Assembly (NCBI GenBank): GCA_023920165.1
Contig: CP089275.1
Span: 1,054,001-1,118,000 of the forward strand
From: Curvularia clavata
Taxonomy: Eukaryota
Reading direction: 5' to 3'
DNA length: 64,000 nucleotides
The translations under genes and the position numbers were made by a program. Each line of letters opens with the position of its first letter. The stretch's first letter is position 1. Under the pieces are notes generated by a model, which worked only from the letters and a program-made list of their open reading frames with translations, did not search any database and had not been told where the DNA came from. Positions 1 to 64,000 of the stretch are shown here, in pieces.

Positions 1-3000
1 CTGTTATTCAGACCGCTTCTGGGCGTATCATCATGAAGCTCATCTTCAACCACTCTGTGATCGATGGAGGATCCCTTTCAATCATCGAAAACGATCTTCA
101 AGAAGCCTACGAAGGCCGTCTTTCTACTGAAAGTCCACTTTACAGCGACTATATCAAGTACCTGCGTGAGCTGTCTGCAGATGAGGCCATCGGATACTGG
201 AAAGCCAAACTTCGTGGTGTCACTCCATGCAATTTCCCTACAATGACACCAGGGGCAAAGAAGCAGAGACAACTAAGGTCGCTAGACATGCGGTTCAGTC
301 GCTTCGACGAGCTCCATGGACTTGCGGAGAGCTGCAGCGTTACATTTGCCAACATTTTCTTGGCTGCCTGGGCAATCATACTGCGTAAATACACCAAATC
401 TTCCGACGTATGCTACGGCTACCTTACTTCCGGGAGGGACGTGCCAGTCCAAAATGTCGCTAACGCCGTTGGGGCTTTCCTCAACATATTGGTGTCGCGT
501 GTCGAAGTCAGTCCGTTCAACCAAGTTCTTCAGATCGTCCAAAAGGTGCAGTCCGACTTCATCGATTCTGCACCCCATCAACATTGCTCTCTCGCCCAGT
601 TCCAACATGACTTGGGATTGTCCAACAAGGCTCTTTTCAATACTGCTGTTTCCATTCAAAAGCGCAGTGACCTGGATGATGAGGCACCATCAAGATCATC
701 TATTGAGTTTGAGCAACTGGATGGTCATGATCCCAGCGAATTCGCCATCACAGTCAATATCGATGCTACCCGGAATGATGAGGGCGTGCGATTCACTTAC
801 TGGGATGATGCCGTGACAGAAGAAGAGATAAAGAACGTCTCAAAGCTGATGTCGACAATCCTTGTTCAAGCTCTGAGCGATATCAAGCAGAGTGTTGGAA
901 TCTTGGACGGTGTTATCAATGAACCCCTGGTGAACGAAACTAGAGCCCGCCTGGTGCCCCCAACATTACCTGCAGCCAATCCCCAGTCTGCTACGAACCT
1001 TGGGAGCCCGCCGACATCGCCTCTTACACCTCGAATAGCTCTCCCGGATATCTCTGCAACATCTCCTCCACCAGCCCAGACACCAGATTGGAATAACCTC
1101 ATTCGTTCCATTGTCAGCGAGATGGTGCCTCAGATCGTCAATCAGATCGTCGCTCAGAACAAACTTACTGTAGAAACGACATCTTCTACTATCGATCAAA
1201 TGACCACGCAGATGACGGGCCTGCTTAGTAGGAAAGCATCCACATATCATCATCGTGTTCGTGCCAGTCTTGACGGTCAGATCCCTCCCCCAGGCTCCAA
1301 TCGAGCAGAGTCTATTCGTTCTCGGCGCATGAGCCTCGTCAGCAACTCGGAAACCCGAATTCAAACAGCTGCCGACATGGTTGCTACTCTGGGCGCATAC
1401 GCCACCGAGAAATCACCCAAGGTGGCCCCAGACTTTGTAGAGAAGAAACTCCTCACCTTGTGGAGTGAGTTGCTGGAAATGGTAGAAGAGTCTATTGAGC
1501 AAGATCACAGCTTCTTCCAACTGGGAGGCGACAGTATTATTGCTATGCGGCTCGTTGGAGCTGCAAGGGAGGAAGGGCTGTCAATGACTGTCGCTGACGT
1601 GTTCAAGAACCCTACATTTTCCGACATGGCTCGCGTAGTACGTGTCGCGGGTGAAGTTATTGATGAGGTGATGTCCCGAGCTGGTGGCGAATCAGTGATG
1701 GGTGATGGAGATGTCGGAGAGCAGTCTAAGCATCGAGCTCGGGGATCTCGCGGAAGAGCAGCATCTATTTGGAGTGACATGCAGTCCGTTGCATCGGAGC
1801 TCCGAATCGACTTACAAGGACTAGTTCCCAACGATCAAATATCCCAGGATGGATCCGAAGTCGTAAGGAACGACACGAACTTCAGCAAGTGGCAAGGCTT
1901 CTCATCCCCAACTCACGAACGGCCATCATCGCCACGCAAAGCAACATACAAGACGACCCCAATACCCCAAACTGTTCACGAAGGAGTTGAAAGCTCTAAC
2001 GTCAAGTCTGTATCCCTTCTCGGCGATCCCAATGTCGACAGTGTCATTTCCAAGGTGCAGGTTTTCAAGGGCGGCATTTCAGACGTCTTTCCGGTCACGG
2101 ATTTCCAAGCTCTCGCTATCACCGGATCTCTCATGGAATCCAAATGGATGCTGAACTATTTCTATTTGGACGGACCTGGACCGCTGGACCTTCGCAAGCT
2201 GAAGCAAGCCGCCTACCGTACCGTGCAGGCTTTTGACATCCTACGCACTGTCTTCGTGCCTTATGGTGATCGCTTCCTACAGGTCGTCCTGCGGAAGTTA
2301 CAACCTGAGTTCATCTACGAGCAGACTGATGATGATCTCGATACCTTCACCAAACGATTGCAGCAGCGAGACCGTGAAATGGGTCCACGGGTTGGCGAAG
2401 CTTTCATACAGTTTGTTGTCGCAAAGCAGAAGCAGACAGGATCCCACCGGGTTTTCATGCGACTTTCACATGCTCAGTACGATGGAGTATGCATGTCAAA
2501 GATACTGGTCGCTCTTCAGGACGGCTACAATGGACTCCCAGTCTCATCTGCCCCAAGCTTTGGCAACTTCGTCCGAGAAACCGCCAAGACAGTGAATGGA
2601 GCTCATAGCCACTGGAGGGAATTGCTAAAGGGGTCTAAGATGACCGAGATCGTCCCTCGCTTCGGTCCAAATTATCAACGCGCGGCCGGTAGTTCCATCA
2701 CACTGGATAGGAAAGTGACTTCACCATCCTTGAAACGTTACGATATCACAAGTGCCACAGTTGCTAAGGCAGCCTGGGCTTCGACTCTTGCTCGTATTGC
2801 CAATAAGTCTGACGTTGTCTTCGGACACGTAATCTCTGGTCGTAATGGCAGCGTCGCCAACATCGAGAATATCGTGGGACCTTGTCTGAACATGGTGCCA
2901 GTGCGTGTCAAGTACCAATCCGAATGGTCTGTCCTTGACCTACTCCAAAATATCCAAGAGCAGCAAATTTCCAATATGGCATATGAGTCTCTCGGATTCC

Positions 3001-3836
3001 GCGAGATCACTCGTCACTGCACAGATTGGCCAGACTGGACAAACTTCTCAAGCATTCTCCAGCACGACCAGGGTGCTCAGGCTACCCATCAAACTATGCA
3101 ATTAGGCGGCATCGAGTACACTGTCGGTGCTCTTGGATCTCAGGAAGACTTTGCGGATCTTTCTATACACACGATCGCTCGACCCGGCAATGAGATGGAA
3201 ATTCGCTTAACATATGCTCCAAACAGTACCATTACTCCGGAATTCGCCCAGAATGTTTTCGACATGCTTTGCGCCAATGTCATTGCATTCTCGCGCGATC
3301 CACGGGATCTACTGCCGTCGCCTGCCGAGCTCAATTCGCAAGGCTCAACAAAGGTCAATCCAGAGAAGACGCGCAAGAGATCAGCAGAAAAGCATCCCAT
3401 TTCCTTACCAACAGACACCGGTCTCACACAGATTGAGACCCACAATGTTGCTGAAACACTGCGCACTGCATGGGAGCAAATCCTCCATGACGAAAATGGT
3501 TTGCCCGCATCAATCGAACTAGCTTCCGACTTTTTCGATCTTGGTGGCGACATCATGGGCCTCGCGCAGGTCGCATCTATCCTTGACCAAGAAGGTTACA
3601 AAGTGCGTGTTGAGGATCTTATTGATCAGTCTGTCTTCTTCGACCAAATAGGTATTCTAGCTGCTGAGCGAAAGAAGCAGATCGAACTGGAGTCACAGAA
3701 CCCTTGGGGCGATAAGGGCAGGCTGAAGGTTGAGGAAAGGCCAAAGGAAAGGAGAGGTAGTGCATTGGGCTCACTGGCGAAGAAATTTGGTTTTGGTAGG
3801 AAAGAGAGCTCAAAGGACTTGCGAAAGGCGCCCTGA
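1..3836 (+). CDS. Non-ribosomal peptide synthetase, 3' part (C-T-C-T terminus; Pes1/NPS4-like), 5'-truncated by the window
   Basis: The frame is open from the window start. It contains condensation motifs NHSVIDG and SHAQYDG, carrier motif FFQLGGDSIIAMRL (~1510-1550), and a terminal carrier-like DFFDLGGDI (~3530-3555). No A domain lies inside the window. Confidence 0.93.
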   Translation, partial: VIQTASGRIIMKLIFNHSVIDGGSLSIIENDLQEAYEGRLSTESPLYSDYIKYLRELSADEAIGYWKAKLRGVTPCNFPTMTPGAKKQRQLRSLDMRFSRFDELHGLAESCSVTFANIFLAAWAIILRKYTKSSDVCYGYLTSGRDVPVQNVANAVGAFLNILVSRVEVSPFNQVLQIVQKVQSDFIDSAPHQHCSLAQFQHDLGLSNKALFNTAVSIQKRSDLDDEAPSRSSIEFEQLDGHDPSEFAITVNIDATRNDEGVRFTYWDDAVTEEEIKNVSKLMSTILVQALSDIKQSVGILDGVINEPLVNETRARLVPPTLPAANPQSATNLGSPPTSPLTPRIALPDISATSPPPAQTPDWNNLIRSIVSEMVPQIVNQIVAQNKLTVETTSSTIDQMTTQMTGLLSRKASTYHHRVRASLDGQIPPPGSNRAESIRSRRMSLVSNSETRIQTAADMVATLGAYATEKSPKVAPDFVEKKLLTLWSELLEMVEESIEQDHSFFQLGGDSIIAMRLVGAAREEGLSMTVADVFKNPTFSDMARVVRVAGEVIDEVMSRAGGESVMGDGDVGEQSKHRARGSRGRAASIWSDMQSVASELRIDLQGLVPNDQISQDGSEVVRNDTNFSKWQGFSSPTHERPSSPRKATYKTTPIPQTVHEGVESSNVKSVSLLGDPNVDSVISKVQVFKGGISDVFPVTDFQALAITGSLMESKWMLNYFYLDGPGPLDLRKLKQAAYRTVQAFDILRTVFVPYGDRFLQVVLRKLQPEFIYEQTDDDLDTFTKRLQQRDREMGPRVGEAFIQFVVAKQKQTGSHRVFMRLSHAQYDGVCMSKILVALQDGYNGLPVSSAPSFGNFVRETAKTVNGAHSHWRELLKGSKMTEIVPRFGPNYQRAAGSSITLDRKVTSPSLKRYDITSATVAKAAWASTLARIANKSDVVFGHVISGRNGSVANIENIVGPCLNMVPVRVKYQSEWSVLDLLQNIQEQQISNMAYESLGFREITRHCTDWPDWTNFSSILQHDQGAQATHQTMQLGGIEYTVGALGSQEDFADLSIHTIARPGNEMEIRLTYAPNSTITPEFAQNVFDMLCANVIAFSRDPRDLLPSPAELNSQGSTKVNPEKTRKRSAEKHPISLPTDTGLTQIETHNVAETLRTAWEQILHDENGLPASIELASDFFDLGGDIMGLAQVASILDQEGYKVRVEDLIDQSVFFDQIGILAAERKKQIELESQNPWGDKGRLKVEERPKERRGSALGSLAKKFGFGRKESSKDLRKAP

Positions 3837-4220
3837 TTGGCTTGGAAGTAGTATACAAATTGTCGAGATTTTCTGTTAGGAGTCATGGCACGGTTCACGG
3901 GATCTCAAGGCTGCTTTGTTAGTTACTGTTGCTTTCGCTTTTGCATCATCTTTGTTACTCCACACTCTTTTCAGATATTTCGGTTTTGTTAGTCTGGCGT
4001 TGGGTTGATTTCATTCAGGACAAGAATAGGCGTCCAGGTTGTCATAGTTGTCGTCATCTACGCCAGTTACAATGAATAATCTCATTTGTTCAAAGAACGT
4101 TCATGATCCCCTAACTGTAGATCTCAGCCCAGTACCAAAGATTCGCTGGTCACGTAATTTAGATGTGAGTACCAGGTCAGGGACAACATTCTTGATTGAG
4201 ATAACTACTTCAAAGTGCAA

Positions 4221-5531
4221 TTAATCTTCACTACCATCTTGTTGCTGCTCATCAGCAGGCTTGTGACCGTGTCCCTCAATATCCTCCATATCCTCATCCA
4301 TACCCGGCCACAGCACCTTCTTCTCCAAGACGCCTTTCACATTGAGTATCGCGACCCAAATCCAAAGGATGACAAGTATAATGGTCATGGCACTACACAC
4401 GCCCTTGATACCTGGGCTATCTAACGCCTTGGCGATCCAAATGAGCGCAATCGTCATTCCTGCGTTGGGGAAGATGAAGCCCCAATGGTTTAGGGTAAAG
4501 CGCGATTGCTTGATGCTGATGATGATGCTGACCGTCGCGATGGCACTGAACCAGAAGGAAATAAGCCAGAAGAATATTCCTACAATCACACCGAAGACCT
4601 TGATGACGTCGGCAACGGGAAAGGACGTGATACCCAGGAAGTTGTCTGGTATGTGTCCAGGGGCTTGAATGCCGAGTGCAACGCAGGCATTAGATGTGTA
4701 GGCAGCTGGACCAACAGCAACGTACATGCCTGGGCGCTTCGGAATCTCAGGTAAATTGCTGTTCACAAGGCGAGTGAAGTAGAGGGTGAGCATCAGAAAT
4801 GCAATCGTCCAGCCCAGCCCTTGGAAAGTAACACTACCAATGAATATTCTGTAGCCAGCTTCGGGTGGCTGGCTCTTCAGTAGGGTACTGCCAAGGACAC
4901 CCAGGATTAGGAACGGATAAATTGGCAAGATCCATGAGGGCATGGCATCAGCGACCGGAAGTTCTCTTCGGTCAAATATGACGTGATACTGGAAGACACC
5001 GACTAGTATGACGATGGCAGCGTAGATCCAATAAAGTATTTCCAGCGTCTTAATCAGCCAAGGTCCACTCGAAGGAACGCCGTATAGCTCCATGCAGTAA
5101 ATAATGAGTGCAATACTGACGAAATAGGCGCCGAAGAAGAAGCTTTCGTGAGGATGATGCAAGCTTAGCTTCAACGAACCGCGGTTATGGATGAAGCGGT
5201 AGGAGATGCATGCGGTAAAGAAGAGGAAAAGGACGATATCCAGGATATAGAATATCTTTCCTATTGTCTTGAGGCCTGTGAAGCTATACGGCTGTTGGCC
5301 AAGAAGCGTGGCAAGGGCTCCAGTCGACATGGTACACTCGAACCAAGACCAGGTAAAATGATCTAAACGCCTTTTCCATGGTAGGTGAGTTGGATTGTAA
5401 TTCTCCCTTTGGGCGGGCCTGGGTCGTCGTTTGATCGGCCGAGAACGTGAGGAAGAATTCATATTGCTGGTATTGCCGTCGGAGACTAACGAAGTAGTCG
5501 ATCCAGAAGTCGAGGGCGACGAGGCATGCAT
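4221..5531 (-). CDS. TDT/SLAC1-family C4-dicarboxylate (malate)/sulfite transporter, Mae1-like
   Basis: Intronless 436 aa ORF with ~10 hydrophobic segments and the motifs HFTWSWFECTMSTG, HHPHESFFFG, WGFIFPNAG. Confidence 0.88.
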   Translation of the reverse strand: MHASSPSTSGSTTSLVSDGNTSNMNSSSRSRPIKRRPRPAQRENYNPTHLPWKRRLDHFTWSWFECTMSTGALATLLGQQPYSFTGLKTIGKIFYILDIVLFLFFTACISYRFIHNRGSLKLSLHHPHESFFFGAYFVSIALIIYCMELYGVPSSGPWLIKTLEILYWIYAAIVILVGVFQYHVIFDRRELPVADAMPSWILPIYPFLILGVLGSTLLKSQPPEAGYRIFIGSVTFQGLGWTIAFLMLTLYFTRLVNSNLPEIPKRPGMYVAVGPAAYTSNACVALGIQAPGHIPDNFLGITSFPVADVIKVFGVIVGIFFWLISFWFSAIATVSIIISIKQSRFTLNHWGFIFPNAGMTIALIWIAKALDSPGIKGVCSAMTIILVILWIWVAILNVKGVLEKKVLWPGMDEDMEDIEGHGHKPADEQQQDGSED

Positions 5532-6621
5532 TTGTTATGTTGAGTGCCAAGGAGTTCCGCTACACGACGAAGCAAATGCCATGGTTTCTTGAGGACAATT
5601 AGCAATTTCCCATCTAGAGCCAAGACACAGATCAAAAATCAAGGCGTCATAACTATAATGGGTGTGGGTTTGCAGTCCCGAATGCAGTATAGTCATGGTC
5701 GATCATGGTGAAGGTCAAGCGAGACGAAGAGTGTGATCCATGAATACTGGAGCCTCACAGATCTTGGTGCGACATGATGACAGCCTCCTGCAGAATCATG
5801 GCTAGAAGTATTCTGGGTATTATCTCGGGATCAAGTGCGATGGGCTCAATTACGACGATCGCAGTCACAATGACCCCATGACAGGTGATGTTTCGATGAC
5901 GTAGCAAACCTTGCTAGCGTAACTCTCGCGAATGCGGCAGATCATCAGCCAGCTTTTCTACTCCATGCTTTGTCAAGTGAATCTCGTTGATATTGGGCTT
6001 TATTTTATTTCTGGGAAGGTGGCTAGAGTCCAGGAACCGTCGCTTTTGGAACACAACATTGTGGTTCGGAGCTTGCACCATGCATACGCTAACGGCAGTT
6101 TAATGCGACATGGCCCATAGAATTGCAACAGACACAGATAGTTCCATCCAAGTTAAATTAAAACTATGACTAGATCTTTCAATGCCCTACGCTTTCGTCT
6201 ATACCTTAGATATAATTAACGGTCACTTGTGGCGTTGCAGGGTCCACGCCCATCCAGGTATCGAACCTGAGCAAGTCCACTATACTTATCCAGTGTCTAT
6301 TAGCTCTCATAACAACCATCCTTGCGCACTTCTAATTTTTAATTAGTCGCTTGCGCCTTTTGGGTGGACCGGAACTATTGCACCGTTATTCTCGTCAATT
6401 TCAAGTGTATGGCCCCCATGCAGACTATACATTCAGCACACGTCAAACAAGCGACCGGAACAATAATCAGCGCCAAATGGGAAGCAAAACTTGCTGTTTG
6501 TTGTGACTATAACAAAAGAATTTATCGAATATATACATAGAGAAAGTAAAGAGTGTGCTTTTATCCTCCAAGACGAAGCCATAACACAGCCCGCTGGGTA
6601 CAAGTGTTAAAAACGTGTTGC

Positions 6622-7401
6622 TTAGGCATAGTTGGTAGTGGCCTTGGTGTACTTGTTGGAAGTCATATCGACATCCTCGATTACGACCTGGCTGCCAGTA
6701 TCGGAAGTGACCCTGACCCACGCAGTCTTTGTGTTGGTACCGCCGTTTCCAGGAAGTGTGAAGAAGTTGTTGATGTTACGAGTAGTAGCCTTCCATGTCT
6801 TTCCACTATCGCTGGAGACCTCCAACTTTGCAGTGTGCAGCGTGGCGTTGATGACGGTTGCGGCGAACCACCACTGAGAAGCACCGCCGTGCATGCGGAT
6901 CTCAAGCGGATCGGCGATCGGGCATGCCACATACCTCCACTGTGTGTTAATCTCGCCAAGGCCCTTGTCAGCGAGCTGGGAGAACATGTCGGGCGAGAGA
7001 TCCAAGTGGACGGAGTCACCCCCGGTCTTGTTAGTAATCTGTCGTGCTGTAAGTATCATTGCCAATACAGTGCTTTCAAGGGACTCTCTTACCATAGCAA
7101 TCTTCTTCTGACCCTTGTATGTGATTTCGACACAGGCGCCGCAGTGGTATGAGCTGTTCCAGATCACTTCGGAAACGCAAGTTGATCCGTCAATGGTGGC
7201 AGGGAGCGTGTAGTCGACGAAGGCGCAGGCACCATTTTGCCAGCACGACTCTTCTCCGCAAGTCTTTCCGTACCAGGTGGTATCACCGTTGAAAACCTCT
7301 CCAGCATCAGCCGTGGATGAGGTGTTAGGAAGAGCTGCAGAAGAAGCAAAGGACGCCAGAGCCAAGATGGCTGCTGCGCAGGTAGAAACGAATCGCACCA
7401 T
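6622..7401 (-). CDS. Secreted expansin-like protein (DPBB/RlpA-like domain + CBM63-like domain)
   Basis: Signal peptide MVRFVSTCAAAILALASFASS. Motifs GDTTWY, GACAF, CGACVEI, HLDLSPDMF, WRYVACP and an aromatic-rich C-terminal domain. One 54-nt GT..AG intron at 7039-7092. Confidence 0.88.
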   Translation of the reverse strand: MVRFVSTCAAAILALASFASSAALPNTSSTADAGEVFNGDTTWYGKTCGEESCWQNGACAFVDYTLPATIDGSTCVSEVIWNSSYHCGACVEITYKGQKKIAMVRESLESTVLAMILTARQITNKTGGDSVHLDLSPDMFSQLADKGLGEINTQWRYVACPIADPLEIRMHGGASQWWFAATVINATLHTAKLEVSSDSGKTWKATTRNINNFFTLPGNGGTNTKTAWVRVTSDTGSQVVIEDVDMTSNKYTKATTNYA

Positions 7402-8708
7402 TTCGGGAATACGGTTTAGTTGTGGGGTTAAATAAACGAGTGACTGGGATGACTGCCGAAGGAATGAATAGATGGGTGAGTGAAACAACCAAGTCTGGAG
7501 AAAATGCTTGATTATATGCTTGGCTTTATAAAGTATTCAAGATGTATGTCTTGGTAATTAGGGGGACGGGGAATCTGAGAGCCTCCAGATAAGCGAGATG
7601 ATGGAGCTAATCCCTGCAAGGTGGTAGGTGATCGTTTCATGTTTACCATCGTGTGATAGGGCCGCAAATACATACTCGTCATCTTCTTGCGAAGATGGGG
7701 CACAAACCTAGGAGGCTGTGGTGGAATGCGCCCACAATAGGACCTAATGGAATGACTACAGAGAGTGCACGGAATACCTTCTAAGACTTTGTCGGCTAGT
7801 CTTATTGCATCCGTCTCATATTTTTTCCGATCCCTCCACATCGTAGATTAGAATGACGTTCCTTTCATTTAAGTACCATGCATTTCTCAACGCCACACAT
7901 TTGGAGATGAGACGTCTCTTGCGAGTGTCAAAATCTAACTTCGTAAGAGGCAACACAATACATGGATTTGAGCGGTGCTGCTGCATCCTAGAAGATACGG
8001 TGGAGTTGCTGTATGATGTTGCTTCTCTGTTGCCAGGTAGCGCCTGAATGCAATACAATCTCTGATCCTGTATGACACACTAACAAAAACATTGTTCACT
8101 TAGAGCTCAAAAACTGATCAGCACTGACTCTTTTGTTTCAGACATCGGAAAGATATGATTAAAGTAGTTCCGGCCCACCCGTTCTGACCCACTTGATGAA
8201 AATGCCGAAATAGTACCGAAGCACAGACAGGTCTAGCCTTTGCCTCTACCTACCGTCTCCATGCTTGTCGCACGTATGCGTTCGATGCCGCGTTCTATAC
8301 AAACTTCTCGTCGAAGCAGAATCAACCTTGCTATCGAATCCTATCATAATTAACAATTGTCCACGCTCTGCGAAAGATCCCATGATGTGGCAGAATCAGT
8401 CGACTTCTCAAACTCGTCTCCACAACGCCCAGCCATGGTCAGAGATAGTACGGAGTAGCAGACAATCATACAAGCGCTGGCATACAACTCAACTGCTCTA
8501 ACTTAGCCTGTTAATGGAGACGTATACTAAGCAGTCGACCGGTAAAACTGGAGAATGATAGATTTGATCTGAGTCTGAGCTTGCAATACAGCGGGCACTG
8601 GTAGTAGATGATAGTATCATATTCTAACAGCTTCCACTTCGTCAGCGTTTGTTGTTCTCAGATGTTATAATATCATATATTTGACGCTACTACGTTACTC
8701 CAGGATGC

Positions 8709-9924
8709 CTAGTATTGGCTTTGACGGACGAGCCAGTCAACAGCGGGTCGGAAGACTTCCAAATGCAAATCTCCGTGAACTTCCGCTCCTATGTCAAAAC
8801 CATGATTCTTTCCAGGTAGCAAGGCTTCTGCATGAGGGGTGTTCTGCTGTGCAAGTGCTTGGGCGAAATTTTCTAAATGGGATGGCTCGAATAAGTCATC
8901 ATCTGCACCTAAGATTTGGTATGTTGGTGGATACTTGATTCCGGATGCAAGATGAAGGGGACCTACACAGATTCGACTAATCAGCAACGCTCTACACACT
9001 GCCACAAGATATTCTGTGACCAGAAATATAACGTTGACTAAACTGTATATTCACTTACTTATTGACTCAATTTCTTCTTGCGAGATTTCTTCCGGATTTG
9101 GCCAACGTAGTTCTGGTACGCCAAGGTCGCTGAGTGGGAATTTACATAGCCCTCGCAGCAAGAAAGGCGTAGTGATGCCAGTCCGGAACATATATATCCC
9201 GAGCAGATTCCGTGGATTTAACCACTCCTCTTGGCTCTTGCATACTGGCGTTTGCGTCAGAGGTGACTCAAAATTGAAGATGTCGCGTGAGGTGTCAAGA
9301 TGAGGCTCATTCACATCGAGCTGCGCCAGCAGTCCTTTGTTAAGAAAGGAAATGTTGTGCAGATCTGTTGGCCCGTAGATGCTAAGAATAGCAGTAGGTT
9401 GCTTATGCCATAATTTTGCCTGCGAACAATCAACGACGAAACGATCATTTTAAGAGGTGGATTCGAATAGATCTCGTAGAGTTGCGGGTATTACCTACTG
9501 TCAATAAAGCTAACAACGCTCCTGCGGAAGATCCAGCCACGATGATGTTCGTGACAATGTCGCTGAAGCCAATTTCTCTGGGCAGAATATGTCGTAACCA
9601 GTGTTCAAGATCGCGGATATCTTCCAATTGTCCGTCGACAAATGGGCTCTCTGGGAGAAGCCGATAGTCCGCTGAAGCGACGTGATAGCCGCGCTGGCGG
9701 AACTCCCAGAACAAGGGCTGAGGGTAGTCCAAACGATTACCAGCGATCCAAGACCCACCATGAAAGAACAGAAGCACACTGGGAGATCCTGGATTGCTTT
9801 TGTCGCTAGGTTCTTGGCTCTTCCCTGAGATGGGGAATGGCGCATAGATGTCGACTTCGATGGCTACATTCTTGATGGTTTTGTATATGAAAGTTTGTTT
9901 GTCGTCGCTAATAGCATGAGACAT
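8709..9924 (-). CDS. Alpha/beta hydrolase (HSL/Abhydrolase_3-like esterase), 3 exons
   Basis: FFHGGSW oxyanion motif, DYRLLPE, nucleophile elbow GSSAG, acidic residues in GADDDLF and catalytic His in NHGFD. Two GT..AG introns join the three ORF pieces. Confidence 0.85.
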
Positions 9925-10449
9925 AACTAGGTTGCAAGTGAAGCAATGCGTCGTGGTGGGGTTCGCGGGAACCCTACGTGCGCGGAAAGTATATGTTGGA
10001 GCCTAGTGCTGACGCCGGGGAGGCCGACCTAAAACACGAAACCCGGATCACGTGGTGGCCGTCTGGAGCGGCTGCAGGCAGACTGGGATGGTATTACGGT
10101 TCACACCGGCTTCTGCAGGTACTTGGGGCTCTTTCAAGTTTGGTAACGTACGATAACAGAGTCTGTTTATATTACTGCGAGTACTATAGATGGAGATAAC
10201 ATATGGATTATCTTTAAATAGTCATAGCTGAAAACCCGCTTCTTTTATCATTGCTCCCTGGTATTGTCGAGATTACTGCTATCAGCGCCTTATAGCATTT
10301 CTAGCGGTAGAGTCTTTAGCCAGCAAAAGACTATTAAGATGACGTGAGCAAAGTTATTCTGTATCGCCCAGCGGGTCCTCGTCTGGCACGAGTACTTTTA
10401 GCCTAAATAAACAACGCTGTTCCATGAACATCTCCGAAGACAACCGTTC

Positions 10450-10709
10450 ACCCTGCTGGAAAGAATAGCGCGACTCAGCACCAACCAAAATCACTACCAA
10501 AACCACCAACTGCTGTAAGGTCCTTACTTCCCAAGTCTACAACGCTACCCCACGATGATAAACATGTGAAAAATCCTCAAAAATGTCGTTATAATATCTA
10601 GTCAAACATTTGTACGTTTTGAAAAAAATACAAGAATGTAGAACAAGAGAGACGTGTAATGAACATTAATCAAGGCATTTCTAAGCCGCGCTATACTTTC
10701 CAACAGGGT
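10450..10709. mobile_element. MITE-like non-autonomous DNA element (~260 bp)
   Basis: Imperfect terminal inverted repeats: 10451-10478 matches the reverse complement of 10681-10708 at 24/28 nt. The interior is AT-rich and non-coding. The 9-mer acaaccgtt lies on both sides (10440-10448 and 10716-10724). Confidence 0.7.
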
Positions 10710-11720
10710 CTCTCAACAACCGTTATTCCACTTATACTTCGCTGCCTCTATCGCTACCCGTCACCCTGCTGCAAATCAGTTCCAGAATGACAATAGTGGC
10801 GTTACCATGACTCCCCCGCCACCGCTACCCACGGGTTCAAGTCGCAGCTCGGCAGCGTGAGGCAGCCAGGCATCTAGTATTCGACTGTGGCCTATGGTCT
10901 GATGGCTTGCACAGTTCGACCTGACTTTTCTCGACGACGAAAAGGCTAGGACGTTGTCCATAGCTATGCGCTCAGTACACTGCTTGGTCCCGCAGTCTCT
11001 GAGCACTCATCGCAGAGCTAGATGAAGAACGCACTGGGATGTCGTACCTCTTAAGTTATTACAGCATCATGATTGACGATGATCCAGGCAAGAAACGGGT
11101 CCAGTTGTCATCGCCAGCCCCTGTGGGCCCGCCTGCTGCTTCCCATGCAGGTGCTTATTCTTCCGACCACACAGCTGACCACCGCATACTGCAGACACGC
11201 GATGAAATTCTCACCACTTCAAACCCTGGCCATTTGGACGAAGGGCCTCACAATTGAGAACATACCCAAAGAGCCATTGCAGGGGGACATTGAAAAGCCG
11301 GCGAAAGATGTTCGAACACAAGCGGCGAGCTTGACCCCAAATGCCAAAAGCAAGCCGGCTCCATCGTAGCCGACACCCCAAGAACTCATCCAGTTTGGTT
11401 GTGCCCCGGCTCATATTCATCAGACAAGAAACATCTTCCATATGGAGAAAAATCCAGATACAAATCTCGTTGAGAGAAGCACTGAGTGCCACTGCGATTA
11501 TTTCAAGTTGTATACATCAATTGGAAAGAAGAAATACCGTGGCATACACATTGCGCCGAAAAGTAACATTGTGCACTTGGTGTTGTCAACGAGCTCAATC
11601 CATCTTAACACTACAATAAACAACAATCTATCAACACACCACTAGATTAGCAATAGCTAGTATACGATGGGGGGGGGGGGGGGGGGAAGCTAGTAGTTCC
11701 AACGTATAATGAAACTGTCT

Positions 11721-12423
11721 TCAGAAAGTAACAACTTCCTTAACAACAACAGCTCCCGTTTCCATGTCATATGACGCGAAGCCTATAGCGTCAAGCTCCA
11801 CCACTGTCCCATTCAGGAGTGTATGAAAGCGATCAACATCAGATCTGGCGTCAATAGTTTCCACCTCCCTCTTGAAATTTCGTTTAAAAGGCCTTCCAAC
11901 GTTGTAGAACCAGCCTTCCTGATACTGGCCGTTGTATGACCATGTCCCACCATTGTAGATTTTACCATCTTTCTTCTTCATACATTGGTCAATTATCTGC
12001 TCAGTAAGTGTCTGCCATGAAGTTAGTTATCTGTATTTTGTAGGCCAAATGGTAGAGTGACGATAAACCTCATAGTGAAGGAGTTCCAAGGAAAAAAAAA
12101 AATCCAATCGTGAAATTTTACAAAAGCAAAGCGAGAGTACATACCCAGCAGTCTAACTGCGTCGGATGATCGTGTCCGTACCACCACCCCTGATAACATG
12201 TGCCAGACTTCTTAGGGCAGTCCGGATTGTCAACATAGAGTTTGAAGTTGCCATCCCAGTGTTGATTGCAATACTCATCGCGCAGACGCCACATCATATC
12301 GACTGCGAACTTGTCATAGAACGACTGATTGGGTTCTGTACAATCGGCGCCATTAACCATAGAGAGGAGCGGAGCAATTGCAGCGCCTAACCATAGCCAG
12401 GCTGCTGTCGTGCTCGAGGACAT
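11721..12423 (-). CDS. Small secreted Cys-containing protein (2 exons), candidate effector
   Basis: Signal peptide ending ...LLSMVNG|ADC. Intron 12012-12144 (GTATGT..CTAAC..CAG) joins LDCW to TLTEQIIDQCMKK in frame. Six Cys and two KR sites. TATAAATA upstream (~12550). Confidence 0.8.
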
Positions 12424-13341
12424 TACGAAAACTTGTATGATGTAGCCCGGGTGATAATTCAAAATGTAATGCTTGTTGTAGCGCTCAAGCAAGAATTCCA
12501 GAGAGTCGGTGGTATATTGCAGATGTTTTTTCGTGAAGATGAGGCAGGGTATTTATAAGAGTCAAACATGTTTTCATCAAATTATACGAGCAGACAACGA
12601 AATTGCTCACAACAATATTGATACTATCTTTGGTCCAATGGCGACAGGGCTCCGTACCAGGAAGCTGCTAGTCCGAGTTCACAGGCATCTCCCGTGCATG
12701 ATAAGCAATGCTAGCCAGTTGATTACTACCGAACTCGCATGATGCTCTGAATCCAGATGAGCAAGAGTTCAGCGTGACCTGAATCAAGGTATGACCTTCC
12801 ATTCCTGGAAAGGAGAAGTTCTGATTATGCCTGCGCAATCTCGTTTTTGCGAAAGAGGTAATTTTCAGGCTTTTGAGATTAGTAAATGATGAAAATAGTA
12901 GCGATTAGTACTGTTATACCCTGGTTGATGATTAGTAATATGACACCCTGGTTAACGATTACACAGTATTGTTGAGATGAGTGATTGGAAAATGATCCAA
13001 ATAGTGTGGCCCTAGTCAAGGTGTTCACGAATACCTCTAGTGTGTTGTTTTGTCTAATCTAGAGGTTGGCTTGGTGAGCAGCAATGTATCAGCTCTGAAG
13101 TTAACAGTGGCATTCTTTAACGGAGCACTAGCGTTTTGAAAATTCACTCCTAGGTAAGTTCAAGGAAAGATAAGGTGTTAAAAATGTAAATAACTCTCGA
13201 TACCCATGGCATCGTTTGTTGAAAGACTAGCAGGGTAAGATAAACTATTGCCTGTTGCCTATGGCGCATGGGAAACAGCACAAAGCAACTGAACAAGAGC
13301 ACTAATATCTACGCCATCTAAATGAATATACGAACCAATAT

Positions 13342-13755
13342 TCAATAACCCCTGAAATCGCATTGCCAGATAATCTGGTTCCCATCTTCCCATACTCCAC
13401 TCGGTCTCCCACACCAGGCCGCGGAACCCTGAGAGCCTTTCCACTGTTCAACATAGATGTAGTGGTCACCGCCACCATTCTTAGTTACTCGAAAACCGTA
13501 GCCTCCAGCAGTCTCCTGGTAAGGACAGTACCAATAACTTGTGCTTTGTTCATTGCCGGTGCAAAATTTATCCGTACTTGGTAGCTTGGCAGAGGGAGAT
13601 CCGACTTTGCTACCCAGAGTCTCCCATGAATCATTGAAAACTTTGAAGTAGGGTTTGACTCTGCTGTCGCCAGCGAAGGTTTTCACGCCGATCCGAAGCT
13701 GCATGGCTGCAGTAATACCCAGGAGGGATAAAAATGGTAGTAAATTTGTATGCAT
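13342..13755 (-). CDS. Small secreted protein, 137 aa, 4 Cys, candidate effector
   Basis: Signal peptide MHTNLLPFLSLLGITAA, intronless ORF, TATAAATA upstream (~13850). Confidence 0.8.
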   Translation of the reverse strand: MHTNLLPFLSLLGITAAMQLRIGVKTFAGDSRVKPYFKVFNDSWETLGSKVGSPSAKLPSTDKFCTGNEQSTSYWYCPYQETAGGYGFRVTKNGGGDHYIYVEQWKGSQGSAAWCGRPSGVWEDGNQIIWQCDFRGY

Positions 13756-14754
13756 GCTGCTTGTTTGAGGGAGCCAGTGGTTGAAGCTCGAATAGATAAT
13801 TGGAGTGTATAACGTTTGCTGACTGACTTCTGCCGTTCAGGGTAGGGTATTTATATTTAATCGGAGATAAAGGAGTGAAAAGATGATTACATATAGGTGC
13901 TTCCAGTGAGCGGACTGTCAGCCAATAAATACTGCATTGAATTACGTGCATATCAGGGTATCATACGAATTGGCTAATACCGCGCCAAAATTCCTTTCAT
14001 TAGGAGGGCCTGTACATGGTGTGTCACGTCTTACTTGGCCATCAGCGTGAATATGGATTAGCTCGACTGTTTAGATATTCTTGTCAGCTTGACGAAATCC
14101 TACCGGCCTTATGAACAACACTAAAGCACCTTGTGCTTACGTTACCAGACGCAACAATTTTTGTGCAGCATGTGATGGACAGCCAAAGGCTACACCCCTT
14201 TGGGCGTTAGTGCCTTGGCAGCAGCCCTGTACTTAGCCTCACCTCCAGTCTGATCCACAATATATACTTGTACTATACTATTTTTGTGCACCTGTTCTTT
14301 TTGGCCGGGCATCCCGCCCGTGCCACAGCAAGACTTGAAATTTGATCACTCAACATCATTCCAAGGAATGACAAGATTGCACCCGCCTCTAATCAAAATA
14401 TCGATGATCAGTCGTATTCCAGTGCACAGACTGACAAAAAAGCCTAATTCATGCTAGAATACGTACATATGGTCTCTCTAAGAGTAATTTTCGTCGAAAA
14501 CAGTAGCTTTGTCACGATGCACATCTATGTTTGTTCAGCATTCCAAGAAGGGCATATCGTATTCGTGCATTTGATTAGTATTACATCGAAGCGATCACGT
14601 TCTGCATAGTCTTAGTAAGCACCCATAATAGTTTATAAAAAGTGTGGAACGCTTCGTGTATTTCTGACTTCACAAGACAGAAACTCGAACCCTATCGTTT
14701 GAATACCTCCATACTCCCTTTTCGACAAATTCCCTGGCATACCAACAATACAGG

Positions 14755-15357
14755 ATGGTCCGATTCAGCTTCACCATCATAGCGTTTCTTGCGGCTATCA
14801 CCCATGCTATGGTCCTCGATACGAAAGTGATGGCTCGCGACAACTCGACGATAGAAGCCCGTTCTACACACAGCGGTTGTGTACAGGCTCACTGCTTCGC
14901 TGTATCAGACATCGGTGTTGCAGATGCTGTTGGAGACGCTGTCAACGTACAAATCCATGTGAACGGAATCTACACATTCGAATTGATAGGCGCAAAGCGC
15001 TTTAGCACAGACAGTAATGTTTGGCAGTGGAACCAGATTACGGACCATAATGGCAAAAAATGGGACATCAAAATGACTGGATTCTGTGGCCATCTTAGTT
15101 ATAGGAACAACTGGCAGACGACCGATGGCTGGTACGGTTTGACAGACATAGCTGAGCATAAGGTGGAGGACAGGGACTGTGGCTATTGCATAACAGCAAA
15201 TTGCGTCTGTGTTCTCCACGAAGTTATCAAGGAGGACACCTACGCAAACGATTGTGCGGGATACTCAAGCATGCCGTTCTGCGACTACCGCGGTCCTTGT
15301 AAGACTGGTGGTCAGATGAACCATTATCCCGACTACCACAGATCGTATTCACTCTGA
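14755..15357 (+). CDS. Secreted Cys-rich protein, 200 aa, 10 Cys, candidate effector
   Basis: Signal peptide MVRFSFTIIAFLAAITHA, short pro-region ending IEAR, TATAAAA at ~14634. Confidence 0.82.
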   Translation: MVRFSFTIIAFLAAITHAMVLDTKVMARDNSTIEARSTHSGCVQAHCFAVSDIGVADAVGDAVNVQIHVNGIYTFELIGAKRFSTDSNVWQWNQITDHNGKKWDIKMTGFCGHLSYRNNWQTTDGWYGLTDIAEHKVEDRDCGYCITANCVCVLHEVIKEDTYANDCAGYSSMPFCDYRGPCKTGGQMNHYPDYHRSYSL

Positions 15358-16590
15358 TCACACCTCTGGATCTTTCGGAACGAATCGCACTCGGATTTTT
15401 CGCTTGGTCTAAGGATAATCACTACATTGTACGCTAAGCTGGAAGACAGCATCAACATCAATAACAACAAGTCTTAGCTACAAGGTAGAATACCACAGAA
15501 ATTAAACTCTTATGAAACTACTAAGACCACATTCATAAAATATACTATGGCTCTAATATCTACCCCTGAGATACGGTGTATTTACCATGCAGAGCGAAGA
15601 CGAAAATAAACCAGCAAGTTTGAAGAAGCCAGTTTCTTCTGCCCCTACAGCTAAGAGGCCACTACTGGCGGCATGGCGGCGCGAAGCCCAACCCTCGTTG
15701 TAAACAACTTAGCCGCTCACGGGTTAGAGTATCTCCAACTTTGCAACGACTGTACATGTCCAACCTTCAGTCCTTGATCGCTGCTAGATTGCGGCCTATA
15801 TGCAACACAAAAATGTGGAAGACATAATTGAACGAAAGAAGACATTACGCATGCATTTGGAGCTTGGAATATTATACCTAAAACACTCGCTTCCGTCCTG
15901 AAGTCACAAAAGGCCGCTGACGAAAAAGCAGAAAACAAAACAAATAAATGACCTCTTCAACGAGAAATTGGATCTAGTTTCCCACGAGCTGTCAACTGCT
16001 TGAAAAGCTGAAATACTATGTAACTACTATCGTACTGAGCCATCTACCAAAACACCTATGGAATTTCCAATCAAGTAACAATACCCCGTTGTCACGTTTC
16101 GGTTTTTGAACATATTAGTCTAACGATCGTTGCTCTAAACTAGACCAAGACTAGAGAAGTAAAGCCCGACCCCGTGCTACATTAACGTTCTGAAAGCCAA
16201 AGCAACACCTTTCCCTATTTGACAATGATAAGTATAAAGAGTTTCTTATCAAAGGGAGACAGATGTTACCCCTCATTTGTGTCAGCACGGCAGGTGTTCT
16301 AGCAGTGAGGGAGTAATGTTAGTCAGTTATATGGGATCTTCTCACTATTTTGCACCTTTTATGAAGGATAATGTTTAATCAGACACCGTAGAGGGTAGTT
16401 ATAGACCAATTCCTGATAAGTGGTATCGGGAAGACCAGTCCAGTTATTCGAGCTATTACTGTGAAGCAAACGCCCTACTAAGTATTTTGACTCTAGTACT
16501 TGGTAACTCAACCACAAAACGTAACCGTTACTCTGTGAGCCTAGGTATCTCCTACCACGACTACTTAGGAACATAAGTAGTCTCTTGATC

Positions 16591-16812
16591 TTAACATTGA
16601 CCAGAATACGTGCAGGTATAGGTAGGCGCCCCTTGGCAGCAGTAGGCAGCACCATTTTTGCAGTTGCATTTCTCAGAGCCGGGGCATGCTACATTGCATG
16701 ATTGCCGTTCCTCCAACAGCTCTCGAACTTCGATTCCTGTAAGATGCTGTACAGAATGCGGGGTAGCTACAACAATGGTAGCCATAAGAAATGATAGGAT
16801 AAGATATCTCAT
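16591..16812 (-). CDS. Pre-pro-peptide, 73 aa, with a 37-aa mature 8-Cys peptide
   Basis: Signal MRYLILSFLMATIVVA, pro-region ending LEER, then QSCNVACPGSEKCNCKNGAAYCCQGAPTYTCTYSGQC and a stop. TATAAA upstream (~16930). Confidence 0.8.
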   Translation of the reverse strand: MRYLILSFLMATIVVATPHSVQHLTGIEVRELLEERQSCNVACPGSEKCNCKNGAAYCCQGAPTYTCTYSGQC

Positions 16813-19265
16813 CGTAAATAGGTTTTTGGTTGTCGGTCGAGCCGTGGTCGATGTGGAGACGTTAAAAAGAAGATTAACTGCGTTGAGAATGATGAACTAA
16901 GGTTGTACTGAGACGAGAGGGTGTAGAATTTATACCCAACAGCTGGTACCTTTAGGAAATTCGGACGGCAGATGTCTGGTGCAAAGCATGATCTCTTCGT
17001 AGAATAGGGAATAGCTGTATTGATCACCAGAGTTTTTTTATTGATATCCCAGGTATAGGGGCTTCTACGGTGATATCCGAGACGTTGGGTATCACAAATC
17101 TGCAAATAAGCTTTCCTATTAACTTCCGCCAATGCACCTAGAAGGCCCTTCTTAAGCGATGCGAAAGGGCTAATAAGGTAAGGTAGAAAGGTATGCGGAC
17201 ATGAAGATTTTGTGAGGCAAAAGAATAGAAACACTAGCTGTGAAGACAGTATAGGCTTCTCACAGGCAACGTGAGAATATATCCAAAATAGGCAAATCGC
17301 GTAATTAGGTTATATCACATGCTCTGTCACATGACTATCTGGTGAAAGGGATGCATAGTCCTTTACACAAAGATCTGATTGATTGTGAAGTCTCTATAGC
17401 TTGATCTTAACGAATGTAAACAGTATTACGTCTATGCCGAGAAATGTTCAACCTACAAGCATGGACATTAGTATATTACATTTCGAGCAGTGATGCTCAT
17501 CGAGATGGCTATAATTTTACTGCACAACCGGAAGCAAGCATGCGTGCAATAATGTAGTAACGGGACTCATGGGTAAAAAGAATAAAGTTCTTCATTGACT
17601 AAAATGATATCAATGACTTGAATCGCCGTAGATCAAGACCTAGACAATGTAGCTATCGGCATACTGATAAGTTGTATTTCATGCGTGCTTGAAATCTACA
17701 CGGACCACGAAAGAACGCCAAACGCAGGACGTATGGCATAGCGTACAGCCATATTTGGAACAGATTCATTTATTGTTGTCGTCGAAGCAATCATTGAAAA
17801 AAAATGATTATTTTCGTGGCGGATGGCTAAGATTTTCGAATAAGCAACCCATTTGCGAGATCTCGTGCTGTGTCTAGATATATATATCTGCTGCGAAAGC
17901 AAAACGTTAGAGCAAATTGGATGTAGCGGATTCTTCTTTCGGTAAACATCTTTACAAAATGGAAAAGAGTTTTCAAAAATAACCCATGTTGGGAGATAGA
18001 GTTTGAGGATGAAACTGCTTCTGTGAGACGCGAAGAGATTGGAAGCATTGTTGTCTGAAGATGATTAATTGCTAGCTAGCAGAGGAGAAGGGCTCTTAAA
18101 GTTCTTGAATGGATAACATAGCATGCTCTCGGAAACATTCGTATATTGATTGCTATTGGACCACTTTATATCTTTTCTCACCTTGCGGAACAGCTTGGAT
18201 CGTTGTTAGTGACTCGGCCATGGGTGTTCTGGGGTTTCCTTATGATTTTGCCGTATAAGACGGCATTGATGATGATCTAACAGCAGTAACAGACCCACTT
18301 CCGCTATGAAGGCCCTTGAACCAGGCCGTTTTTGCAGGCTGCAGTGGAGCGCTAGCGTTTACGACGCGGTTACCGCGCCCATCTCTTGATCAATCAACAT
18401 CTCAGAGAGGAATAGTTGTGAGTTGGAAATGTTACGTGCCGCAGATGATGATGCGGTGCAGATTGTGAAGCGTAAGAAGTAAGCTGAGTGAGCATAGTGA
18501 CATTCCTCACCGCCAGCAATACTCTGCTAAATTGGTCATACAAGTAGGCCTTAAAGCTCGACAGATATGGTGGAAATTATCAAGAAATCTCGTTACTCTA
18601 TACATTCTAAGAGCTCTCTGCGGAAAGGACGAGCCGATGCATCGCCTAAAAGTCCTGATCGGATTCGGGACGAGTTAAGCAATCTTGGGCATGGTCTGGC
18701 ATGGTCTGACTGTACTCTTATGGAAAACGCCGGAGATGATAGGAGTGATAAGAAAAGACTGTGGACGTCGCGACCACATCGCCGATTGGTTGATAAAACT
18801 TGAGGCATCTACGTACCAACTGTTCTCCTGAGGAAAACAGTCTATTAATCAGAGTTTTTAATGGTACTTCCCGCAAATAGAGAGCACTAGAACCTGGAAA
18901 CTCCCAGTACGACCTTCGGTTAGAACCCCCAGCGGATTCACAAGGTCAGGCGTGCTCACCCTTGTTACAAGAAACTTAAACGGTGTTAACGACTTACCTT
19001 TTGTGTGAACGAGATCCTGGGTCTCAGTGGACCGTGCTACAACCTGCGACAAATTGAGTCTTACCGGGCAAACTAGGGAGATGTTCAGGACGGTTCCGAG
19101 AGAATCTCTCTTCTATATCCCCTTACATGTCTTGCTACTTGATGAAATTAGCTCTCATGCGAGAGTCAATACAATTATCACAAATGTAAAGTCCGACGTG
19201 ACCGCACTAGCGCAAAACCATTAATATCGTGGGAATATTCCACTGGTATTCCCTACGCACCAGGT

Positions 19266-19395
19266 GATAGGGAAAAGGTAAAGAAAAGAGCACACGCTGG
19301 GGTGAGCGAGCCTTCACGACGGCGATGTGGACGCTTTGGTGAGACAGATCATAACGTGCGCATACCCAAGCAGGTGGAAATGATAGTTTCTAAAA
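19266..19395 (+). mobile_element. Relic of a Fot1/pogo-like transposase C-terminus (degenerate zinc knuckle)
   Basis: Translates to KVKKRAHAGVSEPSRRRCGRFGETDHNVRIPKQVE, resembling the RRCGxCGxxGHNxRTC tail of fungal pogo transposases with two Cys lost. Confidence 0.5.
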
Positions 19396-20594
19396 CAGTT
19401 GCCTACTCCAATTCATCTTCACCTACTATCATGTTTTTGTTGTAATAGCCAGGATTTCTAGTACAGTATTAACACCGTGGCAAGCTCACCCTTCTCAAAC
19501 CTTATCTGAATGCCTCATGCACAATGTTCCTAGTGTTGTTATTTTTTCTCCACTAGAATAGACCATGTTCACCGCATTCTCAAAGGCTTATGGAAGCATG
19601 ACTACGTGTGCTGTATTTGGTCCGAAACTATCTTCTTAAAGTTACAGAATGCTTGGAAGCGAGGTGACGTGTACATATGATTATTGCGGCTAGTCTATTG
19701 TACTGCTAAAGATGTACAAGGGTATGTAACACAGTGATACGAACGTTCCTTTTTCCACCATTGGGTACGCTCCAGTCGATAAAGTGTCTTGGTTGGGTAA
19801 TCATTATATAATGCTGTATGTCTTTTTGAGCGTCCGCTTTTAGCAAAGCATGTGATGTCTCATGCCTCGCGCCTGCCACATGGTTACGAAGGTTCAATTT
19901 GTAAGCACAGATGTTGACTAATTATGTGCTAAGTCTGTTATTCCTCTGTTGATCACTGGAGCCAGACGTTCACTCTTACAGTTAACTCCATGATCATCTA
20001 CACCATGCTAGTGCAACGGCCGCACAATCCAACCGGGTTCCAAGATATCGGGTCGGCATGGTTATAGCTCATAGATATATTCAACGGCGTTGAGCTGTCG
20101 CAACGCTGTAAAAAAGGCTAGATCTAGCATATTGAGAAAGCCCCGGCAGATAGATGGACAAAGAGATTGGTGAAATCTCTTAAGTGATACAGATTTCTAG
20201 GAAAATGTTAGTAATTAACTATATCTAATCAACCATTACAACTCATATCGTCAGCAGTTGAGTGTGTAGAAGGTGTATTGGTTAACGATGTACATGAGGC
20301 TGAGAGCGAGTTTGAATATAGAATCACTAGTTAGTGGGCAACCGCGTGACCGTACATGGTACTTATGGGCTTACAAAATTTTACGAAGACGGTATTACTC
20401 TGTATACTTCATACCAAACACCTTCTCGTACCCTTCCAGCGCTACCTGGTATACCTCCTCAGCATCTTCTAGCCTGCCTAGGTTTTCGTAGAGAATCTCG
20501 AATTTTTTAACCCTGTCAATTGCCCATGTGTACTCTGAACGCCACAAACATGGGCGCCAGAATGACTTGGGTAACGAGAGAAATTAATATGCAC

Positions 20595-22380
20595 CTATTC
20601 TTTCACGAGGCCAGCACCCTTCTCATGACCTTCATGGCCTTCCGCTTCCTCATCGTCCACTGTTGATTGCCCAATGACGCTCCGCCATTCCATGCCGAGA
20701 CTGGCTAACAGAGTCAGGCATGACAACCCAAGGGCAAGGTACCATATAGACCGTATGGAATCATTGTATGCGACTAGAACCGCTCCCAATTGCCCAGCTG
20801 GAGCATCCTCCCTAATGGATATTGCCCCACTGGAACCGATGTCTCTCAAATCGGCGTCAGGTAGAATCGGCTCCAGCAGTTTGGCCAATTTACTCTGCAG
20901 CAAGGCCTGCCCCACAGTGACGAAGAGTGTAGATCCTAAGAAATTGGCTAGATTAATAACCGCAAATCCGATCGATACGTCCTGTTTGGGAAGGACTGTT
21001 TGAGCTGCGATGTTGGGGCCCTGCAGAACGAGGCCGAGGCCAATCCCTGCTAAGACCTAATGTTTCTCAACAAACACATTTCTAGTAATTCAAGTACTGG
21101 CCGTACGTACTTGAAATCCAATCCATTTCCCGCTTCCGACATCAACCGACCACGTGGATATTAGGCCGGAACCGACAATCGCAATCGTAGCGCCAACCAG
21201 AAGTGGAGGTAGATAGTAGCCAATTTTGCTCGTCACAACACCGCTCGCAATGACTGCAACTACCACACTGAGGAGGAGCGGTATCAGCGATAGTCCAGAA
21301 TCCTGCGGCGATTTGCCTTGCACTACCTGAAACCATATTGGCAGGTAGAAAGCAAAGAGGACAAGAACTGAGCCAATGCCAAGACTAGCTATGGTACCTG
21401 CGAAAATGCTGCGTTGCGATATGATCTGGGGAGGTATTGTGCCCTTCTCACCTCTCCAAACTTGGAACCCAACAAATACGATGCCAAATGTGCCAGCAAT
21501 GACAAACAATGCGATGACGACGCCACTGCCCCACGCATACTCGTTACGGCCAAATTGAATGGCGAGCAACAAGCATACGAGTGACGTTGCGATCAGAAGG
21601 AATCCCAAAGGATCGAGCTCGAAGAACTTGCCTCTCAAGGTTATCGCTCGTTGTGCTGGTGGTGGACATTTTGGTGTGAGTAAGATCAGGAGTACGATAG
21701 AAACCCCTCCAACGGGGAGGTTGATCCAAAAACACCATCGCCACTGAAATTGTAAGCAGGAAGCTTTAGTTGAGGCTGCATGGAGATATATACCGTAATT
21801 GATGTGAGGTAGCCTCCAAGGATAGGCCCCAAAATCGAGGTGATGCCGAAGACGCTTCCAAGACTTCCAATGTACTTTGGACGGGACTGCATCGGAACAA
21901 GGAAGGTAATTAACAGGAAGGCGCCCGGTGATACGCCGGCTCCCCCTATTCCTGAGATAACTCTTCCCACGATCAAGGCCTTGGATGATGGTGCTGCTGC
22001 GCATATTATGGAGCCGACTTCGAAAATGGCAATGTTGAGTACCATGGTCCACTTCGCGGAGTAGTAGCGGTAGATGCGTCCGAACGAAAGTTGAAGCACG
22101 CAGAATGGAAGGAGGTACCCCGATTCGTACCAGGCTATATCCCCAAAGCTCTGGAATTGTTGCGAAATGGTTGGCACAGCTGTACCAATGATTGTTCGAT
22201 CCTGCGAAAAATGTCAGACAGTCAATGCCATCATAGCGTTGGGACACTGACCAGAGCCACGACAAAGAATGCAAGCCAAATGGCAATCATTGCCGGAAGG
22301 ACAATCTTGAATGGCGGGTATCCTGTCTCGTCGTGTCCTGTTGGAGTTTCCTCCCTATCTGTTTTTGTTATATCAGTCAT
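20595..22380 (-). CDS. MFS drug:H+ antiporter (DHA2, 14-TM, toxin-efflux type), multi-exon
   Basis: Motifs AFFVVAL|DRTIIGTAVP, WYESGYLL, FEVGSIICAAAP, GRVISGIG, WRWCFWINLPVG, FYLPIWFQ, MEWRSV. GT..AG introns link the ORF pieces. Confidence 0.92.
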
Positions 22381-22624
22381 GGTCGAAGGTGTAAAATGGC
22401 TGGGTCTGCTTATGATGCATGTGAACTCTTTCCATAGTCGTGTAGACGGCCATCTTATATGTTCAACGAAAGAAGCTGTAGAAGATACCTTGCATGCTGC
22501 GGCCTCCGTGTTCATCGAGAAACAGTGCCGTGGATTTGAGTGGGGCGCCTAACAGGTGCTCGGGGGCGGGACCGAGACCGAGCTTCGGTGATCTCATCAC
22601 TCCGAACACTTTACATCGCACACC
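22381..22624. promoter_or_regulatory. Short bidirectional promoter between the MFS and the Zn2Cys6 TF, with clustered CGG/CCG triplets
   Basis: 244 bp separate the divergent ATGs. cgggggcgggaccgagaccgagcttcgg...tccg at 22561-22605 resembles Zn2Cys6 half-sites. Confidence 0.45.
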
Positions 22625-24680
22625 ATGACATACAGTCAAGCTTGCAGACCATGCGCAAAGCGTAAAGTTCGTTGCGACAAATTAGAGCCATGTTCGAATT
22701 GCAGGCGCCGAAAAACCGATCAATGTACGTATCCACCACGTACCCCCTCGGATCACATTCGACAGCTCGAAGGCCTTGTCCGCGAGCTCGTTCACTTCGC
22801 ACCCACCGACGGTGTGTCTTCATCACGTGATGGAAATGACGCGCAGCAAGGCATTCGGGCCATATCAGGAATCAGGAGCAGTGACCCGATGCTGGTAGAA
22901 GAGGATGGCACAATGCAATACCTGGAGTCGTGAGTGCATCAACACCCATGGAACGAGCATCGCTAATAATTTCCAAAGGCGTTCCTGGAGGCCCTGGAGA
23001 GCAGAGAGTGGGTCTGATCAAGGGGTGCAACTTCCAGGAGGCTTTACCACGATACCACCTCCCAAGTTGCCGCATGCACTAGTGAGCGTTCTGCCTAGCC
23101 ACAACACCCGTCCCATTACAGATCCCCCAGTCGATGCACATCGGGCTCGCGTTCTGTGGGATACATTCAAAGAACGCGTTGAGCCTCTGGTTAGGGTCGT
23201 ATTTCGATGGCAAATCGGCGACCTGGTGAGGCGAACAATGTGCGCCGATTCTACGCCACTCTCGAACCTTGAGCAGAGCCTTGTCGATGCCATTTATTAC
23301 GCCAGCGCCAATAGTCTCACTGATGACCAGTGTATGGTGCTTCTGCAAATGCCAAAAAGTACTCTTCTTGCACATTGCCAAACACAGTGCGAACAGTCAC
23401 TTCTTGGACCAGATCTCTTTTGCGTTAAAGATATTTTAACAATCAAGGCGGTCATATTTTACATAGTAAGCGACCAGCCACACATGACAGCTCATGAAAC
23501 TAAAGAGAATAGATCGCAAGTATAGGCCGCCTCAGCACGCAAAGTTTATGGTCCATTGTTGGCATGACTCTGCGTAACGCGGAGAAGCTAGGACTGCATC
23601 GGGATGGATTGCTACTCGGTCTTGCACCAATTCACGTTGAAGATCGGCGACGCGTCTGGTGGCAGCTCCAGCATCTTGACTTGGCTTTGGCTGTGAGGAT
23701 TGGCCTCACTCCAATGACCTTATCGGCTGGCTGGGATGTGGAGATGCCCTCAAACATCGAAGATGATGATATCACGCCGGCATGTACCTCAATCCCACGG
23801 CCCAGAGCAGGACTGACAACCATGTCATACTGCCTTTTCACTTACTGGGTTCTCAAACAGCAAAGGCAGACCTTTCTCGCCAAATACGGTCATTTCGAAC
23901 TGTCTTGGCAGATCAACAGTAAGGTCAAAGAGAGCACCAAGGACGACATGATGACTCAACTGGAAACTGGGATCAACCAGGAGTTTTTACAATACTGTGA
24001 CCCCATCAAGCCTTTGGATGTATTTCTCCAGCTATTCGCAAGGCTCTTCATCACTTCGATGCATCTCAGGATCCTCCATGCCCGAGTATTCTCTGGAAAT
24101 GGTGATTATCGCCCGAAGCTTCTTGAATCATCCACACAAACCTTACGGTACAACATCGCTATCCAAAGCCAATCGTCTTTGAAACAGTTCCGATGGCTGA
24201 GCAAGGCATGGTTCAACTGGCAAGCATGTAAGTTTAGCGCGACACATTGGACCTAAGATGCTGACAGTCGTAGTCATGTGTGTCCTCATCGAAGCCCGAG
24301 ACGCTGCCGACATGATTCGGGCACAAGAACTATGGAAACTCATGCTAGAAGTTTATGCGGCGCATGAGGAGTTGCTCGATTTTGCTGGAGATCGAAGGAG
24401 GGTCCAAGCAGCAGAAATCATCCTTGCGACATGGCATAACCATGAAGAGAAATTCGCAGGTCACAGTCATGACAAGCCAGATATGCTCTCCAAGCTCTCG
24501 CTTGAACTAGCCACGTATCGCGCAGGTTTGGAACCTCTCGTCGACCCAGCTACGCGCAGTGCTGAGAATATTTCATTGGTTCCAGATATGCCGGTCGAAG
24601 CAACTGCGATTGAAGCAGATTTTTCATTTGACTTGGACTTTCAGGACGTCGACTGGAGCTTTTGGGACAGCATGGAGTAA
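22625..24680 (+). CDS. Zn(II)2Cys6 transcription factor with fungal-specific TF middle domain, multi-exon
   Basis: Zn cluster CRPCAKRKVRCDKLEPCSNCRRRKTDQC. Middle domain AEKLGLHRDG, EDRRRVWWQL, MPSNIEDDD. Acidic tail DVDWSFWDSME. Confidence 0.92.
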
Positions 24681-25883
24681 ACCTCCCAAGGTCACTTGCA
24701 GAACTTGCTCAGGAGCTCTTTGACTGCCAGCTGAGGTTTCCGCGTAGGTAATGGTTGTACATGCTGCGCCCTTGCGGTTGAAACTGGAGAAGCATAGATC
24801 GATGTAGAAAACATAACTCATGTAGCTCACGTGCTGATTGTCCACGCTGGACTTGTCATCGACCAAGATAGCAATATCCTTCGCCTAGTGCACTATACCA
24901 CTCAAGAGTAAGCTAAGTGTTCTACATTGCGGCTGAGCCTGAGTGCGCACTTATGCGTCGCTGAGATCTGTCTGACGTACCTATCGTTGAGCACGTTCAC
25001 AAGTGGTCCGTTCACTATTGACGAGGAATTTGAGAGAAGACTTTGCCGCCATGAACTCCTCAAATACCGCTAAACACCTTAGCGAGTATGCAATTCAAAT
25101 TAAAGCTCACATGGCTCGCCCGTTCCGTGTATTTATTGCCCAAAAGAAGGAGCTTTCATACGCTGTGCAAGTGCGCCCCTGAGTTCAAGAAATACGTTAC
25201 GAAGTATGCGCGATGTAAAATAGCTGAGTTCCTACCGAATAACGGCGCCGAAATCAACGCGCATTGTGGAGTCTACGGCATTTCCAGTCTGTTTTCCGAT
25301 TCAGAACTCAGATCGCCCTTCTGCAGACACCTCTTTTCTATTGTTCCGCACGTCTATCGATAGATATGGCTAGCTCGAAGACATGATCTTGCTTGAATAG
25401 CAAATTCGATGACCGATATATTGGTGAAGTGCTCTGCCAAACTACGAGCCGCGATTGGAGTTGCAAGCACTCTTCTCACCAACGACCGCTTGCGCCTGTC
25501 TACAAAGGATCCTTTGGACTTACTCTCAGCCAAGTAAATTCCATGAGCGTATAAAGGCATCATGACGTCCAAGGTTATATGGCAAACGCCCATTCCGCCG
25601 CTTTCTTGAGGAAAATCCCATCGTCGCGGATTACGATGCTACCGGACATACAATTCAGATCCGCATCTGTCCATCACATTTTCCCTGTATATAAGGCATG
25701 GAGCTAGTCACTTCAATTTGGCCGAGACAGTTAAAAGGCGTGCCTAGACATCATTCAATTTTGAAAGATTGTTAGCGTCTCGCTACGAAGTTTTCTAAGC
25801 CCACGACTCCTTCCAATTGGCCAGACTTCGTAATAAGCTGCGTCATCTCCATCTTCCTCCACTTTCCTTCTCACCCCAAAACT

Positions 25884-26840
25884 ATGGCGGAACCGGACAC
25901 ATTTGATGATCTGCCGACGCTTCGTACCTTCTGCCCCGCAGGAACAACAGGAATCTACGCCTATCATGATGGGCGCACGTGCCCCTGGCGCTCCTCAAAC
26001 TGGTATGATGAGACCTTGGCCTTGGGCGTGGCTACCTACAGCATCGTCAGTGGGGACTCCGCCATTCTCTTCGACGCAGGTCTGACGCCTGCTCACGGGG
26101 CGCACATGCTCACCCATGTACGAAGTTTGGGCGTAAAGAATGTGACGACGGTATATAGCCATTTCCATGCCGATCACATCGCTGGGGCTTCTGCTTTGCG
26201 GGATACGAAGATTGTTGCACACAAAGGCACGCAAGAGAGAATGAGGCAGGATGCTGAGAATTTGAGGAACCCGGATGAGGGCGGAGGACCCAGCATCGAC
26301 GTCGTGTTCCCTATGGAGACATATGAGAAGAGCTTGTCCCTCCGAGTCGGCGATATCGTAGTCGAACTGCATAATTTCCACATTCACACCGCGGATTCCA
26401 CACTCCTCTTCCTCCCTGATGCAGGCTTGGTTTTCGCTGGCGATATGCTCGAGGACACCGTGACGTATATTTCCGAGCCAGAGGATCTCAGAATTCATCT
26501 ACAGGAGTTGGAGCGTATGGCGCAATTGCCTATCAAGAAAATATTTCCTGCGCATGGTAGCCCAGACCGAATCAAAGCTGGGGGTTTTGATAAGTCGTTG
26601 ATTGACGCCACAATCCGGTATTTGAAGGCTTTGGATGAACCTGTTAAGAAGCCTGTTGCTTGGGAGAGAAATCTCAAAGATGTGGTGGATGACGATTTAG
26701 TGGCGGGGAGACTGGTCTTTTTTGAAGCGTACGAGGGCGTCCACCAGGAAAATGTTGAGTCCATGAAAGAAATACGAGAGGAAAGCGCCGCCAACACGAT
26801 GAAAGGAAGTGGAGAGGGCATCAGTGATATATCGACTTAG
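25884..26840 (+). CDS. Metallo-beta-lactamase-fold hydrolase (bacterial-like, intronless)
   Basis: HxHxDH motif SHFHADH plus HIHTADS, FAGDMLED and FPAHGS. Intronless 318 aa ORF. TATATAA at ~25688. Confidence 0.9.
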   Translation: MAEPDTFDDLPTLRTFCPAGTTGIYAYHDGRTCPWRSSNWYDETLALGVATYSIVSGDSAILFDAGLTPAHGAHMLTHVRSLGVKNVTTVYSHFHADHIAGASALRDTKIVAHKGTQERMRQDAENLRNPDEGGGPSIDVVFPMETYEKSLSLRVGDIVVELHNFHIHTADSTLLFLPDAGLVFAGDMLEDTVTYISEPEDLRIHLQELERMAQLPIKKIFPAHGSPDRIKAGGFDKSLIDATIRYLKALDEPVKKPVAWERNLKDVVDDDLVAGRLVFFEAYEGVHQENVESMKEIREESAANTMKGSGEGISDIST

Positions 26841-28570
26841 TTTGTAAGCTCTGTAGGATGCCCGCCGTTTTATGTATACGTTCCTCATCCAGTGTTGGCA
26901 TTGTACGAGATGGAGCAGGCGTACATCATCTGTGGAAGCGCGGTGCCTTTTTTAGATCATTCATACATATAGCAAATCCACTCCCTAATTAGAATCCTTA
27001 AGATAGCTTAGGGTATTCACTGTGTGATCCCAGAAGTAAGGAATTCCAAGGTTACCTCAACTTATCGGAATGGTCAGTCCGTCCGATATCACTAACATTC
27101 TCATCTGTAAGCCTTATCAGCGCATGGGTCTATCTATCATTAGAGGATTCTTAAAGTATGACTACTGTTGCAACTAGCATTGAGAAATTTCACGTTTTCG
27201 CAGTGACAACCGCACAATACCTATACGATATAAAACTTAGGTAGTTATTGCTTTTCAAAATTCCTTTATCGCAACCACACTGTAACAATACTGTTATATA
27301 AGCCATATTGTCATGATAAGTTTGCTGAATTAATTCTTATTGCTAGTTTCTCTCTATCTCTATTGTTGCGAGGTGCCAGCGTTGCGCAGTACACCTTAGC
27401 TGAGTTAGTGTTGTTGGCCGACCGACTGTGTACTTTACACGTGAACACCCACCTACCCTCATACTTTGGCTTACCCGCCTGGGTCTACAGCTTGACTTCT
27501 CGCGACTTCGCCTACTTCTATGCTTTCAATACCCCCCAAACGTAATCGTGAACCCGCCGAGGCAGCCGAAGTGCCTTTGAAACGTAAGTGAACACACACT
27601 TAGCGCTGGAAAGAAAGCTAGGGGCAGCTTACTCCTCGACCAACTTAGTCGCCCAATGAGATTAATGTCGATCCGGAGCCGCCTATTGAGGACCCTGAGA
27701 ATACGCCAGAGCCGCGTTCAATAGAGTCGCCAACTCGGCCAGAGGAGCGCGACTGGAGGGCATCACCATGGCCTATACTGCGAGCCTCGCAGGGCGCGAT
27801 ATAAAAGGAAAGATATAAGATAGCATAGAGCGTTGTGGCCCTGGAAACCAAAGGCTGCGCTTCCGCAAGTGGGTTTAACGGAGAGTGCCAGCGATACGCC
27901 GTCATTGTAAGTGCATACAAATATGGAAAGTCCTTGCATGCTTTTGGTGATACAGCTGTTGTACATTCAAACAACCAGCGGCTCTTTACATGTGCACTGC
28001 AATCTCTAGGGTTGAAAGAGGTGCTTCTGGGCTGTTCATGTTCGTGAGGGATGAGTACTGACAGATGTGTGGTGGCGGTGGTGGTGGTGGTGGTGGTCAT
28101 GCATGGCAAGACCCTGCACGATCCACGAGCTGCAAATAGCACTCTTCCGTCAGTTGTTTCTACAGATCGCCTCTAATAGCGCAACCCTAGTATAGCTGGT
28201 GCGGCCCGGCCGCCTCCTTGCTAGCTTCCGTAGGCTGTCTGCACCTTGTTGTGCCACTGCCGCCACAGAAGCTTGGAAATAAGACCTATGTCATTTAGTG
28301 ACCGATACTAAATAATACTTAGTACAATAACACATATCTCAATGTACCGAAGACGCGTCCCGCCTTTACGAAAATCATCACACTATTATATTAGCAACGT
28401 TATTTATAGCTGAATGGAGATTGTGGGTGTGAGACCGCACAGACCACGTGTCCCCGTGGACTGCTGCCTTGCCCGCCCCATGATGTCGTCGCTTTTTGAA
28501 TTCGACCTTGAAACATCGCAGACTCCGCAATCCGAAGTGAGAGGGGTATGAGCATGTAGCCACTGCAAGC

Positions 28571-31500
28571 ATGGAACCCTCTCCATCAAGCTCCTCTGAC
28601 GAGGATAGCCACCACCATGTGCGCCCCGAGCTACGCCTTCTCACTGCCGTCAACAATGGCAAACTCGACCAAGTAATTGCCATTATTGAAGCTACAAAAG
28701 CAAAGAACTCACCCACCGACCACCTCCTGCGCATTGGCCTTGTTCGTGCGGCCGAGCGCGGACAAGCATTTATTGCCGAATATCTGCTAAAAAATGGTGC
28801 GAAGCCGGACGGCGCGCCTTTCGGGCGTTCCTCGCCATTGCTAAAGGCCGTTGAGACGAATCAAGTGCAAATCGTACGACTGCTATTGAATCATGGCGGG
28901 AATGTGGATATCGCAGATAAGCAGGGTCGGACGGTGCTGATGATAGCTGCATGCAAGAATCACTGGCATGCGCTGAACGAGCTGCTGCGAAGGGGCGCCG
29001 ATGTTAACAAGAAGGACAACAAGGGGCGGAACGTGCTGCACAACCTTGCAGCTGACGACGACTGCAGTTGGGGGAGGGATATTATCCATCTGTTACTACA
29101 GCAGAATATTGCTATCGATGGGCCCGAAGGACAGGACGACTCCAGACGAAGCCCACTGCATTGGGCGGTATCGACGGGGAAGAAGGAGCTGTGCGAGATG
29201 TTGATCATGAGACCGACAGCACCGCGAGCAAATATCAATGCGAGGGAAAAGAAGGACAAAACGCCTCTGCATCTCGCTGTCGCGCATGGAAGAGAGGACA
29301 TTGTAGGACTGCTAATCCACTATGGCGCTGATATTACCGCAAAAAGTGACGGAGGCTGGACGGTGTTGCACAGTGCTTGTCAGCAGGGCAGTGTCAAGAT
29401 TTTGGGGATGCTCCTGGAAGCAGGTGCAGAGATCAATGCACAGCTGTTGAACGGGCAAACGCCATTGCATGAAGCAGTACATTCAGGCCATCTCGAAATC
29501 GTCAAGGAGTTACTTCTGCACGAGGAGTGCAAACGCGCTGTGAAAGACGCATTTGGGATAACACCTTTCGTTCGGGCGGCGCAGAAGAAGCACAAGGAAA
29601 TTATCCACCTTCTGGCTCCGTTCAATCACGTGGAGACATTGTCGAAAGATGCGTTGGCTGCGTGTACTGGTTTCAATGCAACAATAATCGACTTTGGCAA
29701 TTTCCCCGGTGGAAAATCAGTTCAGAAAAAAGCTGTATACGGTATACCTGCACAGTCACTTGATATTGACGAAAGCTGACCCTCAAGCTAGAGATTTTGT
29801 ACGGACGCGATGTGATAGACCCACGGAAACCGGCGTATAATATTTTACCTAGGCACAGAAAGGCTGCCGACTTCAGGTGGATACATATCCCAACCAACAA
29901 CATAAATTGGATCGAAGACCTCCTTGCTAAAGTGTTTATTGAAGAAGGTGCAGATGATGTGGAAGGTTATATGGATCTACAGCAGTCATTGAGCTATCAG
30001 CATGGAGGGAAATTAGCACATTCTCGCTTTATGACACCTGCATGCCGAATTACTACACGCGCACAGAAGTCCGCAGATGATGAGCTTTCCGAAGACGCTG
30101 CCACAGAACAAGGACCGCCTCAAATCTTCATCAATTCTCGGACTAATGTCCAACTTAAGACTGTTCCAGCAACAAAACCCGCGCGAAGAAACCCTCCAAA
30201 GCAAGTTTCTAAGAGTAACATCTTCTTCTGTATGCCATACCTACACTACGAAACGGATAGCCGTCGTTGTGAAATGCAGGGCGCTATAAAGCGGGCCGAA
30301 TTATCAAAGAACGGAATCCCCTCAACCAGAGCCATCACATACGATGAAATGCTGATCCGGGCATACCTTGTCACGCAAAATTCTTCGCTTCACGTCCGTC
30401 GCACTTTAGATCAATCCTTCTACCACAATATTGATACCCAAACTCGCGACTGGGATCAGGTCATATACCGCTACCAATTGAAGCATAACAAAGCTGACAG
30501 TGTAGATCCCAAGATTTTCATGGTCGATCAGCTATGGATGTGGACACTAGGCAAAGATTTGATTGTGACTAGCTTTCCCCAGCGCTGGCAACAAGCAAAG
30601 AACGATCCGATGAATGTCCTCGATAACATAATCGAGACAATCACTTCGAGGCGCCGCGAACCAGTGCGCACCGTTTATGATCTAGCCATGACTATCACCG
30701 AGTGCTGTTTAGGCGTGTACGACCGCCTGTGCATAGGCGACAACGCGTTCCAATTCCTCGATATGTTCGAATCGACTTTAGGCGACGCGACCGATCGCGA
30801 GGACTTGCTATTTAAGGAATTCAACGTTGCCTCGCTACAGGCATCGGCGTGGCTGCAACAACGGCACCAGCGTCCAGACCGCATGCTCGGGCACGGCACG
30901 AAAGAAGCTGCAAGCGCCAACATCTTTGAGCGCTTTCAACTCGTAGACCCTAGCTCAGATCCATTGTTCGTCGATAAGCTCCTCGATATCAGTCAGGAAA
31001 CCATGCTTCTAGCCGAAACAAAGGATATTCGTGACGAGCTGAACATGATCGCAATAATCTTTAGAACTCAGCAACAAGTTTTGCCCGAACTCGAGATGGT
31101 TATTGCTGACATATACGGAGAGCAGCACAGAAGCCAACAAAGCGTCAAGAAACCGATCAGGGAACAGCTAAGGAATACCGAAATGCGCATGAAGGAAATA
31201 GAAAGGATGGACAAGCAGGCGGAGCGCGTCTACATGTCCGTTATCGACTTACTCGATCTTAAGCAGAAGCAGGACGCGAACGCGTTCGAGGGCCGCATGG
31301 CTCGCAACCAAGCAGAAAGCACTGCGCGCCAGAGCCAAATCATCATGGTATTCACCATCGTCACTATCATTTTCCTACCTCTCAACTTTATTGCCGCCGT
31401 CTTTGCGATCAATATCCGCGAATTTCCTCGTGACCCAAACCAAGACGGTGCGCTACCTCTCGCCTACGTATCTAAGTATACGTTCGGCATCGGTTTCGCG

Positions 31501-31734
31501 GTTTCGGTGCCTATGATCGCCATTGCGCTTTCACTAGATGGAATGACCAAGTCCTTTAGTGAAATGAAAAGAGTCTGGAGGGAGATATGGCCTAGAAAGA
31601 GGACTAAGAATGGAGTGAGGGATCAGGAGGACGGGCGGGGGCCAACGGATCTGGACTGGACTCTGCTAGCTGAGAAGCGGACACTATCAATCTCACATGC
31701 TTACGGACACCACGATCGCGCTAGCAGGGAATGA
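28571..31734 (+). CDS. Ankyrin-repeat protein fused to a CorA-like C-terminal two-TM region (2 exons)
   Basis: Multiple ankyrin repeats (SPLLKAV, TPLHLAV, TVLHSAC, TPLHEAV). Intron 29742-29791 joins AVY-E-ILYGRD in frame. Motifs MPYLHYE, RRTLDQSFY, VDQLWMW and the TM segment FTIVTIIFLPLNFIAAVFAIN. Confidence 0.85.
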
Positions 31735-32142
31735 GTAGATAGAACAGCAGAACAGCATCATCGCAAGACAGAACCGGGTCATAGGGTACATTCGAAGTGC
31801 TCGCGCGTCGTTTCAAGCAGGGTGGCAGCGTCTCTAGTTTACTACCGAAGCACACCTCCAACTTTCAGATCCGCCACTGCACGTGCACGGTATAACCCTC
31901 AGATATCATGACCCTCCGCAAGATCCCAACGCCTCTCACGCAGCCCTATGGCTGGAGCAAGTCGGCTAACCTCTCTGCTAATAGTAGCAACCGCCACAGT
32001 CAAGACGCCGGCATTATCGTTTAGATATAACTCATAATCATACTTACACACCTCATGCAGTCCCACTTTCGCACTAGCTTGATATCCCATATGAAAAGCA
32101 GCATCACTATCCCATCTCTATATTCTGCATCTGCTACTAGTT

Positions 32143-32460
32143 CTATAGCTTAATCGACGACGTTATGTCGGGATGATGGTCTCCCAGGATCCGTTTGCGC
32201 AGCCGAAGCCACCTATCCATCAGTGAGATGGCCTTCTCGCTGCGGCATTGGGACTTGAGCGTGAACGCGAGATTGCCCATAGCCGTCAGCGTGTACAGAT
32301 GGTCATATCTAAGCACTCTCTCCCTCATGTCTATGACTTGCACCTCCGGATCTTCAGCCTCCTTCCAACGCTCTTGACTCCAAAACGTTGATGCCAAGTT
32401 AACCATGCTAGTAAGCATGTGTAGGTGCTCTATCCTGAGCACCTTCTCCCTTCTTCCCAG
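32143..32460 (-). pseudogene. Fragment of kinesin-light-chain-type TPR repeats (NLR-like C-terminus)
   Basis: Repeats HMLTSMVNLASTFWSQERWKEAE, HLYTLTAMGNLAFTLKSQ, ILGDHHPDI. No proper start and no upstream NB-ARC/NACHT domain. Confidence 0.7.
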
Positions 32461-32602
32461 CGCTCGCTACTATGTAACTGTGCTGTATGTCAACATGTCC
32501 GTTAATTTTTGCAAGATAGGGACTCCTTCCAACCCATGATGAAACCCCTGTCTAATGGCTGTATGTTATAAGACACTTGTCAAGCGCTCCTTATAAGCTG
32601 TC

Positions 32603-32990
32603 TGTAAGGACATAAGCCAAGAAGTCCTATTCTCCTTCACTCGTGTTCTTCTTGACTCACTTGCTTTGTTTCCATTTGCCTTTCCTCCTCTTTCTCTTGC
32701 CTTTACATGCCTTTGCTTCCTTTCGGCTCGGCAAGCCACTTGCTTCGACAGTTCTTGTTTTCAACAAACCCCTTATTGCAACATCACTTGTCATCAGCAA
32801 GCCCTGTGATTCAGCAGATCAGCTGCCTACAGGTTGGTAGCTAACACAGTTGTCAGCGCATTCCTCCAGGTATATGGCCTAGATAATTCCTGTAGTTAGC
32901 TCAGTGTTTGCTCGCTTCACCTCTCTCGAATAAATCTCCTTTTCTCCTCCTGATGTGCCTGCGTCATCTCTGCGTGAAGTCGCCCTCACA
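32603..32990 (+). mobile_element. Solo LTR (388 bp) of an LTR retrotransposon
   Basis: Starts TGTAAGG and ends CCTCACA (TG..CA, 6/7 inverted). AATAAA near the 3' end (~32929). Flanking 5-mers CTGTC and CTGCC form a near-perfect target-site duplication. Confidence 0.72.
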
Positions 32991-35629
32991 CTGCCTTAAC
33001 TACTTGTCTAGAGAGCTCGCTGGAGGCACTCCATAATTTTACATATAGTTTCAAGTACGTGTTAATTGCATCTCTGTGTCTAGTATGAGGGTTCTCAAGT
33101 CATGGCACTGTATTATGGGGGAAAATAGGTTGCTCACTTGACGTAGTTAAAGAGTGAATGAAATGTAAAAGCTATAGCAGGCAGTATGAGGGGGGGGAGG
33201 AGAGACCTACTGTTAGTTGAGTTTTGAAACTAATTGCTGTGACGTAGAAAAATGATCGCAAAAAATGTAAAGAACCTTTGAAGAGGGCGCGCTTAGGTAG
33301 GCACTGCGAAAGTTACGGCAAGACTCAACATAGCCATGGTGCATGTAGAGGATGCAGAAGATAATGGCCATCATCATTAGTGTTGTCCCATTGCACACAG
33401 TGTAAAAAAACTCTCCCTTCTTGCCCTGCGTCGCTGCGCGTATACCGCGTTTGGGCTAGGATGGTGACATATAAGGTTGGCGATTTCATGGTGATCGTTA
33501 ACCAGAATGACTACATGCAGAGATAATGAAGACTACTTGAAATCATAATCATTATAAACTTAGTAAAAGGCTGCAATGCAGCCTGTCTTTCTCCAAAAGT
33601 CACAAACATGGCCGACGCTTAAAGGCTAAGTATTTGATCGATATATCTCGCACGCCTAGCCACTATCATTTTCGAAAACATGGGCTTGATTTCTTATATG
33701 GATCCTTCCCAATGCTCACCTTTTCAGATATGCAACTCACAGCCCCTACAATCCTTGAGATGCGGATGGCAAACATAACTGTATTATTTATAAGAATTTC
33801 ACATTCACAAGTATCAATGTAAGTCAGCGGGAGATTCATCAAACTTTGTGACACGCTCTTTGGTCTGTATCTCCGTTATGTGCGAGCAGTCCAAACCGAG
33901 GATACGCGTCCCCACTTCTCGGTTCATATCTCCCAGTTCACACGGATTCAAATTCATACTGTTTCTAACTCATATCGAATTTTTAACTATCAAACAAGTA
34001 GAAACTAATTAACTAACTACCCTCTAGTCTTTAGAAAGCGTGTATAGCGCATCAAAACCGCAACTACTCCTAGGTCTACTCTTCTAGATGACAAGTATAC
34101 TAGTATGCTGCTTGCGTGAAAAGGTATGCAAGAGTACCACAGCGATTGTATGCTGCTGGTGCAACGACGTCTGGTGCCAATTCGATGGTCAACAGGTCAC
34201 GAGGGCGAAGTCAGATATGACTGGTAGTGAAACAGTGAGTTGCTTTACTACATATAGCAACTTACTCGCGACTCTTCGACTATTGTCTACATAGAGCTTT
34301 ACAGCGTGGTTCTTAGAATGGAAATTTGCTGAGTTCTTTAGCACCGGGAGCAATTTGTTAGTCATGCTTGAGTCTTGCGAATATGGTCAGAATATCATCT
34401 GCTGATGTTGCAGGCATGAAACACAGCAAGCCTTCAATGGCTAAATCCGGCGCGGGTGCAGTCATACTATGGCTGTATCTGCAGAAGAGATTGAAGGGAG
34501 GGTGATAAATTGGCAGAGTAGGTTTTGTTGTAGGAACAAACTGGGAGGTGAATTGGTCTGGTTTCGTAGTTTATCCTTTATTCCAACTACGAAGAACTTG
34601 ATAGCACGTCTAGCTCTTAACAACGCAGTCACGGAGTAATAGTCCTAAAAGATATCGTGTACATCCAGCCCCTGAGGGTTACGTAATGATGCGGTGTCAA
34701 ATAGAGTATAGCTGAAATATCAACAGATTCAAGGTAGACCAGCTCCACGATTACAGCTTTGCATAACTAATGTCGCAGGAGGTATGCAGCTTATGGTATA
34801 CCAGCACAGGAAGGATCACACTAAATTAGAACACGTCCCTTCTAGCCGCCCGGAGACATGGAAAAAATTAATGGGTTGTCTTGTGGGGCTGCTTGACTGA
34901 GCTGCCTAACTGAGCTGGCTGGCGGAGTCGCCCACCGAAACAATGCCAAATATTCAACACGTCATAACTGTACTAATTTCATGAACCCCTACATATCCCA
35001 CCACTAGAGAAATCGCGATGATAGCGATCGTATGAGACGCTGTAGCCTCAAGCTGTAGAGCTGTTTTGATGTTCAGGTGGGTCGTAGCGCTAGGGGAAGG
35101 GGGTAGACTTCGGGATGGACCTTAGTATCCACCCGCCTGAATCAAGCACAATGAGTTGGATAAAGAAAAGTTTTATATCTGGTCAGCCCGCTCCGCTCAG
35201 CCCGTCAGCCCCGCGGGTACACCCGTCCGCACATTCGGCAGCACACGCGTATACCCGCTAGCACCGCAAACTGCTGATCGAGATAAGACATTGTGTCCTC
35301 ATAAAGTGAGGCCTGATACCCTGCAATCCTGATGGCGCAACGACATCAGAAAGGTCTTTTTGTCCGGGCTTTTTTGTTGGTTGTCGTCAGGGCTGTCCGC
35401 CACAGTTATCCACTCAGGCTCCCAAGATTAAAATTATGCAACCTAGTGGCACGGGCCCATTGCCGGACTAGTGTCTTGTGCCGCTTACATGCATTCCTAG
35501 CGTCTGAAGCTGGACCCTTATTGATCGTGTCCGCAGCACTCGAGCAGTGGGTCGCAATGTCTATACCGCATGGGGGTGATACATAATGAGTTGCAACTCT
35601 ATTCTAACTCCTAAACCACCTGTGGAAAG

Positions 35630-37041
35630 ATGTTCGGCACAATATCATTCACGAAAAATGGTCAATACAAGGTCTCGAACGATCACCTTTTCTCGCAGGA
35701 GGAGAGTGATCGTGCAACGCGACGGTTCGCTTGTCGCACCTGTCGGCTGTTCAAGGTGAGTCCACAAGGGGAACAACTTGCGAAAGTTGAATCCTCCCAA
35801 TCAGTTTTGGCTCCGAATTCTAATAAATTTCAGGTCAAATGCAGTAGGAACCCCACTGCATGTGCTCGTTGCTGCAGTCTCAGTCTTGATTGTGTTTATG
35901 ACCAATCCACGGAATCACGGTCTCAGCACGCTTCTAATGAACGACCGTCAAGTAACAGCAGTTCATTGACAACACAATCAAAATCAGCTTCTGCTAGCCC
36001 TACTCCAAGACCATCGAGTGCCCAGGGCTCTGGGCGTTCCAGTACTACAGAAACGCTCATTTCGAATTTTTTAGATTGCGAAGAACCTATGGAGTCTGAT
36101 GAAACCTTTGCCGAGTTTACACTAGAGAGTCCAGTCTTTCGAAGTGTGCAGTCAACACTCTCGATTGAGCAGCAACCTACAAACGACGCCTTGGAGGTGG
36201 GATTTTCTCCGTCTGGGAAGGACGTCTTTAGCATGGACCTAGGCTTTGATGAGCCGAACCTTGCAAATCACGGAATATCGCAAGGGTCTCTCACTCTTCA
36301 GGATTCTGACAAAATAGTATCATGTAAGTGGACTCTTCCTTAATTCGATACTGAGGCACTGTGGTAATTGAGAATGAAGTTCAAACACTACACGATACCC
36401 ATTGGCCGCAATCGACTTCTCAAAACGACGACCTTGGAGGCACAATAAACATGCCGAGCCCGATGTCGCCTCCTTTATCGCAGCCTCCCGCTACCGAATG
36501 CAACTGCTTGGGTCAGCTCTCAACAGCACTTTTCGCTCTCAACGGAATGCTCCGGCGCTCTGCTTATGACGAGAGCGTACCTACAGCCTCACGATTTCAA
36601 GAAGCTTTGCAAAGCGTCTTCAAAGTTACTGCACGGACAAAGGGGCTGCTGGATAAGGTTATGTGCTGCTCGTGTCGTTGCTTCACGAAAAGTGAAAATC
36701 GGGTGCTGCTTGTCATGATTTTGGAGCAACTCGTAGACTTATGTTCTACTTTGGTAGCCCAGATAGAACTCAGATTCAAGGAGCCAAGTGAAGGCATTTC
36801 TGTGACAGTACACATAGGCGGATATGTAGTGGATAGCGAGCAGGAGCAGCAGATGGTTTTCTTTTTTCTCATCAGTGAGCGGTTCAGGACGCTCACTGCA
36901 TCAGCTGTTTCCTGCCGAGATAGGTTTGGCGCGGTAGCCGACACCGCTCATAGCCAAGCCCGCTTAAGCTCAGCAATTCACAGCCTTGGCTTGTTAAGGC
37001 TTAAAATAGGTAGCAGAACAAATATGAAATGTAAGGCATAA
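35630..37041 (+). CDS. Cluster-specific Zn(II)2Cys6 transcription factor (AflR-like C-terminus)
   Basis: Removing intron 35756-35833 gives CRTCRLFKVKCSRNPTACARCCSLSLDC. The C-terminal region has ECNCLG and VMCCSCRC. A second intron starts ~36324; its acceptor is uncertain. Confidence 0.82.
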
Positions 37042-37330
37042 ACTATCAAGTAATGCACAGCGCTGGCAGGGGTGGTGTGCCGAGCCTTGAAACATACAGG
37101 AAATGGAAAATTCGAATGGAGTGTCCTTCCGAATCGGGGTACAGCCCGAGAGCGACTGGTTTCGAGCCCCACTCCCATGTCCGTCGACTTATGTAATGAC
37201 AGAAAGTGCCAATAACATGTGGCTCAAGTCCGTTGTGAGTTATTGGAGAATGTGTTTAGATCATCGCTCCTGTTTCTGAGAGTCTTTGCATTCCTCACAC
37301 CATTCAAATCTCGATTTTACCGCAACCGGA

Positions 37331-39361
37331 ATGGATCTGTTCACTGATGGAATTCATGCACTCTACCTTGTTTGGCAATGGCCAGTAGTTCCATTGCTAA
37401 CAACTGTGGTATGGCATTATCTAGATACATTGGATTGAAAAAGCACTCTATGTATTAACATTCGACGATAGTCATTGTTCGCATTGATCTCGAAAGCTTT
37501 CTACAATGTCTTCTTTCACCCACTCGCGGATTTTCCTGGGCCGCTTCTGGGCCGCATGTCACTGGTAGGACCACTCTCCATTACATTCAAGGGCCATATT
37601 TTTTGTACTCACTTTGCTTACTTAAACATAGTTATGGCGTTTCAAATCTAGTGCAGGCGGGAAAATACACCTTGAAATCGAGAAGATGCATAGAAAGTAT
37701 GGTAAGAAGACATGCCACCAGTACCCTCGAATTACACGCACTAATTTAGCGAGGCCCTATTGTTCGTATCTCACCAAATGAGCTTTCTTTTGCGTCTGTG
37801 GAGTCCTGGCGCGCCATCTACGGACATGCTTCTCCAGGCAAGGAGGTCATGCGCAAGAGCCCATTCTACGACATCTTCAGCTCTGGCTTCAAGCATTCCT
37901 GTGTTGGCAGCGAGCGAGATACGAAGAAGCACGGAAGTATGCGACGTATGCTATCTGCAGCGTTCTCGCAGCGGGCTTTGCTTGAACAGGAGACAATGGT
38001 GTCTGGTACGATCGATAGATTTGTCGAAATCATAGGCAAGAAGAGCATAACTGAACCCTTGAATATGACCAAATGGTATGAGATGGTCAGCTTCGATATT
38101 CTTGGAGAGATGGCCTTTGGAGAGTCTTTTCATAGCATAGAGACAGGTTTGCTTCCCAACCCTTACTCACGGTTTTCTGTTGTTCACGTAACTAACTATC
38201 GAGCTCTTTCTAGGTCGATCTCATTTCTGGTCTGACTTGATACTAGAGCACCTGTATTTCATTACTCTGGTGGACAATCTGAGCCGCCTTCCCTTCGCAG
38301 TAGCAATTTCTCGGGTGCTGTTTCCTTCCATGCTCCTTGCCAAGAATCACAATTCCGAGTTCAGCAGGAAGCAAGTCGAAAAGTACGTTATCCAAGTGCT
38401 ATATCTGTCTCTTGTACAAATGCTTAAACACATTCATTTTAGGCGCCTCAGTTCTCGAAGCTCGCGGAAAGACTTTCTCACTCACCTTGTCCAGAAAGTC
38501 CGAGACGGCGAGGTAGAGCAAGAGGAGATGACAGCACATGTCTCAACGCTAGCGTAAGTTTTCCTGTCACCTTGAAGATCACGCTCGAAAACGCTATTAT
38601 AAATGATATCTACCAATACAGTGAATGTACTACTAACTGTACTATGCAGCATCGCCGGTGGTGAAACCGTCTCAACTTTTCTTGCTGGAACAACCTTCTT
38701 TCTGCTTAATAAGCCCTCAACAATGAAGAAGCTCACGACTGAGATTCGAGACGCATTTCCAACCTACGACACAATCAATGCGCAGAGAGCGCAGCAATTA
38801 CCTTACCTGCAGGCCGTAATTCAGGAAGGACTGCGAATGTATCCACCCGGTTCGCAAGGCTTTCCACGAATCTCTCCAGGATTTGAATTGCATGGAAAAT
38901 ACGTACCCCAAGGAGTAGGTAACCCCGTCTCTACTGTGCATGAATGGTTAAAAAATTTCACGTCTGACGCGAGCGCTAGGTCGAAGTGTACACTAGTGCA
39001 TGGACTGTGACGCACGACCCACAGTACTGGGAGAACCCAATGGAGTTTGCCCCCGAAAGATGGCTAGATAATGACAGCCAAGACATCCGGGAGGCGAGTC
39101 AGCCGTTCTCACTAGGGCCTAGAGGATGTCTTGGTCGAAAGTAAGCACCCCAAAATCAGTAGTTTCTCTCTCGCGAGTAAAGAACTAACCAATAGCAGTT
39201 TTGCCTACATGGAAATGTTCTTGTTACTGGCAAAGATGTTATGGAGATACGATCTCGAGCTGGTGAACAAAGATGTAGGCTGGCTAGATGAAGGAAAGGT
39301 CTACGTAATGTGGTGGAAGCCTAAGCTTATGATCCGATTTCATCCACGTGTTGACGTATGA
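37331..39361 (+). CDS. Cytochrome P450 monooxygenase (CYP65/Tri11-like), multi-exon
   Basis: FFHPLADFPGP, I-helix IAGGETVST, EGLRMYPP, PERW, heme motif PFSLGPRGCLGR. Confidence 0.92.
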
Positions 39362-39562
39362 GAGATTTTTCGATATTGCGAGCAATACCCAGGGAAGAGG
39401 AATTGAATTGAGTCTATATCGTATGAAGCTGTGAACAGGCTATCCTGGTAGAGAATCATAAACAACGCTAATCCTGAACTTGCAAAGTCCTCTTGCCAAT
39501 AGTAAATTGCTCCTGTATGGCATGGCACCAAATTGCAGCAGGAATCCTCCAGACCATCAGGC

Positions 39563-41548
39563 CTACGTAGATTTATTTTTCTTCTTGATAGTGACCTGGA
39601 AACGATGTAATGGCGTTAACGTCACCTTTCCTGCACATTTCCAGTTTATATCCCGCCTCGCTTGCTCAACATCAGTCCCCTCTGCAAAGCAGATGTCGTA
39701 CTCATGAAGAAGTGCTGCAAAGAAAGCCATGTATTCTGCTTGGGCAAACTTGCGACCCAAACATACGCGCGCGCCATCGGAGAAAGTGAGTAGCGTTCCA
39801 CGCATCTGACGAGTTTTATCAGCAGCAACAGTCGCGGCTTTGCGCGACTTGACCGTCGTGCCTGCTTCGTTGTCGAAAGCATGGTTGCTCTTCGTTGAGA
39901 TGCCCTGCGTGCTGTTCCATCTTTCTGGCCGTAACTCTGTAGGATTTTCCCAGTACTTTTCATGGTAGTGTACACCAGGTGCTGATAGGTAGACACGACA
40001 GCCTGCAGGTAGCACATGTGACATGTTGTCAACGCGGATCTCTTGCTTGTCATGACACATCTTTGTGATCAAGGTCACACCAGGGTATAACCGGAAGGTT
40101 TCGTACTTTCATCAAGTCAGTAAGATCTATAGAAGTTGTCGGGTCGCAGTGACCAACCATGAATCCGTATAGATATTGCAGCTCGGCAAAATCATCTTCA
40201 TATGACAATCGTGTTCGTCCTTGTGCTGCGGCTCGTGACCACACCTTGTCAATACTGTCGCTCAATTTCTGTTGCAACATGGGCTCAAGTGCCAATACAA
40301 AAATGCCATATGCGATAGCATTAGCGGTAGTCTCGTATCCTTTGTCCATGTCGTCAGTACGGTAATTGCTTCAGATATAGCGGTACCCACCAGCTAGCAA
40401 GTATATGAACAAATTTCCCATGACCTCATCGTCCGTGAAAGCATGTTTTTTAACATTCTCCTTCCCAATCATAGCATGCTGCTTCTGATTCTCTAAGCCC
40501 GCCTCGTATGATGATCCGACGACCATGTTCAATAGGTTACGCCGCGATGCTTTTACTGCTTCGCCTGTACCTCCCTCTATCCTCTTTTTCTCGACACGAA
40601 TCATCCCCCGAAGATACTTATCGAGTTGCGAATGAGCGAGTTGGGCTTTTGCGTATGGGGAAATCTTCAGCAGCCAGGCGGGGAATACCAGTATTGCTAG
40701 CATAAAGGTTGTCGTATCACTGATGGCTCTTAAAAAGCTGATTTTGTAGCCAGTCGGAACGTCTCTTTCCTGATCTGTCACTGATTCAAGCTTTTTACCG
40801 AAAGCAGCAAGCGAAATGACAGCAAGAGTGAGTGCGTTGACGTTTTCGTGTATGTCTTTTGGAGGTTCTTTTGCCCATAAGCTCAGTAGGGTCTGTGTTT
40901 GATGCATTGTTTCGTCCCAAACAAGTTTGTTGATTCCGTTAGTCTCTGAGAATGCTGGTGCTGTGATGCGTACGTGGAAGCGGTATTCAGCTCCCTCCGC
41001 GGTTGCTACGTTGGGTCCATATGGCTCGAGTATTTCTGTTGGCTTTAATGTTGGCTTTTCTAAAACGTAGCTGTGCATACAGGGACATAATAGTAACAAG
41101 AAAAGTTCACATCGAACAGTTCCATAACGAAAATTCTGTGCTTACTATACTTATCTCGTGGCTTGGTGAAGTCAGAACGCCTGTTCATCACGTCCCACGC
41201 GAGAGCGGCATCTGCAGTGTAGCATATCATTCCATCGGGCGAGACGCAGATGAACGTATCACCGTACTCTTCATGAGCGAGCCTCTTATCCTCCCAGGAC
41301 CAGTCTTTGATCATGAATCGACACCATCTGGGCCATCCTTTACCCGCATCCAAGTGGGCTAGATAGAGCCTGCGAAGGAAAAGGGTTGCAAGCTGCGCGA
41401 ATACTTGCGTTTCAAGAAGAGGGGTTACCACTACTCGAAGACCAGTTGCTCGTGCTTTCGCGATGTTTCGCCACAAGCGGAGTCCTTGCACTAGCACCAG
41501 TGCAATCGTTATCATCAAAAGATGAGACATAATAGGTGGAACGTACAT
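39563..41548 (-). CDS. Cytochrome P450 monooxygenase, multi-exon
   Basis: N-terminal TM segment, I-helix YLLAG|YETTA, ETFRLYPG, LRPERW, heme motif TFSDGARVCLGRKFA. Confidence 0.9.
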
Positions 41549-41807
41549 CGTGATCGTGGATAGCAATTGATGTATGATTGAGATCAGCGAGCGGGCAATG
41601 TGCCAGTTGTATACTACCTATGTTATGTTTGCCTTTGGAGGCGCTACAGATGTGAGAAGGCTCGGCATGCAGGAATGACAAATCCCAATGGGGCAAGCTC
41701 GATTCGGCAGCCCGCGTGCAGCAGCTCAGCACGCAGCCTCGAAAATAAAATCAGTCCTAACGATATAACAATAGTAGCACCTAATATGATATTCTATCTC
41801 ATACACC

Positions 41808-42882
41808 ATGACGGACTTAAATCTTCGACTCGACAACGTTCCCTCACTAGATGGAAAGGTTGTGCTCTTGACAGGTCAGATCAGACAATCATCGACCTCA
41901 ACTAAAACTAGCTCATGTGTCAATAGGCGGCGCTTCTGGAATTGGTCTTGCAGCGGCCAGAATTTTTGCGAGCAAGGGCGCTGAGGTGCACGTCCTCGAT
42001 ATTGTGCCTATCGATGAGAGTTTCGATATTTACGAAATCCCAGGCCAGACGGTCAAACCGCCAGAGAGTTTGCCTGAAGTTCCCAGAGGAAGAATCAATT
42101 TTCGCCAATGCGACATCACTGACTGGAAATCCTTGAGGGATAACTTCCTGTCGTTTGATCACATCGATATTGCAGTGGCCAATGCGGGCGTCTCGCAAGA
42201 TCCTGATTACTTCACAGATGTTTTTGACGATGATGGGTTGCTCCTGGAGCCAAAGCACAAGGTTATGGATGTGAATTTTCGATCTGTGTTGAATTTCACC
42301 AAACTGGCTTTACGTCAGTTCGCAACCCAGCCCGCGGGAAGTAGCCTTGTCATTACTGCGAGCGCTACTGCTTATGCACCAGAGCAAAGTCTCCCTGTGT
42401 ATAGCGCCACAAAACTTGCTGTAAGTGGGCACAGTTGTGCTCAATCTATTCTTGTAAAGCATTAACTGAGTTTGCTGCAGGTTGTGGGTCTGATAAGAGG
42501 CTTACGTCCCATGGCGGAGCAATACGGAACAACTATCAACGGAGTAGCACCTGCAGCTACCATCTCAAAACTATTGCCCACGAATCTTGCGGCGCCAATC
42601 AAGGCTGCCGGAGCGCCCATCAGCAGTGCATACCATGTTGGTTTGGCGATAGCATATTCCGCTACAGCGCAGCAGCAACGTGCTGTGGAGTCCTACGGCA
42701 GAGATGATGCAACCAAGTCGAACTCACCTGGTCGGTGGAACGGAAGGATTATCTTAACTCTCGGAGACCGCTGGACCGAGCTGGAGGAGCCAATTGCGTC
42801 TTTGCGACCGAATTGGTTTGGTGAATACAACACCAAGATGACGGCGTTCCAGCAGAAGTTGACGGATCAGCGACCTTTGTAG
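41808..42882 (+). CDS. Short-chain dehydrogenase/reductase
   Basis: MTDLNLRLDNVPSLDGKVVLLT|GGASGIG (TGxxxGxG split by an intron), ANAG, catalytic YSATK. Second intron at 42421-42480. Confidence 0.9.
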
Positions 42883-43108
42883 ATTAGTCACGTACCTGCA
42901 ACTAATCAATGTTCGCTCGCTTAGACTGCTGCAAGGGGTTTTCCCAATTCGATGCAACTCCTTCCGTACTAGCGTAAGATACGCTAGTTGCGGCTCTTCC
43001 CACCCGCCGCCAGCGCGACATAGCTTGACCTCTCACTAATCCTCCTTTTGAGGATTTTTGCTAAAACTTACCCGCTCTGAGATCCTACTTGGGCGCAAAC
43101 TACACACG

Positions 43109-45101
43109 ATGTCAGCCATGGAAACGAATACACAATCTGAATCCAAGGGTCCGGAGGAATCGGCTACCTCTCTAACGGAGGCTGCCGATGACTACCCATC
43201 AGGTTCAAGGTTTTTTGGCTTGTTGGTGGCCTTGATGTTAACCATATTTTTAGTAGCTATGGATATGGTGCGCCTTATACGTCTGATGACTATCGTTTCT
43301 GCTTCTAACCATAACAGACAATTGTTGCTACTGCTATTCCACGTATCACCCAGGAATTCAACAGCATACCCGACATTGGCTGGTACGGATCTGCGTTCTT
43401 CCTTACCATCTCTAGTTTTGCGCAACTCTGGGGCAAGGGTTATACATATTTTCCGCTGAAATGGGTTATAATCGCTGCCATTGTTGTATTCGAGATTGGA
43501 AGTTTGATCTGCGGTGAGATTTTTGATGTTTTTTCCTTTTTCTCTGAAATTCGTTGCTGACATTTCATCCTAAGCTGTTGCACAAGATAGTATAACGTTG
43601 ATAGTCGGCCGAGCGATTTGTGGTGCAGGCGGCGCCGGTATCACGAATGGCTGTTATACGATTATTGCCTTCATCGCAAGACCAGAAAGCCGTCCAGCAT
43701 ACACGGGTCTTCTCGGTGCGACATACGGTATGGCTAGTGTTATTGGACCATTGGTCGGTGGTTTCTTTACCACCGATGTTACATGGCGATGGTGGTGAGC
43801 AATCCAAATATTCACTTCAACCATCTACAGTGACCCGCTGACACAACATCTCCACAGCTTTTACATCAATCTTCCTATCGGAGGGTTTTCGCTTTTGGTT
43901 CTAACATTTTTCTTTAAAACACCTGCTGCTGCTAAACCGAAATCCGCCTCGCTGCGAGAGAAGGCACTGCATGCAGATTTACCTGGAGTGATACTCAGTG
44001 CCAGCTGCATTGTTTGCTTTCTGTTGTATCTGCAGTGGGGAGGTATCACTAAACCATGGAACTCACCGGACGTGATTGGTTGCATTGTTGGATCCATTGT
44101 CCTCTTCGCTGCATTTGCTTGCGGACAGTGGTACTTGGGTGAGAGGGCGATGATGGTTCCTCGTCTTCTCCTGACCCGTGAGACCATCGCCCTAGCGCTC
44201 TACAATTTTTTGTAAGCTTTCTTTGTCCTTTGAAGGCCATCTGAATCACTGCTAATTCTGTTAGCCTTGCTGGGTCTTACTTTGTCTTTGTTTACTACCT
44301 GCCAATCTATTTCCAATCGATTGGTGGGCTCTCAGCTGCAGCAAGCGCGGTGAGAAATTTACCCCTTATCATCAGTTCCTGTACGTCGCACCTTTCAATG
44401 AAGTCGTTGTTGCATTCATTATTGCTGACATGAAATAGCTATCTTTGGCATCGTGTCTGGTGTCTTAATGACCAAATTCGGTTACTTTCATTGGTTTCTA
44501 TGGATCGGCGCAGCCCTCAGTGCTCTCGGAGGAGGCCTTATCTATACGCTCGGCATTCAACTTGACACTGGCAAATATGTAGGCTTCCAACTGATAGCTG
44601 GAACTGGTGCAGGCCTGTCTCTGCAGGTTCCTGTCATTGTTGCCCAAGCTACCACGCGTCCCGAAGATATCGCTATGCGCACAGCCATCTTACTTTGTAA
44701 TGTGTCCTCAGGATCTTTCACTGCAAGCTTACTAACTGTCCTTAGTCTTCCAAACACTCGGCGGTGCCATTTTCATATCCGTAGCTCAGAACATGTTTGC
44801 CAATCAGTTGCTTCAATCTGTGACAAACAACAATGTCGGCTTTGACCCCCAAAAGATTCTGTCTGTGGGAGCAGATGACCTGAAAAGCCACTTTCTTGCT
44901 CATGAGCTCAGCGACGTCTTCAAAGCATATCTGTTGGGATTGAGAACAACTTGGATCTTGGGTATTGCGTGCGCGAGTGCTGCATTCATAGTCACTTTTG
45001 GATCACGGTACCGCAACATACTCGCTCCAAAAGCACATTTATCAGGCTCCAAAGATGGCTCATACATTGAGAAAGCCAGTGAGGATGAGGCGATAGTTTG
45101 A
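43109..45101 (+). CDS. MFS drug:H+ antiporter (DHA2, toxin-efflux type), multi-exon
   Basis: [58 protein letters not shown]. Confidence 0.92.
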
Positions 45102-45329
45102 GTGCGGTTTACTAATGGTTATAACTTCTGTTTTCCTTGGTATCAATGCCACAGGTAGCCTCACAAGATTATCGGAAACGCAGGGGTGCTGTCAGGTGCC
45201 TTGAGGAAAAAAACATCTATTTTTACTTTTCTAGCTTGTCCAAAAGCTCGCATAATTTTTACGAGTTTATCTAGCCTAGATTAACTCATTACCTTACAAT
45301 CCTACTTCAAAATTCCTAATGGCCTTACT

Positions 45330-46823
45330 TTAACACAAAAGTTTCATGTATTCCTGCCATTCTGTATCCTGCAGCAGCATCTCCATGTCTTCCTTGATCA
45401 TGGTAACAACGACTTCGACGTCACCGTTTTCCTTTTCTGGCATAACGAAAGTGATACCCTCGAATATTCCCTCGGGAAACCTGACGTAATCAGGAACGGT
45501 ACGATCTTCCCCAAATACACTGCCCCAGTGCGTCTTGTATAGCCGCAGTCCGGAAAGTGAGCTTATTACCACATCCTCCGCCAACCAAGTCGGGTAAACA
45601 AGCCCGAGGCATGATACGTCTGGAATACTTGCAGCCAGTCTCAGGACGTCCCATAAAATAGCGGGCTCCCTGTGCGAGCGGACTGCAGCTCGAATATCGT
45701 TTGCAGTGTCCCTCATGGATTGGTTAGTTACGAGGTGTCTTGCCTGAACCTCGTTGACGCTGTAAACGATGACATTTGCTATGCGTTCCTTGCTTTTCTT
45801 TGCGCCAGAATCGGAGTGCACATATGGTATTAATCCCCGGATGTTCATCGCGTACATCATAGTACTTGTCTTTGTAAGGTCTTCTGCCTTCCGTAGTCTA
45901 GCTCGCACGATGCAGCGCCATATTAGTGCTGAGGTGGCGTCGTTGTTAGAGATCCAATTCCCGTTACTCTGCGATATCTTCTCATCAATGGGATTGACGT
46001 CCTTTCCCGCCGGCCTTCTACATAATTCCTTGAGAAAAAGCTGTTGCTCGGCGCTCATACCAAAGATCTTGGTAACTGTCTCTTGTTGTGGAATATTTTT
46101 TGCCAACATTGCAGACGTCATTTCCTTGGGTCTGTAATCCAAACCAAGCATGTGCCATAGCTCTTTTCTACCCTTCAACTGATCGTAGACTTTTCTATCC
46201 TGATTGATGCCACCCTGAAGGCCTATCTCCTTCTGTGAAATTGGCCAGTGGTGAAGGTTCGCCGTAGTCTCTCCCCTAGCCTGCAGTGCCCACGCTTCCG
46301 CAATCTGACTGAGACCCGAGGCATCCATGACCGCATGGCTCGTGCATAAACACAGGAAGACACCATTCTTGATAAAGCTCACTTTTGCTTTCAAAAGGAA
46401 TTTCATTCCTTCTTCGCTAGTCTCCCTACTTGGGATGAGTAGTTTTGCGCTCAAGTATTTAGAAGGCATGTGCTCCGAGACCAATGTATCATAATCTTTA
46501 TTTTCATACAGGGGGTGTTGAGATATATCCTGTATTGAGAGTTGAAGGTCGGCGGGATCGTGAATGCTCGAACCGTTGCCATTCGCATCCAAAGGACTGG
46601 AGAGAAACTTAGTCCCCAAGCGATGACCCGATGTTACTGCGTTGCTGTTGACGGTACAACGCATCCAGGGGTTCGAGGAAAGTAGAGATCTAAAGGAAGA
46701 AGAAAGAATTTCGGCTGTTTCTGAATGTGTGCGGCACGGCAAAGTGAGAACAAACGGGAGGTCGATGTCCGGCATGATATCGTCTAGGGCACCCAGAGGA
46801 TAGGAGTTTATGTTGTTGACCAT
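45330..46823 (-). CDS. CoA-dependent O-acyltransferase (Tri101/BAHD-like Transferase family)
   Basis: Intronless ~497 aa ORF with catalytic HxxxD (SHAVMDASG), SNNDATSALIWRCI, and a DFGWG-position variant YKTHWG. Confidence 0.85.
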   Translation of the reverse strand: MVNNINSYPLGALDDIMPDIDLPFVLTLPCRTHSETAEILSSSFRSLLSSNPWMRCTVNSNAVTSGHRLGTKFLSSPLDANGNGSSIHDPADLQLSIQDISQHPLYENKDYDTLVSEHMPSKYLSAKLLIPSRETSEEGMKFLLKAKVSFIKNGVFLCLCTSHAVMDASGLSQIAEAWALQARGETTANLHHWPISQKEIGLQGGINQDRKVYDQLKGRKELWHMLGLDYRPKEMTSAMLAKNIPQQETVTKIFGMSAEQQLFLKELCRRPAGKDVNPIDEKISQSNGNWISNNDATSALIWRCIVRARLRKAEDLTKTSTMMYAMNIRGLIPYVHSDSGAKKSKERIANVIVYSVNEVQARHLVTNQSMRDTANDIRAAVRSHREPAILWDVLRLAASIPDVSCLGLVYPTWLAEDVVISSLSGLRLYKTHWGSVFGEDRTVPDYVRFPEGIFEGITFVMPEKENGDVEVVVTMIKEDMEMLLQDTEWQEYMKLLC

Positions 46824-47081
46824 GTTTTTTCTCGCCTTCTTTTTTCTATTTGAGTCGTTCGTAGCAACTAAGGAGGACAATAAATGAATACGATGAATTT
46901 CTAGCTGTATTTGACTTGGGATTGTGCTTTCTTTTTAAGAGTGAAGACTTTTTGAGTTAAGTATGGCACCTGGCACGAAATTGAACAAATGTTCGGGGGA
47001 AAACCAAAAGGGTATTTCCGAATGGGTTAAATATATCCGAGCACCGAGAACTCCAAACTGACTAATCGAGACCTTACAAGC

Positions 47082-48175
47082 TCAATCTACCATCAAGTAC
47101 CTCGGAGTTGTCTTGCTCCAGGTCTCGTTCCCACTCATCTGATATTTTAGCCCTTCCGCATACAACACTTGCGGGTCAAGAAGATCTTTCGAGTCATAGA
47201 GCGCAGTGCATAACATCTCGTGCTTCATCTCCCATTCGCGAACCAAAGACCAAAGGACCTTCTTTGACGATTTAATGTCCAGCCCGGTATTGTCTGCCAT
47301 AACCTTGACCGCAGAGCAGAGTGCAGAGCCTTCTTGTGCGCACTGCTCTGCCTGCTTCAACTCCTTTTCCCAGCTATAAATGTCGTTGACTATGGCGATA
47401 TGCTTGGCATGGTTTTCTTCAAGAGCACGCATCGCAGCGAGATCTTTAGGATCCAGCTCCAGATTCATAGAAAATCGCATGAGTGCAGATAGAAGACTAG
47501 GGTGCTATTAGTTAGGTGATTTTTTACAAAATAATGAGTTTGGAGCAAACGTACGCGCTTCCTACGTCCCTCTCGCGGTACACAAGGTAGCTACCCAGTT
47601 GGTCAATGCTCACTCGCGACTTATCGGTCTGAGCACGCATGAAAACAAATACGGGCTCTAGAACACTGTTTGCGAGTTCCATATCGATCTTACGCATTTC
47701 GTCCCAGATGGCATGGAACATCCATTCAACGGGAATCGACCCTTTGTCCAGTGAGCAATTATGGTTTCTGCATCGGAACCCTTACTCACAATCTGGCGCC
47801 ACCTTGCCTTCGGCGATGGGCATCAAATGCTCATTGTACGCTTTGCCTTCATCAAAAGACATCTCCTCCAAGAGGTCTCAAGTTACTGTCAGCGACGTGT
47901 GTAGAACTGTCTCAATTTCACCTACCATCTATCAGGAAAAGGATGGTGAGAAGCTTGCATGCAGATGCAATGCGTTCATCATGGGCCCGTGGGAAATACA
48001 AGCATGTAACACGAGAGAAGCCAGCGGCAACGAATTTCTTTCTTGCCTTTTCGTTAGGAAAAGGCCAATGCTGAAGGAACCAGCCATCAACTTGGGCAGT
48101 AGTTTCTTCAACTTTGGGGTGGATCGAAGATGTCCATGTGGAAGGAAGCGCAGGGTCCGAGATGAGGGCAGGCAT
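47082..48175 (-). CDS. ari1: Aristolochene synthase-like sesquiterpene cyclase (4 exons)
   Basis: Segments closely match the Aspergillus terreus/Penicillium aristolochene synthases as I recall them (FLQHWPFPNEKARKKFVAAGFSRVTCLYFP, LEPVFVFMRAQTD, YRERDVG, YQMSGNE). Motifs DDLLE, NSE NDIYSWEKE and the terminal RY are present. The actual product hydrocarbon is not proven. Confidence 0.9.
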
Positions 48176-48485
48176 GGCGTGAGGATATTTGCAAATTCAA
48201 GACTGGTTGGCACGACACATTTCTCGTGGAGTGGTGATTTAGGGACATTTTGAGGATTTCATAGTGATGCGTATGCTCCAATAGGAAACATCAAAAGGTA
48301 CAACGCTATGGCCCAAAGGAGAAAGCGTTAGATTGCTCGAGCTCCGGGCTCTTGCCAAATGGGAACACACTGCATCTAGGCAAGCGAACTACCTCGGACC
48401 GGAAAATCTTTTCTACGCGCATACGCCCCGTCACATCTCCCCCTGCGTTTGTTTTTCCTGTCTGCCACCCACCTGACGAGGCAAA

Positions 48486-50062
48486 ATGGTTTACCCCACG
48501 AATGTAGGCATCAAGGCCATCGAAATTTATATTCCCGGCCAGGTAAATATGCCCACGAAACTCATAATTGTGTCAGCATGCTTACTAACGTAATCCACTA
48601 GACCCTAGACCAGACTCAGTTTGAGGCGTACCAGGGCGTATCTGCAGGAAAGTACACAATCGGTCTCGGCTTAAAGTCGATGAACTTTTGCACAGACCGC
48701 GAAGGTATAGACGTGCCAGTAGGGCTCCAATGCAGCCCGGCCATGGGCTGACAGAAATAATGTTAGATGTATGCTCTCTTGCGCTCACCGCCGTTTCTTC
48801 CCTTCTCAAAAAGTACTCGATCAACCCAGACTCTATAGGCAGGCTCGAGGTAGGCACCGAGTCTCCTTTTGACAAGGCCAAGTCGGTCAAGACCGTCTTG
48901 ACTCAGCTATTTGGTGACAACCATAGCCTAGAAGGGGCGGATACAGTCAATGCGTGCTATGGTGGCACCAATGCCTTGTTTAACGCTATCAATTGGGTCG
49001 AATCTCGCTCCTGGGATGGTAGGGACGCGATTGTTGTAGCCTCTGACATAGCTGTGTACAAGCAGTCTGCGGCTAGGCCCACTGGCGGTGCTGGATGTGT
49101 CGCCTTGTTAGTTGGTCCAAACGCTCCGATAATCTCCGTCCCTGGTCTTCGCGGCACGTATATGACGCACGCATATGACTTTTACAAGCCTGAAATGCGT
49201 TCTGAGTATCCGTTCGTGGATGGCAAACTTTCCATATCCTGCTACCTGTCTGCACTTGATGGGTGCTACGCAGATCTACAAAAGTCAGCAGCACGAGCTT
49301 TACGTGACTCTGAGAGATATCCTGAAGCGAGTGCTATTCTAGCTCAGGATCGGCAAACCTTTGCTGACATCTTCGACTTTATGGCATTTCACACCCCCAA
49401 CTGCAAGCTTGTCAGCAAATCGTACGGCCGACTCTTATACAACGACTTCCGTCAAGATAGCACGTCGCACGAGGGCTTCGCTAGCGTGCCCAAACACCTG
49501 CACAACCTGTCCTACGATGAATCGCTCCAGTCAAAGGAGGTTGAAACTACCTTTGTGCAGCTTAGCAAAGCTCAATTCAAAGCCCGCATTGAGCCATGCA
49601 TTCAAGCACCAAGCCGGTGTGGTAACATGTATACCGCTAGCTTGTACTGCTCACTGCTGAGCCTCCTTTCTTCTGTTAGATCCGATGCCCTCCAGGGCAA
49701 AACCATCGGTCTTTTCAGCTATGGCAGTGGTATTGCAAGCAGTCTGTTCACTATGCAAGTTGTGGGAGATGTCACCAAGATCATAGAGCAAGTGAACCTC
49801 TTTGCTCGTTTGGACCAGCGTCACCTTGCCACGCCCGATGAATATGAAAAGGTATGATACTTGTTGACTCTGTGCTTCACATGGAACTAATACCATATGC
49901 TAGGCTTGTAAATTGCGAGAAGAGGCCTACGGAAAGAACAGCTTCACCCCACAGGCCGGTCTGGACGACATCGGTGAAGGTGTCTATTACCTTGAAAATG
50001 TAGACGATCAATACCGACGCACATACAAGGTTAAGGAACCCATCACCAACGGCGCTCACTAA
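48486..50062 (+). CDS. erg13: Hydroxymethylglutaryl-CoA synthase (ERG13 homolog, probably a cluster-specific paralog)
   Basis: [24 protein letters not shown] (catalytic Glu), NACYGGT (catalytic Cys), [18 protein letters not shown] (His), GNMYTAS, FSYGSG. Three introns. Confidence 0.95.
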
Positions 50063-50567
50063 GTCATTTGAAAAAATTCTCAATAGATAGTAGCCATAGA
50101 ACGTGTGTATCGACAATCTATAGATGTATCCGGCGCTATACTTGGCCCTAAGATATATGATCAATCTCCAACCAAGTTACGTGATCGTTCGTCAATAGGG
50201 TTCACTCATACTTGGCTGTCAATCATCATTGACATAATCCATTTGCTCTCATACCGTCAAAAGCTATCATCAATCAATCTGCGATTGAATCTGACAATGA
50301 CTTATCTTCGTCTCGCATTCGGGATATAGCTTTCCCAGCGCGGTGCGGTCTTAACTGATACCAGATTATGGTAGTTCCTAATCAACTTTGCAGCTCAGAG
50401 ATCATGCTCATTTAAGTTGACGCATGAACACAACATAGACTACTTTGAGTCAAACACAACATTGAAAGCGTGAGAGAATATGTAAAGCATTTCAGGATCC
50501 TAGCTACACTTCGCTACTTCTTCGTGTTCCCAATAGATACTATCGCTTCACGAAGGTCTTTCTTCGT

Positions 50568-52565
50568 CTACATGCTCCTTCGTATAAGTCTCACTCGAAA
50601 TTCAGGCTTCTTCCACAACAAGTGCATCTCACTTTGCCCCTGCCAATCCACCACACTATCAGCTGAAATGTCATAACAAAAGAGCAGTCGAGCAAGGGTG
50701 ATGTTCATTTCCAGCCAGGCCAGACTAAAAAAGATGTCAGTGTCAAAAAGCTTGTACGAAAAGAGAAAATCATCAGATTGGTATTACTAACCTGCGTCCA
50801 AGGCAGCTGCGGCTTCCTAGTGAAAAAGGCTTCGCTGCCTCTAATGAATCACTGCCGGCTTTTTCTTCAAGCCAGCGCGTGGGTTGAAATTGTTCAGGTT
50901 GCGAAAAGTTTTGAGGGCTCATACTGGCAGCATATGGATGGGTTGAAACGCAGAACTAGATTCGAGTTGACTTAGCACGAGAAAAACGGATGAAGATTTG
51001 TAAAAATTAAGAGAAGTCCACGCACCCCTCCTGGGACAAAATGTCCGTCAACCAAAGCACCCCCTTCTGGAACCACTCTAGGTAACCCTAGTGGTAATGG
51101 CGGAAATATTCTGAGGGCTTCCAAGCACACGGCATGCAGATAGCGAAGTCTTGCAGTACTAGGTCCGTCGATGTCTTTGTATGTTGTGAATTTATCGGTG
51201 ATTTCATTCCGTAGGCGCTCCAAAATACCTGGGTTACGGCAGAGGTAGTATAACACTACTGTTAAAGTAGTTGCTGTAGTTTCACTTCCAGCAATGCTAC
51301 CAACTGTTAGCTAACAGGGGTTGCAATAAAACCGAATCAGGGTGTCGTACACAAAATCCGAAGCATGTGCCGCAAATTGAACGTCGCTGATGCCCTCACG
51401 TGCGGACAGCAGATATGCCATGAAATCCTTTCTATCGGTTTTCTCCTCGATCCTCCTTATACACTGTAAGACACTCTGAAGATAGCGATGAGGGGAGAAA
51501 TGGTGACGAACTGCTTGGTGATTCTCATCGTGTATGTTTGATGTCTTTGGCTCGCGGCCATAAGTGAATTGAGCCAGTCTGGTCTGAAGAACATGTAGAC
51601 CTTGCCGACCCAGGGGAATCGCGAGAATGTATCTGAGAAATTGGCCTGGGACATGCTGCCTAGAACATCGTCAATCCAGTGATGCGTTTTCCCTTGAACC
51701 AATGGTGTTAGAATGTTTTCGAATAATTCTTAAGAGGATGTTATTTACCACTTTCGATTCCCTCAAAGTCCTGTCCGAACGCTAGTAATCCAATGATATC
51801 TGTAGAACAGTGAGTAAATACCCAACACGAAGTCCTTTCTTTGAAGCGTACCGAACGTCATCAAGTTAAACCATTTGGTCAAGTCTACCGATCCATCCTG
51901 CTCGCTAACCTGTCCGACCTTATCAACAAATTTGGTAATGACGTTGCTGATCATTCCTTCTTGCTCCCTCAAGCTCTGATCCGAAAATGCGCGCGACAAA
52001 AATTTCCTCATCTGCGCATGCTTCGCGGGATCGCGCTCGCTTACGATGCTGTGTGCCTGGTCCGCAAAGTTTCCGCCATCGTAAAACGCCGACTTGATGA
52101 ACTCATTGCCCTTGCGCGGTGCATAGATATCAGTCCACGATTGTGGTGAGGAGAAGGATACTTCGTTTGGTGAGACACGAATTACGGGTCCTTTGTATGC
52201 TAAGTTAATGGTCTACGAAAAGTGTTGTGGGTAATTGAAAAACAAACCATATCTTTCATGCAGTTTTAGAATATCCCATGGTTGCCTACCACTTAGAAAA
52301 CTTTTGCTGTATGGATACTAGCAATTTTCTCAGTCATTTTCTGTGCAACTGTCATACGAAAACAAGAGTGCGTCTTACGTTGGAGAGCGCTGCCAGCTTG
52401 GGACCAGGAATGTGCGAAAGCGGGTGGAAGTAAAGTCGACGAACAGCTCCTAATACAACGAACGATAACGGCTTCCACATAAGTCAGTAGTTGTGCGTCT
52501 GGGTTTCAATCTCAACTAACAATAAGGGCGGCCCAGACAACGAGGCTTATCGTTGAGGTGTCCAT
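50568..52565 (-). CDS. Cytochrome P450 monooxygenase (CYP65/Tri11-like), multi-exon
   Basis: YFHPLSHIPGP, IAGSETTAT, EALRIFPP, heme motif PFSLGSRSCLGR, C-terminus LLWKKPEFRVRL. Confidence 0.92.
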
Positions 52566-52874
52566 GGCTAGTAGGTGTGAAGGCATCGCCATTGTGTCGG
52601 CTTCGCGATGAAAGATCTGCGCAAAGCGCATGCACCAACGTATGCACACAGACTAACATACTTTTGTTCAAATTGATTGCCGTTGTGCCTAAGTAATGGA
52701 GGCTCCTTTCGAAAAGCCCGTCCTGGTGCCAAAAACGTACAAGTTCCCCTTTCGATGTCTCCCCGGCCGGGCGCCGCCGAGTTGGTGCAAGCCTCCGGCG
52801 AACATGCATATCTGCAAAAGGGCAGCTTCAACCCAAGATTTCGAAACCGGACCAGCCAGAGTTATCGTTTGAAT

Positions 52875-54609
52875 ATGCTGAACGGTACATCCAATTCATT
52901 CGAAGACGTCAGTCTTGGCCGTCTGGCTTTTGGCCGAGCGACGCTGCTGTTGGTGGGGTCCGCTTTGTATCCACATCGCATGACCGCTGCCCTTACTCTC
53001 TTTACGCTATTGGTTTTCTATCGACTTTTATTTGTCTACACTGAAGACAAGCGCGAACCGCGCCTAATCAAGCCTCGATTTCCGCTCATTGGACATGCGA
53101 TCAACATCTACCGGCATGGATCCCGTCATTTTGTGGCAATAGCGTAAGGAACACACTTACTTGCTATTAGCAAGAAATCTGAATTAATTATATAATAGGA
53201 GAAAATGCGGCCTTCCGATATTTTTGCTTCCGATGCCTGGCGGTCGCATCGCCATTGTCACAACCCCGGCTCTGTTGTCCCACGTCGACAAGAACCCAAA
53301 AGCCATTGCATTTGCTCCGATCGCTGCTTTAGTCATTGACAAGCTGTCTGGTTTGTCGAAATCGGGGTCTAAGGTTGTCCTCGACAAACTCATGGGAGAG
53401 GACAAGATGGAAGGGTATATGAATGCCGTGATGAAAGATATTCATGCGACTCTGACACCGGGACCACACCTGGAAACGATCACAACTCAGGTCGCTTATG
53501 ATATCAATGGTTCCATCCGAAAACTTCATGGAAAGACAAGCCGTGTGAACCTGTTGCATTGGTTCAGGCATGAATTTGGCCTATCATCAACAAATGGAAT
53601 TTACGGACCAGAGAATCCATTCAAGGATCCCAAGGTCGAAGCTGGATTTTGGTGAGTGTTCCTAACTCTAATAGTGTCATCATCTCCTAACCTTGATTGT
53701 TGCAGGGCTTTTGACGACAACATTTCCGATTTGCTTATCACACCCAAAGCCAACGTCACATGCCCTTCAGGCGATCGTGGCCGGGCCGACGCTTGGAAGG
53801 GTTTCGAATACTACTTTACAAAAAATGGCCACGAAAAGGGTTCTGAGCTCGTAAAGATCCGCTACAGACATGCTGCTGACCGCGGTCTTTCTAACCTCGA
53901 CATTGGCAAGCTGGAAGTAACGATGATCATTGGTATTCTGACCAACACCGTCCCCACGATATTCTGGGCTGTCTACTACATCTATCGCGATGCACAACTC
54001 CTTAAAGACCTCCGTGAAGAGATCAGCGAATTCGCTGTCAAGACTACCAACGGCCAAGGCGAATCCATATGGACAATCAAGAATGTTGACCTGAACAAAC
54101 GAGCCAAGTTACTAGCAGCGGCAATTGACGAAACCTTCCGTCATAGGACATGTGGTATTTCGAGTCGTTATGTAACCGAGGATATCACATTGGACGATCA
54201 ATATCTCTTGAAGAAAGGAACTATCATGGAACTCCCTAACAACGCTCTCCATTCCAACAGCGAGTACTGGGGAGAAACAGTGAACGAATTCAATCCTCGA
54301 CGCTTCCTGGCCAACCCACGTTCCGCCGAAGCGAAAGCTGCTCGCGGTGCCTTCCGGCCGTTCGGAGGTGGTGCGTCGCTCTGTGCTGGCCGCCACCAGG
54401 CCATGTCACAAATGCTCGGAGCACTTGCCCTCTTCATCATGAGCTCAGACTGCGATCCCGTAGGCGGAGAGTGGAAATTCCCTGGTGCGCACGGACACAC
54501 TATTGCAGCTGCTGTCGACTTGCCCTCGACTGATCTTTGGCTCGATGTGAAGCCTCGGAAAGGTTACGAATCTGACTACTGGCTACTTGACCCGCTGGCG
54601 AAAGATTAG
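52875..54609 (+). CDS. Cytochrome P450 (CYP7/CYP8-like, E-class group IV), 3 exons
   Basis: N-terminal TM segment, PRFPLIGH, I-helix GILTNTVPT, ETFR, FNPRRF, heme motif PFGGGASLCAGRHQA. Confidence 0.9.
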
Positions 54610-56023
54610 ATGGCAGGATTCATAGCACACACGGGCTGGAGGATGCGGGTTGCGTGCGCCTTTCACGAGCGTCCAGAAATTACGGCTGCATAGATTACAA
54701 CGATAGAGCCAAAACTACAAGTAGAATCGCAATGGGCTGGCAATATATCCTTTTTGTTACTTCTCATTTTATCCGCGCCGATGGCTGATGGAAAATAGTC
54801 ATAGGTTTGTTTCTAAGTAACACCCTCCCATACGAACAAACTCGCTATGCTTGTGCCGTCGTTCACAGATAAGCACGAGCACAGCACCACAGCATGAATC
54901 AAAAAATACGAATTTTTGGGGCCCTCGTCGAAGTTTCGCATGGGATAATGTGTATTTTGGCACGTGACTGTGACTGTTAGGCTGTTAGTATAGTGATGGT
55001 ACAGCACGAGATACATAGATGAGATGGAACTATGCGTTAACAGCCATATATTCACGAGATGAATCGCTATCGAGCTTCTCTAGCGATTATTGGAGCTTTA
55101 TAGTCCTAGATGGTCTCTTGCTGACTAAGGTTGGTACAATTGGGCAAGGCTGGGTTAGATTGGCCCAATTTGGTCCTGATCTTGACAGCGACTCAGCATC
55201 AAAGTATCGTGAAATATCGCCAAGTTCTCTTGGCTACGTTGATATTATGAATAAAAAAGGCGCAAGCGCAGTAAAACGCACGTCTGTATATAAACCGGAG
55301 ATAGGGATAAGTATGATCAAAGGTTCATCGTACAAATAGTATATTTTCTTGCTCCCTCTTCCTCAACTCATGGGATAAAATGCACACTCGTTAATCCTCG
55401 TCTCGTCGCGCCTATACCACAAGAGACATAGGCAGTGCTGGTGCCATGGGTGACGAGGATAATATAAGAAGGACCGTTACTTTACAGACATAGTCCTATC
55501 AGACTTCCCAGAACAGTATCAAGTACTTGTATATCTCACTGTATTTTAATTCTAGTCACTAGTCTATCCATGGGACAAATATACAATACAAGCAATGCAA
55601 CGTCTAGAATGTCTTTTGTAGCAAGGTAGTAATTACGTGGCCCCTTGTCCTATAAGGGTCGTCTTGCTAATAGTAACCTCAGTGACCTATCCGGCCACCT
55701 CGTGGTCAGCGTCCAGGGGAGAATCCTCTTGCGTGTTGTAACAGATTAGACATTACGTAACTTTAGGTCCTTCGACAATTATTGCTGTATCCCTTTAAAC
55801 CCTTTTGTATATAGTTATCACTTCGGTTTGACTCCCCATATTCTTCTGAGGACCTGTTAAAGGTAAAATCTGCTTGTTTGTAACAACTTGAAATGAGCGG
55901 CCAACCCATGGGACATGTAAGATATTAAAAAAATGCACTCATGTAGAATATAGATAAATTTCTCCATAGGCGTTTATAGTGTTGGAATATCATCGACCAC
56001 CAAAAAGTTATAGAAACGTAAAG

Positions 56024-56109
56024 CTCTCCAGCGGGGAATTGAACCCCGGACTCCCGCGGGCTGTCAATTGCTTGACAAGCCGAAATACTGACCACTATGT
56101 AACTGTCCT
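56024..56109 (-). tRNA. tRNA-Asp(GTC), intron-containing, 5' acceptor strand damaged (probable pseudogene)
   Basis: The minus strand reads ..ATAGTGGTCAGTATT TCGGC TTGTCA [AGCAATTGACAGCC] C GCGGG AGTC CGGGG TTCAATT CCCCG CTGGAGA G, followed by a T-run terminator. The expected 5' TCTCCAG is replaced by AGGACAG, and there is one G-G mismatch in the anticodon stem. Confidence 0.75.
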
Positions 56110-56509
56110 GTTTGCCAGCATGTCCGCTAAACTTTCTGTTCTGGGTAACACATAGTTATCCGTTAATTTTCTGCTTTTGGTTACTGCAACGTAAACCCGT
56201 TTTGGAACTACAACTTACCAAACCATACTAAATTCCTATCTTGATGACCAGTTCTAGCGTACGGCAACAAAGAGGAAAATACTCTATGCAGAAATTAAAT
56301 CTGTTTTAGAAGCACCAATGGATACACGGCCACATATAGAGACCCTCTCACCTTCCTTCGTCTTCCTCTCCCCCCTTCTTTCTCTTTCTTCCATTCTTTC
56401 GTTTGTTCGTTCGTTGCACCACCTCCTACAAATAGCACACCTTCACCAAGTTCAAGGAAAAGTTTCTTGTTACTACATTCTCTTGATAAAGCTAGTTTTT
56501 ATCTTCAGC

Positions 56510-57000
56510 ATGGTGCGCGGAAGGACTAGAGACACTAATGTAGCTGACCTCCTAAATATAGCACCGGTTATTATGCCACTCCCAACAGCGCTCATAGCTC
56601 CCGCACCAACGATACCAGCAGTTCCACCACAGAGCGTGGCCGCTCCAAATGCCTGTCCGCTGACCGTGCCAATACCAGTAGCAGTGACCAAACTAGAAGA
56701 GGCTATCACGGCGCCAGCCGCAGCGCCATTTACAGGCGCCGCACTTGTACCTACAGCGGCTGTTGCTGCAGAAGGTCCACCAGCAACAACTCTAGCAACT
56801 GCGGTATCCTAAGCGCAGGCGACGCCGAAGGCAGCCGTCGCAGCCACAGGAGGCCTAAATACGATTCCTGCAGTACTAGAAGCCGCAATAACCGTCATCT
56901 TCATAGTATATGGTGAGGGAGTCGTCGTCGGGAAAGATCAATCCCGCAAATGGGCTATTGACGGCGAGAGCCCAACTGAAGCAATGAACCGGTTTATACA
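56510..57000 (+). pseudogene. Degenerate Ala/Pro-rich ORF, possibly a RIP-mutated repeat or TE-derived
   Basis: The Ala/Pro/Thr-rich frame continues past an in-frame TAA at 56810-56812 and has many TpA-containing codons. No recognisable domain. Confidence 0.3.
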
Positions 57001-57442
57001 TAAGGTCGACAGGCAGAACAAGTGCGCTCGAGACTTGCCCCCTAGTAACTCGCACGACAATAAGAAGTGTATTAACGACTGACTGACGGAGATCTACCAC
57101 CCACCAAGCACACATGAGGACCTGCATTGAAGGATCGATGGTGCTGTAATGGCGACATCATAATTTACAAACAGCGCTGACGGCTATTCTTACATTGAAC
57201 TGACAAAGACCCCCCAATGAGCAAAGTTGCATCAAGATCTGCATAGCAGGAGTTTACGTGCACACGTCGATTGGTGAGGTCTTACAACATCTATAATCGT
57301 TTCGCTACCATTCTTGTGCGTAATAAAGCAGCGGCTCTTATATCAGCATTATGACTACGTTGTTTGACCTCGCCATCCCTAGTTCCTAGTTGGTTAATAT
57401 GTATCGACCTTCGTGGTCCGACGTAGCTACTACAACCTACGC

Positions 57443-58100
57443 CTAGCGAAGGCTCAGATTATAATCACTTTTGATGCTGTTACACGCCACGGGCTCCTTT
57501 GGGCTGATCTCTCCCCGCGCGATTTTCTGTTCCAACTGCTCCTTTTCCTCGCGATACTTTCTCATGTTATCATCACGCTCGTTCTTGGAGCCCATTGGTG
57601 GAATAATGCCTGGTGGAGGCCTCAACCACTGTCTAGAGATTTTCGTACCGAATTAGTCAATGTTTAAAGATGGAGTGTATATATTAGGTCACTGACTCCT
57701 GCGGGATCGTTCTTCCATCAACTCCACGGAACTGGTCTTCCGTCGCTTGGCTCCAACGTCGTGTGTCAAGATAGGCCTTGATCATCGCTGGTGACATGGG
57801 TTTCGCGTCGTATATTTCGTAGTCAGTTGGTAGATTGGGCGGTGTGGGTAAATAGTGGAGAATCCTGTAGACTCCATCGGTGCAAACCATAGAGATGCAC
57901 TTCCTATCTGCTGGCGTCTGCATTGATCTGACCAGGGTATTAAATTGCTCTTTTCCAGTCTCGACATGAGCAGGCCGTGGAGTCACACTCTTGCTGTCTT
58001 CATTCTGAGCCGATCGTCTTAGCTCAAGCTGGTCTGAACCTTGATCTCCATTTTCAGATCCTTCTTGGGCAGGTGGCAGCTGTGCCGTTGGCGATGACAT
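57443..58100 (-). CDS. Cytosolic hypothetical protein (2 exons) with DGVYR / DAKPMSP / FRGVDGR motifs
   Basis: An intron at ~57633-57696 joins GVDGRTIPQ-E-QWLRPPPG in frame. No signal peptide. TATAAATA upstream (~58275). Confidence 0.72.
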
Positions 58101-59023
58101 GTTTGTCTTGTTCTTAGTGCTGGAAGCATTCGAGCGCTTATCACTTCTCCAAACGTATGTCGATGAAAGGCTCGGGTAAAATCCAGACAAGAGTGGGCTA
58201 CAGTGGATACGTATAGTAGTAATAGGAGCTTAGGTTGGCCGTGGGTGAAGCATGTCAGCAGTGTCCATAATATTTATAAGCGATAACTACATCTCTTGCT
58301 GACGGATCGGCTCCTTCATGACGTAGCGTGGCGAAAACTAGCAAGTCAGCTGCGCGAATACACATAAACCAATTAAGGTACCACATGCAACACGAGTTGC
58401 AATAATAACCAAAGACGATGGAGCCATGCATAGTAGAACGTTTCGTTCGCAATGCCTGCTGTTGGAAGGGCTCAGTACGATTGTAGGGGTGACAACGGCT
58501 AAACGCGTTGTTTCTTCAATGTTGCTATGTTCTATCTCGCTACTCAACGTGCTGCTGTGTTACGGAACAAACCACCAACAATTTGACACTCCAAACGGGA
58601 AGACATTGTTGTACCCATTGTAGATTGCTACACTCGCGATCATGAGATAGGAAAGGCAGTAACAAATATGTATATATCCATACCCGCAGCAATTTACGTG
58701 CAGCAGTGAGGGGAGAGGAGAGTGTGATGCAGGAATAGAGCTATGCAGCTGTGCCTCAAGCACACAGGAATCCTATATCTCTACGAAGGCCTCGCTGATG
58801 CTGTGCCTCATACCTGCAACAACTCACGTACATCAATAAGAGGAGTGTACTGCAAAGTGTAGATGCCGCTTTAGTGTATTTAGCGGGACTGGGGAAGGAA
58901 GTAGTTCTTAGTCGAGATATATAAAGCACCCACTCGCTGTGACTTATCGCATATCTCACCTGTATAACTCAATATATCATGAAGTATTCTGCCAGACTTG
59001 CTGTTCAAGCTCCTGCCTCCAAT

Positions 59024-59669
59024 ATGAAGCTCACGTTTATCTTGTCCGCTAGCACAACCTTTCTGCTGGCAGCAGCTGCCACAGACGAGCCAGTAGGCAC
59101 TCAAACGAGATGGATGCATCTGATGGAATACTAATGGTACATTTCAAGTCGCTCGCTGAAGCATTCAAGATCTTCAAGTCAAGCGATGGTGTAATGCATC
59201 TTGGAGAAGACAGAGTGCTGTACAGTTTGAACGCTGCTCGTGACACCGTCATCGACTAAGTCCAACTCAGTGAGCATCAGATTGCCGAGCTCCTCTCAAA
59301 ATACGACAAGAATCATGCTTTCATGCCAGGCATGTAAGCAAGACCATCCACCTAACTATTTTACACGGTTTCTAAACACTAATGTCGCCTTTAGTGACGG
59401 CCGCGCAGTAACGTCCGATGCTCAGCTGTGGGCTATTCCCGACACGATAGTCGCAGGCACACCAAATGTGAAAACGTTCAAGAACATCAGGGTACGCAGA
59501 GCTTTGATTGGGGGCCGGGCAGATTGTGTCGAGGGTACTATCTGCAATGAGAGTAGTGACTGCCATCAGGTACAACTGTGTATCATGCATTCAATCTATA
59601 CCGTCGCCGTGCAACTTTGGTTCGTGCCCACCCACTGAGCCGGACGGAGAGTGCTATATCAATATGTGA
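59024..59669 (+). pseudogene. Pseudogenised secreted pre-pro-protein with a C-terminal 8-Cys peptide (3 exons)
   Basis: Signal MKLTFILSASTTFLLAAAA, introns 59093-59148 and 59334-59394, in-frame TAA at 59257-59259, and a 1-nt frameshift near 59563. The repaired tail reads ADCVEGTICNESSDCIRYNCVSCIQSIPSPCNFGSCPPTEPDGECYINM. TATATAAA at ~58918. Confidence 0.7.
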
Positions 59670-60399
59670 TCGCCTACAAGAGGTTTTCCATGGTCTATCA
59701 CCTGAATTAGCATGGAGATGACATGGCGAAGGGGCTAGCTACTACATTACTATGACCATGCCTGATGATCCATACTACAAACACATTCCTTCAGATCTAC
59801 TCCTAACTATATTCCTTTTTAGGTCACTTATAGTGCGACCATTGACAACTTGAATAATGATTGTACTACTGGAACTGACTGGGGTACGAACATATATTCG
59901 AGCAACATTGCCGTTTCTTCAAAGTATCCATCGGAGGCCCGCCGCTACATGAGCAGCGTTGTGAACAATCAAGTTTGGGTCAAGCACCTGCTTGAACTTG
60001 ATTGAGTTTCTCAAATTCAAGTAGCCAATTTTCCTTGCTGAAAATGGCATGCCCAAGCAAGTAAGTTTGGACAATTGTTGACCAAAACCTTGAGCTTGCT
60101 TGACTCGCTTAACATTTTGTGGTAACAGGGGGTGGTCAGAGGCGTTAGTGATACTTTCTTGGCGTTGCAACATCGGCCACTCCCTAACGCTGTAAATAAA
60201 TAGGCACTACTATAGCAAACGGATCTAGAAATAGATCGCTAAGTGAACCGAGCCTATGCAAAAAAGCTTACACCATCGAGTCCAAGATATGGGTGACGGA
60301 TCAGAGTGCGTCGCGTTAGGTTGGGTGGGGCGTGCAGCTTACTTTTTTGGGTGGTTGCTATGCGGATACAAAATGCATCCGCACGCTATGCCGTTTGTG

Positions 60400-62910
60400 G
60401 TCAAGCCTTCTGTGTCATCATTCCGCACCGTGTTCGGGCGCAAGCGTGCGTCCAGCATCGGCGCGAGCCTCAGAATTTCCTCATACAATTGACCTTAGAC
60501 AGGGCGTGCTCTCTGATTGATGCTTTATCAAGGTAGGGTCCGAATTGCACTGGGGACGCACCCGAAATCACCTGACCGAATTGCGTCCGTCCTCGGTACG
60601 AAGTAGCTCTTCCCGCAACCAACACGAGTTCACGGAAACCATCTTTTGGTGTTTTTCTAGCATGTTCAATGCAGGATATACAGCGCCGAAGCAACACTAG
60701 AAGCCAACGCTCTCGCAGACATGCTCAATCGCAAAAGAATCACCAACGTAAGCACTCTTTTCTTCGACTTGCTCCCTGAGAGACACGAGCTCCGATAATG
60801 ATACCAAAAAGGCGTGCCAGCAATGTCAACAAAGAAAGAGACGCTGTGATGGAGGAAAGCCTTCTTGTAACCACTGCGCAAAGCACAGTAGAGATTGCGT
60901 ATACACAGCGCGGCGGCAACGTGGCCCTGGAAGGAGGTAAGCCGTCGCTAGAGCGCCGAAGAAGCAGATAAGGAACTCATGTTTTCCAGCAAAGAGGTCA
61001 GCGCGCATCCTATGCAACAGCTGATTCACAATGATCTGTCGTCTGGATTAGCCTCTGAAGCAGGACTAAGATATGCTGCGATGGACGATCCGGCTCAAGG
61101 TCCGTGGACCGCAGACGAAACCACACAAACACTGCCTGCAGCCGCCAAGAAATTTGCAGCGTTTGCCGCGGACATTCACGCGACAATGAAACAAATGCAG
61201 ACCCGGGTGGATCTGGGCTGCTCTGAGAGAAAGATCTTCGCATGCCTTCCTCCTAAACAGCATACCGTGTGTTTACTGCGGCCAGTAATCGAAGAAATCC
61301 AGCTCCATGGTGTCTTCCTCGAAGAAGAAATCGTTCTGCATCAACTTGACGAGCAGTACATTGCTGGCCCGGACGACTGCGACAGCGATCCGTGCCGATG
61401 GATGACTGTGTGCTCACTCCTTGCAGTATCTACGCTCCACAGGACAGATAACAGATCTCTCACCGCAATTTCATCGATCGCATGGGCATTCTTCAAGAAC
61501 GCATTCACGATGTACGCCGAGCTCGTAGCTCGAAGACCTACAATAGCCTCTTGCGAAGCACTACTGGCCATGGCCTTGTTCGTGCTACGCACAGCCGACG
61601 CCGGCCTCACTGCACAGCTGACAGCGACTGCAGCCCACATGGCCCATATGCTTGGTTTGCAAAAGCAGGAATACTATATTGGTCTCGATGCCGAAGTAGC
61701 AGAAAGACATAAACGGATTCTTTGGGCGGTGTACATTTTGAACGCTGATGTGACGCACAGATATGGTTTACCCTCACCACTAGATGAAGAGAACATTGTC
61801 ATTGAACTCCCCGAAGTCGAGGACTGTCATGTTTCCAGTCCTGTCGATCACATGGCACGCCTTTCAAGGCCACAGCGGGGCGGCATTCTTCGACAACAAG
61901 CAGTTTTTGCCGTTGCAAAGTTGCGGATACACAAGCTGCTCGAACGAGTTTCTTTGAGGCGACTGTCCATGCAGGAAATCATTGATCTGCTAGAAGCCGT
62001 CACAACGATCCACCAAGAGCTTGAGGAATGGAAATGTTTCATGCCTACAGAGATCCAGACTAGCTCGAGAGCGTACGGGGCGCCGCGCCTTGAGATGCCT
62101 GTCGCTATATTGCACTACACTTACCTCAGTTGCATTAGCAAGATCAGTATGACAGAGGCGGTCTTATTGGATCTGGCAAAATGCAATCCGGATATGCAAG
62201 AAGTACAGCCTCCAGCATCAAACAAAACCTTTAGTACCAGCAGAATGGCTAGAGCTAGGTGCGCTATGGCGGCCCGTGGAACACTTGATGTGCTGCTCCG
62301 CTTGCAACCCCAACCCTTCACACACCTCTGGTAGATTTGCCATAAGTCATGTTTAGCGACCAATCTCTTGATACTAACAACCTAGAAAGGCAAACACTGT
62401 GCTTCCCACTCTCCGCAATCCTCGTTTTACTGTCAGAAACCCTTGCATATCCAGCATCGGCCCACGCTGAAACCGATGTCGAACTCATTCACGACTTCGT
62501 CCGATATTTAGAGCGGCTGAAATCAGAGGGATGCGAAGTACACCGGCTTATCAACAGCTGTAGGAGTTTCTGGAGCATTGCAACTTGTGCGCTGATTGCT
62601 TCACAAACTGACCAAGAGGTGACGATTTTTGAACAAACAAGGGAGGTAAGCAAGCAAGCTGGGTTCCCTGCCGATTCTGCAACGGCAAGCTGACATATGG
62701 GGAATCCAGTCAATATGTGCAAAGTTCGCGCAAGTCGTGGACTGGCTACAGCTTGCAGAAGGACTATTAAGCAATGTGCCAATGTTGAGTGGCAAGGCGC
62801 GTAAACTCTTTTGTGACATTCTCGAACTGGGCGGACCGGATGAACAGTACGGTGACTTTGTCCCAGAACTTATGAAACCTAGCAACTATAATTTCTCGCA
62901 CAGCAATTAA
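60400..62910 (+). CDS. Fungal-specific transcription factor domain protein; upstream Zn2Cys6 exons appear degenerate
   Basis: Open ORF 60979-62334 with AHMLGLQK, ERHKRILWAVYIL, plus spliced exons ending at TAA 62908-62910. Upstream relic Cys motifs QACVQHRR and NCTGDAPEIT*PNCVR. The start is uncertain. Confidence 0.72.
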
Positions 62911-64000
62911 AAGAGGCGCTATTAGTTGGGGATGATTCAATTGAGATGGTTGCTGGAAGAAGATAGTATGTTTAGTCACTTTTTTTGTCCACATAATGTA
63001 TCACGCACGCCCCATCCATACGAATGTATGCGAGGCGGTGAACCACCTAGACCTACCAGTTTCCAGCTTCGACTGCCTGAAACATCGCAATGACAGTACC
63101 CGCACATTTTATCCTGTTAAAAAGCTAATGACACTGGAGCACATGAATCAGTGAGTGAAAACGCTTCAACAAGCAGTACGCATCGCTTGTGATAATATAA
63201 TACAAATCAGGTCGTCTCCAGAAGCTCACAGGGATTCACTCATCAGCCGTAGCAGACGTGGAAAACTGGAACGAGGCAGGGTTAGCAGGATATCTAGCCA
63301 TATCAAGTGTCACATCAAAGAGTAGCTCGGACTTATTTTGGTCCGCAGAAGATTCCAATGCAGGGTTAGCGTAACCAAAGCATCCTGCCAAGCTCTACTG
63401 GTTGAGCGAAAGATTCATCCCGCACCTTGAAATGCGGATGTACGTCAATTCGATCAGTCAGCAATTCAAAGAAGCTTGCGTCATGTTCATCACTCGACTG
63501 ATACTGACTCACCTCTGTCCAAAAGCTGCCGCACACAGATTACAAAGCATTCTTCCGCAGCGGAGGAACGGACCTTAAACTTGCTACTTAAACCACGAAC
63601 CGCAGTGCGCTTATTCTAACAAGCAGACCCTAGAGAATTTTGCATGCAACAATATCGTTTTCAGTCCTCATCATGTCGTTCCACCTTACTGGCATTGCGC
63701 ACTCAATCTGCACACTCCGCCCGCTACTTGTCCTTGCTGAGAAAGGAGTCGAAGATTTCACGTTGCATGCTCCGAACATTGGTGCTGGCGAGCACAAGGT
63801 AAATAACTTCCCGTCTTAGTTGTGGATGAACTAATCACGAAATTTAGACTGAGCAGTACAAGAAGAAGCATCCTTTTGGTCAGATTCCAATCCTCGAAGA
63901 CAATGGCTTCGTTCTGTTTGGTCAGTTCGCTGGGAGCTCTCCTCTTCGTCACTGAACTAATGACCTGCAGAGTCACGCGCGATTTCGCGTTTCTTAGCCA

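What the first reader, a model, noticed from the sequence alone, without database searches (positions are those of the whole stretch)
35630..54609. Self-contained eremophilane-type sesquiterpenoid cluster that carries its own HMG-CoA synthase
Seen: ten tightly packed genes (Zn2Cys6 TF, four P450s, SDR, DHA2 MFS, HxxxD acyltransferase, aristolochene-synthase-like cyclase, HMG-CoA synthase), with catalytic motifs intact in all the enzymes. Known: aristolochene is the precursor of eremophilanes such as PR toxin, whose cluster uses an aristolochene synthase, P450s, SDRs and an acetyltransferase. Inference: this cluster makes a highly oxidised, acylated eremophilane. I do not recognise this gene set (four P450s, HMGS, no PKS) as a characterised cluster.
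Basis: partly seen in the sequence, partly recalled or inferred. Interest (0 to 1): 0.85.

Follow-up and report, generated by a model that had tools for sequence, protein, structure and literature searches.

The report
Eremophilane cluster with built-in HMG-CoA synthase
A plant-associated fungus (Curvularia clavata) carries an expressed ten-gene cluster that most likely makes an oxidised, acylated aristolochene-type sesquiterpene, and several distantly related fungi also keep an extra HMG-CoA synthase gene next to the terpene cyclase and the acyltransferase.

Summary
Window 35630-54609 holds ten intact genes: a Zn2Cys6 regulator, four P450s, an SDR, an MFS pump, an HxxxD acyltransferase (AT), an aristolochene-synthase homologue (AS) and HMG-CoA synthase (HMGS). 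The HMGS matches a Curvularia clavata protein at 100%. Spliced RNA contigs from four public runs show that at least six of the genes are transcribed.

The gene-family content is close to the PR-toxin cluster (AS, four P450s, SDR, acyltransferase, regulator). It lacks that cluster's oxidase and adds HMGS and a pump. It is therefore a member of the well-studied fungal eremophilane cluster family, not a new kind of system.

The HMGS is not a chance neighbour:
- It is catalytically intact and falls in a separate, well-supported HMGS clade.
- In 5 species from 3 fungal classes it lies next to an AS, judged by consecutive locus tags or accessions.
- An AT relative lies within a few genes in 7 species.
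- The HMGS-linked AS proteins also form their own clade.

I read the HMGS as a cluster-dedicated precursor booster. Two rivals remain open: supply of HMG-CoA as the acyl donor, and self-resistance. The public gene models that fuse AS with AT are probably annotation artefacts. The product is untested. My paper searches found no eremophilane cluster with HMGS.

The parts
35630..37041 (+). Zn2Cys6 cluster regulator, 425 aa, predicted introns 35756-35833 and 36324-36379
   Evidence: the spliced model gives a CX2CX6CX6CX2CX6C zinc cluster; the unspliced ORFs give no Pfam hit. RNA contig cover at 36051-37352 in X1 and X5 (X5 piece 36380-37035).
37331..39361 (+). Cytochrome P450 'a', about 501 aa, 8 predicted introns
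   Evidence: PF00067 hits on two exons; open model with I-helix, ExxR and haem-Cys loop. The junctions are predicted and were not shown by RNA.
39563..41548 (-). Cytochrome P450 'b', about 598 aa, 3 predicted introns, with a long insertion before the haem loop
   Evidence: PF00067 on three pieces (E down to 4e-22); model. RNA cover at 39306-41258.
41808..42882 (+). Short-chain dehydrogenase/reductase, 320 aa
   Evidence: adh_short, E 8e-19; both introns (41875-41926, 42421-42480) are seen in spliced contigs of X1 and X9; model with glycine-rich and YxxxK motifs.
43109..45101 (+). MFS efflux pump (TRI12-like), 552 aa, 6 introns
   Evidence: MFS_1 and TRI12 hits; introns 43268-43317, 44381-44438 and 44697-44745 are seen directly, and the piece coordinates of one X9 contig fix the other three..
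45330..46823 (-). HxxxD acyltransferase (Transferase PF02458 plus TRI-like_N), 497 aa, no intron
   Evidence: PF02458, E 2e-21; nearest solved structure is trichothecene 3-O-acetyltransferase 2zba, E 1e-12. HxxxD is present, and the start aligns with 7 of 7 stand-alone homologues.
47082..48175 (-). Aristolochene-synthase homologue, 312 aa, 3 introns
   Evidence: PDB aristolochene synthases at E 1e-32 to 1e-35; all three introns are seen in spliced contigs; model with DDxxE, NSE and C-terminal RY.
48176..48485 (.). 310-bp intergenic region shared by the divergently transcribed AS and HMGS genes (presumed bidirectional promoter)
   Evidence: Gene models. Promoter function is inferred, not tested.
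48486..50062 (+). HMG-CoA synthase, 467 aa, 3 introns
   Evidence: HMG_CoA_synt_N and _C (E 5e-54 and 1.5e-80); identical to a Curvularia clavata protein; introns are seen in up to 4 runs; full-length match to human HMGCS1 2p8u, E 2e-133.
50568..52592 (-). Cytochrome P450 'c', about 500-512 aa, 9 introns (2 seen in RNA)
   Evidence: PF00067; introns 50725-50791 and 51297-51350; model. Some junctions are uncertain.
52980..54609 (+). Cytochrome P450 'd', 506 aa, 2 introns
   Evidence: PF00067, E 7e-25; both introns (53144-53198, 53652-53705) are seen; model; the nearest representatives are P450s of Metarhizium majus (66%) and Macrophomina phaseolina (53%).

Best explanation
This is an expressed but uncharacterised member of the fungal eremophilane (aristolochene-derived) family of biosynthetic gene clusters, in Curvularia clavata.

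Inferred pathway:
1. The cyclase converts farnesyl diphosphate to aristolochene or a very close isomer.
2. One P450 plus the SDR install the ring ketone, as in the known Emp9/Emp4 step to 7-epi-neopetasone.
3. The other three P450s add hydroxyl, epoxide or carboxyl groups.
4. The HxxxD acyltransferase esterifies one hydroxyl from an acyl-CoA.
5. The MFS pump exports the product, and the Zn2Cys6 protein switches the genes on.

The embedded HMG-CoA synthase is an active, accessory copy of the mevalonate-pathway enzyme. It is inherited together with the cyclase and the acyltransferase, and it most likely raises HMG-CoA, and hence FPP, supply when the cluster is on.

Shown: gene content, intactness, transcription, homology, and conserved AT-AS-HMGS linkage.
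Inferred: every chemical step and the role of the HMGS.
For: Cyclase:
- Exon 4 hits 7 aristolochene-synthase sequences at E 9e-36 to 3e-34, and the next hit scores 1.6e-8.
- Exon 1 has 7 hits, all aristolochene synthase.
- The metal-binding and RY motifs are present.

Composition: it matches the PR-toxin cluster table in AS, four P450s, SDR, acyltransferase and regulator. It also matches the general rule that eremophilane clusters share AS + P450 + SDR.

Expression: spliced contigs at 99% identity or more in 4 runs from 4 studies cover SDR, MFS, AS, HMGS, P450c and P450d.

HMGS is active-looking:
- Both Pfam domains are present.
- It aligns end to end with human HMGCS1, E 2e-133, with the Glu, Cys and His motif columns conserved.
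- The three motifs are present in 12 of 12 clade members.

HMGS is accessory and linked:
- It is 71-86% identical to copies in Phaeosphaeriaceae, Plenodomus, Westerdykella, two Aspergillus species and Hymenoscyphus, but only 56-67% identical to the remaining listed fungal HMGS.
- It sits in a 12-row clade with SH-aLRT 100.
- AS and HMGS have consecutive locus tags or accessions in P. lindquistii, A. sclerotialis, A. pseudotamarii and H. fraxineus, besides this window.
- The order AT-AS-HMGS is the same in A. pseudotamarii, where the three accessions are consecutive.
- The HMGS-linked AS proteins form a 7-row clade with SH-aLRT 99.

Precedent: hirsutene synthase of Stereum hirsutum is an STS-HMGS fusion inside a P450-rich cluster (passages in PMC8705726 and PMC9501842).
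Against: - No chemistry was tested. Terpene synthases at 60-70% identity can make different products.
- Orthology of any P450 or the SDR to the characterised Emp9/Emp4 enzymes could not be tested, because the tools held no reference sequences.
- HMGS is not usually regarded as the flux-controlling step of the mevalonate pathway; that is HMG-CoA reductase (textbook knowledge). A pure supply role therefore does not obviously explain why HMGS alone is kept.
- The AT travels with HMGS even in a second HMGS clade (Bombardia, Hypoxylon sp. FL0543). This also fits a donor-supply role.
- Contig depths of AS and HMGS do not move together across the four runs, although contigs cannot measure expression.
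- I could not show that C. clavata has a second, housekeeping HMGS, because no genome was held.
- The AT region 45816-46466 had no RNA cover in the four runs. That is no evidence either way.
Confidence: 0.6

Rival explanations
1. The HMGS supplies the acyl donor. The HxxxD acyltransferase uses HMG-CoA, or a CoA ester derived from it, to make a 3-hydroxy-3-methylglutaryl-type ester of the oxidised eremophilane. On this reading HMGS is a tailoring-pathway enzyme and not a flux booster.
For: - AT relatives lie within 1-4 genes of an HMGS in 7 named species: this window, P. lindquistii, A. pseudotamarii, A. sclerotialis, V. echinocandica, Bombardia bombarda and Hypoxylon sp. FL0543.
- These cases span two separate HMGS clades.
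- Four unnamed contigs carry both an HMGS and an AT relative, judged only by equal contig lengths.
- No PKS or other acyl-building gene lies in the window, so the acyl group must come from a primary-metabolism CoA ester.
- HMGS alone, without the reductase, is what a donor role would need.
Against: - My search for eremophilanes with an HMG ester returned 19 papers. None of the 15 listed is, by title and abstract, about such a compound.
- The nearest solved relative of the AT uses acetyl-CoA (TRI101).
- The PR-toxin cluster has an acetyltransferase without any HMGS.
- The co-occurrence could reflect common descent of one cluster.
- H. fraxineus shows the AS-HMGS pair, but no AT relative turned up. 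That is weak evidence, because the search is word-limited.
Confidence: 0.15
2. The HMGS is a self-resistance copy. The cluster product, or an intermediate, inhibits HMG-CoA synthase, and the embedded copy is an insensitive or surplus target, as in the 1233A/hymeglusin cluster.
For: - An extra copy of a housekeeping enzyme inside a cluster is the classic mark of self-resistance.
- A fungal case with HMGS as the target is tabulated: 1233A from Fusarium sp. RK97-94 (table in PMC13515044).
- The cluster copy sits on a long, well-supported branch (0.34 changes per column).
Against: - The known case is a polyketide beta-lactone, and no PKS is present here.
- I know of no eremophilane reported to inhibit HMGS (recalled, not searched specifically).
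- No position is fixed differently in the 12-member clade against 36 other HMGS under a strict criterion, and the catalytic motifs are unchanged.
Confidence: 0.1
3. The cyclase does not make aristolochene. It makes a related or different sesquiterpene, such as a valencene- or eremophilene-type isomer, so the product is not an eremophilane in the strict sense.
For: - The HMGS-linked cyclases form their own clade (SH-aLRT 99, branch 0.31), apart from the rows that stand for characterised lineages: Penicillium PR type, Xylaria hypoxylon and Periconia macrospinosa.
- Valencene-derived fungal metabolites exist (section text of PMC13736955).
Against: - The two solved aristolochene synthases, from different genera, both match at E about 1e-35, far above any other terpene synthase.
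- In the printed alignments, the residues around the metal-binding motifs and the C-terminal W...RY segment are conserved.
Confidence: 0.12
4. The HMGS is simply the organism's housekeeping ERG13 gene, and it happens to lie beside a terpene cluster.
For: No second HMGS of C. clavata appeared in the 120 rows listed, and no genome was available to look for one.
Against: - The same neighbourhood recurs in 5 species of 3 classes.
- The protein is closer to the AS-linked copies of Aspergillus (76-77%) than to the only other Pleosporales row outside the clade (Periconia, 61%).
- The clade is patchy and cuts across taxonomy.
Confidence: 0.03

Closest known systems
PR-toxin cluster of Penicillium roqueforti / P. 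chrysogenum (prx/ORF1-11; group A eremophilane clusters)
   Same: Both hold an aristolochene-synthase-type cyclase, four P450s, an SDR of about 320-330 aa, an acyltransferase of about 470-500 aa and a Zn-type regulator. An MFS gene is also named among the prx genes (Table 3 and text of PMC10144355).
   Different: - This cluster has no quinone/FAD oxidase (ORF3), no small ORF7 protein and no second SDR within 35.6-54.6 kb.
- It has an HMGS, which the PR-toxin table lacks.
- The cyclase lies in a different clade from the Penicillium PR-type row.
- Orthology of individual P450s was not testable.
Fungal eremophilane cluster framework (Emp2 cyclase + Emp9 P450 + Emp4 SDR giving 7-epi-neopetasone; groups A, B, C, BC, D, X; 371 clusters; Shi et al. 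2026, PMC13736955)
   Same: The core gene families are the same (cyclase, P450, SDR). A PF02458 HxxxD acyltransferase, as described for group C, is also present (sections read).
   Different: - There is no PKS, so the cluster is not group C or BC as defined.
- The word 'HMG' does not occur in that paper's main text.
- The supplement that lists the clusters could not be read, so this cluster may be among the 371, possibly among the 42% left unclassified.
Hirsutene synthase-HMGS fusion protein of Stereum hirsutum (Flynn and Schmidt-Dannert 2018) and A8411 of Steccherinum ochraceum
   Same: A sesquiterpene cyclase is physically tied to an HMG-CoA synthase inside a P450-rich cluster (passages in PMC8705726 and PMC9501842).
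   Different: - Those are basidiomycete proteins with both domains in one polypeptide, and the cyclase is a 1,11-cyclising type.
- Here two separate genes are transcribed divergently from a 310-bp spacer, in ascomycetes, with an aristolochene-type cyclase.
- The original paper was not held.
1233A (hymeglusin) cluster of Fusarium sp. RK97-94, with HMGS as self-resistance gene
   Same: An extra HMGS gene sits inside a fungal secondary-metabolite cluster (table in PMC13515044).
   Different: That cluster is built on a PKS and its product is a known HMGS inhibitor. Here the core is a terpene cyclase, there is no PKS, and nothing shows that the product inhibits HMGS.
AKT4 HMGS of the Alternaria alternata AK-toxin cluster
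   Same: An HMGS homologue is used as a biosynthetic (non-sterol) enzyme in a Pleosporales toxin cluster (passage in PMC9134587).
   Different: AKT4 is proposed to act with a PKS on a polyketide chain. Here there is no PKS, and the protein aligns end to end with canonical cytosolic HMGS.

Membership tests
Fungal eremophilane (aristolochene-derived) biosynthetic gene cluster | Aristolochene-synthase (Emp2) homologue with class I motifs | tested here: met
   (PDB aristolochene synthases, E 1e-32 to 1e-35). (DDxxE, NSE and RY in an RNA-supported 312-aa model). (it nests among proteins annotated as aristolochene synthase).
Fungal eremophilane (aristolochene-derived) biosynthetic gene cluster | Cyclase product is aristolochene | not testable with these tools
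   This needs expression and GC-MS.
Fungal eremophilane (aristolochene-derived) biosynthetic gene cluster | Emp9-type P450 and Emp4-type SDR that make 7-epi-neopetasone | tested here: inconclusive
   Four P450s and one SDR are present and intact. No reference Emp sequences were available, so orthology was not tested.
Group C / BC eremophilane clusters | PKS (Emp12) for the acyl chain, together with the HxxxD acyltransferase | tested here: not met
   Pfam scans of 119 ORF pieces across the 64 kb window found no KS/AT/PKS domain. The acyltransferase is present.
PR-toxin (group A) cluster | Full gene set, including the ORF3 oxidase, the small ORF7 protein and the ORF8 acetyltransferase | tested here: not met
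   An acyltransferase is present. No FAD/quinone oxidase and no second SDR were found in or beside 35.6-54.6 kb. ORF7 could not be searched without a reference sequence.
HMG-CoA synthase (EC 2.3.3.10) | Both HMGS Pfam domains and the catalytic Glu, Cys and His | tested here: met
   (PF01154, PF08540). (alignment to 2p8u over residues 5-457, with the motif columns conserved; the residue roles are recalled from the literature). (motifs in 12 of 12 clade members).
STS-HMGS fusion proteins (Stereum type) | Cyclase and HMGS in one reading frame | tested here: not met
   The two genes lie on opposite strands, 310 bp apart, and each has its own spliced transcript contigs.
Self-resistance HMGS (1233A type) | Cluster product inhibits HMGS, and the cluster copy is insensitive | not testable with these tools
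   Only indirect evidence: there is no PKS and no clade-specific substitution.
BAHD/TRI101-like acyl-CoA-dependent acyltransferases (PF02458) | HxxxD catalytic motif and DFGWG-type motif | tested here: inconclusive
   HxxxD is present. Only a degenerate 'HWG' stands where DFGWG would be. Pfam E 2e-21. TRI101 2zba E 1e-12.

The most novel reading that the evidence does not exclude
The conserved AT-cyclase-HMGS trio is a functional module in which HMGS makes the acyl donor. The acyltransferase would hang a 3-hydroxy-3-methylglutaryl (or HMG-CoA-derived) ester on the oxidised eremophilane. That would define an undescribed class of fungal sesquiterpenoid HMG esters and a non-sterol, non-supply role for a canonical HMGS in ascomycete secondary metabolism.
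Probability: 0.15. Interest if true: 0.65.

Novelty: new variant of a known kind. Interest (0 to 1): 0.45.

Why it matters
Eremophilanes include mycotoxins and phytotoxins such as PR toxin, phaseolinone and bipolaroxin, as well as bioactive leads. Their clusters are now being classified by gene content.

This work points to a sub-family spread over Dothideomycetes, Eurotiomycetes and Leotiomycetes in which an accessory HMG-CoA synthase and an acyltransferase are inherited with the cyclase. Such a trio could serve as a genome-mining marker.

It also poses a simple experiment on why a cluster would keep just this one mevalonate-pathway enzyme: for flux, as the source of the acyl donor, or for resistance.

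Finally, it flags two public gene models that probably merge the cyclase and the acyltransferase into one false protein.

Tried and rejected
- Whole genome: none is held for this window. I could therefore not look for a housekeeping HMGS or for other copies of the cluster.
- Earlier scan notes: there are none on this genome. A word search gave only prokaryotic HMGS findings among the 8 shown, and 'aristolochene' occurs in no note.
- Metagenome contigs: 80 loci that encode HMGS relatives were fetched. None of the 80 has a relative of the AS, AT, P450, SDR or MFS pieces at tblastn E 1e-8 or better, and the best full-length identity was 67%. They say nothing about synteny.
- RNA runs: no RNA holder is listed on record. 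The four runs I laid turned out to be transcript contigs, because they skip GT..AG introns. The AT stretch 45816-46466 had no cover in any of the 4 runs. Only 15 of 33 joints were printed. Depths cannot rank genes.
- P450d orthologues: a full-library search (4018 hits at E 0.001 or better, 150 listed) and naming of 10 of them gave Metarhizium majus (66%), Macrophomina phaseolina (53%) and Heterodermia speciosa (53%). None is from the trio-bearing species, so this gave no synteny information.
- Shared promoter motif: GTGCCA occurs 7 times in 2126 bp of the seven promoter regions and 40 times in the whole 64 kb window. That is not convincing after testing about 2000 hexamers, and the flanks are inconsistent.
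- Clade-specific HMGS substitutions: there are none under a strict criterion.
- Automatic gene-model enumeration failed or was too strict. The models were finished segment by segment.
- HMGS tree: the careful tree did not finish, so the quick IQ-TREE result is reported.
- Papers: Flynn and Schmidt-Dannert 2018 is not held. The supplement of PMC13736955 is not readable. The KK-1 paper on C. clavata does not mention this cluster.
- AS-AT fusion protein: considered and rejected (see the full report).

Full report
WHAT IS THERE

The window is fungal DNA with short introns. No whole genome is held for it.

I scanned 53 stop-to-stop ORF pieces between 35.3 and 57.1 kb against Pfam, and 14 gave hits:
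- eight P450 pieces that make up four genes;
- adh_short;
- MFS_1 and TRI12;
- Transferase PF02458 with TRI-like_N, on one 534-codon ORF;
- Terpene_syn_C_2;
- both HMG-CoA-synthase domains (E 5e-54 and 1.5e-80).

A second scan of 66 pieces from the rest of the window found the tail of an NRPS, transporters, two further fungal transcription factors, a metallo-beta-lactamase-fold protein, and ankyrin and TPR proteins. It found no PKS, no second terpene synthase and no other mevalonate-pathway enzyme. Downstream of 54609 there are only short ORFs without family hits.

ORGANISM AND GENE MODELS

The main HMGS exon matches a 467-aa protein named hydroxymethylglutaryl-CoA synthase [Curvularia clavata] at 100%. 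tblastn places that protein on four exons of the window.

I laid four public runs from four studies on 35400-54900. They proved to be transcript contigs, because they skip GT..AG introns, and 68 of the 75 laid contigs are at least 99% identical to the window. They confirm 15 introns:
- SDR: 41875-41926, 42421-42480
- MFS: 43268-43317, 44381-44438, 44697-44745
- AS: 47497-47554, 47742-47789, 47877-47925
- HMGS: 48543-48601, 48705-48766, 49852-49903
- P450c: 50725-50791, 51297-51350
- P450d: 53144-53198, 53652-53705

Only 15 of the 33 joints were printed. With these introns, and with segment-by-segment joining for the rest, I obtained open models for all ten genes. The coordinates are listed under parts.

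The regulator gave no Pfam hit because a predicted intron (35756-35833) splits its DNA-binding domain.

Every enzyme keeps its family motifs, as listed under the observation check. The junctions in P450a, P450b, the regulator and parts of P450c are predictions.

THE CYCLASE

Exon 4 (140 aa) hits the solved aristolochene synthases of Aspergillus terreus (E 9e-36) and Penicillium roqueforti (E 5e-35). The next best hit, another terpene-synthase fold, scores 1.6e-8. Exon 1 has 7 hits, and all 7 are aristolochene synthase. The RNA-supported 312-aa model carries DDxxE, NSE and the C-terminal RY pair.

Among database relatives it is:
- 85% identical to an unnamed contig protein;
- 77% to Plenodomus lindquistii;
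- 66-70% to Aspergillus pseudotamarii, A. bertholletiae, A. sclerotialis and Hymenoscyphus fraxineus;
- 58-65% to the next nine hits printed, from the 'aristolochene synthase' proteins of Colletotrichum and Nemania at 64% down to Aureobasidium at 58% (blastp inside the script).

COMPARISON WITH KNOWN ERADICATED... NO: COMPARISON WITH KNOWN EREMOPHILANE CLUSTERS

The PR-toxin cluster table in the P. roqueforti review (PMC10144355, table read) lists:
- two SDRs (340 and 329 aa);
- the cyclase;
- a quinone oxidase;
- four P450s (540, 579, 509 and 480 aa);
- a small ORF7;
- an acetyltransferase (471 aa);
- a regulator (458 aa).

The text also names an MFS gene among the prx genes. The window has the cyclase, four P450s (about 501, 598, 506 and 500-512 aa), one SDR (320 aa), an acyltransferase (497 aa), a regulator (425 aa) and an MFS. 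It lacks the oxidase and the second SDR, and it adds HMGS.

Shi et al. 2026 (PMC13736955, Results read) classify 371 fungal eremophilane clusters around a shared core of cyclase (Emp2), P450 (Emp9) and SDR (Emp4). They describe a PF02458 HxxxD acyltransferase in the PKS-containing group C. Sun et al. 2023 (PMC10686045, passages) state that the four characterised clusters share one P450 and one SDR for C-8 oxidation.

None of these texts contains 'HMG', and neither do the farfugin or sporogen papers. The supplement of Shi et al., which lists the clusters, could not be read. This cluster may well be among the 371.

I could not test which P450 corresponds to which Emp enzyme, because no reference sequences were available through the tools.

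THE HMGS IS PART OF THE UNIT

1. It looks active. It aligns from residue 5 to 457 with human cytosolic HMGS (2p8u, E 2e-133), and the columns of the Glu, Cys and His motifs are conserved (the roles of these residues are recalled).

2. It is a distinct paralogue. The identities are:
   - Phaeosphaeriaceae sp., 86%
   - P. lindquistii, 84%
   - Westerdykella ornata, 77%
   - A. sclerotialis, 77%
   - A. pseudotamarii, 76%
   - Venustampulla, Dothidotthia and Pseudogymnoascus, 72%
   - H. fraxineus and Myriangium, 71%
   - Dothideomycetidae sp. 11243, 70%
   - the other named fungal HMGS in the 120 rows, including other Aspergillus species and the Pleosporales fungus Periconia, 57-67%

   I built a quick IQ-TREE from 51 of the 120 listed rows. 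I kept near-full-length rows with an organism name and dropped 69 unnamed, fragmentary or redundant rows. The tree puts the window's protein in a 12-row clade with SH-aLRT 100 and a stem of 0.34. The careful search did not finish.

3. The neighbourhood recurs:
   - P. lindquistii: HMGS NX059_011525 next to NX059_011526
   - A. sclerotialis: PHISCL_06713 next to 06714
   - H. fraxineus: HYFRA_00003164 next to 00003163
   - A. pseudotamarii: KAE8143184 next to KAE8143183

   With the window, that is 5 species in 3 classes.

4. The acyltransferase travels with them.
   - Its relatives include KAE8143182 of A. pseudotamarii, which gives the same AT-AS-HMGS order as here.
   - PHISCL_06716 is the relative in A. 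sclerotialis.
   - BP5553_00111 is the relative in Venustampulla, where the HMGS is 00109.
   - The Plenodomus model also contains an AT relative.
   - More distant AT relatives (35-37%) lie two and four accession numbers away from the HMGS of Bombardia bombarda and Hypoxylon sp. FL0543. Those two HMGS belong to a different clade.
   - Four unnamed contigs appear to hold both genes, judged only by equal contig lengths.

5. A quick tree of 37 cyclases gives a 7-row clade (SH-aLRT 99, stem 0.31) that holds every HMGS-linked cyclase plus A. bertholletiae and one unnamed contig. The rows were 35 of the 66 hits, the window, and the first 300 residues of the Plenodomus model. This clade is separate from the Penicillium PR-type, Xylaria hypoxylon and Periconia macrospinosa rows.

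So the cyclase and HMGS have been inherited together.

This adjacency is inferred from numbering, not from reading the DNA. Absence of a hit in the word-limited searches is weak evidence.

WHAT THE HMGS DOES

Three readings fit.

(a) Precursor supply, which I prefer. A canonical, unchanged HMGS is switched on with the cluster. The precedent is the cyclase-HMGS fusion that makes hirsutene in Stereum hirsutum (review passages; the original paper is not held). I also recall, without a call to support it, that an Aspergillus nidulans diterpene cluster carries HMG-CoA reductase.

(b) Acyl-donor supply. The AT-HMGS association reaches beyond the AS-linked clade. No PKS is present to build an acyl chain. 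HMGS without the reductase is what a donor role would need. Against this, my search for eremophilane HMG esters returned 19 papers, and none of the 15 listed is, by title and abstract, about such a compound. The nearest solved AT uses acetyl-CoA.

(c) Self-resistance, as in the 1233A cluster (table). Against this, there is no PKS, and no position is fixed differently in the 12-member clade against 36 other HMGS.

An HMGS used as a polyketide beta-branching enzyme, as with AKT4, is unlikely without a PKS.

Contig depths for AS and HMGS do not track each other across the four runs. The tool warns that such depths cannot rank genes, so I draw nothing from this.

THE ANNOTATED CYCLASE-ACYLTRANSFERASE 'FUSION'

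The public C. clavata model yc1106_02198 (811 aa) and the Plenodomus model NX059_011526 (803 aa) join the cyclase to the acyltransferase. The C. clavata model leaves the cyclase at 47100 and resumes at 46847. It thereby skips the stop codon at 47082 and removes the Tyr of the RY pair.

Four observations argue against the fusion:
- The cyclase ends where the A. terreus enzyme ends.
- Transcript contigs in 4 of 4 runs run unspliced through 47100 to 47047 or 47014 (table 8).
- The cyclases of A. pseudotamarii, A. bertholletiae, A. sclerotialis and H. fraxineus are annotated as separate proteins of 306-313 aa.
- Seven of 7 stand-alone AT homologues start at the position of the ATG at 46823.

I conclude that these are two genes 258 bp apart. 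Contigs cannot prove transcript ends, and 18 joints were not printed.

VERDICT

The cluster is a new variant within a known and currently well-mapped family. The added value is the conserved AT-cyclase-HMGS trio and the open question of what the HMGS is for.

My paper searches and term look-ups in the eremophilane papers found no description of an eremophilane cluster with HMGS. The library lacks most subscription journals, and the key supplement was unreadable.

Noticed in passing
window 45330-48175 (- strand): The public gene models for C. clavata (yc1106_02198, 811 aa) and Plenodomus lindquistii (NX059_011526, 803 aa) merge the cyclase and the acyltransferase into one protein. The transcript contigs, the cyclase's own stop codon and RY motif, and the stand-alone homologues all argue that this is an annotation artefact.
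   Followed up: yes
window 3-3833 (+): This is the 3' end of a large NRPS gene (condensation, carrier, condensation-like domains) that runs off the left edge of the window. A SLAC1/TDT-type transporter follows on the opposite strand at 4224-5534. I could not tell whether it is the KK-1 synthetase of C. clavata.
   Followed up: partly
window 21093-26837: A second small group of genes typical of secondary-metabolite loci lies here: an MFS/TRI12-like transporter (-, 21093-22286), a Zn2Cys6 plus Fungal_trans regulator (+, 22592-24677) and a metallo-beta-lactamase-fold protein (+, 25776-26837). No core synthase was seen nearby.
   Followed up: no
HMGS proteins P0045, P0067, P0090 (Hypoxylon sp. FL0543, Bombardia bombarda, Apiospora phragmitis): These form a second clade of apparently accessory HMGS copies (SH-aLRT 97). 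In Bombardia and Hypoxylon the HMGS lies two and four accession numbers away from a relative of the cluster acyltransferase. The many other top HMGS hits also do not follow the species tree, which suggests that accessory HMGS paralogues are widespread in Pezizomycotina.
   Followed up: partly
window promoters 35230-35629, 37042-37330, 41549-41807, 46827-47081, 48176-48485, 52593-52979: The hexamer GTGCCA/TGGCAC occurs 7 times in 2126 bp of cluster promoter regions, in 6 of the 7 regions, against 40 times in the whole 64 kb window. The enrichment is weak after multiple testing, and the flanks are not conserved.
   Followed up: partly
window 45372-45403: In three runs (X1, X2, X5) a contig matches only this stretch of about 30 bases, at the 3' end of the acyltransferase gene, and then continues on both sides into the same unrelated sequence. 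It may be a short repeat or a shared element elsewhere in the genome.
   Followed up: no
P450d, window 52980-54609: Its closest library representatives are P450s of Metarhizium majus (66%) and Macrophomina phaseolina (53%). The latter species is a known producer of the eremophilane phaseolinone, according to PMC13736955. After four close representatives, identity falls to 40% or less.
   Followed up: partly

What the first reader, a model, noticed from the sequence alone, without database searches (positions are those of the whole stretch)
47082..50062. Terpene cyclase and HMG-CoA synthase share a ~310 bp bidirectional promoter: acyl donor, flux booster or self-resistance gene?
Seen: the ATGs at 48175 (-) and 48486 (+) are head-to-head, and the HMGS keeps its catalytic Glu/Cys/His (EVGTES, NACYGGT, FHTP). 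Known: duplicated primary-metabolism genes inside clusters often supply precursor or encode a resistant drug target, and HMGS is the target of hymeglusin/1233A. Inference, three testable models: (a) HMG-CoA is made for the adjacent acyltransferase, giving an HMG ester; (b) mevalonate flux to FPP is boosted; (c) the product inhibits HMGS and this copy is resistant, which would point to a new antifungal mode of action.
Basis: partly seen in the sequence, partly recalled or inferred. Interest (0 to 1): 0.8.

Follow-up and report, generated by a model that had tools for sequence, protein, structure and literature searches.

The report
Sesquiterpene cluster with private HMG-CoA synthase
A fungal gene cluster for an unknown sesquiterpene carries its own normal-looking HMG-CoA synthase, most likely to supply a building block rather than to protect the fungus, while a stray sister copy elsewhere in the genome looks like the known drug-resistant form of this enzyme.

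Summary
An aristolochene-synthase-like cyclase (ATG 48175, minus strand) and an intact 467-aa HMG-CoA synthase (HMGS; ATG 48486, plus strand) lie 310 bp apart, and both are spliced in public contigs. They sit in a cluster with a Tri101-type acyltransferase, four P450s, SDR, MFS and a Zn2Cys6 factor; there is no PKS, HMGR or FPPS. The genome has a separate ERG13 and a third, stand-alone HMGS. The cluster recurs across four fungal classes: HMGS is next to the cyclase in 7 other genomes or contigs and linked to the acyltransferase in 10 of 19 relatives. Self-resistance is disfavoured. HMGSs beside hymeglusin-type PKSs carry His two residues before the catalytic Cys; all 13 cluster-linked copies keep canonical Asn, while the stand-alone copy gained His convergently. 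Best reading: a normal enzyme supplying HMG-CoA, probably as acyl donor (about 0.45) or for terpene flux (about 0.33); self-resistance about 0.1. Co-regulation is not shown: in the Colletotrichum higginsianum orthologue HMGS is expressed while the adjacent cyclase is silent. The product is unknown. New variant of a known kind.

The parts
35630..37041 (+). Zn2Cys6 transcription factor, candidate cluster regulator (start inferred)
   Evidence: Zn_clus E=1.5e-4; ORFs; ATG; no orthologue in the part of L019 held
37330..39361 (+). Cytochrome P450 'a' (start approximate)
   Evidence: Pfam p450; orthologue in L019 at 53-72%; stop
39563..41548 (-). Cytochrome P450 'b'
   Evidence: Pfam p450; orthologue in L019 at 51-65%
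41808..42882 (+). Short-chain dehydrogenase
   Evidence: adh_short; L019 orthologue 65-71%; spliced contigs
43109..45101 (+). MFS transporter (family read from the sequence and from similarity to the MFS at 20595-22548)
   Evidence: spliced contigs
45330..46823 (-). Tri101/BAHD-type CoA-dependent acyltransferase, 497 aa, one exon, H163-x-x-x-D167 intact
   Evidence: PF02458 and PF22664; alignment A1; model pLDDT 82.8, best Foldseek hits Tri101
47082..48175 (-). Aristolochene-synthase-like sesquiterpene cyclase, 312 aa, 4 exons, DDLLE and NDIYSWEKE motifs
   Evidence: E=3.9e-111 to PDB 2e4o; introns
48176..48485 (.). 310-bp divergent intergenic region
   Evidence: no motif shared with the other cluster promoters was found
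48486..50062 (+). HMG-CoA synthase of the non-ERG13 'B' clade, 467 aa, 4 exons, canonical active site
50568..52592 (-). Cytochrome P450 'c' (start inferred)
   Evidence: Pfam p450; L019 orthologue about 59-67%; spliced contigs
52875..54609 (+). Cytochrome P450 'd'; the positional counterpart in C. higginsianum is annotated 'Prostacyclin synthase' (start inferred)
   Evidence: Pfam p450; L019 orthologue 64-67%

Best explanation
The locus is a PKS-free sesquiterpenoid cluster. The cyclase turns FPP into aristolochene or a close isomer (inferred from homology). Four P450s and the SDR oxidise it (inferred). The Tri101-type acyltransferase esterifies a hydroxyl (fold and HXXXD shown; activity inferred) and the MFS exports the product (inferred). 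The HMGS is a catalytically ordinary enzyme of an old paralogous clade co-inherited with this cluster (shown by tree and synteny). Its most likely job is to make HMG-CoA as the acyl donor, giving an HMG half-ester (+144 Da) of an oxidised eremophilane-type terpene (inferred, not shown). The same supply could also feed mevalonate. That it is a normal supply enzyme, whichever the sink, is about 0.8.
For: The acyltransferase belongs to a small family: 21 hits at E<=1e-20 among 7981 candidates scored. Of its 19 relatives (self and outgroup P0203 excluded), 10 are linked to a B-clade HMGS: 6 by accession or locus tag, 1 by DNA and 3 by equal contig length only. Acyltransferase and HMGS distances track each other over 11 linked pairs (Mantel rho 0.87, 0 of 2000 permutations as high); this shows co-inheritance, not function. 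No ketosynthase lies within about 340 kb of the cluster or among the L019 ORFs, so the donor must be a small acyl-CoA, and HMGS is the only acyl-CoA-forming gene seen in the cluster. HMGS and acyltransferase are 2 and 4 accessions apart in Bombardia and Hypoxylon FL0543, where no cyclase of this clade was found (a leaky search). The active site is canonical: 0 of 110 near-invariant positions changed. Precedent: an 'O-mevalon transferase' in the yanuthone cluster (PMC5374653, passages; that the group is HMG and the enzyme an MBOAT is recalled).
Against: The whole cluster is conserved, so co-occurrence cannot single out the acyltransferase. HMGS is directly adjacent to the cyclase, never to the acyltransferase, in 8 of 8 loci where both were placed. 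No acyltransferase hit came from H. fraxineus or A. sclerotialis, which have the cyclase-HMGS pair (leaky). The nearest solved acyltransferases use acetyl-CoA (Tri101). In C. higginsianum HMGS is expressed while the cyclase (0 TPM) and the probable acyltransferase (at most 0.27 TPM) are nearly silent. No HMG-eremophilane turned up in searches, or in the main-text term search of PMC13736955 (its supplement could not be read).
Confidence: 0.45

Rival explanations
1. Flux booster: the HMGS pulls acetyl-CoA into the mevalonate pathway to supply FPP when the cyclase is switched on; the acyltransferase is then an ordinary acetyltransferase.
For: Cyclase-HMGS adjacency is the most constant feature (8 of 8 loci; head-to-head in both loci whose DNA was read). 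A fusion of sesquiterpene synthase and HMGS is known in the hirsutene cluster of Stereum hirsutum (review passages in PMC8705726 and PMC9501842; the primary paper was not held, and its flux interpretation is recalled). The enzyme looks catalytically normal.
Against: The genome has one HMGR, 4.2 Mb away on the same contig, and no polyprenyl synthase in the window; HMGR is the textbook control point (established knowledge). The main text on 371 eremophilane clusters names a core of cyclase, P450 and SDR and has no 'HMG' occurrence. In C. higginsianum HMGS and the cyclase are uncoupled.
Confidence: 0.33
2. Self-resistance: the product, perhaps an electrophilic epoxide or enone, inhibits ERG13 and the cluster copy is insensitive.
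For: A separate ERG13 exists. The cluster copy is in the same broad B clade (100/100) as HMGSs that sit beside hymeglusin-type PKSs, where a knockout increased sensitivity (as cited in PMC12291444). The B clade differs from ERG13 at several positions near the active-site motifs. Expression is uncoupled from the cyclase in one orthologue.
Against: The Fusarium enzymes beside hymeglusin-type PKSs carry H115, N188 and T189 (window numbering); 13 of 13 cluster-linked copies keep N115 and canonical residues. The resistance-like residues are in the stand-alone C4 copy instead. I know of no sesquiterpene inhibitor of HMGS (recall; searches showed none). Caveat: resistance to a different inhibitor need not use the same residues.
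Confidence: 0.1
3. Tailoring enzyme: the HMGS adds an acetate unit to a pathway-specific keto-thioester, like AKT4-type beta-branching.
For: Fungal precedent in the AK/ACT-toxin clusters (PMC8102738 and PMC9134587, passages).
Against: That chemistry comes with a PKS and an enoyl-CoA hydratase; neither was seen here. No conserved active-site position is altered.
Confidence: 0.05
4. Passenger: a second general-purpose HMGS that travels with the cluster without serving it.
For: B-clade HMGSs also occur outside this cluster, including the C4 copy among housekeeping genes. Regulation is independent in C. higginsianum.
Against: It is retained beside the cyclase across four classes despite rearrangement of the other genes.
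Confidence: 0.07

Closest known systems
Fungal eremophilane clusters (PR-toxin, sporogen AO1, integric acid types; groups A-D, BC, X of PMC13736955)
   Same: Aristolochene-synthase-like cyclase with P450s and an SDR; a PF02458 acyltransferase with HXXXD as in group C
   Different: No PKS (group C needs one) and no aKG-dependent dioxygenase seen (group X). It has an HMGS, which the paper's main text never mentions. The cyclase forms its own clade (0.949). Orthology to Emp9/Emp4 was not tested.
Hirsutene synthase-HMGS fusion of Stereum hirsutum
   Same: A sesquiterpene synthase physically coupled to HMGS in a P450-rich cluster (review passages)
   Different: Basidiomycete, a different cyclisation class, one polypeptide. 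Here there are two divergent genes with separate spliced contigs and a co-inherited acyltransferase.
Hymeglusin (1233A) cluster HMGS (g431 / NghhB)
   Same: Fusarium HMGSs beside hymeglusin-type PKSs fall in the same B clade; the nghhB primer starts M-A-Y, as B-clade enzymes do
   Different: That cluster is HR-PKS, HMGS and P450. Its Fusarium members carry H115/N188/T189; the terpene-cluster copy does not.
Yanuthone cluster O-mevalon transferase (YanI)
   Same: Precedent for transferring a mevalonate/HMG-type acyl group to a fungal terpenoid
   Different: Meroterpenoid. The enzyme is an MBOAT and the cluster has no HMGS of its own (both recalled).
Colletotrichum higginsianum Cluster_21 (PMC5576322)
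   Same: Predicted cluster with ChTS07 next to HMGS CH63R_06528, plus P450s, MFS and SDR: the orthologous cluster
   Different: Only predicted, with no product assigned in the passages seen. It has ChPKS14 beside it and split expression.

Membership tests
HMG-CoA synthase (PF01154/PF08540) | Both domains and the catalytic Glu/Cys/His | tested here: met
Housekeeping ERG13 orthologue | Groups with canonical ERG13 and sits among housekeeping genes | tested here: not met
   55.6% identity to the C1 copy; AU test rejects grouping with it, p=3e-55
Hymeglusin-type self-resistance HMGS | Clustered with HR-PKS and P450 | tested here: not met
   nearest ketosynthase about 340 kb away
Hymeglusin-type self-resistance HMGS | Residues of the subclade beside hymeglusin-type PKSs (His at Cys-2, N188/T189); signature derived here, not from print | tested here: not met
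Hymeglusin-type self-resistance HMGS | Insensitivity to the cluster product, or knockout hypersensitivity | not testable with these tools
   needs the compound and an enzyme assay
Aristolochene synthase | Full-length homology with DDxxE and NSE motifs | tested here: met
Aristolochene synthase | Makes (+)-aristolochene from FPP | not testable with these tools
   forms a separate clade, 44-60% to the other hits; product could be an isomer
Eremophilane cluster (Emp2/Emp9/Emp4 core) | Orthologues of P450 Emp9 and SDR Emp4 | not tested
   four P450s and one SDR are present, but no reference sequences were available; supplement unreadable
Group C eremophilane cluster | PKS Emp12 supplying the acyl chain | tested here: not met
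Tri101/BAHD acyltransferase | HXXXD motif and Tri101 fold | tested here: met
   H163/D167; Foldseek E=5e-30 to Tri101
HMG-transferase | Uses HMG-CoA as donor | not testable with these tools
   clade-specific basic residues K72, R231, K233 noted; their position relative to the active site was not determined
Sesquiterpene synthase-HMGS fusion | Single polypeptide | tested here: not met
   opposite strands, separate contigs
AKT4-type beta-branching HMGS | PKS and enoyl-CoA hydratase in the cluster | tested here: not met

The most novel reading that the evidence does not exclude
This is an undescribed, class-spanning family of sesquiterpene clusters built round an HMGS-acyltransferase pair that makes HMG-esterified decalin terpenes, using a Tri101-fold HMG-transferase, a type I found no report of in fungi. 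In addition, the B-clade HMGS has at least twice independently acquired the same active-site-adjacent residues (in hymeglusin producers, and in a copy that escaped from this cluster), which would name candidate residues for hymeglusin resistance and show a non-producer guarding itself against a competitor's inhibitor.
Probability: 0.3. Interest if true: 0.75.

Novelty: new variant of a known kind. Interest (0 to 1): 0.58.

Why it matters
The cluster is present in plant pathogens, endophytes and saprobes of four fungal classes, yet no product was found for it in the papers searched, so it is a ready genome-mining target with a clear mass prediction. It also cautions resistance-gene-guided mining: a duplicated HMGS in a cluster need not be a resistance gene, and a sequence signature may separate supply copies from resistant ones. 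The three natural HMGSs in one genome (ERG13, cluster copy, stand-alone His-type copy) make the basis of hymeglusin resistance directly testable with purified enzymes.

Tried and rejected
A true cyclase-acyltransferase fusion. Public models fuse the two genes here (P0121, 811 aa) and in P. lindquistii (P0123, 803 aa), but the junctions differ, and cyclase contigs in 3 runs read through the stop unspliced, to 46998 or 47047. It is treated as an annotation artefact; 16 joints were not shown, so a minor fused form is not excluded. My first cyclase model had a wrong third acceptor and was corrected. Promoter motif search found no k-mer shared by more than 4 of 7 cluster intergenic regions, and no clear similarity to the C4 or L019 promoters. 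Depth was not used to rank genes, and the uncovered middle of the acyltransferase is not taken as evidence. The Atlas search gave only generic Transferase clusters. Four look-ups of earlier findings were empty. The idea of a caryophyllene (punctaporonin) product was dropped: the cyclase is aristolochene-synthase-like and one search gave no support. dN/dS between the window and C4 copies could not be computed because synonymous sites are saturated (pS 0.75, pN 0.086). The metagenome scan used one peptide pattern and gave only 2 near-identical loci from 9 matches. No complex prediction was run, since no binding claim is made.

Full report
Observation. The spliced HMGS model (467 aa) equals database protein P0001, listed there as Curvularia clavata, with E81, C117, H262 and N340 intact. 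The cyclase is 312 aa and aligns over its length to aristolochene synthase (E=3.9e-111), with both metal-binding motifs. Contigs of public runs skip all six introns (three of the four runs are only guessed to be RNA, but they are spliced). The same table shows spliced SDR, MFS and two P450 genes. Short divergent spacing is the local norm (259 and 282 bp for two other pairs), so the distance itself means little.

Anatomy. From 35.6 to 54.6 kb lie a Zn2Cys6 gene, P450a, P450b, SDR, MFS, the acyltransferase, the cyclase, HMGS, P450c and P450d. The acyltransferase has HXXXD and a Tri101 fold. The nearest ketosynthase is about 340 kb away. The single HMGR and the polyprenyl synthases lie elsewhere. 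The public 811-aa cyclase-acyltransferase fusion is probably a gene-prediction artefact.

Three HMGSs. The genome holds three: the cluster copy; a canonical ERG13 on C1 among housekeeping genes (55.6% identity); and an intact stand-alone copy on C4 next to NPR2 (83.5%), with no ketosynthase within about 250 kb. I built a tree from 114 of the 120 listed hits (6 short rows dropped; the 120 are the best of 2228) plus the C1, C4 and L019 copies, and a 44-row subset with IQ-TREE. The cluster copy lies in a 'B' clade separate from ERG13 (100/100; AU p=3e-55 against grouping with ERG13). The C4 copy nests inside the cluster-linked subclade (98/90), so it probably escaped from such a cluster. Synonymous sites are saturated while pN is 0.086, so the split is old and both copies are constrained.

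Conservation. Metagenome contig L019 holds orthologues of all nine enzyme and transporter genes, again with HMGS head-to-head to the cyclase. Consecutive identifiers place HMGS next to the cyclase in P. lindquistii, A. sclerotialis, H. fraxineus, A. pseudotamarii and H. rhossiliensis, and in C. higginsianum; orientation is unknown for these. The cyclases form one clade of 12 (0.949). Of the 11 other members, 6 are tied to an HMGS, 1 to the acyltransferase and 4 are unresolved. Of 19 acyltransferase relatives (self and outgroup P0203 excluded), 10 are tied to an HMGS, three of them only by equal contig length; the other 9 are unresolved for HMGS. Acyltransferase and HMGS distances correlate (rho 0.87), which shows co-inheritance only.

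Testing self-resistance. Hymeglusin clusters are HR-PKS, HMGS and P450; the HMGS is dispensable for synthesis and its knockout raised sensitivity (PMC12291444, passages). Table S7 of that paper lists PKS accessions that lie 1-2 numbers from members of HMGS cluster P0055 in six cases, like the spacing of BBU37366 and BBU37368. That these PKSs are hymeglusin synthases is my inference from their place in the table and their matching KS range. P0055 belongs to a group of 21 enzymes with His two residues before the catalytic Cys, where 94 of 94 other sequences have Asn; many also have N188 and T189. All 13 cluster-linked copies keep Asn, and the window copy deviates at 0 of 110 near-invariant positions. 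The C4 copy and its orthologue P0003 carry H115, N188 and T189 on a different background, and monophyly of the His type is rejected (AU p=5.7e-6). So the resistance-like enzyme in this genome is the stand-alone one. Limits: the signature is my own correlation, BBU37366.1 itself was not aligned, and resistance to another inhibitor could look different.

Evidence on co-regulation. In C. higginsianum Cluster_21 (PMC5576322, supplementary rows) the cyclase is 0 TPM at all four stages while HMGS runs 0.04, 1.5, 3.1 and 31.8. Three other genes peak in planta before necrotrophy, and a PKS lies alongside. A shared promoter therefore does not force joint expression there. For the window, contigs show only that both genes are transcribed in the same runs.

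Mechanism. Shown: gene structures, intact motifs, paralogy, long co-inheritance and the absence of a PKS. Inferred: an eremophilane-type core, its oxidation and acylation, and the role of HMGS. I favour HMG-CoA as acyl donor (0.45), because a PKS-free cluster keeps an acyltransferase of its own small family together with the one gene that makes an acyl-CoA. Flux support (0.33) is close, given strict cyclase-HMGS adjacency and the hirsutene synthase-HMGS fusion (review passages; primary paper not held). The two are not exclusive. Self-resistance is 0.10, tailoring 0.05 and passenger 0.07.

Literature seen. PMC13736955: parts 1-4 of 6 of the text and a term search with no 'HMG' occurrence. Its supplement could not be read and may list this cluster among the unclassified ones. 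PMC12291444: passages and supplement parts 3-4. PMC5576322: passages, supplement file 1 and rows of file 25. PMC9134587, PMC8102738, PMC8705726, PMC9501842, PMC5374653 and PMC8954384: passages only. Searches showed no characterisation of this cluster or of an HMG-eremophilane; the library lacks most subscription journals, so this is weak evidence of absence.

Verdict. The feature is real and conserved: a new variant of the eremophilane-type cluster with a private HMGS and an unknown product. The antifungal self-resistance reading is unlikely for this copy. The convergent His-type copy on C4 is a separate, testable lead. Interest 0.58.

Noticed in passing
G000:C4:3889550-3891094 (L012:4550-6094, minus strand): Stand-alone third HMGS, 475 aa, lacking the last intron, nested in the cluster clade but sharing H115, N188 and T189 with Fusarium HMGSs beside hymeglusin-type PKSs. 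No PKS nearby. A candidate guard against a competitor's inhibitor.
   Followed up: partly
window 45330-48175: Public gene models fuse the cyclase and acyltransferase here and in P. lindquistii, and fuse the cyclase and a P450 in C. shisoi (P0349); probably artefacts of short intergenic gaps.
   Followed up: yes
window 35214 and 37135: Near-palindromic CGG...CCG element upstream of the Zn2Cys6 gene and of P450a, found only twice in the window and not in the cyclase|HMGS region; no chance control was run.
   Followed up: no
window 20595-26840: Divergent MFS (-) and Zn2Cys6 (+) pair followed by a metallo-beta-lactamase-fold gene; possibly a small detoxification module outside the cluster.
   Followed up: no
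window 28541-32466: Ankyrin-repeat plus CorA-like gene and a TPR fragment on the left flank of the cluster.
   Followed up: no
L011:4249-5850: Tc1/mariner-like transposase ORF about 2 kb downstream of the housekeeping ERG13.
   Followed up: no
G000:C1:2709370-2710815: Terpene cyclase-like and polyprenyl synthase matches side by side, suggesting a chimeric di- or sesterterpene synthase.
   Followed up: no
C. higginsianum CH63R_06530 (PMC5576322 supplement): Annotated as a P450, but its length (1455 nt = 484 aa) and position match the cluster acyltransferase (P0197); likely mis-annotated. Sequence not checked.
   Followed up: partly
window 45372-45403: A 32-base stretch of the acyltransferase is matched by otherwise unrelated contigs in three runs; unexplained, possibly chance.
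   Followed up: no
L006:5594-6475 and L008:4927-6321: A bHLH gene about 3 kb from the C4 HMGS and an MBOAT acyltransferase about 14 kb away; no sign that they form a cluster with it.
   Followed up: no
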